A stretch of 58,125 nucleotides of DNA from an uncultured virus (IMG/VR IMGVR_UViG_3300023214_000431) (lineage: Duplodnaviria; Heunggongvirae; Uroviricota; Caudoviricetes). Location: the IMG/VR virus record IMGVR_UViG_3300023214_000431; one strand, 5' to 3'. Both the position numbers and the translations under genes were made by a program. Shown here in pieces: positions 1 to 58,125 of this stretch. How positions within the stretch are numbered: the stretch's first letter is position 1; the number at the start of each line of letters is the position of its first letter. A model generated the notes under the pieces. It did no database searches. It was not told the origin of the DNA and was given only the letters and a program-made list of their open reading frames with translations.

Positions 1-1
1 C

Positions 2-85
2 ACGGAGTTTCCTGGAAGAGTGATGACCTTCATCCTGTTCCCCGACAACGACACCGAGCCGCAATCCCAAGAGGACAAGACCTGA
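2..85 (+). CDS. 3' end of an upstream ORF (partial)
   Basis: Open frame TEFPGRVMTFILFPDNDTEPQSQEDKT* whose TGA overlaps the ATG at 85. Confidence 0.4.
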   Translation, partial: TEFPGRVMTFILFPDNDTEPQSQEDKT

Positions 86-987
86 TGCCAGCCCCCGTAA
101 AGAAGATTCGCCGCTTCATGGAATCGTGCCTGAGCCGCTTCGATGACGTGTCCCTGCACCTCTTCCAAATAAACGTCAACGGTCGTGTCCAACCTGTCTG
201 GAGGTCCAACAAGAAGTGGACTATCGACGACACGGTTCCCATCATTGCCGAAACTGCGCAAGAGACCGCCAACGGCAATGCAGGACTGACACGCTTCTCG
301 CTTCGAGCCTACGATGCTGAAAACGAAGAGCGCATCGCCTCGGACTTGGTGATGACCTTCGCTTTGCAAGCAGAAGATTCCGGCGACTACGACAACGCAC
401 TTTCCGAGCCTGCGACCAACGAAGGTCTACTCGCAATGCTCATGCGCCACAACAACGAACTTCACCGCCAGTCGTCAGGCACCTGGGGCATGATGTTTCA
501 GTACCTCACCGGCATCGTTCACAGCCAACAAGAGCAGATTGAAAAGCTCACGGGCGAACGGATGCAAAACGCTGCGACCATGGAAGAGCTGGTCAGCAAG
601 AAACACGAGCGCGACATGGAGGCCAAGGAAAGAGAAGCCGCCAACAAGCGCAAGGAAGAAACCATGGGCAAGCTCCTGTCGCTTTTGCCTGTCGCAGTCA
701 ATAAGCTCGCAGGCAAGGAACTCATCCACCAAAAAGAGACCTTGTTCGAGATGACCTCGACCGAGTTCATCCGTTCGATTCGTCCCGACCAGCTCGACGC
801 CCTTCTCGAAACCGGCGTCATCGACAAACACCAGCTCACCCTCATCGGCACCATGTTGGAGCAAGTCTCCAAACGCATGGTCACTCCGGACGAAAAAGAA
901 GAACAGTCGAGCAAGGCGCAGTCCGCCGCAACCAGCGGTCTCGGGCCCCTGGGTGCCCTCGGGAACTTCCTGTCCATCGGCAAATAA
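85..987 (+). CDS. Hypothetical protein, helical with central coiled coil
   Basis: 300 aa ORF with genome-typical codon use; charged heptad stretch KKHERDMEAKEREAANKRKEE. Confidence 0.8.
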   Translation: MPAPVKKIRRFMESCLSRFDDVSLHLFQINVNGRVQPVWRSNKKWTIDDTVPIIAETAQETANGNAGLTRFSLRAYDAENEERIASDLVMTFALQAEDSGDYDNALSEPATNEGLLAMLMRHNNELHRQSSGTWGMMFQYLTGIVHSQQEQIEKLTGERMQNAATMEELVSKKHERDMEAKEREAANKRKEETMGKLLSLLPVAVNKLAGKELIHQKETLFEMTSTEFIRSIRPDQLDALLETGVIDKHQLTLIGTMLEQVSKRMVTPDEKEEQSSKAQSAATSGLGPLGALGNFLSIGK

Positions 988-1452
988 GTGTTACGCTTGA
1001 CCCATGCGGCCTGATCGCGGTCCTCATCGCCGCGAACCAAGCTACCAAAGTCGCAAAAGCCTGGGGAGAGGATCTTTCCGTCCGGGGCACGCGTGTTCAG
1101 TACCTTTCCCGATCTAGCTGACATCTCAGCGGCTTGACGCGCCCGTCAAAAAAGTTTCAAATTTCCCAATTTGGACTTGCGGCGAAAGTCGATTCCTGGA
1201 TCGGAGTTGGCAAAAGTATTTTGCCAAGAGACTCTGCAATACCTTCGATCACAGAGTTTCTGTGCGTGCCTACCTGTCGCAGTTGTCGAAACTCGACAAG
1301 GGTTTTTCTTTTAGGCGTCACTGGCTAGCCTTTAAGAGCACTTGGTTTTGGAGTGTGGCAAGCGCTGAAGAGTCAGCGCGGCACCGCATCTTCGGACCCA
1401 TCAAAACCCGCCTCGCGATGGGTCGCGGGGGCAATATCAGGAGATCTGAAAC

Positions 1453-1968
1453 ATGGCACTCGCAGTTTCACAGAAGGACATCATCAACTTCAAGCAGCGC
1501 GCCGAGCGCATGACCAACAAGGCCCGGAACATCATCCAGGAGCAGAAGAAGACGATGGAGACGGTGGTCACGACCACCGAGGTTTCCGCCGCTTCCTTCC
1601 TGTTCGGTCTTGCTCAGGGCAAGTTCGGCGGCATTCAGATCGTCGGCGTGCCGGTCGATCTCCTGGCGGGCATCGGCTTGCACATCCTGGCCTTCTCGAA
1701 GGTCGGTGGCAAAGCGAACGAGTCGCACCTGCACGCCTTTGGCGATGGTGCTCTCGCGTCCTTCTTCAACCACCTCGGTCGCGATGTGGGCTACGCCGTG
1801 CAGACGGACGCTGACCGCAAGCGCATCGCCGAGTTCGCGACGAAGAAGAAGAAGACGTACATGACCACCCCCGGTGGCGCGTACAGCTTCGGTGTCAGTG
1901 GCGAGTCCGGGGGCGCAGCCCTCGCCGACGAGGAACTCGCCCGCATGGTCAGCGCCGGTCGGCGCTAG
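1453..1968 (+). CDS. Putative major virion membrane protein
   Basis: AGGAG RBS, strongly biased codons, Gly-rich hydrophobic helices (ASFLFGLAQG, GVPVDLLAGIGLHIL, FGDGALASFF), followed by a terminator; sits directly before the capsid-like gene. Function inferred. Confidence 0.6.
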   Translation: MALAVSQKDIINFKQRAERMTNKARNIIQEQKKTMETVVTTTEVSAASFLFGLAQGKFGGIQIVGVPVDLLAGIGLHILAFSKVGGKANESHLHAFGDGALASFFNHLGRDVGYAVQTDADRKRIAEFATKKKKTYMTTPGGAYSFGVSGESGGAALADEELARMVSAGRR

Positions 1969-1983
1969 GGCCAGCACATCACA

Positions 1984-2014
1984 GGCGGCGCCCCTTCGGG
2001 GGCGACCGCCTTTT
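1984..2014 (+). terminator. Intrinsic terminator with UUCG tetraloop
   Basis: GGCGG-CGCCCC-TTCG-GGGGCG-A-CCGCC-TTTT. Confidence 0.8.
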
Positions 2015-2086
2015 GGTGTGTCGGATGGGGTGTGGCGTTGAGGTGAACGAACCCGAACACAGAAACGAAAACAGGAGCAAACAACC

Positions 2087-2656
2087 ATGCGTGCAGACAT
2101 TGTTGGTGGATACGGTCACGAGCTGGCCGGGTACGATTTCGTTGGCGACGACGACTTCGACGACTACGAAATCGACGGCGACTACCTCGTCGGCGATGAC
2201 CTGCTCGGGGGCATCTACCCCGAGAAGAGCGTTCGCAAGAACGCCCTGGTCGCCGCTGCCGTGGCGAACCGTCGTGTCGCCGAAGGCGCCATCGTCAAGG
2301 ACTCCGCGCCCACCAAGGCTCGCGAGTACATCCTGGGCTTCGACTCCACCGCCGTTCCCGGCAGCACGAGCGCGAACATCACCAAGCGTCCCCAGGTGAT
2401 CTTCCGCCCGGAGCGCGTCGTGATCCCCTCGGCGGTCGGCGTGGACTTCCAGGTCGTGGACATCAAGATCGGCAAAAACAGCCAGTTCACCGCCTCGGGC
2501 GAGGTTCCGGCTGTGGTGTTCGCCGAGACCTCGTTCGGCGTCCGTCTGAAGATGGACACCGCGCAGGTGTCGATGGACGTGACGATCTCCGTCCGCAACA
2601 CGAACGCCGCGCAGCGGAACTTTACCGCCGCGATCATCGGTCCAGCCGTCGAATAG
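2087..2656 (+). CDS. Candidate major capsid protein (acidic Gly-motif N-arm, helix, ~110 aa all-beta jelly-roll-like domain)
   Basis: AGGAG RBS, very strong codon bias, flanked by hairpins; about 8 alternating beta-strand segments (YILGF, ANITKRP, FRPERVVI, FQVVDIKIG, VTISVRN, FTAAIIG). Fold is inferred. Confidence 0.6.
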   Translation: MRADIVGGYGHELAGYDFVGDDDFDDYEIDGDYLVGDDLLGGIYPEKSVRKNALVAAAVANRRVAEGAIVKDSAPTKAREYILGFDSTAVPGSTSANITKRPQVIFRPERVVIPSAVGVDFQVVDIKIGKNSQFTASGEVPAVVFAETSFGVRLKMDTAQVSMDVTISVRNTNAAQRNFTAAIIGPAVE

Positions 2657-2774
2657 TCGACGCGCCACCCAAGAGTTGGGGGTCTGTGTGGCACGGGGTG
2701 GAGCGAGCCTCAAAAGCTAGTTCCACCCCTGCCGCGCAGGCATTTTCTCTACCGCTTTTTCAAGGATTCAAAAG

Positions 2775-3101
2775 ATGGCCGAGGCCAGTTACGAAAGGCA
2801 ACATCTCGCACTTCATGCCGCCGCCTACATCAACGGCGCAGGCACGACGGCTGTGACATTCGGCTGTCAAATGACTCGCATCGCGACCGGCCACTACGGC
2901 CTGGTGCTGGGGAACGACGATGGGCTCGTCAATGACGAGAGCTACACCTTCGTCCAGGTCAAAGGCACTGAGGCCCGAAACGCCGTCGTCAATGATGACA
3001 GCAACATCCTGAAATCCATCCGAGTCTATTCGTCTGGCTCGCCCACTGTGCTCGCCGATGCGGGCATCGAGATCCAACTTTACAAGACGGTGACGAGGTA
3101 A
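2775..3101 (+). CDS. Small beta-rich structural protein, paralog 1 of 4
   Basis: SYERQHLA...AAYINGAG...FGCQMTRIATGHYGL motif shared with the next three ORFs. Confidence 0.8.
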   Translation: MAEASYERQHLALHAAAYINGAGTTAVTFGCQMTRIATGHYGLVLGNDDGLVNDESYTFVQVKGTEARNAVVNDDSNILKSIRVYSSGSPTVLADAGIEIQLYKTVTR

Positions 3102-3106
3102 CCACC

Positions 3107-3433
3107 ATGGCAACTTCAAGCTACAACCGTCAGCACCTGGCCGTCTTCGCCGCAGGCCACATCAGCGGCGATGGCAACACGTCACAGGCCTTCGGCTGTT
3201 CGTTGACCCGCATTGACACTGGTCACTACGGTCTCATTCTCGGTGCTGACGTTGGTCTCGTCAATGACGAGAGCTTCACCCGCGTGCAGGTCAAAGGCAC
3301 CTCCAACAACGTGGCCGCGGTGGTTGACACGAGCAACACACTCAAGACCATCCATGTGATCGATGATGGTGGCGCAACCCCAGCCGATGCCGACATCGAA
3401 GTCGCCGTCTTCCGCAGCATCGTGATGGGATAA
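3107..3433 (+). CDS. Small beta-rich structural protein, paralog 2 of 4
   Basis: SYNRQHLA...FGCSLTRIDTGHYGL...GLVNDESFT. Confidence 0.8.
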   Translation: MATSSYNRQHLAVFAAGHISGDGNTSQAFGCSLTRIDTGHYGLILGADVGLVNDESFTRVQVKGTSNNVAAVVDTSNTLKTIHVIDDGGATPADADIEVAVFRSIVMG

Positions 3434-3444
3434 GGAGCCCGAAC

Positions 3445-3774
3445 ATGACCATCAAAAGTTACGACCGGCAACATCTTGCTCTATGGGCTGCGGGCTACAT
3501 GAACGCCGCTGGCACGACCAGCGTGGTCTTTGGTTGCTCGCTTACCCGCATCGCAACAGGACACTACGGCCTCATTCTTGACAGTGATGCCGAACTCGAA
3601 GACGACCAAACCTTCATCCATGTGCAGCCCAAGGGCACATCAATGGGGCGCACGGCCACCGTCAACGACAACAGTGATTCGGTCAAGCGCATCAACATCT
3701 GGTCGATGACTCCGAGCGCGGTCGACAACGCCTTCGAGGTCGCGCTTTATCGGCCTGTAAACTCTGGCCAGTAG
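3445..3774 (+). CDS. Small beta-rich structural protein, paralog 3 of 4
   Basis: SYDRQHLA...FGCSLTRIATGHYGL; AAGGAG RBS. Confidence 0.8.
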   Translation: MTIKSYDRQHLALWAAGYMNAAGTTSVVFGCSLTRIATGHYGLILDSDAELEDDQTFIHVQPKGTSMGRTATVNDNSDSVKRINIWSMTPSAVDNAFEVALYRPVNSGQ

Positions 3775-3870
3775 TCTTCCACCAAAACATGGCCCTCCCC
3801 CCGGCAGGGGTAAGCGCCGGGTTCAATGACCCCAGGGGTAAAGCCCCACCAAAGAACAAGGAGCGGAAAC

Positions 3871-4203
3871 GTGACATACGCAAGCTACGAACGGACACAC
3901 CTCGCGGTTTATGCCGCAGGGTTCATCAACGCCGCTGGCACCACCACGGTTGGTTTCGGCTGCGAGCTGACCCGCGTCTCGACCGGCGTCTTCGCCGCTG
4001 TATTCGGTACCGACGATGGTCTGGTCAACGACCAGAGCTACACCTTCGTCACCACCAAGGGCACCTCGGCAACCCCGCCGCTGTCGGTGAACGTCGAGGA
4101 CACCAGCAACCTGGTCAAGACCATCTTCGTTCAGGGCACCACGCAACTTCACCAGGCCGACCTGGAAGTTGCGATCTTCCGCACCGTCGAGCCCGGGAGC
4201 TGA
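3871..4203 (+). CDS. Small beta-rich structural protein, paralog 4 of 4
   Basis: GTG start after AAGGAG; SYERTHLA...FGCELTRVSTG...GLVNDQSYT. Confidence 0.8.
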   Translation: MTYASYERTHLAVYAAGFINAAGTTTVGFGCELTRVSTGVFAAVFGTDDGLVNDQSYTFVTTKGTSATPPLSVNVEDTSNLVKTIFVQGTTQLHQADLEVAIFRTVEPGS

Positions 4204-4355
4204 TCGAACGGGAACCTGGGGTGGCTCCTGACATGAGTGTCTAGGAGCCGCCCGCCGCTCCTGCGCGGTGAGGTTGCTCGTCAAAATGCTGATAAGCGCC
4301 TGCATGTGTGCAGGGGCGGCAATGGTATTCTTTCTAAATGAAAGACACGCATTCC

Positions 4356-5612
4356 ATGCCGCCAACAATCTCACTCGCCATGATCGCCCGAGACCGGGGA
4401 CGGGAGCTTGCCCGTTGCCTGGAATGCGTGCGTCCGCACGTCGACGAGATCGTGGTCGTGGATGCAGGCGGATCTGAAGACGACACGGTGGATGTCGCAC
4501 GCCGCTTTGGCGCAAAGGTCATTGAGTTCAATCCGACCACCCACCCCGAGGCGTTCTATCTCGATACCGAAGAGCGCTTCGCCAAGCACAACGTTCCGGG
4601 GCCCTTCACCGGGCGCCACGCACTGGCTGACTTCTCGGCGCCGCGCAATCTTTCGTTCGAGCACTGCACGAGCGATTGGATTCTCTGGTTGGATTCGGAC
4701 GACATCGTTCGCAACCCGGAGAAGATTCGTTGGATTGTCGACATGCTCGAAGACAAGAAGCTGCCCATGGGCTTCTTGGCCTACGAGTACGATCACGACG
4801 AGCAAGGCCGCTGTATCTTGCGCCAGGTGCGCGAGCGCTTCATCAAGCGCGAGGCTTTCGTCACTGGTACCGTCAAATGGGTCCAGCCCATCCACGAGCA
4901 CCTGCAAGGTCTCAAAAAGGGGCTGCTCTTTGAAGAGGTTGTGGTGGTTCACCAAAGCCCGGTCGAGACCAAGAATTTGACCCAGGTCGCAGGTCTGAAC
5001 ATTCAAACGCACCACCGCGACCGCGTTCGGTTCCGCAACATCAAGAACCTCCTTGTCGAAAAGGAACGCACCGAAGCCACAGGTGAAGACCTGCACTGGC
5101 GCCTGCACTACTACCTCGGTACCGAGATGCGTACCATCAACCCAGATGTCGCCATCGAGCATTTGTCGAGCTACATCAAGCTCACCACATGGGATGAAGA
5201 GCGCGCTCAGGCCCGCTACTACATCGGTCAGATTCGAGAGATGCAGATGCGCCACGAAGAGGCATGGGACCACTTCGCCGCAGCGGCGCTCGATTTCCCC
5301 ACCAACCCAGCGCCCTGGTTCGCCTTGGCCCGCGTGTGTCTCATCCGTGGCGAGTGGAAGAAGATCATCGAGCTGACCGAAAAGGGCTTCGAGCAGGTCA
5401 CTTCCAAGATCGCAACGAAGCCGTCGCTCGTACTCAACCCTCTCGAATGGCAGTATCGAGCGCACCTGGCTTATTCGCGAGCCCTCATCGAAGAGGGTCG
5501 TCTCGATGAAGCAGAAGAGTCGTGCAACAAGGGCCTTGTTCATCAACCGGATTGCCAGTTCTTGAACGAGCACATGCGCATGATTGAAGCGCGCAGGAAG
5601 GACGCCGCCTGA
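4356..5612 (+). CDS. GT2 glycosyltransferase with C-terminal TPRs
   Basis: ISLAMIARD, EIVVVD, DFSAPRN, WILWLDSDD (DxD), IHEHL, then TPR-like helices; start could also be 4338. Confidence 0.9.
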   Translation: MPPTISLAMIARDRGRELARCLECVRPHVDEIVVVDAGGSEDDTVDVARRFGAKVIEFNPTTHPEAFYLDTEERFAKHNVPGPFTGRHALADFSAPRNLSFEHCTSDWILWLDSDDIVRNPEKIRWIVDMLEDKKLPMGFLAYEYDHDEQGRCILRQVRERFIKREAFVTGTVKWVQPIHEHLQGLKKGLLFEEVVVVHQSPVETKNLTQVAGLNIQTHHRDRVRFRNIKNLLVEKERTEATGEDLHWRLHYYLGTEMRTINPDVAIEHLSSYIKLTTWDEERAQARYYIGQIREMQMRHEEAWDHFAAAALDFPTNPAPWFALARVCLIRGEWKKIIELTEKGFEQVTSKIATKPSLVLNPLEWQYRAHLAYSRALIEEGRLDEAEESCNKGLVHQPDCQFLNEHMRMIEARRKDAA

Positions 5613-5809
5613 TGGCACGAGCAGCGACCGGCCTCAACGCTTCGACCGACGCGCCCAAGGACGCCTACCGTGTCCCCAATGAAGATCCACAGTTCGATAC
5701 GAACAACAAGGAAGTCGAGCTGGGGCAAAAGGGCACACCAGTCAATTCAACAGGTACAATCGGGGTCGCGACTGGCGGCACCGGCAAACCAGTATCCAAC
5801 AGAGGATGA
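5612..5809 (+). CDS. Small hypothetical protein
   Basis: 65 aa, translationally coupled to the GT (TGATG). Confidence 0.6.
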   Translation: MARAATGLNASTDAPKDAYRVPNEDPQFDTNNKEVELGQKGTPVNSTGTIGVATGGTGKPVSNRG

Positions 5810-5816
5810 AAGAGAC

Positions 5817-6374
5817 ATGACCACCGAACTCATCATGGAAGACGAACTCGGCTTCCACAACGCAGCCTCTCTTCGTCAGCTCGCCGCCCGCAGGGCGGCC
5901 AACCGAGGTGTCGCCAGTGCTCAGGCGATGGCGCGCCCTGGCTCACGCATGGCCGCCATGATGGCTTTGCGAGGCAAGGGTGGCACCCGTGGCGCCATGA
6001 TGCCAATGAAGTCCGCGCTGCGCTTCATGCGCAAGCAGAGGGGGCGCCCCATTCCCCGCAGCCGCGCTGGCGTGCCGGGCGCCATGAACCGTCTCGATCA
6101 GCGTCGAGCCTATGGCAAACGCAAGAAGCTCGCTCGCGTGGCCAAAACTGTGATCAAAAAGACTCGCGGTCGCAGTCCAGAGATGCGTGCTCGTCGGGCC
6201 GTCTTTCTGCTCGTCCACCTGTTCACCGGCAAGGGTGCCAAATCGCTGAACACGCAGGCGCGTCAGTCCATCAGGGCAATCGCGGACACCGCTAGCAAAC
6301 GCGCCGCCAAGAACAACTTCCCGGCTCTCACCATGAAGGAGATCGAGAGCCTGTACAAAGTCTCCACGAGGTGA
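5817..6374 (+). CDS. Arg/Met-rich basic protein, putative DNA-associated core protein
   Basis: MTTELIMEDELG acidic leader then very basic sequence; C-terminal module shared with the next ORF. Confidence 0.7.
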   Translation: MTTELIMEDELGFHNAASLRQLAARRAANRGVASAQAMARPGSRMAAMMALRGKGGTRGAMMPMKSALRFMRKQRGRPIPRSRAGVPGAMNRLDQRRAYGKRKKLARVAKTVIKKTRGRSPEMRARRAVFLLVHLFTGKGAKSLNTQARQSIRAIADTASKRAAKNNFPALTMKEIESLYKVSTR

Positions 6375-6378
6375 GTTG

Positions 6379-6954
6379 ATGGGACTTCTTCTTCTGCTCG
6401 GAATCGGAGTCGGCATTGGCGCTTTCGCTTTCAAAAAAGGCGAAAAAGCCGCTGTCGAAAAGGAGCTCGAACACGCTGCAAAAAAGCCGCTGAAGATTCA
6501 CGGCACCGAACCGTTCGACCACCTGCTGGGTCTCTTCGCAGGTGGCGAGCGCACTGAGCTGAAAACGAAGCACCCTGAACTCGTCAACAAAGCCAAGGCC
6601 ATCATCTCGGCAGTCAGCGCTCGTGCAGAGCGTGGCGTGTTCCCTGCTATCACAAGCGAGCAACTCTCCGCGCTTTACAACATCGCTCGAACACCTGGTC
6701 CTTCACTCGACAAAAATCTTGGCTCAGCACGGGGCGATGTCACTGAGCCATTGGAGTTCCTTGGCGCACTCATCCTTGGTCCCGGCTACGAAGGAGTCTT
6801 CTTCAAAAAAGCGACTGACGCTGAAAAACAGGCCATCAAGGTCATGGGCGCGACCATCAACAACCGTTGGATGAACAAGGTCGCGCCTCCCGTCACCAAG
6901 GACATGCTGAAAACTTTCTACAGCATCAACATGAAGATTCGCTCTCGCATCTGA
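6379..6954 (+). CDS. Membrane-anchored protein with two helical repeats
   Basis: N-terminal LLLLLGIGVGIGAFAF; two copies of an L..L..G...P.[IV]T...L...Y module. Confidence 0.75.
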   Translation: MGLLLLLGIGVGIGAFAFKKGEKAAVEKELEHAAKKPLKIHGTEPFDHLLGLFAGGERTELKTKHPELVNKAKAIISAVSARAERGVFPAITSEQLSALYNIARTPGPSLDKNLGSARGDVTEPLEFLGALILGPGYEGVFFKKATDAEKQAIKVMGATINNRWMNKVAPPVTKDMLKTFYSINMKIRSRI

Positions 6955-6979
6955 TTTCACACACGAAGGAAACACCATC

Positions 6980-9760
6980 ATGGGCGCAGTAATGCTTCTC
7001 GGCCTCGGCGTCGTTCTCGCCATGGCCTTGGGTCGTGGCGGGGGAGCCGAAGCGGAAAAACTTCCGATCCCCAAGAAGAAGGAAGAGGACATTCCTGACT
7101 TGGACATCGATCCATATGGCTACGCCGCCCAGACTGCGCAGCCCGGGGATCTGCCCGGTGAAGGTGAAGAGCCTGGCGGCGATACGGGCGTCCCTGGTGT
7201 TGCGCCTGGCGAGGCGACCCCTGGCGTGCCGGGTGTACCTGGTCAGCAAGCTGGTGTCCCGGCTGCGCCGGGCAACGCCGCTCAGTCACTGTACGAAGCC
7301 GGTCAGGCCGCCCAAGCTGAGGCCGAAGCAGCTCAGCAAGGTGGCAATGCTGTCGCTGCTGAGGAAGCTGCGGCTCAAGAAATCGAGGCCGCTCGTCAGG
7401 AAGGCCAGGCTGCCGCTGCTGCTGCACGAGCTGAGGCTGAGCAGGCCGCTGCCCAGGCTGCCGCTGCCCAGGCGCAGGCCGAACAAGCTCGCCAGGCCGC
7501 CGCTGCTGAAGCTGAAGCTCGTGTGGCTGCCGAACAGGCAGCACAAGCCGAGCTGGCTGAAGCCAACGCCGCCAAAGCTGAAGCCGAACGCCTCGCTCAA
7601 GAGGCTCAGGCCGAGCAAGACGCTGCCATTGCAAAGGCCAAGGCCGATGCAGCCAAAGCCGCTCAGGGCGCCGCAGAGGCCGCCACACAGCGTGCAAACG
7701 CGGCCATCGCCGCCGCCAAAGAAAAAGCCGCCAAGGAGCAAGCTGCGGCTACGGCAGCGGCCAAAGAAGAGCATGACAAGGCAATCGCCGAGGCCAAGGC
7801 CAGGACCAAGGCTGCCGAGGAAAAGGCCGCTGCTGCCGAAGCTGGCCACAAGGCCGCCGAAGCGGCCAAGAAGGCCGAAGCTGCGCGCCAGGAGAAGCTG
7901 CGCCAAAAGCAGATCCAGGACGCCGCCAATGCTGAAAAGCAGCGCAAGGCCGCAGAGGCCGAGGCCAAGGCTCGTGCTGAGGCTGAGCAGAAGCGCGCCG
8001 AGGCTGCCACCAAGGCTGAAGAAGCTGAGCGCGAGCGCCGCGAGGCCATCGCCAAACGAGATCGAGTCAAAGCACAAGAGGCCGCTCGCAAGAAGGCTGA
8101 AGCTGCGCGTGCAGCCGAACAAGCCGACCGCAAGGAAACGGCTGCCAATCAAATCAGCTCAGACCGCGACCTCGAACAAAAGCGCGTGATCGTCAAAAAC
8201 ATCTTCGACGAAGCCGTCAACCGTCGCCAGACAGCGACTTCTTCGATGCCCGTGCTCTCTCGCGCGCCGAAATCAAAAGACGAAAAGCCGAAGGCTTCAA
8301 TCACCGCGATACCGTCCGACCTCAACGCAAAAAAAGCTCTGGTCAAGCGCTACCGCGATGCCGTGATCTCATTTGCGAAGGTGGGTTTCAAGAAGGAGCG
8401 CAACCAAGCGCTGCCGACAGCGGCAATGAAGGCCATCGACAACGAGTTCCTTCGCGTGATGCTGGCCGACCGCACAGGTGCTGGCCGTATCTCGGAGAAC
8501 AACTTCTTCGCGTTGCCGATGACCGGGGTCAAGCGACGTTTGGTTGCCGCTGCCATTGCAGGTGAGCAAAAGGCCGACGTGCTCATCCTCAAGGGGCGCC
8601 CCACCGCTCTTGCCCAATACAACAACAAGTGGAAAGGCAAGAACGCCACCGAAGCGTCCATCGTCCTCAAGCTCCTGGCTCAAAGCGGAGTTAGCGGCTA
8701 CGACTTCGTGGGTGCTGTCGGCCAGCGTAATGAGACCCGCAAGGAGTCCATCAACGTGGTGGCTCGCCATTTCCGCCGCATGGGCGTCGACCTAATGAAG
8801 CCCGACAAGCGCAAGCCCTTCTGGCGTCAACCGGTCACCACCATCCAGGCCAAGGCCCTGCGTGCCGCCAACACCATTCCAATCCCAAAGGGAGCGAAGA
8901 AGCCCGCGCTCATCAAGCAGCGCCCGCTTCCTTCGGTAAAGCCCGTTGCGATCAACCCGAAGACCTCTCGCGTGCAGCCAGTCTCGCCCGCGCCAAATGT
9001 TCCCGACTTGCGCTCACTCAAGGCACGCATCGTTGCACTCAAAGCAACGTTGCCCTCCGAGGCCGCACGCAAGCTCAGCAGCATCGTTCCCAACTCCACT
9101 CGCTTCGTCAACGCTAAAGCGATTGGTCCCGTCACGGCCAAAGCTGCCAGCTTCATCTCTGCCCTGGCTGGCCGAAAGCCAATCTCGGTGGCGATGCTCA
9201 AGACCGCTGGCGGTCGTGCCTACCTCGACGCCGCTCTCAAGATCGCGACGGCAAAGTATGGGAGAAAGCAGCTCCCCATCAAAGCCGCGCCCGCGCCTCA
9301 TGCTCCTGCGCCTCGTGCGCCTGCGGGCCGCACACCTACGTCTGCGCCTGCGCCTCGTACGCCCGCACCAAAGTCCGCAGCCCCAAGGCCAAGTAGCCCA
9401 AGCGCCGCGAGCATCGAAGCCAACCGCAAGGCCATCTCGACGGTCTTTCAAGGACTGCTCGCCCGCAGGCGCAAGCTGTTCCCGCGTGAAGCCAAACAGA
9501 AGGCCATCAACAAGGTGGCCGCGTATCTCAAGAGCAAGGGTGTGCCGCTGTCAAAGCCCAATCCCGCAGCTCTTCACCCCATGCACAAAGCACCACCGGC
9601 TACGACCGCAGCCAAGCTCAAGGCCATTGCAGCCGCGTACAAACCAACCAAGATGGCGGGCGAAATGGGAGTCGGGCCCTACTTCGATTTCTACGGCCAG
9701 GATGAAGGCAGCTTCAGTTATGGTGGCGGCCTCATGACACTCGGGGGCTGGGCGAGCTAA
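6980..9760 (+). CDS. 926 aa membrane-anchored protein with long Ala/Glu/Gln/Lys coiled coil and basic C-terminal half
   Basis: N-terminal TM (AVMLLGLGVVLAMALG), about 300 aa low-complexity helix, internal GVSGYDFVG motif. Confidence 0.8.
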   Translation: MGAVMLLGLGVVLAMALGRGGGAEAEKLPIPKKKEEDIPDLDIDPYGYAAQTAQPGDLPGEGEEPGGDTGVPGVAPGEATPGVPGVPGQQAGVPAAPGNAAQSLYEAGQAAQAEAEAAQQGGNAVAAEEAAAQEIEAARQEGQAAAAAARAEAEQAAAQAAAAQAQAEQARQAAAAEAEARVAAEQAAQAELAEANAAKAEAERLAQEAQAEQDAAIAKAKADAAKAAQGAAEAATQRANAAIAAAKEKAAKEQAAATAAAKEEHDKAIAEAKARTKAAEEKAAAAEAGHKAAEAAKKAEAARQEKLRQKQIQDAANAEKQRKAAEAEAKARAEAEQKRAEAATKAEEAERERREAIAKRDRVKAQEAARKKAEAARAAEQADRKETAANQISSDRDLEQKRVIVKNIFDEAVNRRQTATSSMPVLSRAPKSKDEKPKASITAIPSDLNAKKALVKRYRDAVISFAKVGFKKERNQALPTAAMKAIDNEFLRVMLADRTGAGRISENNFFALPMTGVKRRLVAAAIAGEQKADVLILKGRPTALAQYNNKWKGKNATEASIVLKLLAQSGVSGYDFVGAVGQRNETRKESINVVARHFRRMGVDLMKPDKRKPFWRQPVTTIQAKALRAANTIPIPKGAKKPALIKQRPLPSVKPVAINPKTSRVQPVSPAPNVPDLRSLKARIVALKATLPSEAARKLSSIVPNSTRFVNAKAIGPVTAKAASFISALAGRKPISVAMLKTAGGRAYLDAALKIATAKYGRKQLPIKAAPAPHAPAPRAPAGRTPTSAPAPRTPAPKSAAPRPSSPSAASIEANRKAISTVFQGLLARRRKLFPREAKQKAINKVAAYLKSKGVPLSKPNPAALHPMHKAPPATTAAKLKAIAAAYKPTKMAGEMGVGPYFDFYGQDEGSFSYGGGLMTLGGWAS

Positions 9761-9763
9761 CAC

Positions 9764-10597
9764 ATGCAGGTATTCATCTACGGCGGACTCGTCCTTGCCA
9801 TCTTGCTAATGTTCAGCAAGAGCAAGGGCACAGGCGAAGAGGACGGCGACGAACAGTTGCCGCCTTCACCGTCGCCCCCACGTCCACCGTCGCCCAGGCC
9901 ACCGTCCCCCCAGCCAGCCCGGCCTGGGGACAACGGTCGCACGCCAGGCTCCCCTAGGGGACAGGGGGTGGGTGTCTCCCCGGCAGAAATCGGACGCATC
10001 CAGAGCCTGATTGCTGACGCTTTCAAGGAGGGGTTGGCCAAGCGCAAAGCGCGTCTCGCGGCAGCCAAGCGAAGCGAGTCCAACCAACGCACCATCAATG
10101 CGACGGCAGCCCACTTCCGTGCCCAGGGCGTCTATCTCGACAAGCCCAGCCTATCGAATCCTCCTACGTACTACAGGCAGGGCGAAGCTGCTATCAAACA
10201 GCACCTTGGTCGTACCCTGCTCAGCTTCATGCCTCGTCCACTGTCGCCAGCTTCGACCCCAGGCACCAAACCTGCCGAGCGCCGCGAACCAACCGTCACC
10301 ACGACCCCTGCCGCGGAGAAAATCAAACTCGTCCGCGAGGCGTATGCGAATGCCATGGCCTACGCAATCGATGTTGCCAAGCAGCGCGCAGGGAAGACTC
10401 TTTCACCACAGAACGTGCTCGTTCCCATCTCGCAATACTTCGCGCTGTTCGGCATTCCGCATCCGAACCAGCTCACCGCTGCCTCAAAATTTTGGGCCAA
10501 CCCTATCTCGACCATCCGCAAGAAGACTCAAGATGCAGTCAAGTATGCGCGCACGCAAACCGACATTCAGATCCCATCGAGAGAGGGGCAAGCCTAA
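9764..10597 (+). CDS. Membrane-anchored protein with Pro-rich linker
   Basis: N-terminal TM, PPSP repeats, INATAAHFRAQGVYLDKP module shared with ORFs 6980 and 18181. Confidence 0.75.
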   Translation: MQVFIYGGLVLAILLMFSKSKGTGEEDGDEQLPPSPSPPRPPSPRPPSPQPARPGDNGRTPGSPRGQGVGVSPAEIGRIQSLIADAFKEGLAKRKARLAAAKRSESNQRTINATAAHFRAQGVYLDKPSLSNPPTYYRQGEAAIKQHLGRTLLSFMPRPLSPASTPGTKPAERREPTVTTTPAAEKIKLVREAYANAMAYAIDVAKQRAGKTLSPQNVLVPISQYFALFGIPHPNQLTAASKFWANPISTIRKKTQDAVKYARTQTDIQIPSREGQA

Positions 10598-11016
10598 TGG
10601 CACTTGAACTCGTTCGCACAACGACAGGGACCATGTTGATGGGTACCGACAAAGGCGCCGAAGTCATTGCCACGTTCCAGAAACTCTGGCCGGTGCTGGG
10701 CCCCAAGATCAAGTCGAGCCCCATCAACCTTTCCGCAAGAGGAAAGAAGGGCGCGCTCGTCGCGCTGGTCGAGCGCGCCCCTCATGGCAAGACCGAGCTT
10801 CTCACTCCGACCAAGGCCCGCATCTTCAACACGGGCAAGAAACTACAAGAAGCAATCGCCTCGGGAAGCACAGGCAAAGCGGTCGCGGGTGCCGCTGCAA
10901 CGTGGGTGGCCTTGGCTTCCAATTACGACAAGCTCTTGGCCGAAAATCCTGTGTTGCTCGTCACCGCAGGCAAAGCCCTCGTACAAGAGACGAAGATTGC
11001 CCTCCAGGGCGGCTGA
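10597..11016 (+). CDS. Hypothetical protein
   Basis: MALELVRTT start coupled by TAATG. Confidence 0.7.
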   Translation: MALELVRTTTGTMLMGTDKGAEVIATFQKLWPVLGPKIKSSPINLSARGKKGALVALVERAPHGKTELLTPTKARIFNTGKKLQEAIASGSTGKAVAGAAATWVALASNYDKLLAENPVLLVTAGKALVQETKIALQGG

Positions 11017-11030
11017 AGAAAGGAAACACC

Positions 11031-11588
11031 ATGGCAGAGGTAGTCTATGACGGCGTTGGCACTCCGGTCGATGTTCCCAACATCGAAGGCGCGCAGGCGC
11101 GTCTGTTCTCGGGCCTTGTGATCTTCACGAACGCGCTCAACCCGCGTGAAGCGGACTTTGGCGGCGAGAACGTTCCGGTCGCAGGCGGTAACCGTCCGAG
11201 CCTGGGATTCAACATCAACTTCAACACCAGCGGGAAGAACGTCATCCTCGGCGCACAGGGCGCGCAGTTCCCTGCCGACGAGCGTTTCTTCGACGGCGTT
11301 GGTGTTCCTGTGGCTTTGGGCAACATCCCCTCGGTCCCCAACAACTTCGACAACCGAGGCAAGAACGTCTCTTACGGCGCTACCGCCGCCATCTTCCCAG
11401 ACCTTTTCGACCTGGGCACCTCGGGCGTGCCGGTGGGTGATGGCAACCAGCCGTTCTTCCCGGTCAACGGGTTCGACAACAAGGGCAAAAACGTTACTGC
11501 CGTTCGTGCAGCCGGACCTCCCGTGGGCTCCATTCTCTGGAAAGAGGTCACCTTCACCGGCGCTGCCATCAACGTCGGCAACAACTGA
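11031..11588 (+). CDS. Gly/Asn/Pro-rich structural protein with three ~42 aa repeats
   Basis: AGGA RBS; repeats VPV..GN.P.....F[DN]..GKNV. Confidence 0.75.
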   Translation: MAEVVYDGVGTPVDVPNIEGAQARLFSGLVIFTNALNPREADFGGENVPVAGGNRPSLGFNINFNTSGKNVILGAQGAQFPADERFFDGVGVPVALGNIPSVPNNFDNRGKNVSYGATAAIFPDLFDLGTSGVPVGDGNQPFFPVNGFDNKGKNVTAVRAAGPPVGSILWKEVTFTGAAINVGNN

Positions 11589-11599
11589 GAACTACCTTC

Positions 11600-12328
11600 A
11601 TGCGCTTCATAGGATACAACCCTTCAACTTCACATCGCATCGGCGCGACCCCCAAGGAAAGCGTCGATGCGATCAAGGCCATTGAAGCAAAGCTCCCTCC
11701 TGCAATCGCGGCACAAATGCCGCCATCACCGTCGCAGGAAAAGGCGTCCTACGATTTCATCATCCAGAACTTGGAGCGCAGCAAGACAGGCAGATACAGC
11801 TCTCGTGAAAACACAAAGCGTCTCGGATCGAAAATCAAAACGGCCGCTCAAGCCAAAGCAGTTCTCGAAATCGACAAGAAGTTCATCGTATTGGCAGCCC
11901 AGGCCATCCACGACTACAGCCTCTGGGACAAACTGCTCACCAACATCGTCAAAGCCAACGTCGATTTGATGATGGCCAATGTTCGTTCCATAAAGAGTAT
12001 CGAAAAAGAACTACCCAAGGACGATGGCGTCCCGATGCCTGAGCTTCTTGCTGCAAAGACAGCTCTCACAAGCTTACAAACTCTCGACAACCTCAACTTC
12101 ATACGGAAGATGGTCTCCGAGTCCAAGGCGGAATCGACCATCGACAACCTCATCAACGCTTTCGGCGATGCTCTCGCCAAAGTTCTCAAAACCGCCGTCA
12201 ACAAAATCATCATTCCTGTCGTCAAGCAAGTGCCCAAGGTCGGTTTTGCTCTTGCTCCACTTCTCGTGCCCGTTGGCCTCGCAGCAGGTGGCTTCTGGCT
12301 CGCGAAAAACCTTTTGGCAAAAAGATAA
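11600..12328 (+). CDS. Helical protein with C-terminal TM
   Basis: C-terminal VGFALAPLLVPVGLAAGGFWLA. Confidence 0.75.
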   Translation: MRFIGYNPSTSHRIGATPKESVDAIKAIEAKLPPAIAAQMPPSPSQEKASYDFIIQNLERSKTGRYSSRENTKRLGSKIKTAAQAKAVLEIDKKFIVLAAQAIHDYSLWDKLLTNIVKANVDLMMANVRSIKSIEKELPKDDGVPMPELLAAKTALTSLQTLDNLNFIRKMVSESKAESTIDNLINAFGDALAKVLKTAVNKIIIPVVKQVPKVGFALAPLLVPVGLAAGGFWLAKNLLAKR

Positions 12329-12331
12329 ACC

Positions 12332-13030
12332 ATGGCCGATGTAACCTTCTACGGACTCGCAAACGCCAGCCGCTTCGGCGACTCGGACGTGGAGATATTG
12401 CCTGCCAACCCTGCTACCTCACAGCCTGATGAAGTCAAGTTCGGCGGCATTGGTGCAAGTGCGCCTGGCGGTCTCGCAACCGAATCCAACACCTTTTCAC
12501 CGACGCTGACCCCCCGGCCCGAGTTCACCGAGGTCACTTTCTTCACGCCTCAGCCGCCACCACCTGCCATCGACTCGCCGAACCAAAATGAACTGGTCTT
12601 TTTCGTAGTCGGCGGCCCCACCTCGGGCGCACAATTCGTCAACGTCCGCGTCGTCGCTGCCCCCTTCGAGCTGAACGGTCAGGTAAACAATCCTTCGCTT
12701 GTCGCCATCGACTTGCGACTCTTCACCGATGCTCAACAGCCCTCGGGCATTGTCGGCAAAATTGCCGAGTTCAGCCAACCAACTGGCGCCACCCAACCCG
12801 TCAACATCAAGGGCGTCACTGGCCGCATTCGTACCATTGGCGGCATCGAGTTTGCGCCGGGGACGCCAACAAACTCCGCTCTCACTCGCGAATCCTACCT
12901 CGTCGAGTTCGAGAGCGCCCTACCCGTCCAACCCACCATCGGCGACCGCTTCACCGTCAAGAGCACCAACCAAACTCTTCGGCGCTCACCCGTTCTCGAA
13001 ATCTTCCTGAGCACAGACGAGGAACAGTAA
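12332..13030 (+). CDS. Pro/beta-rich putative structural protein
   Basis: 232 aa; short V.F motifs in the N-half, beta-strand pattern in the C-half. Confidence 0.7.
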   Translation: MADVTFYGLANASRFGDSDVEILPANPATSQPDEVKFGGIGASAPGGLATESNTFSPTLTPRPEFTEVTFFTPQPPPPAIDSPNQNELVFFVVGGPTSGAQFVNVRVVAAPFELNGQVNNPSLVAIDLRLFTDAQQPSGIVGKIAEFSQPTGATQPVNIKGVTGRIRTIGGIEFAPGTPTNSALTRESYLVEFESALPVQPTIGDRFTVKSTNQTLRRSPVLEIFLSTDEEQ

Positions 13031-13032
13031 TC

Positions 13033-13935
13033 ATGTCGATGACCATCACGCTCAAGCCACAGCTCTTCCGGGGCGATTGGGACCACGCACGTTCACAGTA
13101 TGCGCTGCTTTGGTTCTTGGAGGCCATGTGCCGCGTGAATCAGAGCCACATCCGCCAGTTCCGCCATCTCGCAAAGAAGGGTGTCAAGAAGCCCTATCCG
13201 CGCGTGTACAAGTCGGGCGTCCACTACGAGCGCGAGCGTGGCACCGAAGAGTGGCTCGACATCCCGAACATCCTCGCTGGCGGCTCGTACCCAGGCGAAT
13301 ACCCAGGTCCCTGGGATGACTGCGAAGGACTTGCCTGCTGGCGAGTTGCAGAATTACGCGAGCTGCCCTGGCATTGGGAAGCAACCAAGCGAGACAAGAA
13401 GACCGGCAAGCCGTACACGGTCTATCTCGACCCTGCTTTTGCGCCGCCTCCTGGCGCGCGCAAAGTCAAAGGCGGCATTGCTGCCAAACCGTTCGCGAAG
13501 TTCAAGCGTCGTCCTGATGGCTCCTTTGCGTACCACGCGCTCCTGTTACTACCCGATGGTCGCCTCGAAGATCCGAGTCTGACCATGGGCATGACGTGGG
13601 AGAAGGAGTTCCACGACCGCGACATTGCCCGCAAGTATCGCGATGGAGAGTTGCCCATTCAGATTCGGTATGCGACTACGCCGGACACGGTGGTCATCGA
13701 TCCGGAGTCACCCACCGGCTACTCCAACAAGATCGAGGAAGCCAAGCAAAAGACAGGTCTCGCGGGCGACGCCTACGAGCAAGGTCGTGGTGCGGGTGAT
13801 GTCACGAACGAGACGCCGGAGGAAGTTCTTGCCGACCACGGCATCGTGCAGGGCTACGCTCACGGCGAAGATATTCAGGCCCTGATGGACCGAGCAACCG
13901 AGTCACGGGGCTTTGCCCCGGGTCTGCGCTACTGA
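13033..13935 (+). CDS. Transglutaminase-like cysteine protease (putative virion maturation protease)
   Basis: DDCEGLACWRVAEL (Cys at helix start), AYHALL (His), LEDPS (Asp) in the order typical of the transglutaminase/papain-like triad. Confidence 0.75.
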   Translation: MSMTITLKPQLFRGDWDHARSQYALLWFLEAMCRVNQSHIRQFRHLAKKGVKKPYPRVYKSGVHYERERGTEEWLDIPNILAGGSYPGEYPGPWDDCEGLACWRVAELRELPWHWEATKRDKKTGKPYTVYLDPAFAPPPGARKVKGGIAAKPFAKFKRRPDGSFAYHALLLLPDGRLEDPSLTMGMTWEKEFHDRDIARKYRDGELPIQIRYATTPDTVVIDPESPTGYSNKIEEAKQKTGLAGDAYEQGRGAGDVTNETPEEVLADHGIVQGYAHGEDIQALMDRATESRGFAPGLRY

Positions 13936-13946
13936 GGAAAACGACC

Positions 13947-14069
13947 ATGACAAAGCGTACATTCGAGCAAGACTTCGAGCGAGCCAAGAAGGCTGTCCGT
14001 CAAGGCAAAGGGCGCGGCTTGCGTATCGTTCGCCTCCCTTCTCGTTCAGGCGTACACGAAGACCTGTAG
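13947..14069 (+). CDS. 40 aa leader-only member of the FxxxF-leader family
   Basis: GAGGA RBS; MTKRTFEQDFERAKKAVRQGKGRG closely matches the N-termini of ORFs 28761 and 29234; fills the gap between neighbours. Confidence 0.7.
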   Translation: MTKRTFEQDFERAKKAVRQGKGRGLRIVRLPSRSGVHEDL

Positions 14070-14072
14070 AGC

Positions 14073-14828
14073 ATGGGCATCGTATTCGGCATAGCAGCAG
14101 TTCTCTTGCTCGTAGCACTCTCGGGCAAAAAGAACGAAGCTGCGTCCGACAAGGACGGCAAGCAAAAGGACACCACTCAAGGCGCCCTGCCGTCATTCGT
14201 GCGTCAAATCATTGTCAACCGCAACGCGAGCAAGGACGACCTGGCTCGCGCAGCTCTTGAAGCAAAGAACGCGGGCTACCCGCAGCTTGCGCAAGCACTC
14301 GCCAAGCGCATCACCGAGGGAAAGTCTCTCATCACGTCGCCATGGAAAGATGTCTCCGATGGCGCTTGGACACGCTTCGCTCGTGTCATCAGCAACGGCA
14401 AAAAGCCTGACGACATCAAGACCAAGGGCTTTTATGGGATGTTCGACTTGGGCGTCCGTCGTCTCGTCGACCTTGGTGTCATGCGCGATCCAGTGTGCAG
14501 TACGGCGACCGACCCAAAGACCGGAGCGACGATTCGAATCTGGCGTGGTCAATGGGTGATGCCACAGGAGAAATTCCTCGCCGACCCAAAGCTCCAATAC
14601 GACCTGTTCTGCAAGTCGATGGAACTTTACCGCAACATCATCGCCGAGAAGTACAAGCAGGTTCTCGGTCTCGACATCAACGGTCAGAAGGCAACGTTGT
14701 CAGGACTTTTAGCGCTTGCGCACAGTTGCGGCGCCGAGGGTATGTACAAGTGGCTCACCAACCCTGAGATGCGTGAGCGTTTCACCTGGGTCACCAATGC
14801 TTACAACAGGGCCAACGGCATCTTCTGA
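14073..14828 (+). CDS. Membrane-anchored lysozyme-fold (muramidase/transglycosylase-like) protein
   Basis: N-terminal TM; GFYGMFDLG..L.DLG, FLADPKLQ, TLSGLLALAH..GAEG motifs; no obvious catalytic ES. Confidence 0.55.
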   Translation: MGIVFGIAAVLLLVALSGKKNEAASDKDGKQKDTTQGALPSFVRQIIVNRNASKDDLARAALEAKNAGYPQLAQALAKRITEGKSLITSPWKDVSDGAWTRFARVISNGKKPDDIKTKGFYGMFDLGVRRLVDLGVMRDPVCSTATDPKTGATIRIWRGQWVMPQEKFLADPKLQYDLFCKSMELYRNIIAEKYKQVLGLDINGQKATLSGLLALAHSCGAEGMYKWLTNPEMRERFTWVTNAYNRANGIF

Positions 14829-16249
14829 TGAAGAACAAACCCCACAAAAAGAGGCAGCTCGTCACACGAGCCATGAGCCTCATTGCGCGCAGGCGAGCCA
14901 AGTGGCTTGCCACGCAGCGGGGCGAGTCCGTCTCGAAGCAAGACATCGCAGCGGGCAGGCAGTTCGCACAGGGCTTCATGAAAGCTGTCATTTCAGATCC
15001 GTTCTGGATGGCATCGGTTGCCGACATGGCCCAGGCGCTCACGGCCTTCGTCAAGCTCGCTGAGCCCCAGGGCGCGCCCCCGCCCGCGCACTCTCGCGAT
15101 CCAAAGTGCAAGGTCGACATCGACCCCAAGAAAGTGGAGATCGTGCGAGCAGGCTTGATGGCGCTGGCCAAGCGTCTGGGCAGCAAGAAGGAGGCGCGCA
15201 AAACCTTCATTCGTGAGAAGATTCCGGTGCGTGCGCCGGGCAGCCGCACCTTCATTGTCGGATGGGTAGGCAAAGAAGGCAGCGACAGCGTATGCAAGTT
15301 TTGGAACGCCCCCATCGAGGTAATTCAGCAGCGCGTTGATAAAGCTGTAGAATCGGGGAAAAATACAAAGGGCAACAAGGAGAATGCTGTGAACGGAGCT
15401 GCAATCGAAGCACCACCTCGCAAGAAGGTCTACGAGCCTGGCGACTTCCTGCCAACCGCCGACGACATGATTGGGCTCAGCCACAACGTCTCCATCATGG
15501 GTGGGCACCCACGCGGCAAGCGTCGTGCAATCTCGAAGAAGCGATACGAGGCGATGGTCAATCGTCTTGCCTGTCGTTTGGCAATCCAGAGGCAATGCAA
15601 GCCATCGCCCAAGGAGTTCGCTGCGGCCAAGAAGCGCGTCGACATGAAGCTGCGTCGCAAGGGCATTGCTATCGCGGGCGCCATGCAGCTTGGTGTCTCC
15701 GACATCATGGCTGCGTCTTTCGTTCTCGGTGCTGCCGCATCCGGCTCGCAAGCAGCCAAGCTGGCCATCATGAAGTCAGTCGAAGCCGCCAAGGAGGGCA
15801 GCCTGCGTGCAAAGAAGGACGTGACGGCACTCAAGGAAGCCAAGAAACTTCGCGCCGCTCAAGGCAAAGGCAAGCCCGCACCGAAAGGCAACGCCAAGGG
15901 CAAAAAGCCACTACCCAAGAAGATCGCCGTCGTTGCAAAAAAGGCCGCTGCCAAAGCCGCCATCAACGCAAAGAAAAAAGGCGCAAGCAAGCCGCAAGCT
16001 GTTCAGGCCGCCAAAGCCGCAGCCGCCAAGGTCGTCAAAAAAGCCGCCGTTCAAAAGGCCAAGCGTCTTGGGCCTCCCCACACGTTGCCCCCCAAGCGTG
16101 TTGCCGACGCCCGCAAGGCCATCCGCAGCGCCATGACCAAGAGGCCACCCAAGAGCAAGGCCGAAGCTGTCAAGCGTGCGCGCTTGCTGCGCTCTTTTTA
16201 CGGCAGCCCGTACCCCGCGCACCCCGCATTCAAAATCCACGACATCTGA
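14828..16249 (+). CDS. Lys/Ala/Arg-rich basic protein, putative core protein
   Basis: 473 aa; histone-H1-like AKKAAAKAA composition in the C-third. Confidence 0.75.
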   Translation: MKNKPHKKRQLVTRAMSLIARRRAKWLATQRGESVSKQDIAAGRQFAQGFMKAVISDPFWMASVADMAQALTAFVKLAEPQGAPPPAHSRDPKCKVDIDPKKVEIVRAGLMALAKRLGSKKEARKTFIREKIPVRAPGSRTFIVGWVGKEGSDSVCKFWNAPIEVIQQRVDKAVESGKNTKGNKENAVNGAAIEAPPRKKVYEPGDFLPTADDMIGLSHNVSIMGGHPRGKRRAISKKRYEAMVNRLACRLAIQRQCKPSPKEFAAAKKRVDMKLRRKGIAIAGAMQLGVSDIMAASFVLGAAASGSQAAKLAIMKSVEAAKEGSLRAKKDVTALKEAKKLRAAQGKGKPAPKGNAKGKKPLPKKIAVVAKKAAAKAAINAKKKGASKPQAVQAAKAAAAKVVKKAAVQKAKRLGPPHTLPPKRVADARKAIRSAMTKRPPKSKAEAVKRARLLRSFYGSPYPAHPAFKIHDI

Positions 16250-16270
16250 ACCGACACGAGGACTTTCGTC

Positions 16271-18169
16271 ATGACACCAACACCCAAATGGAACACGGAG
16301 CTGCCTCTTCGCAAACCGCGAAAGGTTCCTCCCACTCGCCGATACGACATCGTGATCGACAAGGCGAAGCCCGTGCGGGTGGCGCTCAAGCCCGTCGTAC
16401 CCAAAAAGAAGCTCATCCCGAAAAAGGAAAGGTACATGTACGAAATCAAAGGCACGCCTTTGCGTGACGATGAAATCTTGGTTGCTGCCTCCGAGATGAT
16501 GCCTGACGAACTCATCGTCACCAGCTCGGGCATTCACCGCGTGGGCGAGCGCATCCCCGGCTTTCCCTCAGGTCATGTGATGACCAAGGCCAAGGCTCGT
16601 CAGATGTTCGAGCGCGGCCAGCTCAAAATCCCGAAAAACCTTGTCAACTCCTTCCCTTCAGATCGCATCCGTTCACGACAAGAGCCATTTGGCAAAAAGC
16701 TCAGCCTCGAAGCAATCGCAGCAGCCAATCCTGCTGCTTACCGTGGCTTGGTAATCCACCCAGAAGCCCATCTTCGTGGCGTCACTGTCGATGTGATGGG
16801 CAGCGTCTGGGTGCAAGACGACATGGGCTTCTTCAAGAAGGTCGGAAAGTTCGTCAAAAAAGGTGCAAAAGGCATCGCCAAAGGAGCCAAAAAAGGTGCA
16901 AAAGGCATCGCCAAAGGAGCCAAAAAAGGCTTCAGAGGAGCAAAACGCGGAGCCCGATCTGCCACCCGCTTCACCAAGAAGGCTGCACGAGGCGCTTACC
17001 GTGGCACGCGCCGGGGCCTGCGCAAAACCTGGAAGTACACCAAGAAGAGCGGCCGTGCTCTCGGACGCTTCGCCAAAAAGCACGCCGCAGGCATCGCTTT
17101 GACCGCAGCTCTCGGCCCCGCAGGTCTTGCGGGTTATGTTGGCTGGAACAACCGCAAGAAGATCTGGGCAGTGACCAAGGCCGTGGGGCGCTTGGCAGGC
17201 AAGGCACTCGTCGAACTCGCTCGTGTCATTTCCTCGGCTGCTGCAACTCCGATCCGACTTGCTTTCCGCCAATTCATTGGCCTCCCTCGTGCCCGAGCAA
17301 TCGCCAAGAGCAAAGGGCGTCAAAGCCCGTCACGCCAAGACAAGAGTGAGGCTGTCAAATGGGGATTCGAGCAAGTCAAAAAGAAGCTCGGCAAACTTGG
17401 CTGGCTGGTCGTGAAAATCCTGAAGTTCACTCGTGGTGTGCCGCTCAGTGGCGACATCGGAAATGATACCTCATTCCATGTGTTCCGGGGACCAGCTCAA
17501 ACTCATTACGTCGGCGCAATCGATCCAGCCACCATTTCAGCCTATGCAACGGCTATAACCGCAGCACTGTCCGCACTCAAAGGCTCACTCAAGTTCTTCT
17601 CGGGCTTGAAGAAAGGTAAGCCCGCGGAAGCCGCTGAAGGCGCTCTACAAGCTGCCGACAGCTACAACCGCATGCAGCAGAGCTACGACCAGGCTCGTGG
17701 TGGTCCGCCGCCACAGCAAGCGCCTGGCTACATGTCACAAAGAGATCCGGGCTACGGCGCCTATGGCAGTGCCCAAGACGCGGGTGACTACCAGTCCTAC
17801 GGCAACGCTCAAGACTACCAGGCTGTCCCTGGTCAAAGCGCCTACCCTGGCTACGCGCCAGTTCCACAACGTCCCGCCTATGGTTACCAAACCCCTGGTA
17901 TGATCAATCCTTTGCATGCAGCATCCGCTGCATACAACGCTGTCCGCAGGCCCGTGCAACAATTCGCACAGCAGTACGTGCAACCCGTTCAGCAATTCGC
18001 GCAGCGCTTTGCCGCACCTGCCCAGCAGTTCTACCAAGCTGCCCAGGCCACACGGCAAGCCATCAACCAGCCCGCGCAGTACAGCTCAACCTACAACACC
18101 AACTACGACACCGCGTTTTCCACCATGGGTCGCGGGCGTGGTCTGCCACCGCTCATCAGCTTCGGCTAA
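16271..18169 (+). CDS. 632 aa multi-segment virion protein (amphipathic Lys/Gly helix, hydrophobic segments, Gln/Tyr/Ala-rich tail)
   Basis: GFFKKVGKFVKKGAKG helix; AGIALTAALGPAGLAGYVG; QY-rich C-terminus. Confidence 0.75.
   Translation: MTPTPKWNTELPLRKPRKVPPTRRYDIVIDKAKPVRVALKPVVPKKKLIPKKERYMYEIKGTPLRDDEILVAASEMMPDELIVTSSGIHRVGERIPGFPSGHVMTKAKARQMFERGQLKIPKNLVNSFPSDRIRSRQEPFGKKLSLEAIAAANPAAYRGLVIHPEAHLRGVTVDVMGSVWVQDDMGFFKKVGKFVKKGAKGIAKGAKKGAKGIAKGAKKGFRGAKRGARSATRFTKKAARGAYRGTRRGLRKTWKYTKKSGRALGRFAKKHAAGIALTAALGPAGLAGYVGWNNRKKIWAVTKAVGRLAGKALVELARVISSAAATPIRLAFRQFIGLPRARAIAKSKGRQSPSRQDKSEAVKWGFEQVKKKLGKLGWLVVKILKFTRGVPLSGDIGNDTSFHVFRGPAQTHYVGAIDPATISAYATAITAALSALKGSLKFFSGLKKGKPAEAAEGALQAADSYNRMQQSYDQARGGPPPQQAPGYMSQRDPGYGAYGSAQDAGDYQSYGNAQDYQAVPGQSAYPGYAPVPQRPAYGYQTPGMINPLHAASAAYNAVRRPVQQFAQQYVQPVQQFAQRFAAPAQQFYQAAQATRQAINQPAQYSSTYNTNYDTAFSTMGRGRGLPPLISFG
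16855..16929 (+). repeat. 33 nt tandem repeat x2.3 (KKGAKGIAKGA)
   Basis: CAAAAAAGGTGCAAAAGGCATCGCCAAAGGAGC perfectly duplicated. Confidence 0.9.
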
Positions 18170-18180
18170 GGAGAACCACC

Positions 18181-18867
18181 ATGCTTCCAATCGCACTTGG
18201 TCTCGGTCTCGTCATCCTGCTCGCTGCCGGTCGTGGCAGCGAGGTCGAAGCCGAGCGTGACTTCCGGCAGACCGGCCCAACCCCACCGCCCGGTCCTGAG
18301 CCGACCAAGGAACTTTCTCCGATGGCGCTCGAACGCAAGCGCATCATCGTGCAAAAGGGTTTCCTTGCCGCCGAAGGCAAGCGTCTTGCGTGGGTCTCTT
18401 CAACGCGCAAAAACGAATCAGCCAAGGCCACGAAAAACGCCGTCGCAGCCTACTTCCGCTCACGCAACATCCCTCTTTCAAAGCCCAATCCGAGCGTTCC
18501 CTTTTGGGCGATGCCCGAAGGCCAAATCGCCAACTACATCAGCAAAGCGGTCAACGAGTATCGCCCGATGGACGTTCAGATCGGGCCTGCGAAAATCGAG
18601 GGCTATAACTACCCGACCTACGTCGGCGCTGGTCGCCCGCGTGGTCCGGGCCTTGAATACCAGACCGAGTTCGACACGGAGTTCGACACCGAATACCAGA
18701 TGGGCAACATGATGCCCTACCTGTCAGCGGAAAACCGTGACTTCCAAACCTACCTGGAGATGCCGCCATCTCCAATCAGTGGGCCAGGCACCGAGTACGT
18801 CACCACACAACCCACGGACTTCAACACCGAGTTCAACACCGCCTTTCACGAGGCATACCGCAGCTAA
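18181..18867 (+). CDS. Membrane-anchored protein with T-x-F-[DN] repeats
   Basis: AAGGAG RBS; N-terminal TM; TEFDTEFDTEY and TDFNTEFNTAF. Confidence 0.8.
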   Translation: MLPIALGLGLVILLAAGRGSEVEAERDFRQTGPTPPPGPEPTKELSPMALERKRIIVQKGFLAAEGKRLAWVSSTRKNESAKATKNAVAAYFRSRNIPLSKPNPSVPFWAMPEGQIANYISKAVNEYRPMDVQIGPAKIEGYNYPTYVGAGRPRGPGLEYQTEFDTEFDTEYQMGNMMPYLSAENRDFQTYLEMPPSPISGPGTEYVTTQPTDFNTEFNTAFHEAYRS

Positions 18868-18894
18868 GGGGCACACCCCAAAAAGGAGCGAAAC

Positions 18895-19974
18895 ATGTTC
18901 GAGATCGCATCGTTCGGGGCCGAGAGCCCCGCAGCCAAGCAAGAAAAGAAACTCGCCGCCAAGAAGACCGCGCCCAAAAAGGTCGCGCCCAAAGACCGTC
19001 AGGCCATGAGGAACACTCGTCAAAAGAGCCTCATCATAGATCTGGTCAAGACCGCGCAGGCTTGTAAGAAAAACGGCATCGATCTATCGAACCCGACCAT
19101 CCGTGCCACACTCATCGCGGCCGGTGGGTCGGCAACCGCACTGGCCGCGCGCATCGGTCCTAAAAAGACCCTCAAGTGCATCCAGCACTTCACCAGACTC
19201 GCCGACAAACATGGTAAGTACATTCGCCATCTCGAACGCAACTACCGCGAGATGCGCCTGTTCGCGCGCAACCTCGAACGCGCGCTCGGCGCGCCCATGG
19301 ACAAGCCCACCAAGAAGGCTGTCGAAAACAGCGCCAAGGTTGGTGCGTGGGGTCTCGTACTCGCACTTGCCGCTGTAGGCACAGGCGCATTCTTTGTGCT
19401 TCGTCAGTTCTCCAAAGAACAGGAAAACGGTGCCGCTGATAAGACCAAGGACGAGCCCGCCAAGGAGCCCACCAAGATCAAGGTCAAGCTCAAGGACGCC
19501 GCCAAGAAAGCATGGATTCCCGCCGAGAAATCCATGAAGGCAACCGACACCGGCATCACCCTCATCTACGAGGGCGACTTCAAGGGCAAGCCCTTCCGGG
19601 TCGAGTGCAAGGAAGGTCACCAACCCGTGTGGTCGGGTCTTCGTTGGACCTGTATGCCCAACGCCATGGTCGCCAAAATCGCGATCCCAGAGGCCGAAAA
19701 GCCCAAGGTTGCCGGTTTCCGTTCGGGTGACATCCACGGCAAGGACATGCAGGGCATCGAGAGCTGCGGCGCGGGCCTCGAAGAAATCGTCGGCAAGATC
19801 GACTATAGTCAGGTCGCCCCTGCGTCCATGAATGTCCCCCCAGGCACCCTGGCGCAATACCGGGGCGTTCGCAGCCAGATGCCGATGGACAGGGCCTTCA
19901 ACGCCCTGGCCACCGACCGTCGCATGCCCATCGTGTGGCCCGGCTCGCGTGGGGGATATTCCTACAACCCCTGA
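18895..19974 (+). CDS. Protein with central TM
   Basis: AAGGAG RBS; VGAWGLVLALAAVGTGAFFVL; CK...WTC Cys pair. Confidence 0.8.
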   Translation: MFEIASFGAESPAAKQEKKLAAKKTAPKKVAPKDRQAMRNTRQKSLIIDLVKTAQACKKNGIDLSNPTIRATLIAAGGSATALAARIGPKKTLKCIQHFTRLADKHGKYIRHLERNYREMRLFARNLERALGAPMDKPTKKAVENSAKVGAWGLVLALAAVGTGAFFVLRQFSKEQENGAADKTKDEPAKEPTKIKVKLKDAAKKAWIPAEKSMKATDTGITLIYEGDFKGKPFRVECKEGHQPVWSGLRWTCMPNAMVAKIAIPEAEKPKVAGFRSGDIHGKDMQGIESCGAGLEEIVGKIDYSQVAPASMNVPPGTLAQYRGVRSQMPMDRAFNALATDRRMPIVWPGSRGGYSYNP

Positions 19975-19994
19975 ATGAGCGAGGGTGGTTCCGC

Positions 19995-20032
19995 GTCAAG
20001 TATCTTGCTAGTATTTTATTAAGATAGTTGAC
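19995..20032. promoter_or_regulatory. Inverted repeat/operator in an AT-rich promoter
   Basis: GTCAAGTATCTT-N14-AAGATAGTTGAC (11/12 match), overlapping TTGACA at 20028. Confidence 0.55.
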
Positions 20033-20045
20033 AAGGAGCCTTCCG

Positions 20046-20882
20046 ATGCAGCGTATAAAGTTTCTCTCTTTCTGCCTTCCCGTCCTGGCCTGCGGCACCA
20101 ATCCCGATCCCGCAAGCCACCACCCCAACAAAGGAGAGATCGCCCCGCAGCCGAGCACGCCCAATCGAAGCCGCATGATGTCTGCCGTTTGCACGGCGGC
20201 AATGCTGGCCCTGGGAGCCTGTGGGGGCGATACTGACGCCATGCCAGACGAAACAACAGACGCCGAAATCGTGGAGACCGCAGACGCGGGCGCCGCAGGC
20301 ACCACTGGCATGGAAGCTGGGGGCAGCGGTGGCGCGCAAGGGGGCAACGCGGAGGCTCCCCAGGACACCGGAACGGCAGGGGCGGCAGGCTCGGGCGGGC
20401 AGCCTGAGATCGGCGAAGGTGGCTCTGCTGGGAGCGCGGACGGTGGCCAGGGCGGCGCGCCTGCACCCGAGTACCCGGAGCCTCCCGCCAAAGAGGATTT
20501 GACATGGGAGCATGTCTTCACAAATAACAAGTACCTCTTGGTCGAGCACCTCACCTATCGAGATGGGACATACACCCGCACGCGCACGTACACCATCATC
20601 CGCAATTCACTCGGCGAGATCGAAGGGATGTATGGATGCGTTGCACATTTGATCACTGAGAACAGCGTCCGCCCCGAGGAAAAAGGGCCTTTCCTCATCA
20701 TCCGTCACGCCACCAAGGAAGACTTCACCACATACAATATCAAGCCTGCGTTCTCACTCAAAGACGCCTGGTTTGGTGAAGACTTCCCTACCAGCTATCT
20801 CAATGAACTCTTCACCGCTTGGATGCAAAGCGGAGGCAGAGGCTGCTTTTTTCCCAAATCCCTGAAAGAAAGCGAAAGCTGA
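20046..20882 (+). CDS. Lipoprotein with Gly/Ala-rich linker (moron-like)
   Basis: AAGGAG RBS; lipobox-like VLAC-G and a second MLALGAC-GG (alternative start 20175); AGAAGSGG linker. Confidence 0.65.
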   Translation: MQRIKFLSFCLPVLACGTNPDPASHHPNKGEIAPQPSTPNRSRMMSAVCTAAMLALGACGGDTDAMPDETTDAEIVETADAGAAGTTGMEAGGSGGAQGGNAEAPQDTGTAGAAGSGGQPEIGEGGSAGSADGGQGGAPAPEYPEPPAKEDLTWEHVFTNNKYLLVEHLTYRDGTYTRTRTYTIIRNSLGEIEGMYGCVAHLITENSVRPEEKGPFLIIRHATKEDFTTYNIKPAFSLKDAWFGEDFPTSYLNELFTAWMQSGGRGCFFPKSLKESES

Positions 20883-20885
20883 ACC

Positions 20886-21797
20886 ATGGCCAAGACCGAG
20901 TTTGTCTCCAAGCTCAAGAGGGAACGAAAGAAAAACCGCGTCGCTGCTGATGGACTTCTTTCGGATCAGGAGGCTCTCAACCTGGGCAGCCTCTTCGACA
21001 TCAAACCTGCGCCCGAAGGTTCAGCGGGACTCGACAAGTTCGGTAAGCCCGAGCGTCTTTTGAACATCGAAGGGCAAGATGATGACTCCGAAACCATCCT
21101 CTTGACCTTTGAGCAACAGGTGACATTTCTTGAGCCATCTCAAGCTGCTGTTCCAGGGCCCGTCATCATCCTAGTCGAGTTCGGCACTGGTTCAGGTCTC
21201 AGTCGACTGGAGTTTGATTTGCCATCTCCTGTCGGGGGTCCAGCCCCCAACGCATCATCTGGCGGACTTGCCACCGCGAATATCTTCACGCCGCTCAAAA
21301 GCAACGCGGTCACCGTTGTTCTTCCGGCCAGTAGCATCCGCGCGTTTGCGCGCAACGATGCCATGACTGGATTTCTCAATGACTTCAACGGAACCACCGT
21401 CAACAGCAACGGCGGCTCCGAAGCTATCAGACAAACGCCTGCAAAGGTTCGTGTACATGCCGCCTACGGCAAAGCCAACATGGTCAAGCAGTGCGTGCGG
21501 CGCCAATACTACATCTCCGCTGGCGGCGACTCGAACTTGGGCCCTGTCGAGAATATCGTCATCGGCTTGCCCCCATTCGCGCAGAAAGTCTGGTTTCCGC
21601 GCACACCCTTTGACCAACCTCTCAGCATTTCGTTGGTTGATTACTATGGTCTGACGACAGCAACCATCGACATCCCCGGCGACTCTTTCGGTACCATCGA
21701 CATTCCACCCCACACAGGCGCCATCATTGTTGCGAATCCAGAGGCTAATCCTGGCGACTTTACTGCTCTGAGCGCTGTCTTTGATCTCGGGTTCTAA
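20886..21797 (+). CDS. Beta-rich putative structural protein (possibly two beta-sandwich domains)
   Basis: 303 aa with alternating beta patterns (VIILVEFG, RLEFDL, VRVHA, LSISL, AVFDL). Confidence 0.7.
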   Translation: MAKTEFVSKLKRERKKNRVAADGLLSDQEALNLGSLFDIKPAPEGSAGLDKFGKPERLLNIEGQDDDSETILLTFEQQVTFLEPSQAAVPGPVIILVEFGTGSGLSRLEFDLPSPVGGPAPNASSGGLATANIFTPLKSNAVTVVLPASSIRAFARNDAMTGFLNDFNGTTVNSNGGSEAIRQTPAKVRVHAAYGKANMVKQCVRRQYYISAGGDSNLGPVENIVIGLPPFAQKVWFPRTPFDQPLSISLVDYYGLTTATIDIPGDSFGTIDIPPHTGAIIVANPEANPGDFTALSAVFDLGF

Positions 21798-21800
21798 GCC

Positions 21801-22241
21801 ATGAGCAACACAAACTACGCAATCAGCAAAGACCCGCAAGGGAACCTCGTCTTCAATCGCGCGCCATTACTTCAATCCGGCAACAACGCAGGCGTCACAG
21901 TAGGCCCCGTTCCAACAGCCTACGAGCTGACAAGGCCGCGCAGCGGAAACTTCGCTTATCTTCAGCGCATCGAAGCCGTATGCTTGGCTACCGGGCCAAC
22001 TGGTGGAGGTTTCTTCCATCTCGTTGGTGCGACAGGCGCATCGCTCGGTTCCTTCGCCTACCGGCGTTTTCCAATTCCGGAAAGAGCACCTGCGGGCCTT
22101 CGCCTTTCTTGGGAATTCCCAACACCACTTCGTTCCGACGCGCGCAACTCAGCCTTTCATATATTGCAAAGCACATCGGGAATTGGTCGCTGGTACTTCA
22201 CCGCAGGCGGTTTTTATTCAGAGGCCCAGGCCGACACCTGA
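21801..22241 (+). CDS. Beta-rich putative structural protein
   Basis: 146 aa; YLQRIEAV, LSWEFPTPL, WYFTAGGF. Confidence 0.7.
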   Translation: MSNTNYAISKDPQGNLVFNRAPLLQSGNNAGVTVGPVPTAYELTRPRSGNFAYLQRIEAVCLATGPTGGGFFHLVGATGASLGSFAYRRFPIPERAPAGLRLSWEFPTPLRSDARNSAFHILQSTSGIGRWYFTAGGFYSEAQADT

Positions 22242-22918
22242 TGCCATTTCCTCTCATCATAGCGGTGCTCCTGGGCCTGGTTGCCCTCGGAGCATCGAGC
22301 GGAGGGCATAGCGTCCCCCCGTCTCAGCGCCGGTCTCGTTTGCGAACGGGACCGGTGTCTTCAAAGCTACTCACCTACAACCTGCTACGTGGGACGGTTC
22401 AAGAGAGCCCCGCGCAAATAGCAGCATTGATCGAGCGCAAGACAGGGCGCTCACTCGATCTTCCTGTCGTGGTCCTGGCCTCGATGATTGCGTCAGAGAC
22501 CGGGAGTGGGCCGCGATCTGCGAAAGCCGCTGTAGCGTGGGCGGCACGCAACGAGGCCAGGGCCACTGCCAGAACTATTTTGCAGCTTCTCATCCCGCGT
22601 GGGCAGCTTGGCGCCCAGGGCGTAGCAGGGCGCGGGTATGCAGCGACGGCACGACCACCCAATCCCATCGATCTGGACGTAGCACAGGCAGTGCTGGAGA
22701 ACCGAATTGCAGATGTCTCGGAAGGCTCGCGTTACTTCGATTCTCCTGCGGCGTTCGAGAAACTTCGTGGGACCGAAGGTTACGAACCGGGACGCGCACA
22801 GGAGCGCGTCGCGCGCATGGAAGCGCGCGGCTACGAGCCCTACTATGTGCCTGGGGTGAACCCTCGTTACTTGCGTCTTTGGCGCAAGGAGGGTGTGGCT
22901 GGGAGTCTCGCAGCATGA
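22241..22918 (+). CDS. Membrane-anchored cell wall hydrolase, SleB/Hydrolase_2-like
   Basis: MPFPLIIAVLLGLVALG anchor; LASMIASE (catalytic Glu), KAAVAWAARN, D.SEGSRYF. Confidence 0.65.
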   Translation: MPFPLIIAVLLGLVALGASSGGHSVPPSQRRSRLRTGPVSSKLLTYNLLRGTVQESPAQIAALIERKTGRSLDLPVVVLASMIASETGSGPRSAKAAVAWAARNEARATARTILQLLIPRGQLGAQGVAGRGYAATARPPNPIDLDVAQAVLENRIADVSEGSRYFDSPAAFEKLRGTEGYEPGRAQERVARMEARGYEPYYVPGVNPRYLRLWRKEGVAGSLAA

Positions 22919-23547
22919 GCTTCATTCAGATGGGATACATGGGCGGTCCTCGCGCCGAGGCCGCCATGCAAAGGCGCGCTGAAAACACGCTCAACTACGC
23001 TGAGAAGTGGGCTCCTGTTTTCGGTGCGCCGCTGTCGTGGCTGATGGCCTTGGCCGAGATGGAATCGTCTCACATTCCGACCAAGGTCAACATGGCCGCG
23101 CGTCACAAGGGCGGCGCCTGGGGTCTGCTGCAACAAATGGCTGACGAGGTTCCCTACAAGCTCAAGGTCATCAAGCGCTTCTATGGTCGGCGGGGCAAGC
23201 CACACGCAGCGCGTGTGCAGCAAACCCTTCGCAAGTGGAAGGGCAACCCGAAGGCTCTACTCGATCCAGACTTGAACGTGATGCTTGCTGCGTGGCAGCT
23301 CGGACGCTTGAACCGCGTGTTCGATGGCAACTTCGCCAACGCCTTCGCCGCTTATCACCAAGGCGAGTACGCCGTCAAGCGGCGTTTGAAGCAAGGGCTT
23401 CCTTCAGTCGATCCACGCAAGCAGCCCAAGGGCTATGCCTACGTCAACGAAGCCGCCCACGCGCGAATGAAGTACATCCCGATGCTCATCGCTCGTCTCG
23501 AAGAGCGCCTTGCAACTCAATGGACGCCATATCTGGCGATGGACTGA
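22915..23547 (+). CDS. SLT-family lytic transglycosylase
   Basis: LMALAEMESS (motif I), GAWGLLQ (II), LLDPDLNV, AAYHQG (III). Confidence 0.9.
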   Translation: MSFIQMGYMGGPRAEAAMQRRAENTLNYAEKWAPVFGAPLSWLMALAEMESSHIPTKVNMAARHKGGAWGLLQQMADEVPYKLKVIKRFYGRRGKPHAARVQQTLRKWKGNPKALLDPDLNVMLAAWQLGRLNRVFDGNFANAFAAYHQGEYAVKRRLKQGLPSVDPRKQPKGYAYVNEAAHARMKYIPMLIARLEERLATQWTPYLAMD

Positions 23548-23550
23548 CCT

Positions 23551-23856
23551 ATGTTCTGGCTTTTCCCTCTTGCTCTCATTGCATTGCTTGCCGCCCGCTC
23601 AGGTTCAAGCGAGCAAGGCGAGACCCTCGTCGAGCAAAAAGAGCGCGAGCAGCGCGAGCGCACCGAACGCGAACAGCGCCGAGCAAGAGCCATTGCAGCA
23701 CGGAAAGCCGCAGACAAAAGACGCGCAGAAGAGTACGCACGTCAGGATAAGTTCTTCGAGGACACACGCGGCAAGCTCAATGAAGCACAACGCGACCTCG
23801 ACCAACTCAAAAAAGACATTTCCGAATTGAACGGGGAAGACCCCCACCATCTGTGA
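23551..23856 (+). CDS. Small TM + coiled-coil protein
   Basis: MFWLFPLALIALLAA; ends ELNGEDPHHL. Confidence 0.75.
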   Translation: MFWLFPLALIALLAARSGSSEQGETLVEQKEREQRERTEREQRRARAIAARKAADKRRAEEYARQDKFFEDTRGKLNEAQRDLDQLKKDISELNGEDPHHL

Positions 23857-23866
23857 AAAGGAGAGC

Positions 23867-24118
23867 GTGATGATCTGGTTGTTGCCCCTGTTGCTATTTG
23901 GTGCATACGCCGCCGCAAGCCGCACCGAGGACCAAGCTCTTGCCGACGCCGAGCAAAAGCGTCTCCGTGAGATCAAGGAAATGGAGCGCAAACTCGCCGA
24001 GGAAGCTGCGCGCGCCGCTGCCAACAAGAAACAAGGCGAGCAGTTCCTGGCCATGAAGCCTGTCGTTGCATCGCCCGAGTTGTATGAACTCAACGGCGAG
24101 CACCCACGCCACCTGTGA
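23867..24118 (+). CDS. Small TM + coiled-coil protein, paralog of the previous ORF
   Basis: AAGGAG RBS; MIWLLPLLLFGA; ends ELNGEHPRHL. Confidence 0.75.
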   Translation: MMIWLLPLLLFGAYAAASRTEDQALADAEQKRLREIKEMERKLAEEAARAAANKKQGEQFLAMKPVVASPELYELNGEHPRHL

Positions 24119-24855
24119 ACTTGGAAAGCCTTCTCGTGATGGACGGACGTACATTCTGGGACATCTTTGTCGGAGCACGCATTCCCGACAAAGAGCTGAT
24201 GGCTTTGGGCGAAGACATCGGCTACATGCGCGGTGCCCTTTCCCAAGGAGGGCAGGCCGCGCTACTCAAGCTCGGCTTCGCCCTCAAGATGCGTGGGTCC
24301 ATCGTCACGAGCCAGCAGATCTTCACAGCTCTCAAGCGCGAGATGCCTGGCATCTTCTCGCGCAAGGGTTTGTTGATGGGGCTTGCCAGTCAGTACGACG
24401 ACCGCGTTGCCTACGGCGTGTTGCGGCCTGACGTTCGAGGCTACATCGACGATGTTGCTGCTCACCTGCCTCCCGCAACCAAGGCAGCAAAGCCCGACAT
24501 CGCCGTTCACACCTCGAAGCCAACCAAGCCGGAATGGAAGCCAACCCTCGCACCGGACAAGCCCCCAGAGGGCCTGACCATGGACGAGTACAACCTGTTA
24601 CAAGCGGTCGTCCGCAAGCTCGGCGATCCAAAGACCAGCGCGCAGGTGACCGCTCCGCAACTGGCTGCGGCCCGCAACCTGGCAGCGCGAGGCAAAATGG
24701 GAAACACCCTGCGCGTGCTCGACCAGGAGATCGCAAGGCGTGGCGAAGGCGCCCAGGACGGCACCACCACTGTCGAAGAGCCTTCCCGCGCAGGCTTCGG
24801 CAAAGCAGGCGTCATTGCGATCTTGGCCCTGTTTTTCTTCTTCCTGCGCAGATAA
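24115..24855 (+). CDS. Protein with C-terminal TM
   Basis: Coupled GTGA start; ends AGVIAILALFFFFLRR. Confidence 0.75.
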   Translation: MNLESLLVMDGRTFWDIFVGARIPDKELMALGEDIGYMRGALSQGGQAALLKLGFALKMRGSIVTSQQIFTALKREMPGIFSRKGLLMGLASQYDDRVAYGVLRPDVRGYIDDVAAHLPPATKAAKPDIAVHTSKPTKPEWKPTLAPDKPPEGLTMDEYNLLQAVVRKLGDPKTSAQVTAPQLAAARNLAARGKMGNTLRVLDQEIARRGEGAQDGTTTVEEPSRAGFGKAGVIAILALFFFFLRR

Positions 24856-24907
24856 TCGAACATCGACATTACGGGCCACACGGCCTAAAATCACACGCGA
24901 GGTCCAC

Positions 24908-25174
24908 ATGGGCTTGATCTCAATTGGAAATTCACCCGAAGCCAGACGCGAGCTGGAGTACCAGCATCCGCGTATGGCACCGCACGCCGACATGGCACCG
25001 CACGCCGACATGGCACCGCACGCCGACATGACACCGCACGCCGACATGGGCGGTGTCATCGATGTGGGTGGTGACTCACCCGGTTTCTTCTCGTCCTTCG
25101 GCTCCGGGCTCGGCAAGGGAATGGGCGTCGCCATCGGCTTTGGCGCCGCTGTGTGGTTGTTGGCGAGAAAATGA
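24908..25174 (+). CDS. Small membrane protein with MAPHAD repeats
   Basis: GAGG RBS; (M[AT]PHAD)4; C-terminal GMGVAIGFGAAVWLL. Confidence 0.7.
   Translation: MGLISIGNSPEARRELEYQHPRMAPHADMAPHADMAPHADMTPHADMGGVIDVGGDSPGFFSSFGSGLGKGMGVAIGFGAAVWLLARK
24974..25048 (+). repeat. 18 nt tandem repeat x4
   Basis: ATGGCACCGCACGCCGAC x3 plus ATGACACCGCACGCCGAC. Confidence 0.95.
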
Positions 25175-25476
25175 GCGTTCCCACCGAACAAGAAATGCTC
25201 ATCATGCGCGAGGCTCTCGAAGCTGGCCGTAAAGGTTCAGCAACGATGACCATCCTCGCCGAAGCGCACGACATCGCGGCTCGCCATGACATGAAAGCGA
25301 CCATCGAAGAGCTACGTCGGCACATCTACAATCTCTTGCCGCACCCTGGACCACCACCCCTCAACAAAAAGACCGTCTTCTATACCATCATCCTCGGTCT
25401 CATCTCTGGCCTTGCTTCAGCCTTCTTCTTCTCGAAAACGCGCCTCAAGTCGCGCCTTGGTTTGACGGAGAACTAA
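25171..25476 (+). CDS. Small helical protein with C-terminal TM
   Basis: ATGA-coupled; VFYTIILGLISGLASAFFF. Confidence 0.7.
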   Translation: MSVPTEQEMLIMREALEAGRKGSATMTILAEAHDIAARHDMKATIEELRRHIYNLLPHPGPPPLNKKTVFYTIILGLISGLASAFFFSKTRLKSRLGLTEN

Positions 25477-25815
25477 ATGAGCTGTCTCGCAGGTCTTAAC
25501 GATTTCCTCACGGCTGACGTTCCCGCCGTCAACGGCGGTGTTGGCGCCGATCTCGATGTCTCATCGCTGGTCGCAAAAAAGACCATCTACCTATCGGGCA
25601 TCTTCAATGGTCGCTACACCATCTTGGGCTCGCACGACGACGTGCGCTTCGTTCCCATCGCAATGTTCGAGGGCGACGCCGCACGTTTCGGAACCTCGGG
25701 CCCACAGACCGTGAAAAAGGAGATCGAGCTGACCATCAAGACCGTCAAGGTCTCTCGTGCAGCCGACCGCACCGTCAACATTTCCATCGCAGGCCAACAG
25801 ACCTGCGCCTGCTAG
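25477..25815 (+). CDS. Stand-alone spike-base beta domain
   Basis: KKTIYLSGIFNGRYTILGSHDD resembles the N-domains of ORFs 33475 and 35817; ends IAGQQTCAC. Confidence 0.7.
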   Translation: MSCLAGLNDFLTADVPAVNGGVGADLDVSSLVAKKTIYLSGIFNGRYTILGSHDDVRFVPIAMFEGDAARFGTSGPQTVKKEIELTIKTVKVSRAADRTVNISIAGQQTCAC

Positions 25816-25859
25816 TCACTTATGAGCTTTCCTGAAACCCCAATCTGAAAGTGCCTTCC

Positions 25860-26825
25860 ATGCAATCCCCATTCGCAAACACGCCAGCTCAATACGTCAA
25901 CCAGCAAAGCCAGCCCCGCACCCCGTCGCCCGCCGATGGCCCGGTCGCCCAACAAGGCGGCGCAGTCGACGAAAGCGACCAACGCGTGCAAGCAGCCCTC
26001 TACAAGATCAAGGAGCTGAAGAGCGAGCTACAAAACGCCTTCAACCCCTACAGCCTCAAGAACATCCTCGAAGGCACACTCAACCTTCTCGAATACGTAC
26101 TCGGCGGCCAGATCAGCGCAGCGGTCAGCAATCAGGTTCCCGGCGCTCCGGTTGCCACGCAAGATCCGAATGCGGCCCATGTGCAGTTCTCCAGCTCGCA
26201 GCCGCACCCGACCCCTGGCTCGCCCATCAACAACGGCGATGTCCAATTCGTCCCGGGCCCACCAGCGCAGCCCACCCCCGTTGCAGGCCAACAGCCCAAC
26301 GGCCAGACCGTCGAATACTACGGCGGTCCCGCAGGCTCGCCCTATGAGTCTGGCGCCGCGCAAAAGGTCGAGTTTTTCGCTGGCCCCGGCGCTGGCCAGC
26401 AGGCCCAGCCGCCCTCGACCACCCAAGACTTCCAGCAGGCCCCCCAGATGCCTCAGCAGCCCGCTCACGACCCCCGAGCGGGCATGCCGGTACAACCGGG
26501 CCAGCCCAGCCCCGACAACCCCACGGGCGCCACATTCACGCCTGGCACACCCCCCGTCTCCGTCGAGGCCGGGCGCCAGGTGCCACAAGCCGGTGCCCCC
26601 GTCCAGGCGCCCCCGCCTGCCGCTGTGTCGACCGTCCCCCCCGACCGGCCCGCGTCCGTGCCGCCCTCCGATCCACAGGCGAGCCTCACCCCGGAGCAAA
26701 TCGCCTCGATGCCCCTGCCAGTGGCTGAGGTGGTACAGAACAAGCCGCCCGAGCCCGCACAGCCCGCACAGCCAGCGCAACCCGCGCAGCAACCGGCAAT
26801 GCCCATTCCCACTGCCGACCAATGA
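25860..26825 (+). CDS. Pro/Gln-rich largely disordered protein with short helical core
   Basis: PAQPAQPAQ; recurring V[QE][FY] motifs. Confidence 0.75.
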   Translation: MQSPFANTPAQYVNQQSQPRTPSPADGPVAQQGGAVDESDQRVQAALYKIKELKSELQNAFNPYSLKNILEGTLNLLEYVLGGQISAAVSNQVPGAPVATQDPNAAHVQFSSSQPHPTPGSPINNGDVQFVPGPPAQPTPVAGQQPNGQTVEYYGGPAGSPYESGAAQKVEFFAGPGAGQQAQPPSTTQDFQQAPQMPQQPAHDPRAGMPVQPGQPSPDNPTGATFTPGTPPVSVEAGRQVPQAGAPVQAPPPAAVSTVPPDRPASVPPSDPQASLTPEQIASMPLPVAEVVQNKPPEPAQPAQPAQPAQQPAMPIPTADQ

Positions 26826-27520
26826 AAACCGCGCTCATTGTTCCAACGTGCGAGCGTCCATCGGGCGCTCGTTACGTTGACCGCACGCTCCTGCTTCTCC
26901 ATCAGGAGGGCGCAAGCAAATGCGACCACCGCATCCTGCTCAAAGACGGACCTCTTGACATCACGCCGCCAAAAGGCTGGAGCGTTCAGGCACACCCACG
27001 CAAGCGCGGCATCCGCGCCATGATGTGGTGGGCATTCGAGGTAGCCTCGAACCTCGATGTCGACCAACTCCTATTCGCTGAAGACGACATCGAGCCTGCA
27101 AAAAACGCCATCGCATACATCTTGCGCGAAAGCCCAAGGCTCACTAAAGATGTCGCTTTCGTCGACTTCTACGACATGCTCCACAGCCGCCACCCCCTCG
27201 AAGACGGGCTCCACAAGAAGCCCATCACCGAGCGATATTGGGGCAACCAGGCGATGCTCTTTCCTCGCCAAACCATCGAGTGGCTGCTCGACCATAACCC
27301 CTTTGCGTTCCTGCCCGACTCGGCCCCCAGCGGTGCCGATCATGTCCTCGGACGCTTGCTGGCAGCCTCCAAGTGGCCCACCTACGGCTTCCACCTGCCG
27401 CGCCTCGTGCGCCACGTTGGCGATGTCTCAGCGGCTCATCCCGATGTGCCTCGCCTCGACCATCTCACTGTCCGTACAGCCACCGCCCCAGACTTCGACG
27501 CCCTGCAAATCTCGATCTAG
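26822..27520 (+). CDS. GT-A fold glycosyltransferase
   Basis: ALIVPTCERP...YVDRTL, LLFAEDD, GAD..LG, LVRHVGDVS. Confidence 0.75.
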   Translation: MKTALIVPTCERPSGARYVDRTLLLLHQEGASKCDHRILLKDGPLDITPPKGWSVQAHPRKRGIRAMMWWAFEVASNLDVDQLLFAEDDIEPAKNAIAYILRESPRLTKDVAFVDFYDMLHSRHPLEDGLHKKPITERYWGNQAMLFPRQTIEWLLDHNPFAFLPDSAPSGADHVLGRLLAASKWPTYGFHLPRLVRHVGDVSAAHPDVPRLDHLTVRTATAPDFDALQISI

Positions 27521-27528
27521 ACCCCCCC

Positions 27529-27558
27529 TTGCGCCGCCCGGCGCTTGTCAAGTACAAT
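27529..27558 (+). promoter_or_regulatory. Possible sigma70-type promoter of the leader-family cluster
   Basis: TTGCGC-N18-TACAAT in an intergenic gap. Confidence 0.35.
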
Positions 27559-27643
27559 CTAAGCCATCGACACCACATACCCGATGACGTAGGCGCCCCC
27601 AACCTGCGCTCTCGGACACCGCCCAAACCAGCAAGGACCGGCC

Positions 27644-28108
27644 GTGTCACGTTCATCATTCGACAAAGCATTCAAGCGCGCCATGGAAGCCGCTGCCAAA
27701 GACGGCAGCAGCAGCAAACCGGTGTCGAAAAAGGTCAAACGCTCACGCGCATTTCGCGAAGAGCAGGCCAAAGACAAAAGCGCTCGCCGGTTCATCGGGC
27801 AGTGTCAGATCGACTTGAAGTTCAAGCGAATGGCCACCGATCCAAAGGGCGCCGTTCGCCCCTGGTACGTCGCCATCGTGTGCGTGGGCAAGATGCGCCA
27901 CAAGTTCTCGGTCGGCGGTCCTGCGGGGTGGGAAGAGTACAAGACGCCCATGGACGATGGCCTACTCGATGACCTGGCCATCGCAGCAGTTGGTTTTGCG
28001 CTCGACGAAGACGATGACGACGTTCCCGATCACGTCACAGAGACAGTCGAGTTGGCAGTGAAGAAGGCTCGCGAGGGCAGCAGCTACAAAGTGAGGAAAA
28101 CGATATGA
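27644..28108 (+). CDS. FxxxF-leader family protein
   Basis: MSRSSFDKAFKRAMEAA, basic linker, acidic passenger domain. Confidence 0.75.
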   Translation: MSRSSFDKAFKRAMEAAAKDGSSSKPVSKKVKRSRAFREEQAKDKSARRFIGQCQIDLKFKRMATDPKGAVRPWYVAIVCVGKMRHKFSVGGPAGWEEYKTPMDDGLLDDLAIAAVGFALDEDDDDVPDHVTETVELAVKKAREGSSYKVRKTI

Positions 28109-28236
28109 CCAAGAAACTCGACGAACTCTATGTGAAGGCTCTCGCGGCAGCGAAGAAGGAACAGTCACGTTCCAAGGCGGAAAACATCCTCGACACCGCC
28201 ATCCTCCCTGATGGCCGCAAGGTCGATTTTCACTGA
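28105..28236 (+). CDS. 43 aa near leader-only family member
   Basis: GAGGA RBS, ATGA coupling; MTKKLDELYVKALAAAKK resembles the ORF 30717 leader. Confidence 0.65.
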   Translation: MTKKLDELYVKALAAAKKEQSRSKAENILDTAILPDGRKVDFH

Positions 28237-28250
28237 GAGGTTCAAAGCAA

Positions 28251-28757
28251 ATGGGAAAGTCACTTCTGGAAAAAGAGTTCGAGCGCTTGAGCAAAGGCGC
28301 CAAGTCGCAATCTGATTTCGACAAGGCATACCTCAAAGCGCTCGAAGCCACGAAGAAGCCTTACGAGCCGCGCTCGCCCGCAGGCCGCCAATACAAGCGA
28401 CGCCTTGAAAGAATCGGTGACTTTGGTGAACACGAGCAGGACCGTCTTGTTCGCGACTCTGAAGCTGGCATGGAGGAACCCCGTATTCCCAACCTCGACC
28501 GGATGAGCGAAGACAAGCTCATGGATTTCTGGGCGCGTTACCATCGCCCCACCAAAAAAACCATCAACGAACTCTTCCCGGGCTGGCCGCAGCGCGGATT
28601 GCGAAAAACCGTCTCCGCTTTGGCCAACTACGCCAGCAACAAAGCTGCCGAAAAAGCCAGTTGGAGGCGCCAAGATAGAACCGCGACCAACATCTACAAG
28701 AAAACCGCCGCCATGGTCTACGACGACCTCCCCGACTATGCCCGTTTCAAAGGATGA
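28251..28757 (+). CDS. FxxxF-leader family protein (doubled leader)
   Basis: LLEKEFERLSKG followed by DFDKAYLKALEATKK. Confidence 0.8.
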   Translation: MGKSLLEKEFERLSKGAKSQSDFDKAYLKALEATKKPYEPRSPAGRQYKRRLERIGDFGEHEQDRLVRDSEAGMEEPRIPNLDRMSEDKLMDFWARYHRPTKKTINELFPGWPQRGLRKTVSALANYASNKAAEKASWRRQDRTATNIYKKTAAMVYDDLPDYARFKG

Positions 28758-28760
28758 AAG

Positions 28761-29237
28761 ATGAGCACCAACGCATTTGAAAAGAGCTTCCAAAAGGCCA
28801 TCAAGGCCGTGAAGCAAGGCAAGGGCAAGCGCGTTCATGCCCATGGCATGACGGACCTCGATGTCGACGAAGCGCTCGATGCCTACCTGACAGCGGCAAT
28901 CTGGAGCACGTCAGGAACAACCCCTGAAGGCGAAGAACTGGAGAACCTCGATGATGTCTACAGCATCGACGATTTCTCCGATGAAGCTGTCAAGCAGGCA
29001 CGCAGCACCATCGCCAAGTTCTTCGCCGCCAATGCCAAAGACTTGCGTGCCACAGGAGCTGACGCTTCTCAACACGGCCACGACTTGTGGTTGACCCGTG
29101 AACGCCACGGCGTCGGTTTTTGGGATCGAGGTTACGGTCGTGCCGGTGACCGTCTCACCGAGGCTGCTCACAAGCTCGGCGAAGCCGATCTGTACGTGGG
29201 CGATGACAACAAACTCTATTTTGTGAGTACAAAATGA
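28761..29237 (+). CDS. FxxxF-leader family protein with GHDLWLTR..HG.GFWD domain
   Basis: AFEKSFQKAIKAVKQGKG; the passenger motif looks like one recurrent in phage hypothetical proteins (from recall, not searched). Confidence 0.8.
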   Translation: MSTNAFEKSFQKAIKAVKQGKGKRVHAHGMTDLDVDEALDAYLTAAIWSTSGTTPEGEELENLDDVYSIDDFSDEAVKQARSTIAKFFAANAKDLRATGADASQHGHDLWLTRERHGVGFWDRGYGRAGDRLTEAAHKLGEADLYVGDDNKLYFVSTK

Positions 29238-29779
29238 CCACATTCGACAAGAGCTTCCAAAAAGCCATGAAGGCTGTCCGTAAGGGCAAGCAGGGCAGCA
29301 ACCTTCGCGGTTATCGCTTGAACCAAATCGAGAAGCGCAATGCGCTTGCCATGTCCAAACGACCCCGCGATCTGAGCCGAGTCAAAAAATTCGACTACAT
29401 CTCGCGTTGGACGCAAGGTCACTACAACCCCCACGACAACATCGTCGTCCGCGACAAGTTCGGCAAGCACGAGCTATCGGGCAGCCATGGCAGCAGCGAC
29501 TACGTTTCCGTCTTCAAGAACATCAGCGGCGACCGCATCTTCTACTACGTCCTCACAGAGAACCCGCGTCTGCCCTACATCGGCCTCAACGAGTACATGG
29601 TCACCCGTGGCGACAAAAGCAAAGTCGATAAAGACGAACGCTACGAGCCCGATGACGTGGTGATGCCGAGCGCCGAAGTCTTCGCCCAAGAGCACGAGAC
29701 CTACGAATACCTCGGGAAAAATTGGGAAGACAAATCCGAACTGTGGAAGGTCAAAGCCCTCCGCGACCACATGGGATAG
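29234..29779 (+). CDS. FxxxF-leader family protein
   Basis: MTTFDKSFQKAMKAVRKGKQG. Confidence 0.8.
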   Translation: MTTFDKSFQKAMKAVRKGKQGSNLRGYRLNQIEKRNALAMSKRPRDLSRVKKFDYISRWTQGHYNPHDNIVVRDKFGKHELSGSHGSSDYVSVFKNISGDRIFYYVLTENPRLPYIGLNEYMVTRGDKSKVDKDERYEPDDVVMPSAEVFAQEHETYEYLGKNWEDKSELWKVKALRDHMG

Positions 29780-29809
29780 CCCAGCTTCACATCCAAAAGG
29801 AAACCTCAG

Positions 29810-30247
29810 ATGTTCGGCATTCTCATCCTCGGCGGAATCACAGCCGCTCTCGTCGCCTGGAGCAAGCGCGACAAGATCTCAGGCCCAGGCATGGGCTCGC
29901 CTCTCGGGCTGCCCCCGATGATGGGCAAAGCCCTCGATGGCAAAACGGCCAAGTACGAAGACTCGAAGGTTCCGACCGGCATCCCGGGGCCACCTTTACA
30001 GCCTGAAGAAGAGCGTCTCTTGTCCCTCATCACCTTGTGGGTGAAAGACAAGAGCTTCCCACCTGGCAAGAAGCGCTTCATGACTCGCGCACTCGCCGTC
30101 GAAGCGGCCAAACTCGCCGCGCAACTTGGCCTCGTGCAAACCGCCAAAGCCATCTTGACCGATGGCCGCCTTCCCACCGAACGCATGGGGCGTCGAATGA
30201 TCACCATTCGCGAGGCTGTTGTGGCCTTCAACAACAACAAGGACTGA
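29810..30247 (+). CDS. Membrane-anchored small helical protein
   Basis: MFGILILGGITAALVAW; ISGPGMGSPLGLPPMMG. Confidence 0.75.
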   Translation: MFGILILGGITAALVAWSKRDKISGPGMGSPLGLPPMMGKALDGKTAKYEDSKVPTGIPGPPLQPEEERLLSLITLWVKDKSFPPGKKRFMTRALAVEAAKLAAQLGLVQTAKAILTDGRLPTERMGRRMITIREAVVAFNNNKD

Positions 30248-30250
30248 GAC

Positions 30251-30649
30251 ATGGCAAAGAAATTCGACGAAGAGTTCATCGCAGCAATCAACGCGACCAA
30301 GCGCCGCAGTGGGCGTCGGCTGTCCCGCGAGGCTGTCGCCAGTGTCGGCAAGCGCGGCATCTTCGGCATGACCACCAAAGCTGTCAAGCGTCACACCCAC
30401 AAGGATGTCGAGTATCAGGTCGATGACATGCCTGGCACCTACAAGACCTTCGACGAAGCTGCCGGTGTTGCGATTGCCCGCGCCGCTTCGACCGGCCGCA
30501 AAGCCACCATCGACGTGTTGGTTTGGAGCCGGGCCGGTGCGCGCCACTACGGCGACAACTACGGCGTCGAGATCTACGAGGAAGACCCGGAAGCCAGTGT
30601 TTTCGAGCGCATCGAGATCAGAGCCGACAGCATGGGACGCATCCCGTAA
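30251..30649 (+). CDS. FxxxF-leader family protein
   Basis: MAKKFDEEFIAAINATKRR. Confidence 0.8.
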   Translation: MAKKFDEEFIAAINATKRRSGRRLSREAVASVGKRGIFGMTTKAVKRHTHKDVEYQVDDMPGTYKTFDEAAGVAIARAASTGRKATIDVLVWSRAGARHYGDNYGVEIYEEDPEASVFERIEIRADSMGRIP

Positions 30650-30652
30650 TTT

Positions 30653-30676
30653 AGTATCTTGACAATTTAAGATACT
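30653..30676. promoter_or_regulatory. Inverted repeat/operator overlapping TTGACA
   Basis: AGTATCTT-GACAATTT-AAGATACT, perfect 8 bp arms; same half-site as at 19999. Confidence 0.55.
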
Positions 30677-30716
30677 CAAGAGTCAATTTTCAGAGTTCCG
30701 AAGGAGTCAAAGAGCC

Positions 30717-31152
30717 ATGGCCAAAAAAGAAACCCTCGACACGCTTTACCGAAAAGCGCTCAAGCAGGTCGCCAAAGACGCTCGGGAGGTCAGCGGCGGA
30801 AAAAATCAAGAAGCACCTCAAGGTGACAGTGAAATCACATGCGCGCCATCTCGCAAACCTCCAAGCGAAACTTCGCGGCGTCCACGGCATGAAGAAGACC
30901 GAGACTTGGAAAGTCTACATTCTCGATGCCTGGCGCGACCCAGAAGGCGGATGGTACGAGAACAACCGTTTCCGTGCTGGCGAAGTCGAGCTTCCCGAGA
31001 ACGCCACCAACCGCCAAATCCTCAAAGCCATGCGCGACCAGGGTTTCCTCACTCAAGGCAGCGCAGGCAAGGCCGCCGCCCAAAACTTCCACTCCGATCC
31101 ACCTGGCATGTGGATTGTCAATAGAAACACACGCGAACCCACCTTCGCATAA
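30717..31152 (+). pseudogene. Leader-family gene interrupted by a one-base frameshift at the A6 run (30800-30805)
   Basis: AAGGAG RBS; MAKKETLDTLYRKALKQV leader; removing one A joins it to KIKKHLKVTVKS...WKVYILDAWRDPEGGWYEN. Confidence 0.65.
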
Positions 31153-31169
31153 CTGGACAACACCACACA

Positions 31170-31538
31170 ATGCCCCAGGGTATACCAATTGCTCCACAAC
31201 CTACGCCCAACACATTAGCCGAATGGTGGAAACAGCTCGTCGCTTTTTTCGGGGGCCTGATCATCTTCGGGACAGTTGCCTTTTTCGTGGCTAAGACTTT
31301 CTTCGTCCCCAAGGAAGACTGGCTCATCCACACCCAGAGCATCACGCAAAAACTCAACACCATCGCCAACAAAGTCGACAAGATTGCTGACAAGGTTGAC
31401 GCCAACACCAAGAGCTTGAGCAACGCCACAGACGCCATCCACAACATCGATCTCATCATGGCCGCTGAGGGACTATCCGTTGATTCACCTCGCGCACGCC
31501 GCATACGGCGTCAGCGCCGCCACGGTTCTGGTCGATGA
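31170..31538 (+). CDS. Single-TM coiled-coil protein (possible lysis/holin-like)
   Basis: LVAFFGGLIIFGTVAFFVA then NKVDKIADKVD; near the amidase. Confidence 0.65.
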   Translation: MPQGIPIAPQPTPNTLAEWWKQLVAFFGGLIIFGTVAFFVAKTFFVPKEDWLIHTQSITQKLNTIANKVDKIADKVDANTKSLSNATDAIHNIDLIMAAEGLSVDSPRARRIRRQRRHGSGR

Positions 31539-32023
31539 CCCGCAAGAAAAAAGCCCCTCGAAGCCGCGTGAAAGTTCCTCCTGGGGACTTGTCCGCCCGC
31601 AACCGCACGATGGTCTCGATGTTCCCCTGGAAGGTCATGCCCATCTCGAAGCTGCCACCCTCGGCCAAGAAAGCCCTATGCGTGCAGCAAGATCCGACTT
31701 TACATACCTCTACCCAGCTCATCGAGAAGTTCGGGCCCACGTTCAAGATCGGAATCGCCAAGATCCCAATGGCGGCCTTGATGGTCCAGGCGATGAACGA
31801 CCCCAACAAGGTCGACGCCTTCGACACCTTCGACGAATACCACTGCGAATACAGGGGTGACGAGAAAGTGCCACGTCATAAGACTCAGTGGCCCATCGTC
31901 CTATCTGGCGAAGATTGGGGCGATGACGAAGGCGAGACCATCATGGATGGATGGCACAGGTTCCACAGCTACTACCGCTCGGGCATAAAAAATGTGACCG
32001 TACTCTGGTATGTAGACGAATAG
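31535..32023 (+). CDS. ParB/Srx-like domain protein
   Basis: WPIVL...IMDGWHRF...G.K.V.V. Confidence 0.7.
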   Translation: MTRKKKAPRSRVKVPPGDLSARNRTMVSMFPWKVMPISKLPPSAKKALCVQQDPTLHTSTQLIEKFGPTFKIGIAKIPMAALMVQAMNDPNKVDAFDTFDEYHCEYRGDEKVPRHKTQWPIVLSGEDWGDDEGETIMDGWHRFHSYYRSGIKNVTVLWYVDE

Positions 32024-32105
32024 TCAAGGTATTCTTTCAGGGTCGACTGTCCCTCCCTGAAAACAGGATCTAAAAGGGACATCAGAGAAAACAAGGAGAC
32101 ACATC

Positions 32106-32303
32106 ATGGCACGAAGAAAGTCAAAGGGTCGTCGCTCGACCGGTCGTCGCTCGAAGGGTCGTCGGTCGAAGGGCCGTCGTTCCACCGGTCGTCGTTCGAG
32201 CGGTCGCAAGCGTTCACGCGGCACCAAGGCAAGCCGCAGCGCCGCTGCCAAGAAAGCCTGGCGCACGCGCAAGCGTCGCTACGGCAAGTCTGGCCGAGCC
32301 TAA
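32106..32303 (+). CDS. Protamine-like basic protein
   Basis: AAGGAG RBS; (GRRS[KTS])5 and RSAAAKKAWRTR; no acidic residue. Confidence 0.85.
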   Translation: MARRKSKGRRSTGRRSKGRRSKGRRSTGRRSSGRKRSRGTKASRSAAAKKAWRTRKRRYGKSGRA

Positions 32304-32385
32304 TCTGGTCGCCCTCCACAGCGGCCACTCTCCAAGCAGCGTGCCATGAGCTTCTCCTGGTCGCTGTAAGAGAGGGCTCTCCAGA
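32304..32385 (+). other. Long interrupted hairpin after the protamine-like gene
   Basis: TCTGG/CCAGA, GCCCTC/GAGGGC, ACAGCGGCCA/TGGTCGCTGT nested pairings. Confidence 0.6.
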
Positions 32386-32486
32386 CAACTACGCCTGCGC
32401 ACACACAGACCCCCAATCTGTTTTTCCTCACGCGCCCCGCTCGCGCTTGAGGTCATCCGCGTTTGCAACCTGGCGAAAGATGCGAA

Positions 32487-33131
32487 ATGCAGGTAACCGA
32501 AATCAAGGACAACCGCCTCGTCGGCGTGAACCACGTCGAGACGCCCAACATGAGCGGCTCAATTCTCGGTCCTCGTTTCATCACCATGCACTACACCGCA
32601 GGACCTTCCTGGCAGCGTGCTGTATCAAACTTTCAGAAACCATCACACAAAGCATCCGCTCACGTCGTCATCGGTCGTGATGCGACGACAACTCAGCTTG
32701 CTCCATTCAATCGCATCACCTGGCACGCAGGTAAGTCCTTTTGGAAGCCTGCACAGGGACAAGGCCGTATTCTCGGCCTTCGCCGCCTCAACCGTTTCAG
32801 CATCGGCATCGAGCTGGTCAACGCGGGCCCGCTTCGCCGCAGAGCCGATGGCGAGTTCTTCACATGGTGGGGAGCACGCATCCCCGAAGAAGAAGTTTTC
32901 GAGGTGGATCCGGAAGAACGTGGTTCATTCGGTCGGCGTTACTGGCATCGCTTCCCAGAAGAACAAATCTGGAGAGCCACCGAAATCGTGCAAGCCCTTC
33001 GAGCACACTACAGCACCATCGAAGATGTTCTTGGACACTCGGACATCTCCCCTGGCCGCAAAACCGATCCGGGCCCCGCATTCCCACTTGAGCATATTCG
33101 TTCCATCTCCGAAGGGAGGAACGTCTGTTGA
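32487..33131 (+). CDS. N-acetylmuramoyl-L-alanine amidase (Amidase_2, AmpD-like), probable endolysin
   Basis: MHYT, SAHVVI, WHAG.S, N.FSIGIE, GHSDISPGRKTDPG. Confidence 0.95.
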   Translation: MQVTEIKDNRLVGVNHVETPNMSGSILGPRFITMHYTAGPSWQRAVSNFQKPSHKASAHVVIGRDATTTQLAPFNRITWHAGKSFWKPAQGQGRILGLRRLNRFSIGIELVNAGPLRRRADGEFFTWWGARIPEEEVFEVDPEERGSFGRRYWHRFPEEQIWRATEIVQALRAHYSTIEDVLGHSDISPGRKTDPGPAFPLEHIRSISEGRNVC

Positions 33132-33478
33132 GCTTCGACGATGAGTTCATGCGGGCGCTTCGCGCAGCTTCGCCTCGCAAACCAGCAAAGGCAAAGAAGC
33201 GCAAAGCCAGCCGTGCCAAAACCCGATACGGATACCTCGTTATTGACTGGCCCATCGTCGAAGACGACATCGAGCAGTCGGGCGGTGGAGCCATTTTACT
33301 AGGAGAAGAAGACGAGATGACCATCTCCCGTTCTTCCCACCCCAAAGCAGAACTCGCCCTGAAAGAAAACCTCGAACGGCTTCAACAAGATGCTCACACC
33401 ATCATTGGGCCTACTGCACGAATCTTCTCTCACCGCAAAAACATCTTCCTCTCCAACGACAAGGTAGAAAAACCATGA
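33128..33478 (+). CDS. FxxxF-leader family protein
   Basis: GGAGG RBS, TTG start coupled to the amidase stop; MSFDDEFMRALRAASPRK. Confidence 0.75.
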   Translation: MSFDDEFMRALRAASPRKPAKAKKRKASRAKTRYGYLVIDWPIVEDDIEQSGGGAILLGEEDEMTISRSSHPKAELALKENLERLQQDAHTIIGPTARIFSHRKNIFLSNDKVEKP

Positions 33479-35685
33479 ATTTTTTGCAGATCCCAACGCC
33501 TGCTAGCGGAGCAGGTACACCCATCGCCACGGCTTCTCTGGCTCCGCAAAAGACCTTCATCATTTCCGGAACATATGTCGGAAACATCTACATCGAAGGC
33601 AGCAATGATGATGGGGTGACCTGGTTCAACATTCTCCAGAGCCTTCCTCCTGGAGGCCAGCCACAAAACCCGGACATCACTGTCGTCGCGCAAAAGATCC
33701 GTGTGAGAAGAGACGGTGCAGGCGGCTCCCCCATCATTTTTGTAGGCGCCGAAAACGGATCTTCGCCTTCCTTCGCGTCCTTTAGCGTCGGGCAACTTGT
33801 ACCCGGCACTGCCCTCGACACCAGCTCTTTTGGTCCCACTAAAACCCTGGCAGTTCCCTCCACCTTCACAGGCGAAGTCATTTTTGAAGGCACTCAAGAC
33901 GGTAATGACTGGAATGTCATCACAAAACTCACTCCTGGCGACCAAAAAACCTTCATAAACCTCAGCTACAGCGCCATTCGAGCACGCACGACCACCACTG
34001 TTACCGGCACACCGCAAGCATCCATCGGTGCCATGGACGATGAAGAAAGCGACCTCAATCTTGCCACGTGGAGTGGTGTTCGTTACTTCTTCATCGATAA
34101 CGAAAACGGCAATGATGCCAACACCGGATACATCGATGGCACCGCCAATAGCACTTTCACAACAGCCGACACCGACATAGCCATCAAAACCTTTCAGCGC
34201 CTCCGTCAACTCATACCCATAAAAGGCAATAATCGCTCCTATGTGGTCCTCGCCAAAACTCGTTCAGACTTTGGCACCTATGTCGACCAGAACGGCAATC
34301 CCGACAGCATTGTTGTCAACACTTTCGGCTATCAAAGTGAGATCATCCATGCTTCCAGCGATCTCACTTGGAACGACGCAGACAAAAAAAGCTGCGGCGC
34401 CTGGAAAGATCCAGCATTAACTGGTCCAAATAACGATGGTAGTTGGACTGTTAACAGCATCACAAACGTAGGAACCGGCGAAGGTGCAACAGTCGAAGTC
34501 GCCAGCGGCATATTACCTGCTGACACTGATCTCATAAAGGCTTGCTACCTCGCAGCCGAAGACGGAACAAACACTGGCCCAAACGAGCTTGCTCGAATTG
34601 TTAAAAGGCTCTCTGATACCACTTTTCGGGTCAACAACGATGACTTGAAAATCGCAAACGGCGGTGCTTTTTGGCTCGTCAAGCCTGGTATCGCTGTTTC
34701 TTCAATCGTACCGACAAGCAGACCTTCAGGGAACCCTAACGACAATGCTAATGACATGTTTTCGCGTTCTAATTTGCACTTAGGAGGATTCAGGGTCACG
34801 GACGGCGTAGTTATTGTCGATGGCGACTTCGCTTGCGACTTCATCAATTGGGAAAGCGATCTCAGAGTAAAACGCGGACGCATAGCATCCGGCAGCGCGA
34901 CACTCAACTCCGCGGGCACTTTAGTTGGCCCCAATGTTGGGTGTGTTTTTCAAGGTGTAGAAACCTATCTCTCACATTGTCTATTCGACATTGGACGCCC
35001 CATAATCGTAGCAGGCGCGCTCTTCGGGATTAGAAAGCCCGTCCAAGACTCGCGTATTGGCGAAAATGGTGGTCGAGTAATTGGAATTTTCCAATTGATT
35101 GGGCCAGGAGGGTCATATTCGTCCTTTTCTACCACTGTGAGCACCCTGTTTATAGGAACATTTGATGGAAACGCGCCCAACTTAGATCTCGATTTTGACG
35201 GCAAACTTTTACACAGCGGCGTCGCAACATACATTGGCGTTTCATTGAACAATAGCGCTGGTGAGGGAATAGAATTGAACGGAATCGCACCCGTTGCAAG
35301 TTTCCGCTTCTTGCACGGATCGCCATCAGGTGATGGTGTCGTCTTTGATCCTGACGGCTCCTCCGAATCCCATGAAGGGTCAGTGTTTTTCTTCGACACA
35401 CCTACAATGACGCCGGGCGGTGCAGACATTCAGATGGTGAACCAAAGCGCCACTTTTGCAGAGGTGGCATCCTCTGAACGCATCGACGAGAACGATAACA
35501 AAGTTACTGGACAAAATATCGAAAACAAGAAACGAACTAGCGGCACGCTTGGCAACTATCCCGTACTTTCTGCCGATCCAGCGAGTCCTGCAAACGGCGA
35601 CATCTGGATCTTCGACGACGGCGGCGGAACAAGGGAAATCCGAGTACGAATCGGGGGGGCTACGTACGGTACGGCTGTCTCATGA
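33475..35685 (+). CDS. Spike/receptor-binding protein with two N-terminal base domains and beta-rich body
   Basis: KTFIISGTYVGNIYIEGSNDDG and KTL....FTGEVIFEGTQDG repeats; YFFIDNENGNDANTG motif; ends DPASPANGDIW. Confidence 0.75.
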   Translation: MNFLQIPTPASGAGTPIATASLAPQKTFIISGTYVGNIYIEGSNDDGVTWFNILQSLPPGGQPQNPDITVVAQKIRVRRDGAGGSPIIFVGAENGSSPSFASFSVGQLVPGTALDTSSFGPTKTLAVPSTFTGEVIFEGTQDGNDWNVITKLTPGDQKTFINLSYSAIRARTTTTVTGTPQASIGAMDDEESDLNLATWSGVRYFFIDNENGNDANTGYIDGTANSTFTTADTDIAIKTFQRLRQLIPIKGNNRSYVVLAKTRSDFGTYVDQNGNPDSIVVNTFGYQSEIIHASSDLTWNDADKKSCGAWKDPALTGPNNDGSWTVNSITNVGTGEGATVEVASGILPADTDLIKACYLAAEDGTNTGPNELARIVKRLSDTTFRVNNDDLKIANGGAFWLVKPGIAVSSIVPTSRPSGNPNDNANDMFSRSNLHLGGFRVTDGVVIVDGDFACDFINWESDLRVKRGRIASGSATLNSAGTLVGPNVGCVFQGVETYLSHCLFDIGRPIIVAGALFGIRKPVQDSRIGENGGRVIGIFQLIGPGGSYSSFSTTVSTLFIGTFDGNAPNLDLDFDGKLLHSGVATYIGVSLNNSAGEGIELNGIAPVASFRFLHGSPSGDGVVFDPDGSSESHEGSVFFFDTPTMTPGGADIQMVNQSATFAEVASSERIDENDNKVTGQNIENKKRTSGTLGNYPVLSADPASPANGDIWIFDDGGGTREIRVRIGGATYGTAVS

Positions 35686-35813
35686 AAAGAGACGAAATGA
35701 TCAACATAACAGTGAAGAAAAAACGCCCGAACAAAAACCAAAAAAAGCCAAAAGAAGACACGACCGAAGACCCAACCAAGCCCGACATTCCCTCTCCTCA
35801 CAAGCCCGAGTAA
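35682..35813 (+). CDS. 43 aa Lys/Pro-rich peptide
   Basis: ATGA-coupled, fills the gap to 35817. Confidence 0.4.
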   Translation: MKRDEMINITVKKKRPNKNQKKPKEDTTEDPTKPDIPSPHKPE

Positions 35814-35816
35814 AAC

Positions 35817-36986
35817 GTGGGCGTAAACAACTTCTTCACCGTCGCAACATTGCTACCTGGCGCCGAAGGCGCGCAGGCGGCCATCGATCTATTTGCGCTG
35901 CTGCCCGCCACGGGATTGGACAAGGACCTGACCTTCATGGCTTACGGCTCCTTCTCGGGGAACGTAAGCATCGAGGGCTCCCCAAGCGAAAACGGCAACG
36001 ACTGGTCCGTCGTTACTGATTTCGAGGCAGGGCCTCAAGACGCCGATGGCGAACCAGGTCCGCCCGATGCGTTCTCGCCCATCCTGGTCAAAAACTGCAT
36101 CGTCAGGCGTCTTCGGGCACGAATTTACGGACGCATCTTCACCGAGACCGTCATCACGGTTGCGGGCGAGCAGAACTGCGATTGCTCAACGGGCGGTGCC
36201 TCAGGCGTCACCGGCCCCCAGGGCCCCACAGGCCCCGCAGGACCGACCGGAGCGACCGGCCCAGCAGGTCCAACGGGTGCTACCGGTCCAACCGGCCCCC
36301 AGGGCCCCACAGGCCCCGCAGGACCGACCGGAGCGACCGGCCCGGCAGGCCCAACGGGTGCCACCGGTCCAACCGGTCCCCAGGGCCCCCAGGGCCCACA
36401 AGGCGATACGGGCGTGACCGGTGCCACCGGCCCCACAGGTCCGCAAGGCCCTACTGGCCCAGCCGGTCCCACAGGCGCCACTGGCCCAGCCGGTCCCACA
36501 GGCGCCACTGGCCCAGCAGGCACCAACAACTTCACCGAGATCATCTCCCCGATGAAGTCGGTGACGGGCACGACCATCATTCGGCTCGACAATGCCAACG
36601 TCACCACGCTGCCCACGCTCATCACGAGCGCCGACATCGACACCGACCTGTTCACGGGCTTCAAGGTTCCAACAGGTGCCATCGCCTCGGGTATCACGAT
36701 GCCAGTGCCTTTGGGCAACCCCCTCAGCGGCAAGCTCGATGGGCGCAAGATCACCTTCACCTTCCGAGTCCATCCCACAGGCGTTTCCATCATCTGGCCG
36801 ACAGGCGTCTCGGGTGGCTACATCTTCGCTGCTGAGGACACCCTCGGACCCAAGCTCTCCCAGGCAGAAGATCTTTTTAACGATACCACCCACCCCAACG
36901 GTATTATCAAGATCGGGTTTGAGTTCCAGGAAGACGATTCACGCTGGTTGTGCGTGGCCCTTGCTGGCATCTTTGACCCGCCATAG
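35817..36986 (+). CDS. Collagen-like fibre (base domain, CxC, Gly-X-Y x36, beta head)
   Basis: [12 protein letters not shown] base, NCDC, uninterrupted [12 protein letters not shown] triplets. Confidence 0.9.
36204..36527 (+). repeat. Collagen triple-helix repeat, 36 triplets, Thr-rich
   Basis: [18 protein letters not shown] ... GTN. Confidence 0.95.
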
Positions 36987-36995
36987 GAGATTTTC

Positions 36996-37724
36996 ATGGG
37001 AGCCGTTAATCCAAACCGATTCACGAAGTTCTTCGACCAAAAAATCGAAGTCCAGATGCAAGGCAAAAGCAAGAGAGTCACACGCACTCTTGTCGAGCCC
37101 ACGGCAAAGCTATGGGGTGTCATCAACGACGACCTCATTCGTGCCAAGTACGAACCTCTTCCTGGCGAGTTGAACCAACTCACCCAGGAAGATGTCGCCG
37201 CACATTTGGCAAAGGTCTACGGCAAGATTCTCGCCGACGAAATCGCAGCCGATCCAGACCGTCTGGGATACGCCAAAGCCAAGAACGACGAAGAGATCGC
37301 ACAGCTCATGAATGCGCGCCGTAGCGGTGCCGAGTGGCGCCCCATGAAATGGCTCTTCCAACTGGCCCCAGGAACCGGTCCCACGGTGGGGCCACAATTG
37401 AATCTCGTGCCCGAAGCCAACCAGGACGAGCGCGTCCCCCTCTTCTCACGCCTGAACGACTTCGACAAAACAGCCATCCGCTTTTTCAAGCACACTGTGT
37501 CCGAAGGCTTCCGCAACCGCCGCGTACCCGTCAGCTTCTGGACCGACGCCACCGCCAATCTCGAATCACCTTTGCCCGCGCCCATGCAGCCAAGCGATCT
37601 GGTTTACATCGAGACCCTTCGAGGCAAGCTCCTTCGCCCGCGCAAGAACGTCATCCTGCGCTTTCTGCCGCACGCCCCCAACAATATCACCGCCGAAGAC
37701 ATCGCCCTGGCGAAGAAAGCCTGA
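36996..37724 (+). CDS. Hypothetical protein in the fibre module
   Basis: AGGAG RBS; EIAADP..LGY....D.EIA.LMN. Confidence 0.75.
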   Translation: MGAVNPNRFTKFFDQKIEVQMQGKSKRVTRTLVEPTAKLWGVINDDLIRAKYEPLPGELNQLTQEDVAAHLAKVYGKILADEIAADPDRLGYAKAKNDEEIAQLMNARRSGAEWRPMKWLFQLAPGTGPTVGPQLNLVPEANQDERVPLFSRLNDFDKTAIRFFKHTVSEGFRNRRVPVSFWTDATANLESPLPAPMQPSDLVYIETLRGKLLRPRKNVILRFLPHAPNNITAEDIALAKKA

Positions 37725-37727
37725 CCC

Positions 37728-38216
37728 ATGGCCAACGAAATCCAAACCAAGATTGACGCCTCTGCCGACTTCGACATCGACCCTGAAGGCGTCACTGACG
37801 GCAGCGGCGTGCAATCCGCTTTCGTCGACAACAACGCAGCCGACGAACGTCGCGGCGCATTTCTTTCCTATTGGGAAATCACAAGCGCCGATGGGACTGC
37901 GCCCGACAACGGCGCCATCTACGAAATCTACTTGCTCCGAGCAAACGCTGACCCGGCCTCGGGCGCGTCCTACCGTACCGATGGCGCAACAAACGCCAAA
38001 GGCAGCATCACCATCGAGAACGCTACCTTGATGGGAACCATCGTCGTCACCGACAGCACCGGCACCACTTTCTACGGCGATTTCGACAGCGCGCCTCTTG
38101 GCCCTGTCGGATTTTCATTCGCTGTCGCATTCCAAAACGAATCCGGCGCGACCACGAGCGCAACCGCCGCCGACCACGACCACGAATACGCTCTTTACCT
38201 CCCGGAGATCCAGTAA
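37728..38216 (+). CDS. Acidic beta-sandwich structural protein
   Basis: SAFVDN, IYEIYLL, FAVAFQNESG. Confidence 0.75.
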   Translation: MANEIQTKIDASADFDIDPEGVTDGSGVQSAFVDNNAADERRGAFLSYWEITSADGTAPDNGAIYEIYLLRANADPASGASYRTDGATNAKGSITIENATLMGTIVVTDSTGTTFYGDFDSAPLGPVGFSFAVAFQNESGATTSATAADHDHEYALYLPEIQ

Positions 38217-38851
38217 TGGGACGACCAGTAGCAGGGCCGACGACCTATATCGTTTCGCGAACTGCCGACGCCAACTTCATCATCGAGGCACCAACCATAT
38301 TTGGTGCGGGAACAACGCCGCCCCTCGAACAAGTCATTCGCGAAGCTACTGCCGAAGCGCACGGCGGCGTCCCCAACGACTACGCAGTCATCTGGAACAG
38401 CGACCCGGCAGTGCTTGAACGGCTTGGCAGGGGCGACGCTCACACGGTTTCGTGGGATGGCGTGGATGAAGAAAACGATGCTGTCTACGACTTTTCCAAC
38501 GAAGAAAACAAACGCATTGTTCGTTGTTCGGTCAGCAAGAACAATTTCGAGGCCAACAACACGGATTTTGTTGTCGTCACGTGCAATGTGCATGTGCAGA
38601 ATCCTGATGGCAGTGCAGGCGCCATCGACGCGACGGTCAATGCCACTCGCCGGATCCCTGTCAAGTCCCCACTGGGACGCCGCTACATCGAAGTGACGTT
38701 CGTGGCCGGTGTGGCGACCTTCAACGTGCGCGGTAACGCGGCGATGGCCAATGGTGATTGGGCAGTGCCGGACCCGTCAATTGCTGATAACAACAACAAG
38801 ATTGATGAGCAGTCCATCGTCGAGTTTCGGGGGTACGTGACGGCGTTCTAA
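38216..38851 (+). CDS. Hypothetical protein with possible Ig-like C-half
   Basis: TAATG-coupled; VTFVAGVATFNV. Confidence 0.7.
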   Translation: MGRPVAGPTTYIVSRTADANFIIEAPTIFGAGTTPPLEQVIREATAEAHGGVPNDYAVIWNSDPAVLERLGRGDAHTVSWDGVDEENDAVYDFSNEENKRIVRCSVSKNNFEANNTDFVVVTCNVHVQNPDGSAGAIDATVNATRRIPVKSPLGRRYIEVTFVAGVATFNVRGNAAMANGDWAVPDPSIADNNNKIDEQSIVEFRGYVTAF

Positions 38852-38895
38852 GGTCCGCTGTTTGGTGCAGTCTGAACTTACTTCATGGGATTCTG

Positions 38896-40764
38896 ATGGC
38901 CATCGTTTCGGTACAGCGCGGGCAAACAACTTTGCCCAACGATACTCCCGTCAATGTCACGATTTCCGCTGTGACGATGGCCAACGCGTGGGTGAACCTT
39001 ATCGGCGTTCGATGTAACACAGTCGATTCTGGTGTATCTGAGTGGCGCCGGCAGCAGGTTAGCGCGCGGTTGACTAGCACAACCAATATTGAGATCGCTG
39101 TTGCCAACTCACCCGAAGATTCCAACATCGTCGAGTGGGAAGTCATCGAAGACGATGAGTTGACCGTTCAGCGTGGTCAACTGACCTCCTACTCCAACAA
39201 CCCGGGCACGAACAACGTCACCATCACGGCTGTGACATTGGCGTCAAGTTGGGTTTGCACTTGGGCGTCCGCCGATATGGGCGGCAGCAATGAATTTGGT
39301 ATTCCCACTTGTGCGTTGACTACCACGACCAATTTGCAGTTTGTGACCGACGATGCCGGTTTTGGCGTCATTGTGTCGTGGCAAGTCATTGAAGACACGG
39401 GCAGTCGCCTGACGGTCCAGCGAGTCAACGGCACGCTGGGCACTGGCACCACGGTCGATGTAACGATAACGGCTGTCGACTTGAGCAAAACGTGGGTGCG
39501 GGGATACGCTTTCCGTTCGGGCAGCGGCAACCCCATCGACGCCGATCACGAAGTACACTTTTTCCTGCAAGCGACAACGACGTTGCGTTTCGAGCGCACC
39601 AATACTGCGCCTAGCTCCTGGGATTACACAGCCGAAGTTATCGAAAGCACCGAAGTCGATGTTCAGCGCGGACAGTTGTCGTTTGGCGCGAATGCGACGG
39701 TGAACGCCACCATTTCCGCTGTTGTGATGGCTGAAACCTTCGTTATGATGGGACAGTCATACACAGGAAACGCGCGCTCAAATGATGCGGCGAATGTTGA
39801 CAACGACGATATTAATACTACTTCACTGACCAGCACCACAAACGTGCAGGGCGAGCGCGTGGACAACACCAGTAACGGCGTGCTTTCTCGCTACGAAGTT
39901 GTCTCCGAAGCACTGACTGCCGTGCCGTTGCCGGGCAAACGTCCCATCAACCCCGTGCGTCCGGTCTTGCAAAAGAACAAGGCGCTGGCCAATGGCCTTG
40001 TCGCATCGGTTTGCCTGGGCTGGGTCAAAGGGTTTCGCGCCAACGAAAACGATGACCTGGCCATGGACGACCGCACCAAGCGACGCGGCGACATCCAGGG
40101 CAGCAAGTCGGGCACGTTTGGCATAAACCGATGGGGCCGCCAGTGCAACGGTGGTAATTCAGACGACCGCCTGGAATGGGACAATGGCCCCGGCAACCAA
40201 CTAGGTAACATTGATGTCGAGTTCGGCACCGTCATGATGACCTTCCAACCCGACATCGCCAGTGGCGCCAGTGAACAAGGCATCTTGACCAAGCGGGACG
40301 GTGGGGGCGGCGCGCAAGCTGGGTGGTCGATTCAATCCGATGACGGCGGCACCGGCTACGAAATCGAAGTTTCTGACGGCACATCAAACAATGACTCGGG
40401 CAATGATGGCCCTGATATGGACACCAGGACACCCCAGATCATTGCAGGTCGATTCGACACCGAAAAACGTGACTACGCCGACATCTGGGTCGACGGCATT
40501 TTAGGGTCCAGCCAGAGCGGTCTTTCGGTCGCGGGCAGTCCTACCAACTTTGAAAACGTTGAAGTATTCGGCTTTGACGGCGACGATGGTCGCTTTGGTC
40601 AGGTCAACATGTTCGCGGTTTACGACCGTTTCATGCCTGACTCGGCTATCCAACAACACAACCGAGACCCGTACTACATGTGGCGTTCACAGGACCACAA
40701 ACGCTACTTCCAAGGCCCCGGCGGCCTCGTTGGTGCGTACCAAACCTACTTCCTCGCCTTCTAA
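38896..40764 (+). CDS. Adhesin-like protein: four repeats plus C-terminal LamG/ConA-like domain
   Basis: VQR[GV]....T..VTI.AV....[WF] x4; TVMMTF, GWSI, IWVDG, G.VNMFAVYDR. Confidence 0.75.
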   Translation: MAIVSVQRGQTTLPNDTPVNVTISAVTMANAWVNLIGVRCNTVDSGVSEWRRQQVSARLTSTTNIEIAVANSPEDSNIVEWEVIEDDELTVQRGQLTSYSNNPGTNNVTITAVTLASSWVCTWASADMGGSNEFGIPTCALTTTTNLQFVTDDAGFGVIVSWQVIEDTGSRLTVQRVNGTLGTGTTVDVTITAVDLSKTWVRGYAFRSGSGNPIDADHEVHFFLQATTTLRFERTNTAPSSWDYTAEVIESTEVDVQRGQLSFGANATVNATISAVVMAETFVMMGQSYTGNARSNDAANVDNDDINTTSLTSTTNVQGERVDNTSNGVLSRYEVVSEALTAVPLPGKRPINPVRPVLQKNKALANGLVASVCLGWVKGFRANENDDLAMDDRTKRRGDIQGSKSGTFGINRWGRQCNGGNSDDRLEWDNGPGNQLGNIDVEFGTVMMTFQPDIASGASEQGILTKRDGGGGAQAGWSIQSDDGGTGYEIEVSDGTSNNDSGNDGPDMDTRTPQIIAGRFDTEKRDYADIWVDGILGSSQSGLSVAGSPTNFENVEVFGFDGDDGRFGQVNMFAVYDRFMPDSAIQQHNRDPYYMWRSQDHKRYFQGPGGLVGAYQTYFLAF

Positions 40765-41258
40765 TGCAAAAACTCCGCTTTCCCGTCATCCGCAATCCAT
40801 GGGAGAAGGACGACTACCTCATCCTTCTTCACACCCCCGTTCGTCATGCTCGCCCTGGCTTCACCCCTACGTACATGCGTGTGGTCGGCATCAACCGCAA
40901 GGGCGAGCATAAACAGTTCTCGGTCCCACTTTTAACCTGGCAACTCGCCGATCAGAATCCCATCACCCTCATCGAAACAGACGCGCCCGACACAACCATC
41001 GCCAAACCCGTCACCGGCTCGAAACTCACAGACCCATGGAAAGTCGGTTTCACGGTCGTCGATGGAGTTGTAGCAGCTCATGCTGAGGCTCAAGGCAACC
41101 ACTACCTCGTCCAAGGGCTCGACAAAGACGGGCGCGAAAAGAAAATCGCCGTCAACAAAGGCGTCTTCAATGCAGCTTCTTTGCGCCCTCGCGTCTTCGT
41201 CCAAGTCGAAGACGACCATGCAGCCTTAGCTCTCGTCCGCGACCCGCTCTCGGCTTAG
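40764..41258 (+). CDS. Hypothetical protein with two internal beta repeats
   Basis: VVGINRKGEHKQFSV and VQGLDKDGREKKIAV. Confidence 0.7.
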   Translation: MQKLRFPVIRNPWEKDDYLILLHTPVRHARPGFTPTYMRVVGINRKGEHKQFSVPLLTWQLADQNPITLIETDAPDTTIAKPVTGSKLTDPWKVGFTVVDGVVAAHAEAQGNHYLVQGLDKDGREKKIAVNKGVFNAASLRPRVFVQVEDDHAALALVRDPLSA

Positions 41259-42296
41259 CTTCATATGCGAGATGGTCATCTGTCGCAACAGCGTATCGCG
41301 CCTCTCGTGACGGGTCCGTATAATGTCAGGCCAACGCATGTGCCACAGTTGCGGGCACGACGCTTCAGCCTGAAACCAAGCCAGCGCCTGGTAGAACTCA
41401 CCCTGCATCTCACAGAGCGTGCCCAGCATCCCAAACGCCTCGATACGCGGTCCTTCGTGCAAGGCTTCCACCGCCCAGAAGCGCGCATCACTGAACTTCT
41501 CTTTGCGCAAACAAGCTGCTGACAAAGAGACCTTCAAAAATGAACGGCCTTCACGGTAGGTCGGTTGATGTTCCGTCAGCTCCAAGTAGCGACGAACCAA
41601 TCGCGTAGCATCTGTCACCATGTCACGCACAAGCACGTCCTTGGCGACATGGAAAACCACCCACGGATCAGACAGATCGCCTTTCTCGCGCATCTCGTCC
41701 ATGGCTTTGCGCCGCTGGAGATTGCGTCGAAGCCTCTCTTCTTCAGAGCGCAGGCTGCGATCTTGTTTGATGACAAGACCTGAAGGGCGTTGTTCACGCA
41801 CCTGTACGGCAAGCTCGTTATGTGTCCCACGAGACCATTCCAAATCGGTTCGAGCCAAGCGAATGCTGCTGATGGACGTGTAGCCATCTTCGTGAATGAG
41901 CACCGGAATCGAATCAGCATCAGGACGCGCCTTCTCCAGATAGGCTTCCAGATTCGGAGGGCCTTCAGCGATCACTTCATCGCTGTCCAGGGTGAGCATC
42001 CACTTGGTGGTAATCCGATCTCGAACTTCGTTGCGAGCGGCAGCAAAGTCGATCTTGTCCGCCTCCCAATCCTCCTGGGTCATCCCCAGATCTTCGGCGC
42101 CAAACTCGAACCACAAGTCGACACCCAGCTCCTCGCACAGCTCGTTCAGCCTCTCCGGGCTTTCCGAACGTTTGTCAATCCCAATTACGATCTTTTCGCA
42201 ATAGGGCAGAGCAGACTCGATAGCTCGACGAACACCGGCCTGTTCATCACGCACGATCATCGCCAGGGTCACATCTCGTGTTCGCACAGAAGGCAT
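41226..42296 (-). CDS. GT2 glycosyltransferase with TPR-like tail
   Basis: VTLAMIVRDE, DFAAARN, WMLTLDSDE, THNEL. Confidence 0.85.
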   Translation of the reverse strand: MPSVRTRDVTLAMIVRDEQAGVRRAIESALPYCEKIVIGIDKRSESPERLNELCEELGVDLWFEFGAEDLGMTQEDWEADKIDFAAARNEVRDRITTKWMLTLDSDEVIAEGPPNLEAYLEKARPDADSIPVLIHEDGYTSISSIRLARTDLEWSRGTHNELAVQVREQRPSGLVIKQDRSLRSEEERLRRNLQRRKAMDEMREKGDLSDPWVVFHVAKDVLVRDMVTDATRLVRRYLELTEHQPTYREGRSFLKVSLSAACLRKEKFSDARFWAVEALHEGPRIEAFGMLGTLCEMQGEFYQALAWFQAEASCPQLWHMRWPDIIRTRHERRDTLLRQMTISHMKLSRERVADES

Positions 42297-42363
42297 TGTC
42301 CATGTATACAACCCAAAAACGACTAGACGCAATAGTCGAATTTTGAGTATAACGGACCACCCC

Positions 42364-45036
42364 ATGCCTTCTCTATCCCTCGCCATGATCGTCCGCAACG
42401 TCGCGGACACCATCAAACCAGCTCTGGCCTCTGTTGCAAGCTACGTCGATGAAGTCGTCATCGTCGATACAGGCTCAACCGACTCTACAGAACAAGCCAT
42501 TCGTAGCGTCTGCCCTCAAGCCAAATTCATCAGGTTCTGGCCGCACAAATTCGGGACAAACATCCGGAATGAAGCATTCATCCTCGACAGTCCCGAAAGC
42601 TGGGATGAGGAAATGCCGGGGAAGTTCACCGGCAACTACATGCTCGCTGACTTCGCCGCAGCTCGAAACCTGTCCTTCGAGACTTGTACCAAAGACTTCA
42701 TTCTGTGGATTGACAGCGACGACATCGTGCTGGGCTCTGAGCGCATCCCTGCCATCCTAAAAGAGATGGATCGAGATGCCCTCAACATCGGGCTTCTCAC
42801 TTATGAGTATGAGCATGACGACAAGGGCAACGTTGCTTGCGAACTTCTCCGCGAGCGCTTCATTCGCCGAGGCACCGCGACCTGGAAGCAACCCATTCAT
42901 GAATGCCTGACTCCCATCATCAACCCTCGCGTTTTCACCGAATGCAAAATCGTCCACCAACGAAAGAAGTACAAACTCAAGCCCGAGTTCGACAACCGCA
43001 ATATTAAGGTTCTGTACAGATGGTGGGAGAAGAACAAGAAAAGCCCTGATGTCGACCCGCGAATGCTCTTCTATCTTGCGATGGAAGAGCGTTTCATTTG
43101 GGCCGACCGCGCTGTCGAGCACTTCGAGCTTTACTGCAAGAAGTCCGGCTGGGACCAGGAGCGCGCCGTCGCACGATACCTGTGCGGCGAAATCCTCGAA
43201 GCCATGGGTCGCTACGATGAAGCCTTCATCTCCTACGCCCAGGGCTCCCTCGAAGATCCAGATAACCCCGACAACTTGTTTGGCGCGGCACGCATCTACT
43301 ACCAGCGCAACGACTGGCAAAAATGCGTCGACATGAGCCATATCGGCTTCTTTGTTGCGGAGAAACCCGATGCGCTCAAAAGCGCTCTACACCACAACCC
43401 CCTCGACCGCACTTACAGGCCACACATCTACCTGTCCGTCGCCTACCTCAAGCTCGGCCGGGTAGAGGAAGCCCTTCGTTCCTGCAACGAAGGTCTCAAA
43501 TTCAACCCCGATGAACCACACCTCAAGGGCAACAAGGAAGTTGCTGAAAGACACCTCGCACATCAATCGAAAGCAACACCGACCATGACTGACGGCGCAT
43601 TCAAAATCAGAGAAGACGAGCCCCTCGACACACCATCGAGCCCTGTTCCTTCAAGCATCCTCATCGTCATCTTGATGCAGATGTGGAAAAAGAACATGGA
43701 AGCCGGGCTGTATACGCGAGCGATGCAGCTTCTTTCTTCCGTACCGCCCGAGCTGGAGCTGCACAAGAAGGTCGTCCAGGCCAAAGACATCACCACCAAA
43801 AAACTCGAAGGTGTGCCCGAAGCTGACAGCAAAGAAGCCAAGCCAGCCATCGCCCCCGCGAAAGAAACCGCCGTCTTCCAGCCGGGCAAGAAGCTCCGCA
43901 TCGTCATTTGGACAGGCCCTGCGTGGGAGCCCTGGTCACCAAAGTCCCTCGACACCACCGGCCTTGGTGGATCGGAAACCGCAGCCATTTGCATGGCCAA
44001 AGAGCTGCGCGCACTCGGCCATGAAATCGTCGCTGTCCTCTCACAGTGCGATGGCATGGAAGGCGAATACGACGGCATCCCCTACGTTCACTTCCAAAAA
44101 GCCGTCAACAACCCGCACCTATTCGCTTGTGATGTTCTCGTCGTATCCCGCCAGCCTTCAGCGCTCAGCACCGGCATCCCCCACAAGACATCCTACGTCT
44201 GGGTTCACGACATCCACCTCGGCGACCCGTCCCAGGGCGACCTTTCCAAACATCTTCTCAAGGCCGATCACTACTTCTGCCTTTCTCAGTGGCACAAAGA
44301 GTTCTTCCTCAAGACCTACCCTTTCATCCACGCCGATAGCGTGATCGTGACGAAGAACGGACTTGACCTCAAATACTTCGAGAACAAGCCCATCAAAGAA
44401 GGCAACCGCCTCATCTACTCATCATCCCCCGACCGGGGGTTAGCTCGTTTGCTCGAACTCTTTCCACGCATCCGTGAGCGTGTGCCCGACGCACAGCTCG
44501 ACGTGTACTACGGCTTTGTCACCTGGAAGTCCATGGCCAAACAGGCCAACGACCATGGCCAGCTCGCTCAAATCGAAAAATTCGAGCAGATGCTTGAAGC
44601 CCAAAAGAACGCAGGCGTCACCTACCATGGCCGCGTCAGCAAAACCGAACTCGCGCAAGCCTTCCTCCGCAGCAAGGTCTGGGCTTACCCGACATGGTTC
44701 ACCGAGACCTATTGCATCACCGCCATCGAAGCGGCTGCCGCTGGCTGCGTGCCCGTAACGACTGCGCTCGCCGCATTACCGGAAACCGTCTCACACGGTT
44801 TCGTCCTTCAACGTGCCAAACCCGATAGCGAAGAGTACGCAAAGACCTTCGTTGATCGAGTCGTTAAACTTCTCACCAACGAAGAAGAACGAAGCAAGTT
44901 CGCTCAAGGCGGCAGACAGTACGCTTTCGCCCATCACGGCTGGGACAAGGTTGCAAGCAAATGGGCTGAGCACTTCCAAGCCTCCCTCAAACAAAAATCC
45001 GAACTGCCCATCTCTCTTCCCCGCTTCGGAGTCTGA
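42364..45036 (+). CDS. GT2-TPR-GT4 fusion glycosyltransferase
   Basis: LSLAMIVRN, DTGSTD, ILWIDSDD, TPRs; then GGSETA, YSSSPDRGL, ETYCITAIEA (Ex7E). Confidence 0.92.
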   Translation: MPSLSLAMIVRNVADTIKPALASVASYVDEVVIVDTGSTDSTEQAIRSVCPQAKFIRFWPHKFGTNIRNEAFILDSPESWDEEMPGKFTGNYMLADFAAARNLSFETCTKDFILWIDSDDIVLGSERIPAILKEMDRDALNIGLLTYEYEHDDKGNVACELLRERFIRRGTATWKQPIHECLTPIINPRVFTECKIVHQRKKYKLKPEFDNRNIKVLYRWWEKNKKSPDVDPRMLFYLAMEERFIWADRAVEHFELYCKKSGWDQERAVARYLCGEILEAMGRYDEAFISYAQGSLEDPDNPDNLFGAARIYYQRNDWQKCVDMSHIGFFVAEKPDALKSALHHNPLDRTYRPHIYLSVAYLKLGRVEEALRSCNEGLKFNPDEPHLKGNKEVAERHLAHQSKATPTMTDGAFKIREDEPLDTPSSPVPSSILIVILMQMWKKNMEAGLYTRAMQLLSSVPPELELHKKVVQAKDITTKKLEGVPEADSKEAKPAIAPAKETAVFQPGKKLRIVIWTGPAWEPWSPKSLDTTGLGGSETAAICMAKELRALGHEIVAVLSQCDGMEGEYDGIPYVHFQKAVNNPHLFACDVLVVSRQPSALSTGIPHKTSYVWVHDIHLGDPSQGDLSKHLLKADHYFCLSQWHKEFFLKTYPFIHADSVIVTKNGLDLKYFENKPIKEGNRLIYSSSPDRGLARLLELFPRIRERVPDAQLDVYYGFVTWKSMAKQANDHGQLAQIEKFEQMLEAQKNAGVTYHGRVSKTELAQAFLRSKVWAYPTWFTETYCITAIEAAAAGCVPVTTALAALPETVSHGFVLQRAKPDSEEYAKTFVDRVVKLLTNEEERSKFAQGGRQYAFAHHGWDKVASKWAEHFQASLKQKSELPISLPRFGV

Positions 45037-45038
45037 CC

Positions 45039-47465
45039 ATGAACCCTTTGAAAGTTGCCCTCATCTGCGGAAAATTCTCCACTGGTCTACACGGGTCCAT
45101 CGACGCTGAAAGACTCTTCGAAGCCCGCGCCCTAACCGGCTCCGAATCTTCCTTCTTCAACCTCGCTCGCGGTCTATCCGAACTTGGCCACACAGTCCAT
45201 GTCTTCTGCGATGTCGTCAAACCCCTCGAACATTGCGAGCGGCTTGCAGGCGCTGCCGTCCGTCACATCGACAACGACCCAGGCGACAAGTACGACGCTT
45301 ATGTCTCGCTGAACGAACCCGATCAATTCCGCCGCCTACCAAACGACGTGCGCGGCTTGCGCATCGTCCAGCAGCAGCTCAACGACTTCCCCTACTGCAT
45401 GGAAGGCTTCGACAACTACGTCGACATCTACGCCTTCCTCGCCCCCGCCCACCGCGACTACGTTCTTTCGGTCACTCCCCAGATCGCGAAGAAAAAAGCG
45501 TGGTGGATTCCCAACTCCATCAACCCCGAAATCTCTGCCAAGTTCGCAGGGCTCCCCAAGGTCAAAAACTCGATGGCCTGGTGTTCATCCCCCGACCGGG
45601 GTCTGCACCGCCTGTTGGAGATGTGGCCTTACATCCGCAAGGAGATCCCAGACGCCACTCTCAAGATCTTCTATCGCTTCCAGCCGTGGTACGACTCGTT
45701 TGCGAACGACCATTCGCCGCTTGGTGCTCGTGCGCGCTACATCGGCGAGTGCCTCGACCGGTTGGGGCGCAATGGCGAAAATGGCGTGACCCTGGTTGGC
45801 GCTGTGCCCAACGTCAAGCTCGCTGAAGAACTCGCCCGCACCGAGATTCTGCCCTACACCTGCGACTGCGTGCGCTTCACCGAGGGCTTCTCCGTGAGCA
45901 TCATGGATGCCTGTGCAGCGGGTGCCGTCCCCGTCATCACCGACACCGACGCCATCGGCGACATCTACCGTGGCGTGGCTGTGGTGCTGCCCGAGAACCC
46001 TGGCGATCACATCGAGGCATGGGTCAAGGAGCTTGCGAAAATCAGTCGTGATGATGAGTACCGCCGCGTACTCGTCAATCGAGGCCGGAAGTTCGCCGAA
46101 CGCTTCGAGCGCATGCGAGTCGCCAAGCTCTGGGAAATCATGATGGCCTCGAACCAGGGCCACAAAGAAAATCCAGTGTTTACGGAAATGCCGCAAAGCG
46201 TCTCCGATTATGCGGCCCCTGTCGGACAGCCCGTTTCCGGCGACCAGTCGAAATTCGACCCGATTGTACGCACGGAGGCGCCACAGGAGCCCGAACGCAT
46301 CCCAGCGCCCGAGAACACGGCACCACCTTCCACGCCTCCTGCGGCTTCTCAGGCACGCTCAGCACCCGTCGCTCACGCGTCGCAGAAAAGCGCCCGGATC
46401 TCCCGGGGCCCCCGCGTCTCCATCGTGATGCCCGCCTACCGGCCTGGCGGCATGGACATCACCTTCGAGGGGCTCTCGAAACAAACCGAAAAGGACTTCG
46501 AGCTGATCGTGGTCGACAGCCGCTACGAGCGCCGTCAACGCAAGATGCAAGAACTGGCCGACCACTACGGCATCCCGCTCATCCATGCACCTGAGCACCG
46601 CCGCAACGGCAAGTGGATTGTCTTCTGTGCTGCCATGAACACCGGCTTTGCTCTGGCCCGAGGGGAGTTCGTCATCATGCTGCTCGACTTCACCTGGGTT
46701 CCACCCAACTGGATTGAAAAGCACTTGCAGGCCCATGAAGGCAGCTTCCGCCGCTACATCACCGCCGACAACCTGCACGTCGATCTGCCCGAGGTCTTAT
46801 TCAAGCGTCCATACACGCCGCCCGACATGGAAGAGGCCAATCGGAGCAAGACAACCCTCGATGAACTCTTCCACGGCGGCATCGTCGATGAAGTCGCCTT
46901 CTTTAAAGACGGCCTCTTCCAATCCGAATGGGTTCCCAACCTACCCATAGGCCCCCAACAATGGCAGTCCGGCCTCACCGAACAATTCCAAAAAGGCGCC
47001 AAGCCTGATTGGGCGTGGCCCCACTTGTCAAACGATTCCATTCGTCGCGACCTCATCCTGGAACTTAACGGCTTCGATGAACGATACGACTTCTCCCGCA
47101 GCATCGCCGATCAGAACTTTGCAATGCGCGCGCAAATGGCTGGAATCGAAATCGGGTTCACCGACAACCGTGTCACGATGCCTAACCCACGTTTCCTTGC
47201 CCGCACCCTTCCATACGGTGCCGACAAGGAGCGCGTCGAAGGACGTTGGAACACACAAGACGGCATCGACTACAACAACATCGTTGCCGAAACCGGCGCG
47301 ACCTTCGCCGACAACCCATTCATCCTCCACAATCTCACAGTTGAACTCGAACCGTGGCGCAACCACGACGCCACTCGTGTTCCTCGCGACATCCCCGACA
47401 TCGCATATTGGCGTCGACCCATGACGCCCGAGACGCCACCCATGACCGAAAACATTGGGAAGTAA
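45039..47465 (+). CDS. GT4-linker-GT2 fusion glycosyltransferase
   Basis: TGSES, SSPDRGL, EGFSVSIMDA; then VSIVMPAY, QT.KDFELIVVD, LNGFDERY. Confidence 0.9.
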   Translation: MNPLKVALICGKFSTGLHGSIDAERLFEARALTGSESSFFNLARGLSELGHTVHVFCDVVKPLEHCERLAGAAVRHIDNDPGDKYDAYVSLNEPDQFRRLPNDVRGLRIVQQQLNDFPYCMEGFDNYVDIYAFLAPAHRDYVLSVTPQIAKKKAWWIPNSINPEISAKFAGLPKVKNSMAWCSSPDRGLHRLLEMWPYIRKEIPDATLKIFYRFQPWYDSFANDHSPLGARARYIGECLDRLGRNGENGVTLVGAVPNVKLAEELARTEILPYTCDCVRFTEGFSVSIMDACAAGAVPVITDTDAIGDIYRGVAVVLPENPGDHIEAWVKELAKISRDDEYRRVLVNRGRKFAERFERMRVAKLWEIMMASNQGHKENPVFTEMPQSVSDYAAPVGQPVSGDQSKFDPIVRTEAPQEPERIPAPENTAPPSTPPAASQARSAPVAHASQKSARISRGPRVSIVMPAYRPGGMDITFEGLSKQTEKDFELIVVDSRYERRQRKMQELADHYGIPLIHAPEHRRNGKWIVFCAAMNTGFALARGEFVIMLLDFTWVPPNWIEKHLQAHEGSFRRYITADNLHVDLPEVLFKRPYTPPDMEEANRSKTTLDELFHGGIVDEVAFFKDGLFQSEWVPNLPIGPQQWQSGLTEQFQKGAKPDWAWPHLSNDSIRRDLILELNGFDERYDFSRSIADQNFAMRAQMAGIEIGFTDNRVTMPNPRFLARTLPYGADKERVEGRWNTQDGIDYNNIVAETGATFADNPFILHNLTVELEPWRNHDATRVPRDIPDIAYWRRPMTPETPPMTENIGK

Positions 47466-47467
47466 CC

Positions 47468-48724
47468 ATGCACCTCATTCACCGCCAGACCTGCCGCGTT
47501 TGCGGCTCTTGTGCTCTCACCAAGGTCATCGACCTGGGCGAGCAATACTTGCAGAACGTCTTTCCCCGCGAGGATGAAGAGCTGCCCTGCGTCCGCAAGC
47601 TACCGACAGAGTTGGTTCTGTGCGATCCAACTCAAGATGAAAAAGCCTGTGGTCTACTGCAAACGCGACACACGGTCCCTCCCCAGATCTTGTACTCATC
47701 CTACTGGTACAAATCTGGCGTCAACCAAACGATGAAAGACCATCTGTGCGATGTAGTTCAAGACTGCATCAAGCACGCCAAGCGTATTAATCTTGGCCAA
47801 GACATCACCGTCCTCGACATCGGCTGCAACGACGGCACGCTGCTCGGCTTCTGGCCCGATCCAATTCACAAGTTCGGGGTCGACCCATCAGATGTCGCCC
47901 GTGAAGCCTTCGCCGAACGTAAGGACCGTACAACTTTCATCAGCGATTTCTTCCCCAGCGATTCACTTCCCGGCGACACCAAGTTCGATTTCATTACCGC
48001 CATCGCGATGTTCTATGACCTCGAAAATCCAATACAATTCCTTCAAAACATCGCCGAGAAACTCAAAAGGGGCGGCATCACCTGCATCGAAGTCTCGCAC
48101 ATGCCGACCATGCTCGCTCGGACCTCCTACGACACCATCTGCCACGAGCATCTCGAATACTACTCGCTCGCTGTTCTCGAACAGATGTTTACAAAGTGTG
48201 GCCTCCACATATTCGATGCCTCTCTCAACGAAATCAACGGTGGCAGCATCCGCGTCTTCGCATCACCTGAGAAAAAAGACGAGAGCGAAAACCTTCGTCA
48301 GATCAGAATGCACGAGTTCGAGATGAACCTCGATTCGCCCGAGACCTATCGCAAGTTCCAGCACATCTCCGAGGTCAGAGCCCACGACCTCCTATCCCTC
48401 CTTGCTTCAGCCGCAGCCAAGGGTCAAACCGTTCACGCATATGGCGCCTCCACCAAGGGCAACACCATCTTGCAGTGGTGCAAGATCGACAGAAGATTCG
48501 TGCAATATGCCGCTGACAGGAACCCTGCAAAGCACGGCTGCAAAACCCCCGGCACCAACATCCCCATCATCAGCGAAGAAGAGTCGCGCGGCATGAAGCC
48601 TAACTTCTACCTCGTGCTGCCCTGGTCATTCGCCGACGAGTTCAAGGAGCGAGAAAAAGAAATGCTCGCTCAAGGAACCCGGTTCATCTTCCCACTACCA
48701 ACCATCCAGGTCGTTGGGGGATGA
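47468..48724 (+). CDS. NDP-sugar C-methyltransferase (Zn-binding class I SAM MTase)
   Basis: CRVCGS, DIGCNDG, ICHEHLEYYS, NGGS, YGASTKGNT, LPW.F. Confidence 0.92.
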   Translation: MHLIHRQTCRVCGSCALTKVIDLGEQYLQNVFPREDEELPCVRKLPTELVLCDPTQDEKACGLLQTRHTVPPQILYSSYWYKSGVNQTMKDHLCDVVQDCIKHAKRINLGQDITVLDIGCNDGTLLGFWPDPIHKFGVDPSDVAREAFAERKDRTTFISDFFPSDSLPGDTKFDFITAIAMFYDLENPIQFLQNIAEKLKRGGITCIEVSHMPTMLARTSYDTICHEHLEYYSLAVLEQMFTKCGLHIFDASLNEINGGSIRVFASPEKKDESENLRQIRMHEFEMNLDSPETYRKFQHISEVRAHDLLSLLASAAAKGQTVHAYGASTKGNTILQWCKIDRRFVQYAADRNPAKHGCKTPGTNIPIISEEESRGMKPNFYLVLPWSFADEFKEREKEMLAQGTRFIFPLPTIQVVGG

Positions 48725-49320
48725 AAAGCTACGCCCAAGACGGCGAGGACATCCTTCTCGACCATCTCATCGGCGACCAAAAGCGCGGCGTCTACGTCGA
48801 CATAGGAGCCGCCGACTACTACAGCAACACGCAGTTCTTTCGAGAGCGCGGCTGGCGTGGAGTCAACGTCGAGCCGCACCCCGAAAGCTACGAGCGAATC
48901 ATCAAGAACCGCCCTGACGACTTCAACATGCAAGCTGGTGTCGCCGAAGAAGAAGGCTTGCGCACCTTCTACGCTGTCAAAGAACACCGCACTCGCTCGA
49001 CCTTCAACAAAGCCGTCGCCGACAACTGCGGCTTTCCCTACGAAACCATCACCATCGCCGTTATGCCCTTGCGAGACATACTCGCAGCCGCAGGCGTTGG
49101 CGCCATCGACCTGATGAGCATCGACACCGAGGGTCACGACTTCCAGGTTCTCCGAAGCAACAACTGGAAACGCTGGGTTCCCAAATTCATCATCATCGAG
49201 ATCAAGCCACCAAACGGCCTCGACAAAGAGCCCTGGGAGGGATTTCTCGAAAGCAAAGGCTACCGCTTGGCAGCCGTCAGCAAGAACCACATCAACGCCA
49301 TCTACCAGCACAAACCATGA
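48721..49320 (+). CDS. FkbM family methyltransferase
   Basis: YAQDGED, YVDIGA, GWRGVNVEP, MSIDTEG. Confidence 0.92.
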   Translation: MKSYAQDGEDILLDHLIGDQKRGVYVDIGAADYYSNTQFFRERGWRGVNVEPHPESYERIIKNRPDDFNMQAGVAEEEGLRTFYAVKEHRTRSTFNKAVADNCGFPYETITIAVMPLRDILAAAGVGAIDLMSIDTEGHDFQVLRSNNWKRWVPKFIIIEIKPPNGLDKEPWEGFLESKGYRLAAVSKNHINAIYQHKP

Positions 49321-50228
49321 GAATCATCGTCACAGGCGTCAACGGCTTTCTCGGAAGCCACATGGCTCAATACCTCTCCGACCAGAGCCACCAAGTCATC
49401 GGCTGCGCTCGAAGGCTACGTGAAAAGAAACCCGCTGACCTCCATGACTACGCCGACTGCGATTTGACCGACCGGTTTCAAACCGAGGCTTTCTTCCATT
49501 TCTACAAGCCTGTCGATTGCCTCTATCACTTCGCAGCCGAAGTTGGCAGATCTGACACCATCACAAAAAGCTCGTGCGACCAAAACATCCTCATCAACAC
49601 CGCTACTTTCGCAGCCGCTCATGCCACAAGCATCCCGAAAATTCTTTTCTCATCTTCGGTCAACGTCTACGACCAAACCAGTGAATACGGACGCGAGCGC
49701 CTCGTCAGTGAAAAACTGGCGCGAGGACTCTGCCCCGAGGCCCAGGTTCACATCGTCAGACTCGCAAACGTAGTCGGTCGCGGGTGTCCGTGGAAAGGCA
49801 CCAAAGCCCGCGTCGTCGCTTCTCTCTGTCGCCAAGCACTCGTCAACAACGGCTACATCACCATCAAAGGTAACGGCAAACAGCGCCGTGCTTTCATCCA
49901 CATCACCGATGCCGTCCGCGCCATGAGCATCATCACCCAACACGCAAACCCCAAGGACATTCTCGATCTCGCCATTCCAGAAATCTTCACCGTCAACGAC
50001 ATCGTTTCATGCATCGAAACCATCCACGGGCCGCTCGAAAGGCGTTACAAGCCCAACTCGATGCCCGAACCCACTCTCGATCTGGACGGGCGGGTTCATT
50101 TGTTTCGACGAGCTACCGACAAGATCACATGGTATCCCGGAATGCCACTAACCGCTGCAATCCAGGACACCTATGAATGGGTCCGAGATTCTATCATCGA
50201 AACTGGACAAACCCGTGCCTCCCGGTGA
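49317..50228 (+). CDS. NAD-dependent epimerase/dehydratase (extended SDR)
   Basis: TGVNGFLG, HFAA, SSS..VY, YGRER, G.G.Q.RAFIHI.D. Confidence 0.88.
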   Translation: MRIIVTGVNGFLGSHMAQYLSDQSHQVIGCARRLREKKPADLHDYADCDLTDRFQTEAFFHFYKPVDCLYHFAAEVGRSDTITKSSCDQNILINTATFAAAHATSIPKILFSSSVNVYDQTSEYGRERLVSEKLARGLCPEAQVHIVRLANVVGRGCPWKGTKARVVASLCRQALVNNGYITIKGNGKQRRAFIHITDAVRAMSIITQHANPKDILDLAIPEIFTVNDIVSCIETIHGPLERRYKPNSMPEPTLDLDGRVHLFRRATDKITWYPGMPLTAAIQDTYEWVRDSIIETGQTRASR

Positions 50229-50244
50229 AAAATAACGGGGCCAC

Positions 50245-50502
50245 ATGTCTTCTCTGTCCATGACGAAATCCAACGACCATGACGACAGCGCTCTGCCGCC
50301 GTTGCCAAACGGTCACGGTTTCTTCGAGGGCGACCGGGTTCAATTTCGTGTGTGGGGTCGAGGCACCATCCAAGGCACTATCCAGGACATCGACATTTCC
50401 TTTGGTGGTAAGCGCTACAAAGGTCTAGCCATCCTCGGCGACGACCAGCGCTACTACGAACTCGTGCTCGACGCCACAGACAAGATCGAGACCGAAAGCT
50501 GA
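50245..50502 (+). CDS. Small SH3/KOW-like protein
   Basis: FFEGDRVQF...GTIQDI. Confidence 0.5.
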   Translation: MSSLSMTKSNDHDDSALPPLPNGHGFFEGDRVQFRVWGRGTIQGTIQDIDISFGGKRYKGLAILGDDQRYYELVLDATDKIETES

Positions 50503-50600
50503 CCGGATTCTTTCGGTTTTCTTCGGCGTGTGGTAATTCACAATTCCCGACAACTGCCATCGCCAAGGAGCCCCTATGCGCCCCATCTTCTAACAGCCCG

Positions 50601-50703
50601 GTTTTTGCTTGACCTTCGGCGCAGCCAACCCCTTCCCAGCGCCAGGTCAAAAAAACCCCCCGACGATCACCACTCGTCGGAGGGTTCCTTCCAGAGGAAG
50701 GGG
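50601..50703. other. Cluster of three hairpins; the second could be a minus-strand terminator
   Basis: TTGACCT..GGCGC/GCGCC-AGGTCAA; AACCC.CCGACGA/TCGTCGG.GGGTT next to A7; CTTCC/GGAAG. Confidence 0.5.
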
Positions 50704-50796
50704 CGGAACAAGGACGCCAGTGCGGGGTGATGCAATGACCAGGGCAAGTGTCGCGTATTTTGAAAAATTGTCAAGAGACTGTGCTGAGTAGCCGCG

Positions 50797-52473
50797 ATGG
50801 CGAAGAAGCGCCCGTCTCGAAAAACCCCTAAAAAGGGGGCTAAACGAGGTGCCCGCAAGGCATCAACGGACAAGCCACAGCCAAAATACAAGACCGCAAA
50901 GAAGCCTCACAAGTCTGCGAAATCAAAAAAGCCTCGCAAGTCTGCGAAACCAAAGAAAGGCGCCTCGAAAAGCCCCAGGCGCACTACGAAAGCCTCCAAG
51001 GGCATCAAACGCAGCCGGGGTGTGCGAGCAACAGCCGAGCAAAAACGCGCCCGCAGAGCCCTGCTGAGCTATGTTAACCGCCTTGGCAAGCGCAAGGCTG
51101 CCCGCCGCCTCGATGCGACCGTCTCCGAAATCGAGCGCTGGCTGCGCACATGGAACATCCCCGCGCCTGTGCGGCCCGAGGTCATCGGCCTCGATACATC
51201 CGGGGGTGGCTTCACCTACCTGCGCGGCACGAGCTTGCAGGATGCCGTCAAGCGCATGGGCTACACAGGCGTCTCACGCCTGACGGGTCTCAGCGGCAAA
51301 CGCATAAAAGAGATCTTGTCGAAGCGGCCCAAGGCCCGCATCAAGGTCAGCCGCAAGCGCATCCAGGAGCTTGGCGAGAAGAAGGGCTGGGACTACCTGG
51401 CCGAAAAGCTCAAGGCAACACCCTATCTCATCAAGAGTTCCTCGGCCTTTCCGAAGACCGACGCGACAAAGAGATTGCAAGGATTCACCAACCAATACGG
51501 TGAAGGCGAAGTCGCCTACTTCCTTGGCATTCAACCCCACACTCTCAAGCGCTGGCTCGACAGCAACGTTCCTCGCTCATGGGAAGCCGACCTCAATCGC
51601 TACATCGGCCGTCGCCGTGACGAGGGCATGACGGTCGATGAAATCCAAGCCCGTCTTGCCGATCCACGCAGCATCAAATCCTATGTCACCGAAGCACTGA
51701 AGAAGGCCGCCGCCTGGAACAAGAAAGTACGCGGCAAGTTCCGCATCTCAAAAAAGACTGCTGAACGTTGGGGGCGCCTTCGAGAGTTCGACGACCAATT
51801 CAAGCGTCTCAAAGAAGCCTGGCAAGAAGCTCAAAAAGCCGAAAAGAAAAAGCGACCACCAAAAGGCGCACCCCCTCCCGTACCAGCCCCACCGCCAACA
51901 CCCCCGCCACTTTTTCCCACCAAGCCGCCACCGCTTGCCGAGACCCCGCAAGTCCCTGTACCCCCCATCGAGCAAGCCGTACACGAAGCGATGAAAGACT
52001 TCTACGGAAAACGTGCTTCAGCCATCGCCGACAGCAAAAACGCTGGCTACCTACCCCTCGACGACTTCGGCTTCTTCTCACCCTACAAAGGCACCTGGCG
52101 CGAAGGCTACCGCTACTACGGCGAGGTAGGGCAATTCGTAGTCCTCATCGACATGACGAAGCTGGGCAACGAAATCATCAAGCGTGCCAGGCAGATGTGG
52201 GCGAAGATTCATGGGCGTGGCGAGCGCATGAGCATCAAGTACACTTTCTCTGCACAGGGTTCAGGCAACCCTTTTTATCCAGGCGCCTTCGAGCCCGACA
52301 AGAACGAGTTCAACTTCTTCACGCTCAAACCTGACGACATCACCGAGCCCCACACCATCGACCGTAACGTGCGCACAGCCATGGAACAGATCTGGGAAAA
52401 CGCTCAGGAGAACATGCTCTTCTTCGAGCATTACGAAATCGTCAAGAGCATCAACATCCGGATGGACCTGTGA
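50797..52473 (+). CDS. Basic multi-HTH protein
   Basis: Lys-rich N-tail; HTH-like AARRLDATVSEIERW, VSRLTGLSGKRI, VAYFLGIQPHTLKRW; Pro linker; unknown C-domain. Confidence 0.7.
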   Translation: MAKKRPSRKTPKKGAKRGARKASTDKPQPKYKTAKKPHKSAKSKKPRKSAKPKKGASKSPRRTTKASKGIKRSRGVRATAEQKRARRALLSYVNRLGKRKAARRLDATVSEIERWLRTWNIPAPVRPEVIGLDTSGGGFTYLRGTSLQDAVKRMGYTGVSRLTGLSGKRIKEILSKRPKARIKVSRKRIQELGEKKGWDYLAEKLKATPYLIKSSSAFPKTDATKRLQGFTNQYGEGEVAYFLGIQPHTLKRWLDSNVPRSWEADLNRYIGRRRDEGMTVDEIQARLADPRSIKSYVTEALKKAAAWNKKVRGKFRISKKTAERWGRLREFDDQFKRLKEAWQEAQKAEKKKRPPKGAPPPVPAPPPTPPPLFPTKPPPLAETPQVPVPPIEQAVHEAMKDFYGKRASAIADSKNAGYLPLDDFGFFSPYKGTWREGYRYYGEVGQFVVLIDMTKLGNEIIKRARQMWAKIHGRGERMSIKYTFSAQGSGNPFYPGAFEPDKNEFNFFTLKPDDITEPHTIDRNVRTAMEQIWENAQENMLFFEHYEIVKSINIRMDL

Positions 52474-52685
52474 GCGAGCGTGTCTACGCCATCGTGAAAT
52501 ACGCGAACGGCGAAATCTGTCGATGCGACTTCCCAAATGCCGAAGTCGCTCGCAGACGCTGCATGAACATGATGACCCTCGACGCCGACGACTGCGAAAT
52601 CGAAGAGATCAAAATCTTCAAGGTCAAAGGGACCGAGGTTTTGCCGGTGTCGATCTACTCGGGCTCTTCTTCCCCGAAGATTTGA
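52470..52685 (+). CDS. Small hypothetical protein
   Basis: GTGA-coupled 71 aa ORF. Confidence 0.6.
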   Translation: MSERVYAIVKYANGEICRCDFPNAEVARRRCMNMMTLDADDCEIEEIKIFKVKGTEVLPVSIYSGSSSPKI

Positions 52686-52703
52686 TGATCGGCTTGAGAA
52701 CCT

Positions 52704-53048
52704 TCAGGGGCGATGGTCGCCCTGATGGTTTTTGTCGAGGTTGCAGGTATACCATGTCGTGCATTCTTTGCATCGAAACCGCTCACCACACTTTCCGTCG
52801 ATTTCACCGTACTCGCTAAACGGTGCGAGCTTGTGTCCTTTGTGCTTTGCAAACCAACTCGGATGAATATTTCGGTGCAGACCAAACTTCATCTCAAACC
52901 ACATCAAGTCGCCTTCGAGTTCAGCTAGCCCAGCAATCGCATCCGCGTGCCTCACCAAAGCCCGAATCTCATCCACGGCATGATTCGTTTCCCCAAGGTC
53001 GTCGACCTCATCGCAGTCGAGGCACTTGATGTCCCAATGGCAGCTCAC
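52704..53048 (-). CDS. Small Cys/His-rich (Zn-binding) protein
   Basis: CLDC, KHKGH, C...C.LDKNHQGDH. Confidence 0.7.
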   Translation of the reverse strand: MSCHWDIKCLDCDEVDDLGETNHAVDEIRALVRHADAIAGLAELEGDLMWFEMKFGLHRNIHPSWFAKHKGHKLAPFSEYGEIDGKCGERFRCKECTTWYTCNLDKNHQGDHRP

Positions 53049-53941
53049 GGAGTACCTACCCTTCGTTCAATCTCGCCCTGGAGATCCATTGCCAGCAAGC
53101 GCGACAAACGCACCACCTTCCGCATGTCCGCATCAAGAGGCAGCCGCCCACCATAGGCCAGTTCCAACTGCGATTCCATCTCGATGGCGAGCATCCGCGT
53201 CGCACGAATCACACGCCGGGTTTCATCATCAACCTTCATGAAGCTACCGAGCCTGTCGCCCAAACGGAGCACGCGCTTCGAGACATCCTGGAAAGCGGAA
53301 TACAAATCCTCTTCAGTACTCGCGCCAAAATGACGGCCGACCTGGCTGATGATGAGCGCCGTCTGCTCTTCATCCAACTCGAAGTCTTCTTCCTTCGAGG
53401 CCCGCTTCGTTTCTTCCTTGACCATGATGGTCTTGCCGATGAGTTCACCAAGAGTCGCAAGCGCGCCAACCATCTGGCGCATCTCCGCATAGACCTCGAT
53501 GTCCCTCTCGGGCATGTTCAAAATCACGCCAGGCGCGGTCTGAAACGAAATCTCCTTAGAAGTCTTCTCCATCGGTACCGCAATCGCAGCACCCGAAGAG
53601 CTTCGCGCCAACACCTTGTTCGCAACACGCTCGGCGATGTTCGAGATGAATTTCGCGTTCGGCATGTTCGAGGGCACTGAGATGGCCGTTGTCTGTGCAG
53701 GCGTTGCGGACTGCGGTGCAGATCGGCGTATGGGAAGAACCGGCGCTGGCCTCGGTGCAGACGGCATATGCAGGCTGGGGCTCTGTGGCGCGTATTGAGG
53801 TGGGGGTGCCTGGGGTACTGGTGTGGCCCAGAACTCGCGGCCTATGGGGCATACATCGGTATTCGTTTGAGCGTTTCGACAGATGCCGCATTCGAGGACG
53901 TGGCGTTTCCACTGCTCGACCATGTTGGTGTCAGCCATCAT
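53045..53941 (-). CDS. Hypothetical protein with N-terminal Zn knuckle
   Basis: HVLECGIC...CPIG, Pro linker, helical C-half. Confidence 0.7.
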   Translation of the reverse strand: MMADTNMVEQWKRHVLECGICRNAQTNTDVCPIGREFWATPVPQAPPPQYAPQSPSLHMPSAPRPAPVLPIRRSAPQSATPAQTTAISVPSNMPNAKFISNIAERVANKVLARSSSGAAIAVPMEKTSKEISFQTAPGVILNMPERDIEVYAEMRQMVGALATLGELIGKTIMVKEETKRASKEEDFELDEEQTALIISQVGRHFGASTEEDLYSAFQDVSKRVLRLGDRLGSFMKVDDETRRVIRATRMLAIEMESQLELAYGGRLPLDADMRKVVRLSRLLAMDLQGEIERRVGTP

Positions 53942-54444
53942 TTCAACCCCTGCCTTTGCAAGATTCGCCTGGCCTGCTGAAAGTCTCTTCCCGTCACCCC
54001 CGTTCGAGGATCCGTCTGCACGAGTCGATCTAGCACCGGCTCCATATCACCGTCGTCATCGAAAATCACGAAGGGCGTTCCCGAGTACAGAGACATATAG
54101 CGCTCGATTTCCACACCGCGAGGTACGTCTTCATCATTCTCGTCATACAACTTCGGTGTCTTGCCAACGATGAGCTTGAGCTTCTCGAAGCCCCTCTCTC
54201 GCAGGATGCTCTTTATCTCCGAAACAGAACGACCTTCACGCCAAGTCGACGACACGACGACCACGCCGCCGATGTCTTCGACAAAACGACACATCTTCTT
54301 GACCAGGCCAACGTCTAGATTACCGTTACCCTTGGCGTCTGGATTGGCAGCGAAGTAGCGCTCGCTATTCAGGACGCCATCGAAATCGAGGAAGACGAAC
54401 GCTTTTTCGCCTTTCCCTTTTTTGCGGCTTTGCGATTGCGCCAT
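53938..54444 (-). CDS. HAD phosphatase, Swiss-Army-Knife RNA-repair type (HAD_SAK_2-like)
   Basis: FLDFDGVLN, VSSTWR, GKTP, RGVEI, FVIFDD. Confidence 0.88.
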   Translation of the reverse strand: MAQSQSRKKGKGEKAFVFLDFDGVLNSERYFAANPDAKGNGNLDVGLVKKMCRFVEDIGGVVVVSSTWREGRSVSEIKSILRERGFEKLKLIVGKTPKLYDENDEDVPRGVEIERYMSLYSGTPFVIFDDDGDMEPVLDRLVQTDPRTGVTGRDFQQARRILQRQGLK

Positions 54445-54737
54445 GTTGCCTCCGCAGGGAAGAAAACGATCCGAACCATGTCACGTTGCTTGCGAGCTTC
54501 CTTCTTCCCTTCTGTGGTCAACTCATAGTAGCAGGCACGACCAGACTCGGGCTCTTCGTGCTGGACGATAATCCCTTCCTGTAGCATGGACTTCAGCGCG
54601 GGATACACACTGCCCGAGTGCAAAGTCATCTTCTGTTTCGTCATGCCCTTGATGCGCGCAATGATCTCGGAGCCGTAGGTGGGGCCTTGGAGAAGCGCTT
54701 GCAGGATGACGGCTTTCGTGGTTAGGGGACTTTCCAT
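54369..54737 (-). CDS. PadR family transcriptional regulator
   Basis: ILQAL..GPTYG.EI, GSVYPAL, YYELT.EG. Confidence 0.9.
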   Translation of the reverse strand: MESPLTTKAVILQALLQGPTYGSEIIARIKGMTKQKMTLHSGSVYPALKSMLQEGIIVQHEEPESGRACYYELTTEGKKEARKQRDMVRIVFFPAEATWRNRKAAKKGKAKKRSSSSISMAS

Positions 54738-55021
54738 CTGACTAGAGCGAATAGTATCAAACCCCGACAATGGCCGCAGAGGAAGTTGAATCAAGGGCTT
54801 AGGCGAGATCTAGAACTTGTTCAGACACCTCTGAAGCGGTCGTAGGCGCCATCGGGCGCTTCTTCTTGACGCGGATAGTCGTGATAGATTTCGGCTGGTT
54901 AAGATCGAGTTTTGCCCCTTTGAATTTTAAGTATTTTATGAGAGTCTTAAAAGCATAGCCAGCGACCTGGCCGGTGTAGGAGCACGAGGTTCCGAAAGCC
55001 AGGTAAGCAGAAAGGCCCCCA

Positions 55022-56494
55022 ATGTCGAACTTCACTCCCTCCCCGCAGCAGCAGGCCATCTTCGATGAGTTTGCCACGGGCAAGAGCAATGTCGTTGTTA
55101 CCGCTCGCGCTGGTTGCGGCAAGACCACCACCATCCTTCGCGCCATCGACTTCGCGCCCGAGAAGAAAATTCTCCTGGCCGCATTCAACAAAGACATCGC
55201 GCAGGAACTCAAGTCGAGGCTGTCCAACGAGAACGCGCAAGCCCGCACGCTTCACAGCCTCGGCAACGGGTACGTATTCTCGAAGTGGGGCAAGGTCGCC
55301 ATCGACCCCAAGCGCGGCATGTTGCTCGCTCAAAAAGCCATCGGCGGCAACCCCAAGAAGGAACACACCTCCCTCGTTGCCAAACTGGCCTCCGTCGCCA
55401 AGAACCTCAACGCCGATCCAACCATCGAAGAGCTGGTCGAAATGGCATACGACTACAACGTCATGCCCGAGTCGAGCGCCGATGCCGACATCGACCTCGA
55501 CGCTGCCATTCACTGGATCGCCAAGAAGGCTCGCAAGGCCCTCGAACTAGCAACACGCAAGGACGGAACCATCGACTACGACGACATGGTGTTCCTCCCC
55601 GTTCGCTGCAATTGGGCCTACCCGCGCTTCGACCTCGTTGTCATCGACGAAGCGCAGGACATGAACCCCCTGCAACTTGAACTCGCGCGCCGCGCTTGCC
55701 GCCGCAACGGGCGCATCACCGCCATTGGCGACAACCGCCAGGCCATCTACGGATTTCGCGGCGCTGACTCCGGTGCTCTCGCCCGTCTCGCTCAAGAGCT
55801 GGATGCAAAGCAGCTCACCCTCACCACCACCTACCGCTGCCCCAAGAAGGTCGTCGCCCTGGCCGCTGCCCTCGTCCCCGATTTCGAGGCCGCTGACAGC
55901 GCTCCCGAAGGCGTGGTGGACACCGTTGGTCCCCAGACCATCCAGGAGGCTGTCCCCGGAAACTTCGTCCTGAGCCGCAAGAACGCGCCCCTGGCAGGCG
56001 TCTGCCTATCACTTCTCCGCGAGGGCAAACGAGCTTTCATCCGTGGCCGCGACATCGGCGCCAGCCTCATCAGCATCATCAAGCGCACCAAGACCACCAC
56101 CGTCGCTGAACTGGCCACAGCAATCGAGACTTGGCGTGTGAACATGCTCGAAAAACTGGCGGCCGAAGAGGCACCTGACGCCGCTTTCGAGCGCGTTGAA
56201 GATCAAGCTGAAACCATCTCAACCCTGGCCGAAGGTCTCGCCACCACCGCCGAGGTCATCGCCCGCATCGACTCTCTGTTCTCCGACAGCGGCCTCGATA
56301 CTGCCATCGTGTGCAGCACCATCCACCGCGCCAAGGGTCTCGAAGCCGAGCGCGTCTTTCTCCTGGTCAACACCCTGTACCCAGGGCGCACCAAGAACCA
56401 GCGCGACACTGGTGAAGGCGAAGAAGCAAACATCGAATACGTCGGTATCACCCGCGCCAAGAACCATCTGTCGCTCGTTCAGGGCATTGGCTGA
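55022..56494 (+). CDS. UvrD/Rep-like SF1 helicase
   Basis: AGCGKTT, AFNK, TLHS, IDEAQD, GD.RQAIYGFRGA, YRCP, TIHRAKGLE, YVGITRA. Confidence 0.95.
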   Translation: MSNFTPSPQQQAIFDEFATGKSNVVVTARAGCGKTTTILRAIDFAPEKKILLAAFNKDIAQELKSRLSNENAQARTLHSLGNGYVFSKWGKVAIDPKRGMLLAQKAIGGNPKKEHTSLVAKLASVAKNLNADPTIEELVEMAYDYNVMPESSADADIDLDAAIHWIAKKARKALELATRKDGTIDYDDMVFLPVRCNWAYPRFDLVVIDEAQDMNPLQLELARRACRRNGRITAIGDNRQAIYGFRGADSGALARLAQELDAKQLTLTTTYRCPKKVVALAAALVPDFEAADSAPEGVVDTVGPQTIQEAVPGNFVLSRKNAPLAGVCLSLLREGKRAFIRGRDIGASLISIIKRTKTTTVAELATAIETWRVNMLEKLAAEEAPDAAFERVEDQAETISTLAEGLATTAEVIARIDSLFSDSGLDTAIVCSTIHRAKGLEAERVFLLVNTLYPGRTKNQRDTGEGEEANIEYVGITRAKNHLSLVQGIG

Positions 56495-56516
56495 AAACCC
56501 CAACAAGGAAACCACC

Positions 56517-57047
56517 ATGAAACTCTCCGATCTCGACAAGGCCGCCACCGAAAGACTGGCGGCCTATGTCGACGACCTGGGCCTGGGCCTCTCCGTCGTC
56601 GCAAACATCTTCGCCCTGACCATCGCCGATACCACCGAGGCCCTTGTCCTCGGTCGCGAGCGCCGCTCGCGTAGAAGCGATAGCACACCCCGCGAGCAAC
56701 CCAAGCGCGTGCTCCGCTATGCCGTCATGGACCGCGAAAACTCGCCCGTCCAATTCGGCACAACCCCCCACGACCGATACGCCGTGTACTACCAGGGCGG
56801 TCGCCTCTGCACCGACCCTGAGAGCAACGCATGGGGCGGCATCGCCCTCGCCTTCACGCCCTCAAAGATGCACGCAGATCTCATCGCTGCGGCTCTCAAC
56901 GCCTACGCTGAAATCCACGGAGCAAACCGTGGCGACCACACACCCGAAGACATGCGTCGTCTCATCTACGATCTGAATAGTACCGACCTGAACACATGCC
57001 GTTCGGAAATGTTGGCTGTTGGTGTTGTCAAGCCCAAAAAGGGGTAG
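56517..57047 (+). CDS. Hypothetical protein
   Basis: AAGGA RBS; MKLSDLDK start. Confidence 0.7.
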   Translation: MKLSDLDKAATERLAAYVDDLGLGLSVVANIFALTIADTTEALVLGRERRSRRSDSTPREQPKRVLRYAVMDRENSPVQFGTTPHDRYAVYYQGGRLCTDPESNAWGGIALAFTPSKMHADLIAAALNAYAEIHGANRGDHTPEDMRRLIYDLNSTDLNTCRSEMLAVGVVKPKKG

Positions 57048-57056
57048 ACTCAGGGC

Positions 57057-57577
57057 ATGGGCGAATCGTTCGACAAGAGCTTCGAGAAGGCCATCAAGGC
57101 CACCAAACCAAAGCCCCGCAACCCAACGATCAAACGAACTGGCAAAACCGTCAAAGTACGTATGGGCGCTGGACAAAAAGTTCATGCGGCCGATGTACTA
57201 CGAGACGTGGACAAATCAGGACGACCCACCGAAGGGGTCTGGGTGCGATGTAGCAAAAGCGGCCCTGTTATGTGGCCGCACCATCAACCCTCAGTCGCTT
57301 ACCAGACGATGCCCCTGTGACATGCGTGAAATGCGATCCGCAAGCACAGTTTGAAATTCGAGGACCCTACCACGAGTTACCGCTTTACGAATGGCACGGG
57401 ATGCTCAGCAATCTCGCCCGCTCGCATGGAGGAAAGCTCTACAAATCTTCCAGCCGTGCTCGTCGAGTGAAAATACGTGTACCCTTTGGCGCAGGCGAAG
57501 CCATGAACCGTGACGCTGAGCCCTTCCGGAGCGCAAAGCGCGAAGTCATTGTAAAAGAGACTGAACAACAACCCTAG
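57057..57577 (+). pseudogene. FxxxF-leader family gene with Zn finger, apparently frameshifted near 57255-57272
   Basis: MGESFDKSFEKAIKATK leader; KVHAA...VRC in one frame and DAPVTCVKC in another. Confidence 0.55.
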
Positions 57578-57906
57578 TTCATCCCAACGCCCACAAACCC
57601 GCGCAGGAACGAAGCGAGTGGGCGATTGAGGCGTTGCGCGAGGGCGCGTGCCCGGCCTGCGGGTCCCGGCCCCAGGTAGACCGGTAGGCTGCGGCGGCGG
57701 GTCACTGGCTCGTCCGCTCGACAGGGCACCACACGCTGTCCTAGTCGCTCCTGCGGCGTCGCTCGACCGAGGGCATCGCGCAGGTATGCCGCCAGGCTCG
57801 TGTGACCCGTGGCATGGAAATTCTCAGCCAGGATGTCGATTTCACTTGACCGAAAGGAAACCATGCCTCGATATGCGCTATCCCCTCGTGTCATCTTGGA
57901 TGTCAT
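57574..57906 (-). CDS. Tandem ribbon-helix-helix regulator
   Basis: MVSFRSSE...SLAAYLRDAL and LPVYL...A..LA......LASFLR. Confidence 0.65.
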   Translation of the reverse strand: MTSKMTRGDSAYRGMVSFRSSEIDILAENFHATGHTSLAAYLRDALGRATPQERLGQRVVPCRADEPVTRRRSLPVYLGPGPAGRARALAQRLNRPLASFLRGFVGVGMN

Positions 57907-58068
57907 TTCAGTATGTTAGCAGAGAAAAGTGCAATTGACGCACTACAATTTCCTCACACTTCGACCTAAGTCACAGGATGCCAATGGGACGAGTAAATAA
58001 TTTCTGTCAACCCCCTTTTTTTCCTCAACGATTCCGCATGTGTATGGCGCGTTCCATTTTTGTCAAGA

Positions 58069-58125
58069 GGGGGGTAGGGGGAGGGGTGGTAGGGGGTGCT
58101 GTATTCCCCATGCCTGCCTACCCCC
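58069..58125 (+). other. G-quadruplex-capable tract with flanking inverted repeat
   Basis: G6-TA-G5-A-G4-TGGTA-G5; GGGGGTAGG (58070) complements CCTACCCCC (58117). Confidence 0.6.

Follow-up and report, generated by a model that had tools for sequence, protein, structure and literature searches.

The 58,125 nucleotides of viral DNA analysed here (the window; the features given below as start..end lie on its plus strand) raise the question of whether short hydrophobic-x-Gly motifs in virion proteins are processing sites for a transglutaminase-like protease encoded among them. The original prediction held that such motifs mark many virion precursors, and the boundaries of segments within them. 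All 30 strings that we looked up, other than those of ORF2087 and GYDFVG discussed below, were found in the named ORFs; the numbers attached to them were ORF starts, not motif positions. Their abundance is at chance level, as [ILMVFYW]-x-G occurs 204 times in the 37 ORFs of the 1–31 kb region against 204.3±11.5 in 20-amino-acid local shuffles, and 198 times against 192±11 in whole-protein shuffles of the same ORFs (one ORF start being set differently). The enzyme ORFs contain 84 instances against 84.7±7.5 in shuffles, and the residue at -2 is hydrophobic for 204 of 706 glycines in structural ORFs (28.9%) and for 84 of 262 in enzyme ORFs (32.1%; Fisher p=0.34), so the motif is no commoner in virion proteins than in the glycosyltransferase and helicase genes. 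A lack of enrichment over the enzyme ORFs is the outcome that the original prediction itself had set against the idea of many processed precursors, which we therefore abandon. [DE]-Φ-x-G (Φ, hydrophobic) is nominally high in the window (33–34 against 19, p=0.004; 29 against 19, p=0.02, when ORF2087 is removed), each value coming from one of 18 motif-by-group tests, and the excess is not replicated in 803 non-redundant proteins of 82 related loci (408 against 390–398±18). Nor do the motifs mark segment boundaries, ΦΦG sites being untied to acidic-to-basic boundaries (z from -1.4 to +1.0). By position-specific score, only 3 of the 30 listed instances are like the ORF2087-family array; most keep the Gly at best in the single homologues available, and conservation of the ORF16271 and ORF18895 sites is poor in the one homologue of each protein. 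Outside the jelly-roll family, array-like clusters are found in 5 of 803 proteins, barely above the 2.9±1.0 expected. A role of hydrophobic-x-Gly as a processing site throughout the 2–30 kb region is thus not supported; composition alone gives those instances.

The only cluster among those noted that exceeds chance is at the start of the capsid candidate ORF2087 (189 amino acids, 2087–2656), which reads MRADIVGGYGHELAGYDFVGDDDFDDYEIDGDYLVGDDLLGG. Residues 1–45 (2087..2221) form an acidic array of six Φ-Φ-G motifs, DIVG, ELAG, DFVG, EIDG, YLVG and DLLG, located as originally described within residues 4–41 and built on a degenerate pentapeptide G-D-[DE]-Φ-Φ; residues 1–45 contain 8 Φ-x-G, where shuffling these residues gives 3.6±1.35 (p=0.0016). 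Across 37 sequences G7, E12, G15 and G36 never vary, and G41 is kept in at least 90%. Among 108 unique N-termini of the family a Gly is found at -5 in 40% of sites, array length ranges from 36 to 83 amino acids, both length and sequence varying widely, and Gln and Lys are almost absent from the arrays. A pentapeptide-repeat protein (PF00805) was considered and rejected: that family has a tandem A(D/N)LXX consensus with a small residue at i-2 and forms a β-helix, whereas the array has Asp at the equivalent position and is modelled with a pLDDT <45, and ORF2087 gives no Pfam match at E≤0.01. Two distant lineages also have Φ-Φ-G arrays at the N-terminus of their jelly-roll protein, there with mixed or basic flanks: that of related locus L095 reads SSMGDIVGYDRMGVMG…RFMGADDIVG, and 14 sequences of the L096 lineage, with basic flanks, keep F4-G5, V10 and V25-G26 invariant or almost so. 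The Gly and hydrophobic positions are retained across lineages; the charge is not. The low AF2 confidence (pLDDT 34–41 over the array, all residues 1–44 being <50) and the variability of the tail could suggest an acidic spacer of low complexity, without any sequence-specific role, in a gene neighbourhood that is only historical, but the invariant residues, the 5-residue periodicity of the array and the conservation of Φ-Φ-G in lineages with neutral or basic tails make this very unlikely.

The array is followed by a predicted basic helix (…AAVANRRVAEGA…) and linker (residues 46–75, 2222..2311), modelled as helices 46–50 and 53–65, in which R63 and G67 are invariant (37 sequences), and then by a very highly conserved jelly-roll domain (residues 76–189, 2312..2656) with more than 469 homologues. 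The best fold match of ORF2087 with VIA-align 2 is the HHIV-2 capsid chain 6h82_b (Z 8.6, rmsd 4.8, 111 aligned), the sole chain at Z≥8 among 48,161 compared, followed by HCIV-1 6h9c_Z (Z 7.5), STIV 4ind (A223, Z 7.5) and SPV1 (Z 7.2); P23-77 VP17 is matched at Z 6.3, and non-viral β-sandwiches are also found, at Z 7–7.9. These viral matches (Z 8.6–6.3) bear out the view of ORF2087 as a jelly-roll capsid-type protein, and the model predicts the eight-stranded jelly roll of the vertical single-jelly-roll capsid/penton class. The C-terminal domain thus has the fold of the single-jelly-roll capsid or penton proteins of HHIV-2, HCIV-1, P23-77, STIV and PRD1 (P31), none of which is known to have an N-terminal Gly-motif array or a transglutaminase-fold partner. 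Genomes in the group of the window virus range from ~30 kb to >200 kb (reaching 120–270 kb), compared with ~10–30 kb for those families. Many ORFs near ORF2087 have N-terminal membrane anchors. The virus is a large, unclassified bacterial virus, probably tail-less and membrane-containing.

A more restricted motif, x-F-V-G-[DE], is found again in a few other families, among them the C-terminal tail of ORF1453, ORF6980 and some giant proteins. As originally stated, GYDFVG is encoded twice, at 2129–2146 (ORF2087) and at 8696–8713 (ORF6980); 5 of the 18 bases are different, every change being synonymous, so one is not a recent DNA copy of the other. Any hexapeptide common to two window proteins is expected in 95% of shuffles; recurrence elsewhere of one from residues 1–45 of ORF2087 is seen in ~1% of shuffles, in a post-hoc test. 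ORF6980 (926 amino acids, 6980..9760) has an N-terminal membrane anchor, a coiled coil, repeated basic modules and, close to its C-terminus, KMAGEMG; in the sole homologue found (L004, 49% identity) GYDFVGAVG is identical and opens a conserved block. ORF1453 (171 amino acids, 1453..1968), directly upstream of ORF2087, is composed of hydrophobic Gly-rich helices and a flexible C-terminal tail, YSFGVSGESGG here and xxG-[AMIL]-F-(V)-G-[DE] in relatives (35-sequence C-tail alignment). Among the 803 other proteins from related loci, [DEAQ]-F-[VI]-G is over-represented, with 31 instances against 13.7±3.5; the tail of the ORF1453 family and a small number of giant or repeat proteins account for the excess. 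The same motif in flexible tails of adjacent core genes (ORF1453 C-tail, ORF2087 N-tail) and in giant proteins is consistent with a docking or assembly signal that acts without cleavage. The arrays would then be multivalent short linear motifs through which ORF2087, ORF1453 and some large proteins are brought into the particle by binding to one shared partner (a capsid shell, vertex or membrane protein), while ORF13033 has another job. The ORF2087 array could work uncut, its copy number is free to vary, as expected of avidity motifs, and its charge flips between lineages while Φ and G stay. However, the motif is modestly enriched outside the jelly-roll family, with few families contributing, and docking, which we consider rather unlikely, leaves an invariant Cys-His-Asp hydrolase neighbour unexplained.

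This neighbour, ORF13033 (300 amino acids, 13033..13935), is on the basis of alignments and fold matches a new, compact predicted transglutaminase-superfamily enzyme, with a putative Cys97-His168-Asp180 triad (codons 13321–13323, 13534–13536 and 13570–13572). D96-C97-E98, H168 and E179-D180-P181-S182 are invariant in 30 sequences of the family, and in the model the helix 97–109 starts at Cys97, His168 lies in strand 165–172 and Asp180 comes after the strand. The Cys-His-Asp order, the invariant triad and the position of Cys at the start of a helix agree with the original description of this protein as transglutaminase-like. VIA-align 2 matches it with PeiP (Z 5.1), PeiW (4.9), BDI_1141 (4.9) and the transglutaminase 4xz7 (4.3), then more weakly with LapG (4.0), TgpA (3.7), factor XIII (3.6), PNGase (3.5), TGM3 (3.4) and TGM2 (3.4); the best 31 rows include many transglutaminase-fold chains, with every Z ≤5.1 and hence weak. 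Foldseek gave no match at E≤0.001, and the Transglut_core profile (PF01841) matched neither ORF13033 nor 29 aligned relatives, even at E≤10. The ORF13033-family profile recovers 1,223 proteins. Among 50 sampled remote relatives, 8 have a Transglut_core match with E≤0.0013 (of which 3 reach the 23-bit cut-off), one matches Peptidase_C93 weakly (E 0.0096) and 6 match Intein or Hint; in relative P0099 the intein lies exactly before Cys97. ESM Atlas neighbours include Transglut_core and CEP76-peptidase clusters. A clan CE protease of the adenain/Ulp1 type was rejected: the catalytic order in that clan is His, Asp/Glu, (Gln), Cys on an Ulp1-type fold, which the order in ORF13033 contradicts, and clan CE chains are absent among the listed fold matches, save weak USPL1 rows (E>0.5).

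The closest structural matches of ORF13033 are isopeptidases of the cell wall rather than maturation proteases. Two proteins of methanogen viruses, PeiW and PeiP, are, like ORF13033, virus-encoded transglutaminase-fold Cys enzymes; they act on the archaeal cell wall and have wall-binding repeats. The resemblance to these pseudomurein endoisopeptidases, at low Z and 8–14% sequence identity, could mean that ORF13033 attacks the cell wall, as a virion-associated or lytic endopeptidase or isopeptidase, and has nothing to do with the Gly motifs; the tail of ORF2087 would then have a structural role of its own. The module neighbours in L095 do bear peptidoglycan-binding and SLT domains, and the window has SLT (22915–23547) and Amidase_2 (32463–33131) genes. 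We nevertheless judge this unlikely, given that no wall-binding domain was found in ORF13033, that two muralytic enzymes are already present in the window, that relatives carry active-site inteins, and that ORF13033 is one of the few genes kept at 40–55% identity across loci where most neighbours are unrecognisable. Transglutaminase-fold enzymes also include cross-linkers, deamidases and amidases. On a purely conjectural reading, a transpeptidase or true transglutaminase would pass an acyl-enzyme formed at a tail Gly (or Gln) to Lys, cross-linking capsid proteins covalently; the fold and triad would allow it, and several Lys and Gln residues of the ORF2087 jelly-roll are invariant (K127, K130, Q133, K155, Q160). 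The scarcity of Gln and Lys in the arrays argues against such a reaction, for which literature titles and abstracts offered no precedent, and which seems most improbable.

The gene order provides far stronger evidence of a link than anything in the original prediction. Among the 30 loci with at least 5 kb of upstream sequence, 29 have the jelly-roll gene followed, on its own strand, by an ORF13033-type gene, with a median gap of 1,086 bp, and the same order is found in L095 and L096; the two genes are a conserved pair. ORF1453 has homologues in 37 related loci, in each of them directly before the jelly-roll gene. Four tandem paralogues of 108–125 amino acids (2775–3101, 3107–3433, 3445–3774 and 3826–4203, spanning 2775..4203) have homologues between the jelly-roll and enzyme genes in L038, L060, L051, L052 and others, with three copies in L096. 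Downstream, membrane-anchored ORF14073 (251 amino acids, 14073..14828), for which we found no family or PDB match, has a homologue after the enzyme gene in 18 loci. The β-rich domain of ORF25477 (112 amino acids, 25477..25815) has homologues in 23 loci, in relatives as part of large proteins (350–1660 amino acids) directly downstream of the enzyme gene. This synteny shows a shared module, of which ORF13033 is a core gene, not an enzyme–substrate pair.

In the overall interpretation, then, the predicted enzyme, the capsid candidate and their gene pairing stand, while the marking of many precursors by hydrophobic-x-Gly does not. We tentatively favour, at somewhat less than an even chance, a model in which ORF13033 is a virion maturation protease trimming the ORF2087 tail, by analogy with the virophage protease and its capsid protein. 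It would cut the tail at several Φ-Φ-Gly sites, during or after assembly, removing an acidic pro-segment that masks the basic helix. ORF1453 and a few large proteins, ORF6980 among them, would probably have their related x-F-V-G-[DE] tails trimmed by it as well. As weak evidence for this model, the net charges of enzyme core and array are +8 and -12 in the window and -1 and +5 in L096, and the two are correlated at Spearman -0.39 (p=0.04, n=27, uncorrected for relatedness).

The adenovirus protease, poxvirus I7 and ASFV pS273R are clan CE cysteine proteases with short Gly cleavage motifs. In mavirus, the jelly-roll capsid protein has a terminal extension with four Gly sites in tandem (GG|X, GY|G), at which the viral cysteine protease cuts this extension into fragments of 12–51 amino acids (PMC6048507). 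As for clan CE viral proteases (adenovirus, virophage MVP, I7, pS273R), the cysteine enzyme gene here lies in a morphogenetic module by jelly-roll genes. The differences are a Cys-His-Asp order on a transglutaminase-type core instead of His-Asp/Glu-Cys on an Ulp1-type core, a bacterial host, candidate sites that are Φ-Φ-Gly and not GG|X, and an N-terminal tail on a single-jelly-roll protein, whose cleavage is here only proposed. LapG (Peptidase C93), a site-specific, periplasmic, calcium-dependent protease that cuts an adhesin at a di-alanine site, shares the transglutaminase fold and Cys-His-Asp triad (rmsd 4.9, 109 aligned for the match given above), although ORF13033 has no direct sequence match to it. 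The T4 gp21 and phiKZ gp175 prohead proteases, one protease acting on many head proteins at a short consensus motif, follow the logic of the original prediction, the many-substrate part of which is unsupported here; their herpesvirus-assemblin-like serine protease fold, from tailed viruses with HK97-type capsids, is unrelated to ORF13033. In its broadest form, which we regard as possible but doubtful, our proposal is that a transglutaminase-fold enzyme, not an adenain-type one, may be the maturation protease or transpeptidase of undescribed jelly-roll, membrane-containing bacterial viruses, acting on multi-site Φ-V/L-Gly arrays at the termini of a penton-like protein and its membrane partner. 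If this is true, Gly-directed capsid maturation would have been invented independently in these viruses.

The protein encoded by ORF2087 (2087–2656, 189 amino acids), put forward in the original prediction as a capsid candidate, has a predicted jelly-roll fold of the capsid type in its very highly conserved residues 76–189. The only match of this modelled domain at Z≥8 among 48,161 chains is the capsid-shell chain of HHIV-2, a membrane-containing archaeal virus (Z 8.6); the next matches are HCIV-1, STIV A223, SPV1 and P23-77 VP17, interspersed with non-viral β-sandwiches. Foldseek found no match in the PDB at E≤0.001 for the models of ORF2087 and of the transglutaminase-type enzyme ORF13033 (13033–13935, 300 amino acids), and PHROGs gave no family for either protein, nor for the 20 small relatives that were queried. 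The homologues of ORF2087, of 100–330 amino acids, number more than 469 and occur on contigs as long as 260 kb, and scans of IMG/VR gave one locus with an ORF2087 alignment and three with a small-relative alignment: the virus group that carries ORF2087 and ORF13033 is barely represented in that resource. Relatives also encode proteins of about 240 amino acids made of two tandem ORF2087-type jelly rolls (e.g. in L046, 238 amino acids, minus strand), and paralogues of the domain form the C-terminus of proteins of 300–520 amino acids. The paralogues (loci L046, L018, L051, L042 and L002) lie mostly upstream and on the opposite strand, with none in the window, and the tandem forms are possible candidates for double-jelly-roll shell proteins.

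Residues 1–45 of ORF2087 are predicted to be disordered (pLDDT 34–41) and contain eight Φ-x-G motifs (Φ, hydrophobic residue), where their composition alone predicts 3.6±1.35 (p=0.0016). In 108 distinct N-termini of the family (36–83 amino acids), the Gly sites show D at –4, D/E at –3, L/I/F at –2, V/L/S at –1 and D at +1 and +2; 40% of the sites have a further Gly at –5, and the array can be described as a degenerate pentapeptide, G-D-[DE]-Φ-Φ. The alignment of 37 sequences shows no variation at G7, E12, G15 or G36, and conservation of at least 90% at G41. The jelly-roll proteins of two distant relatives, L095 (64% G+C, 30 kb contig) and L096 (37% G+C, 50 kb contig), again have N-terminal Φ-Φ-G arrays, with mixed or basic flanks: the L095 array reads SSMGDIVGYDRMGVMG…RFMGADDIVG, and the L096-lineage consensus is MxFGTSAxVRVGR…VxVGR…VRTG, in which G5 and V25-G26 are invariant in 14 sequences. 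In these arrays the Gly and the hydrophobic positions are the ones retained by selection. Set beside these invariant positions, the idea that the tail is a functionless spacer is very unlikely.

The original prediction also proposed that hydrophobic-x-Gly motifs recur across the virion proteins and mark segment boundaries. Every motif string that it quoted is present, including GYDFVG at both 2129–2146 and 8696–8713, where the coding DNA differs at 5 of 18 bases, all synonymously. The motif is not enriched: the 37 ORFs at 1–31 kb contain 204 [ILMVFYW]-x-G sites for 204.3±11.5 expected from 20-residue local shuffles, and the 11 enzyme ORFs contain 84 for 84.7±7.5. The share of Gly preceded by a hydrophobic residue at –2 is similar in these two sets (204/706 vs 84/262, p=0.34). 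This lack of enrichment is the outcome that the prediction had said would refute it. The form [DE]-Φ-x-G shows a nominal excess in the window (p=0.004, or p=0.02 without ORF2087, as one of 18 tests), and this excess was not replicated in a set of 82 related loci with 803 non-redundant proteins (408 vs 390–398±18). Φ-x-G, ΦΦG and ΦΦG[DE] are enriched in no gene group of the window, and neither are the adenovirus-type patterns (M/I/L)xGG and (M/I/L)xGxG, which are if anything depleted (16 vs 16.1 at 1–31 kb; 3 vs 9.5 in the unknown ORFs at 31–57 kb). A role as segment boundaries does not hold either, as ΦΦG sites are not tied to acidic-to-basic transitions and the charge downstream of them is the same as at random positions or other Gly. 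A position-specific score derived from 108 ORF2087-family arrays, of which several thresholds were tried, gave 16 sites scoring at least 4 in the window's other proteins (6–7.6 expected, p about 0.01) and 4 sites scoring at least 6 (1.6–2.1 expected, not significant). Short Gly motifs collected by eye over many proteins are here at chance level. Two adjacent small membrane-anchored paralogues (23551–23856 and 23867–24118) both end in ELNGE-x-P-x-HL, and the two ELNG instances of the original prediction therefore represent a single C-terminal motif.

A narrower motif taken from the ORF2087-family consensus, [DEAQ]-F-[VI]-G, occurs 31 times in the 803 other proteins for 13.7±3.5 expected, an excess that traces to about six families. 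These include the C-terminal tail of the family of ORF1453, the conserved gene directly upstream of ORF2087 (…G-A-F-V-G-E-D-K-P-V-S-G-G or …S-G-M-F-G-D), three giant proteins of 1,198–1,749 amino acids and two small repeat proteins. ORF1453 itself has a degenerate YSFGVSGE, and the membrane-anchored, 926-amino-acid ORF6980 has GYDFVGAVG, identical in the sole homologue found. Beyond the jelly-roll family, few proteins have array-like clusters (5 of 803 vs 2.9±1.0 expected), and within the window only ORF2087 has one. An uncut docking signal, the enzyme having a different role, would draw on such sharing of the motif among a few families, and is a possible though doubtful explanation of the array.

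The description of ORF13033 as transglutaminase-like is upheld at the superfamily level. At least 178 close homologues were found, and D96-C97-E98, H168 and E179-D180-P181-S182 are invariant in the 30 sequences aligned. In the model (pLDDT 67.8 overall, 85–97 in the core) a helix begins at Cys97 and His168 lies in the sheet that follows. An exhaustive structure aligner places transglutaminase-fold enzymes at the top, at Z of only 5.1–3.4 (PeiP, PeiW, a putative protease, TGase, LapG, TgpA, factor XIII, PNGase and TGM2/3), so that the fold evidence from the model is weak but consistent. Pfam gives no match to ORF13033 itself at a threshold as loose as E≤10, and PDB sequence searches with the profile of its 30-sequence family alignment, with ORF14073 (another module member) and with ORF20886 gave nothing meaningful. 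Most of the 1,223 proteins collected by the family profile are compact forms of the same domain (130–190 amino acids); among 50 sampled, eight match Transglut_core (three reaching the curated cut-off), one weakly matches Peptidase_C93 and six contain intein or Hint modules. The invariant triad (Cys97-His168-Asp180), the fold ranking and the Transglut_core matches of the relatives together lead to this assignment. A role of ORF13033 as a cross-linking transpeptidase is very unlikely. In the homologue P0099 an intein lies exactly between D96 and C97, with the catalytic Cys as its +1 residue. Inteins are common in the family (P0099, other homologues of 444–521 amino acids, P0316, P0331, P0348, P0368 and P0381). 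Five homologues (P0003, P0009, P0062, P0070 and P0100) end in R-L-G-R-[LV]-G-R-I-G-R-[IV]-G-x-P; these C-termini and a small protein of a related locus (L029:10510-10854, EFVGRGGFVGRVGRGGFVGQG) are forms of the Φ-G array with basic residues.

Thirty related loci extend 5 kb or more beyond the enzyme gene on its upstream side; in 29 of them the jelly-roll orthologue precedes that gene on the same strand (median gap 1,086 bp, range 538–6,091). The lone exception is L004, a close relative of the window; like the window, it has an insertion of about 10 kb of lineage-specific genes. The conserved order is ORF1453-like gene, jelly roll, small paralogues, enzyme, a large protein with the ORF25477 domain and an ORF14073-like gene, and it is the same in L095 and L096; most of the other ORFs listed in the original prediction have no or one homologue in related loci. 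Enzyme–array charge complementarity showed only a weak, uncorrected trend and is not relied on. We tentatively favour ORF13033 as a putative maturation protease that would act on the ORF2087 tail, because it has a hydrolase-type triad, because it is tightly conserved with inteins at the active site, and because its gene consistently adjoins a capsid gene whose product has a disordered tail with repeated Gly sites. The mavirus protease, which cuts the terminal domain of the capsid protein at four tandem Gly sites (PMC6048507), is a direct precedent. A cell-wall endopeptidase without relation to the motif, a reading for which PeiP and PeiW count among the fold matches, is unlikely.

The window (58 kb, about 58% G+C) carries nearly all its genes on the plus strand and has no tRNA genes, and 50,697 phage records contain no match to its DNA or to ORF2087 as a protein query. 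Only three of the 40 ORFs at 1–31 kb can be clearly assigned to a family (a GT2-TPR glycosyltransferase, an SLT domain and phrog_1915), while 31–58 kb contains matches to Amidase_2, a collagen-repeat protein, large glycosyltransferases, methyltransferases, an epimerase, PadR and a UvrD-type helicase. Its muralytic genes suggest that the virus infects bacteria. The collagen-triple-helix protein (35817–36986) lies near a block (42343–50228) of multi-domain glycosyltransferases, C- and FkbM-type methyltransferases and a sugar epimerase, and these genes may provide glycosylated fibres on the particle. Many ORFs at 6–30 kb have an N-terminal membrane anchor and several are extremely basic; the Lys/Ala/Arg-rich proteins at 5817–6374, 14828–16249 and 16271–18169 (the last containing GKFVKKGAKGIAKGAKKGAKGIAKGAKKG) are possible candidates for DNA-condensing core proteins. 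Four tandem paralogues of 108–125 amino acids (2775–4203; consensus SY-x-R-x-HLA…FGC-x-LTR-[IV]-x-TG) separate the capsid-type gene from the remaining module, and L096 has three copies at the same place; a long ORF in another frame (3789–4244) was rejected as spurious because GC1 exceeds GC3. A module …VA-x-[HY]-F-[RK]-x-x-G-[VI]-x-L-x-KP… is present in two copies in ORF6980 (6980–9760) and in a single copy in each of ORF9764 (9764–10597) and ORF18181 (18181–18867), all of which start with a membrane anchor; ORF6980 and ORF18181 have PLSKPNP in common. Five small ORFs (27644, 28251, 28761, 29234 and 30251), which span 27644–30649 with only ORF29810–30247 intervening, have in common an N-terminal helix motif, F-[DE]-[KE]-x-F-x-x-A-x-x-A; KSFQKA is identical in two of them and the remainder of each protein differs. 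This motif looks more like a common N-terminal signal or module than Φ-x-G does.

The 194 kb relative (record G002, 194,181 bp, L084–L093; 88% complete according to CheckV, annotated piecewise) encodes a protein-primed family B polymerase (L085:6-1817), a HerA/DUF87-type ATPase (L084:15553-17352), two SNF2 helicases, an RNA ligase, Ro60/TROVE, a TnpB-like protein, SLT and many glycosyltransferases. Its 100 ORFs of 200 amino acids or more gave no match to an HK97 capsid, terminase or portal family. A 902-amino-acid protein (L087:838-3546) matches the shoulder and repeat domains of the major vault protein (E 5e-19 and 5e-10). This gene content, together with the tandem jelly-roll paralogues, tentatively suggests a lineage of tail-less jelly-roll viruses with unusually large genomes (contigs of 120–272 kb). 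The titles and abstract openings of the literature searched give no account of such a group, nor of jelly-roll phages with a protease of the transglutaminase type.

Eukaryotic jelly-roll viruses (adenoviruses, virophages, polintons and giant viruses) characteristically mature their capsids with a dedicated cysteine protease, and we know of no such maturation in bacterial jelly-roll viruses. Whatever the mechanism, ORF2087 and ORF13033 provide sequence markers for a large viral group without Pfam or PHROG assignment. If the proposed maturation is true, they would form a directly testable enzyme–substrate pair, both being small soluble proteins, and a Cys enzyme of separate ancestry that is tied so closely to the jelly-roll gene in bacterial viruses would bear on the origin of this morphogenetic module.

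Follow-up and report, generated by a model that had tools for sequence, protein, structure and literature searches.

The leader genes and their setting

The window analysed here is a 58,125-nucleotide stretch (58 kb of a 120,125-bp contig) from an uncultured virus assigned to the Caudoviricetes. Ten of its plus-strand ORFs carry, near their start, a common leader with the motif [FL][DE]xx[FY]xxA[ILM]xA, matched strictly in eight and nearly in two (Table 1); all ten N-terminal strings were verified at the given ORF starts. A sequence-only reading of this DNA had described the leader genes as scattered. This is largely wrong, as eight of the ten lie within a 5.8-kb island (27644–33478), packed head to tail on the strand that carries the endolysin and fibre-like genes; the gaps between these eight contain no promoter-like sites. 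The 5' end of 33128 overlaps the 3' end of the Amidase_2 endolysin gene (32463–33131), and the island also holds a putative holin-like gene, ORF 31170.

Table 1. Leader genes of the window and the ORF that follows the first of them. The core is the span of the leader motif.
Coordinates	Strand	Feature	Core	Remarks
13947–14069	+	Leader-only ORF, 40 aa	13962–13997	K at position 9; ends with TAG
14073–14828	+	ORF, 251 aa, TM-anchored		Hydrophobic helix at start; no family match
27644–28108	+	Leader gene, 154 aa	27659–27694	GTG start; orphan passenger
28105–28236	+	Leader-only ORF, 43 aa	28117–28152	Start overlaps 27644 stop; P0098 in the profile search
28251–28757	+	Leader gene, 168 aa	28317–28352	Strict motif at residue 23
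28761–29237	+	Leader gene, 158 aa	28776–28811	Passenger, residues about 30–158, is phrog_1915
29234–29779	+	Leader gene, 181 aa	29243–29278	Top HMM score; orphan passenger
30251–30649	+	Leader gene, 132 aa	30263–30298	Passenger homologue without leader in locus L012
30717–31152	+	Leader gene	30735–30770 (frame 0)	Frame shifts by +1 at or close to the A6 run 30800–30805
33128–33478	+	Leader gene, 116 aa	33134–33169	TTG start; strong Shine-Dalgarno upstream
57057–57320	+	Leader gene, 87 aa	57069–57104	Adjoins a UvrD-type helicase gene

The leader had been thought to precede a passenger domain in all ten ORFs. That description fails for 13947 and 28105, both of which are passenger-free, and in 30717 the passenger is frameshifted. 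The ORF at 14073–14828 lies in the same frame as 13947, one codon beyond its TAG, and is possibly a former passenger that the stop codon cut off from its leader. General recoding of TAG was rejected: the 65 plus-strand ORFs stop at TGA (33), TAA (20) and TAG (12), and ORFs are long under table 11. For 30717, the passenger runs in the +1 frame up to 31152, and its orthologue is the C-terminal part of P0003, a protein of a related phage; GC3 is 0.67 in this frame compared with 0.41 in the frame-0 tail. The frame-0 tail is out-of-frame junk, and the +1 frame past the A6 run encodes the true passenger. The ORF at 57057 had been taken to extend to 57577; it ends at 57320, and 57272–57577 is a separate overlapping ORF in another frame. 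Together the two may represent a second frameshifted gene. Finally, ORF 28251 contains a degenerate motif-like copy at residues 6–16, ahead of the strict one, that registers as a weak second HMM domain (positions 2–8).

The leader is a helix followed by a basic tether

Six-frame translation of the window yields eight occurrences of the strict pattern, every one on the plus strand and no more than 35 residues from the preceding stop. After triplet shuffling (200 times), the mean number of occurrences is 0.07 and the maximum is 1. When the 65 annotated proteins were residue-shuffled 1000 times, matches among the first 45 residues averaged 0.004. As the pattern came from these data, the chance test is post hoc, but the excess is overwhelming. 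The two near misses have K at position 9 (ORF 13947) and Q at position 11 (ORF 30717). Both have further support: ORF 13947 matches 28761 (E 1.5e-5) and 29234 (E 8.9e-5) by BLASTP, and P0003, whose passenger is orthologous to that of 30717, carries a strict-match leader before it.

A hidden Markov model (HMM) built from the ten leaders scores its members at 21.5–30.5 bits and the next best sequence in the window at 9.9 bits. All other matches being at or below that value, the idea that a scaffold-like protein of the window contains a copy of the tag was rejected. In leave-one-out tests, six of the ten leaders score above the best non-leader (13.1–27.7 bits compared with about 10), and four fall at or below noise, namely 13947 (9.2 bits), 33128 (9.9), 30251 (4.9) and 30717 (4.0). 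Four external leaders that were absent from the training set score 18.0–22.4 bits.

Motif position 1 falls at residues 3–7 in nine of the ten ORFs, ORF 28251 being the exception. Among the 14 leaders compared, positions 1, 2, 5, 7, 8, 9 and 11 are conserved and positions 3, 4, 6 and 10 are variable. The conserved face comprises an aromatic residue at 1 and 5, an invariant alanine at 8 (14/14), I, L or M at 9 and alanine at 11 (13/14); D/E at position 2 and K/R at position 7 are conserved as well. Small alanines on the hydrophobic face would suit tight packing of the helix against a protein. The conserved residues are written with differing synonymous codons (four for Ala8, four for Ala11, two for Phe1), and selection has therefore acted at the level of the peptide rather than the DNA. 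The hydrophobic moment per residue is 0.62–0.73 in seven of the ten cores and 0.28–0.42 in the other three.

In the 25 residues past the motif core, K and R together make up 27.8%, compared with 13.3% in the proteome, a value reached in none of 5000 random draws; the linkers of 28761 and 30717 (frame 0) are not net basic. Extremely basic tracts also occur elsewhere in the window, in ORF 32106, the C-terminus of ORF 14828, ORF 16271 and the N-terminus of ORF 50797. The AlphaFold2 model of 28761 has a helix at residues 3–18 (pLDDT about 70), no regular structure at residues 19–31 (pLDDT about 62) and a domain at residues 32–158 (pLDDT 90–98). Overall, the module is an amphipathic helix of 12–16 residues followed by a flexible, K/R-rich tether of 10–30 residues. 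Both the shared N-terminal leader and the K/R-rich linker claimed in the sequence-only reading are thus borne out, with the leader standing clear of shuffled N-termini, one of the comparisons that the reading had named as able to refute it.

Unrelated passengers and the exchange of leaders

The passengers are mutually dissimilar, as had been claimed, with no match better than E 0.11 in BLASTP comparisons of 12 sequences. When passengers were searched singly, homologues that lack the leader were found for two of them, in keeping with the modularity that had been proposed. The passenger of 28761 belongs to a widespread phage domain, phrog_1915, whose function is unassigned, and the leader is absent in 90 of its 91 homologues. 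The passenger of 30251 has a homologue that stands alone, an 89-aa ORF of a complete 179-kb phage from which the leader is missing altogether. These leaderless homologues of the two passengers, the swaps seen in relatives and the helix-linker-domain arrangement of the AlphaFold2 model place the leader outside the passenger folds as a separable unit.

In three proteins of rare relatives, the leader is retained, exchanged or doubled. The leader and linker of 30251 (residues 1–40) are kept in P0101 and P0003, and P0003 has a tandem pair of leaders, one passenger having been lost. Between 28761 and its orthologue P0007, 116 of 127 passenger residues are identical compared with 13 of 29 in the leader region, where the hydrophobic face is retained.

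By tblastn, 29234 and 27644 have no match in phage records, and the 30823 frame, which encodes the 30717 passenger, has a single weak partial match there. PDB sequence searches with 28761, 29234, 14073 and 13033 returned nothing meaningful, and 29234 has no usable match in the ESM Atlas. Searched against the PDB, the AlphaFold2 model of 28761 gave no Foldseek match at E ≤ 0.001 and a best VIA-align Z of 4.6; its matches in BFVD are uncharacterised phage proteins only. In Pfam, the 30823-frame passenger weakly matches P11_C (E 0.022), a result that was dropped because the orthologue P0003 did not reproduce it. We also rejected leaders of the RiPP or double-glycine bacteriocin type: the passengers have 90–160 residues, and at least one has a confident globular fold. 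Nor did the window yield any C39 peptidase, ABC exporter or RiPP enzyme family.

A leader confined to one rare lineage

When 1.84 billion protein representatives were searched exhaustively with a profile, nine matches reached E ≤ 0.001. They belong to the phage's own lineage except for three internal-repeat proteins (P0099, P0100 and P0102); P0102 was judged spurious from its eight matched stretches alone. Scans of IMG/VR with ORF 16271, ORF 29234 and ORF 2087 found no relatives. A degenerate DNA pattern of the leader gave one locus in IMG/VR, a chance match that is internal and C-terminal on a contig of 47% GC. The same pattern gave ten loci in metagenomes, of which one (L011) is 100% identical to window positions 28397–30654 and nine are internal matches inside unrelated proteins. 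GTDB genome contigs, scanned twice (alignments A4 and A5), gave no relative, and a word-index search with P0003 recovered P0003 alone. The module is confined to one rare phage lineage, and by these comparisons its sequence appears unlike anything else found among the 1.84 billion representatives.

Virion genes and cleavage sites in the window

Searches for head genes covered the window. With Pfam, PHROGs and NCBIfam, these 58 kb gave no capsid, portal, scaffold, terminase or prohead protease family, and relaxed PHROG and Pfam scans for structural candidates gave nothing usable. Among 13 sequences, neither [LI]xE nor [SAG]xE recurs at a common position in the stretch from helix to passenger; an adenovirus-type protease site past the helix, judged by eye, was inconsistent and was set aside. 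ORF 13033 could be a cysteine protease, to judge by a C..H..D pattern picked out by eye; its AlphaFold2 model, made from a single sequence, is poor (mean pLDDT 32). The tailless virion of the earlier proposal is unsupported: ORF 35817 matches tail-fibre PHROGs (through collagen repeats), and ORF 2087 has its nearest ESM Atlas clusters mostly among Uroviricota, the tailed phages. The co-injection and anti-defence roles of that proposal are likewise unsupported by the window. By eye, at least eight other ORFs of the window open with a hydrophobic helix, and some of these are paralogous.

Comparison with known addressing peptides

The internal proteins of phage T4 are a diverse set whose common feature is the capsid targeting sequence (CTS) that brings them to the scaffolding core, and this sequence suffices to carry foreign proteins into the head, as described in the passages cited (PMC3012670, PMC9026906, PMC7411985). 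As there, with IPI, IPII, IPIII and Alt, a short N-terminal peptide marks otherwise unrelated, fast-changing small proteins, and the cargo is often basic. One feature of the T4 system, a single N-terminal peptide on unrelated proteins of one phage, is thus present here. The two systems differ in that gp21 is described as removing the T4 tag, whereas no protease site is shared past the helix here; in that the window holds no T4-type head genes; and in that the present tag has a greater length (a helix of about 16 residues) and a polybasic tether behind it.

Outside the T4-like phages, P1 DarB has an N-terminal packaging signal: its first 30 residues send the protein, or a reporter, into the capsid (PMC9024508). 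Compared by description, the DarB signal differs in that the text cited presents it for one large protein and not for many unrelated ones. In SPN3US and the phiKZ group, N-terminal regions of ejection and head proteins have been proposed to target the prohead (PMC7411985). The propeptides described there are long (111 residues in gp47) and are removed by the prohead protease, whereas neither the site nor the protease was found here. Encapsulin cargo-loading peptides are also short, occur on diverse cargo and dock inside an HK97-fold shell; they are usually C-terminal, have another sequence and serve compartments of bacteria rather than viruses. The window yielded no encapsulin or capsid gene.

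A probable docking tag and its possible destinations

The leader is a demonstrated motif that is selected at the peptide level, modular and restricted to a rare lineage, and it is most likely a portable docking tag. The module appears to have become attached to unrelated accessory domains within a single gene island beside lysis and fibre genes, and to have been exchanged, duplicated or left behind through recombination. Its helix would dock all tagged proteins on one common receptor. Against this reading, leave-one-out tests recover only six of the ten leaders. By analogy with the T4 CTS, our best guess for the destination of the tag is the assembling virion (probability roughly 0.4), from which the cargo would travel with the DNA to the next cell; the tag would then resemble the T4 CTS except that it apparently is not removed and that the basic tether may keep the cargo bound to DNA. 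Several points tell against virion loading. The leader-only products of 13947 and 28105, if expressed, would compete with cargo, and 57057 sits in the replication region and not among late genes. The window has no head-gene or prohead-protease family, no protease site is shared among the leaders, and a helix with a polybasic stretch would also be seen in a membrane-targeting or DNA-binding module.

The docking face and the modularity would be just as well explained if the helix placed the proteins on a hub outside the virion, such as a host chaperone, a protease adaptor, a polymerase or a compartment or complex built by the phage, so that accessory domains act at a single place in the infected cell; the results do not constrain the destination. 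The leader-only peptides could then be competitors or inhibitors of the hub, and 57057 does lie beside a helicase gene. We nevertheless consider such a hub unlikely, as no candidate was identified, most leader genes sit among late-type genes (endolysin, fibre-like), and a literature search aimed at capsid targeting found no published set of ten unrelated phage proteins with a shared host-binding helix. A peripheral membrane anchor, with the helix on the surface of the inner or a viral membrane, the tether on acidic lipids and the passengers concentrated there, would be expected to have a high hydrophobic moment and a strongly basic linker, and both are seen, the former in the seven cores at 0.62–0.73. 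Membrane association also seems to be a theme of this phage, given its many ORFs with hydrophobic helices; in 13947/14073 the leader directly precedes one such helix, and the island includes both the putative holin-like ORF and the endolysin. However, the hydrophobic face is narrow and centres on Ala8 and Ala11 instead of bulky residues, three cores have a low moment, and strict conservation of D/E at 2 and of K/R at 7 would be unexpected for lipid binding. On balance, an anchor of this kind seems rather improbable.

The composition of the linker and the basic tracts elsewhere in the proteome would also fit a non-specific tether to DNA or the nucleoid, in which the helix and basic tail keep passengers on DNA with no protein receptor. 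Such a tether leaves the conserved aromatic and alanine face unexplained, paralogues differ in the length and sequence of the linker, and two linkers are not net basic; we regard it as very unlikely. Hardly credible is a leader with no function as a peptide, that is, a 5' cassette of ribosome site, start and first codons that spreads by recombination and expresses captured genes. Leaders do swap between genes, the P0007 leader is unlike that of its orthologue 28761, tandem and orphan leaders occur, and the ribosome-site regions of 13947 and 28105 are nearly identical. Yet most copies differ upstream, conserved residues use several synonymous codons, conservation is limited to one face of the helix, and the three most similar leader copies share 62–78% DNA identity, which is too low for homologous recombination within a genome.

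Returning to the docking tag, a further and more tentative suggestion, which we think somewhat doubtful, is that a phage lineage with almost no known genes has an independent addressing system free of cleavage: any accessory domain that gains a 12-residue amphipathic helix and a polybasic tether would be sent to a single receptor and reach the next host inside the particle, perhaps while bound to the DNA, with recombination of the tag allowing fast turnover of cargo. If the tag loads particles, an unrelated phage would have evolved independently the T4 strategy of one address peptide for interchangeable injected proteins, here without the need for a protease site. Sequence alone would then suffice to list what an uncultured phage injects, and a compact tag of ~30 residues would be available for packaging foreign proteins. 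If the destination is instead a membrane or a host hub, the leader would still be a rare linear signal common to many unrelated phage accessory proteins, and the common site of action of the tagged proteins would become testable.

A shared N-terminal leader

Ten ORFs, named here by their start coordinates (13947, 27644, 28105, 28251, 28761, 29234, 30251, 30717, 33128 and 57057), open with a common leader, a helix motif followed by a basic linker, and all ten N-termini proved to be as the sequence-only reading had described them. The pattern [FL][DE]xx[FY]xxA[ILM]xA has eight strict matches in a six-frame translation of the window, all on the plus strand and near an ORF start. That reading had named shuffled sequences as the control, and the leader stands far above them: the mean is 0.07 matches in 200 triplet shuffles, and 0.004 in the first 45 residues when each of 65 proteins is shuffled internally 1000 times. 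An HMM built from the ten leaders scores them at 21.5–30.5 bits vs at most 9.9 bits for the rest of the window. With each leader left out in turn, six of the ten are clearly recovered, and 13947, 33128, 30251 and 30717 fall at or below noise. These four have support from other evidence: 30251 and 33128 match a pattern built from the remaining six, a BLASTP alignment links 13947 to 28761 and 29234, and a leader strictly matching the pattern precedes the counterpart of the 30717 passenger (the domain after the leader) in an external relative, P0003. Four external leaders outside the training set score 18.0–22.4 bits. We therefore confirm the shared leader on ten ORFs, with corrections.

The leader is separate from the passenger folds

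An AlphaFold2 model of the ORF 28761 product, computed from a 65-sequence alignment, places a helix at residues 3–18 (pLDDT about 70), leaves residues 19–31 without regular structure (about 62) and shows a confident domain from residue 32 on (90–98). The passengers lack mutual similarity, as had been claimed (best pairwise E 0.11). Searching passengers alone, a check the earlier reading had proposed, returned leaderless homologs for both 28761 and 30251. The 28761 passenger is phrog_1915; 453 phage records encode homologs, the best 20 of which mostly start at query residue 27–41, and among 91 homologs in a large protein collection, 90 are leaderless by HMM or pattern and one, P0007, carries the leader. 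Elsewhere the 30251 passenger is encoded as an 89-residue ORF whose start aligns with residue 47; the phage that carries this ORF is complete, 179 kb long and has direct terminal repeats. The 20-kb locus around the ORF contains no further match to proteins of the window, and no leader-like sequence was found in the whole record (best 11 bits). The leader is thus a module separate from the passenger folds, and the modular half of the cargo-loading proposal is supported; loading into the virion stays plausible only.

Only three external proteins carry the leader. P0007 is an ortholog of 28761 in which the passenger is identical at 116 of 127 positions and the leader region at just 13 of 29; despite this divergence its leader retains the hydrophobic face. 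It is closer to the leader of ORF 13947 than to that of 28761, which suggests exchange among leader copies. P0101, a 30251 ortholog (63% identity), conserves leader and linker at least as well as the passenger. P0003 begins with a 30251-type leader and linker, followed by a second leader and an additional middle region, and its C-terminal part is the passenger found in the +1 frame of ORF 30717; loss of one passenger has left two leaders in tandem. A degenerate second leader copy is also present in ORF 28251, and the leader-only ORFs 13947 (40 aa) and 28105 (43 aa) fit leaders left behind.

Conservation, gene states and arrangement

Across 14 leaders, positions 1 (F/L), 2 (D/E), 5 (F/Y), 7 (K/R), 8 (A), 9 (I/L/M) and 11 (A) are conserved, positions 3, 4, 6 and 10 vary, and the conserved positions form one helix face. 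Selection acts at the peptide level, because the invariant Ala8 is encoded by GCC, GCG, GCT and GCA and Ala11 likewise by four codons; the three most similar copies are 62–78% identical in DNA. The K/R-rich linker is also borne out, with 27.8% K+R after the core vs 13.3% in the proteome; 5000 random samples taken at matching N-proximal positions in other proteins never reached 27.8%.

The leader genes had been called scattered, which the map does not support: eight of the ten lie between 27644 and 33478, head-to-tail with endolysin, holin-like and fibre-like genes, and no promoter-like sites were seen between them. ORF 13947 ends in TAG, and ORF 14073, which opens with a hydrophobic helix, begins one codon on in the same frame. 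In ORF 30717, GC3 falls in frame 0 from a coding-type 0.66 to 0.41 after the A6 run at 30800–30805, and the coding-type signal continues in the +1 frame (0.67); the frame change is a one-base indel, assembly error or slippage. ORF 57057 is overlapped in a different frame by ORF 57272–57577.

Genomic context and distribution

The window of 58,125 bp, half of a 120,125-bp contig, has a GC content of ≈58%, and its long ORFs lie nearly all on the plus strand. The phage belongs to a very poorly known lineage, since family matches are very few among the 73 ORFs scanned and the ESM Atlas neighbors of ORF 2087 are hypothetical-protein clusters, mostly from Uroviricota. The 58-kb window gave no family match for a capsid, portal, terminase, scaffold or protease, relaxed thresholds included. 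The proposed tailless virion is unsupported, with no result pointing to such a particle.

Features of the window
Feature	Position or ORF start	Strand	Observation
GT2/GT1 glycosyltransferases with TPR repeats	4338-5612; 42343-50228		Family match; glycosylation island with two large GT2+TPR+GT1 proteins; paralog at 4338, 40% identity over 410 aa
Methyltransferases and epimerase	within glycosylation island		Family matches; C- and FkbM-type, NAD epimerase
SLT domain	22537		Family match
Amidase_2 endolysin	32463		Family match
Collagen-repeat protein	35817		Matches tail-fibre PHROGs
UvrD-type helicase	55022		Family match
phrog_1915 and phrog_1818			PHROG matches
Tandem paralogs	2775-3774		Three, 108-109 aa, 49-57% identity, directly after beta-rich ORF 2087
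ORF upstream of 13947	13033-13935		300 aa, immediately upstream; no family match; Cys..His..Asp pattern by eye, as in transglutaminase-type cysteine proteases
Tandem 18-nt unit	24956-25063		~5 copies, up to 100% identical, between ORFs 24115 and 25153
Fibre-like proteins	25477-25815; 33475-35685; 35817-36986		Short common N-terminal region; 25477 vs 33475, 38% identity over 47 aa, E 1.8e-4; 35817 similar by eye
Odd translations	40680-42340		Low-complexity-looking on both strands; no family matches; may be non-coding or mis-framed
Hydrophobic-helix ORFs	6376, 6980, 9764, 14073, 18181, 23551, 23867, 29810	+	Paralogs: 18181 with 6980 and 9764; 23551 with 23867
Extremely basic proteins or tracts	32106-32303; 14828-16249; 16271-18169; 50797-52473		Among them a protamine-like ORF of 65 aa based on 15-nt repeats (32120-32206), a perfect tandem duplication of 33 nt (16855-16920), a K/A-rich C-terminus and a lysine-rich N-terminus

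A second N-terminal theme of the phage is found in at least eight plus-strand ORFs that open with a hydrophobic helix of 15–20 residues, then G/S and K/R; such helices might anchor the proteins in a membrane or serve as signal peptides that lack an n-region.

The lineage is rare. Against 1.84 billion protein representatives, the leader profile matched only its own lineage and three internal-repeat proteins, pattern scans of IMG/VR and JGI metagenomes gave an identical piece of this phage and otherwise nothing but internal matches due to chance, and no relative was found in GTDB genomes. P0100, an unrelated, secreted-looking external protein of 770 aa, has ≈12 internal repeats with a leader-like core, which appear to be a convergent amphipathic helix and not a relative.

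Possible destinations of the leader

The closest precedent is the capsid targeting sequence (CTS) of T4, where diverse internal proteins have only this N-terminal peptide in common and it binds the scaffolding core (PMC3012670, PMC9026906, PMC7411985). Similarly, the first 30 residues of P1 DarB are described as taking a reporter into the capsid (PMC9024508). Two negative results speak against plain membership of the T4 family: the leader proteins have no common protease site that we could find after the helix, and neither a protease nor a head gene was found in the 58-kb window. Our search of the literature on capsid targeting sequences returned only T4, P1, SPN3US and engineering papers, and no leader of matching sequence.

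A serious rival is that the leader anchors its proteins to a membrane: the hydrophobic moment is 0.62–0.73 in seven of ten cores, a polybasic tail follows the helix, and many other ORFs of the window, judged by eye, open with a hydrophobic helix. Docking onto a non-virion hub is another rival, and a DNA tether or a purely genetic 5′ cassette is less likely.

Overall, the best reading is that the leader docks these proteins onto a single shared receptor, as a tag, because a narrow conserved face and a floppy basic tether are found on unrelated accessory domains. The face, with its aromatic and invariant small residues, would dock that receptor. We can only infer the destination; by analogy with T4 and P1, the leader may plausibly load these proteins into the virion.
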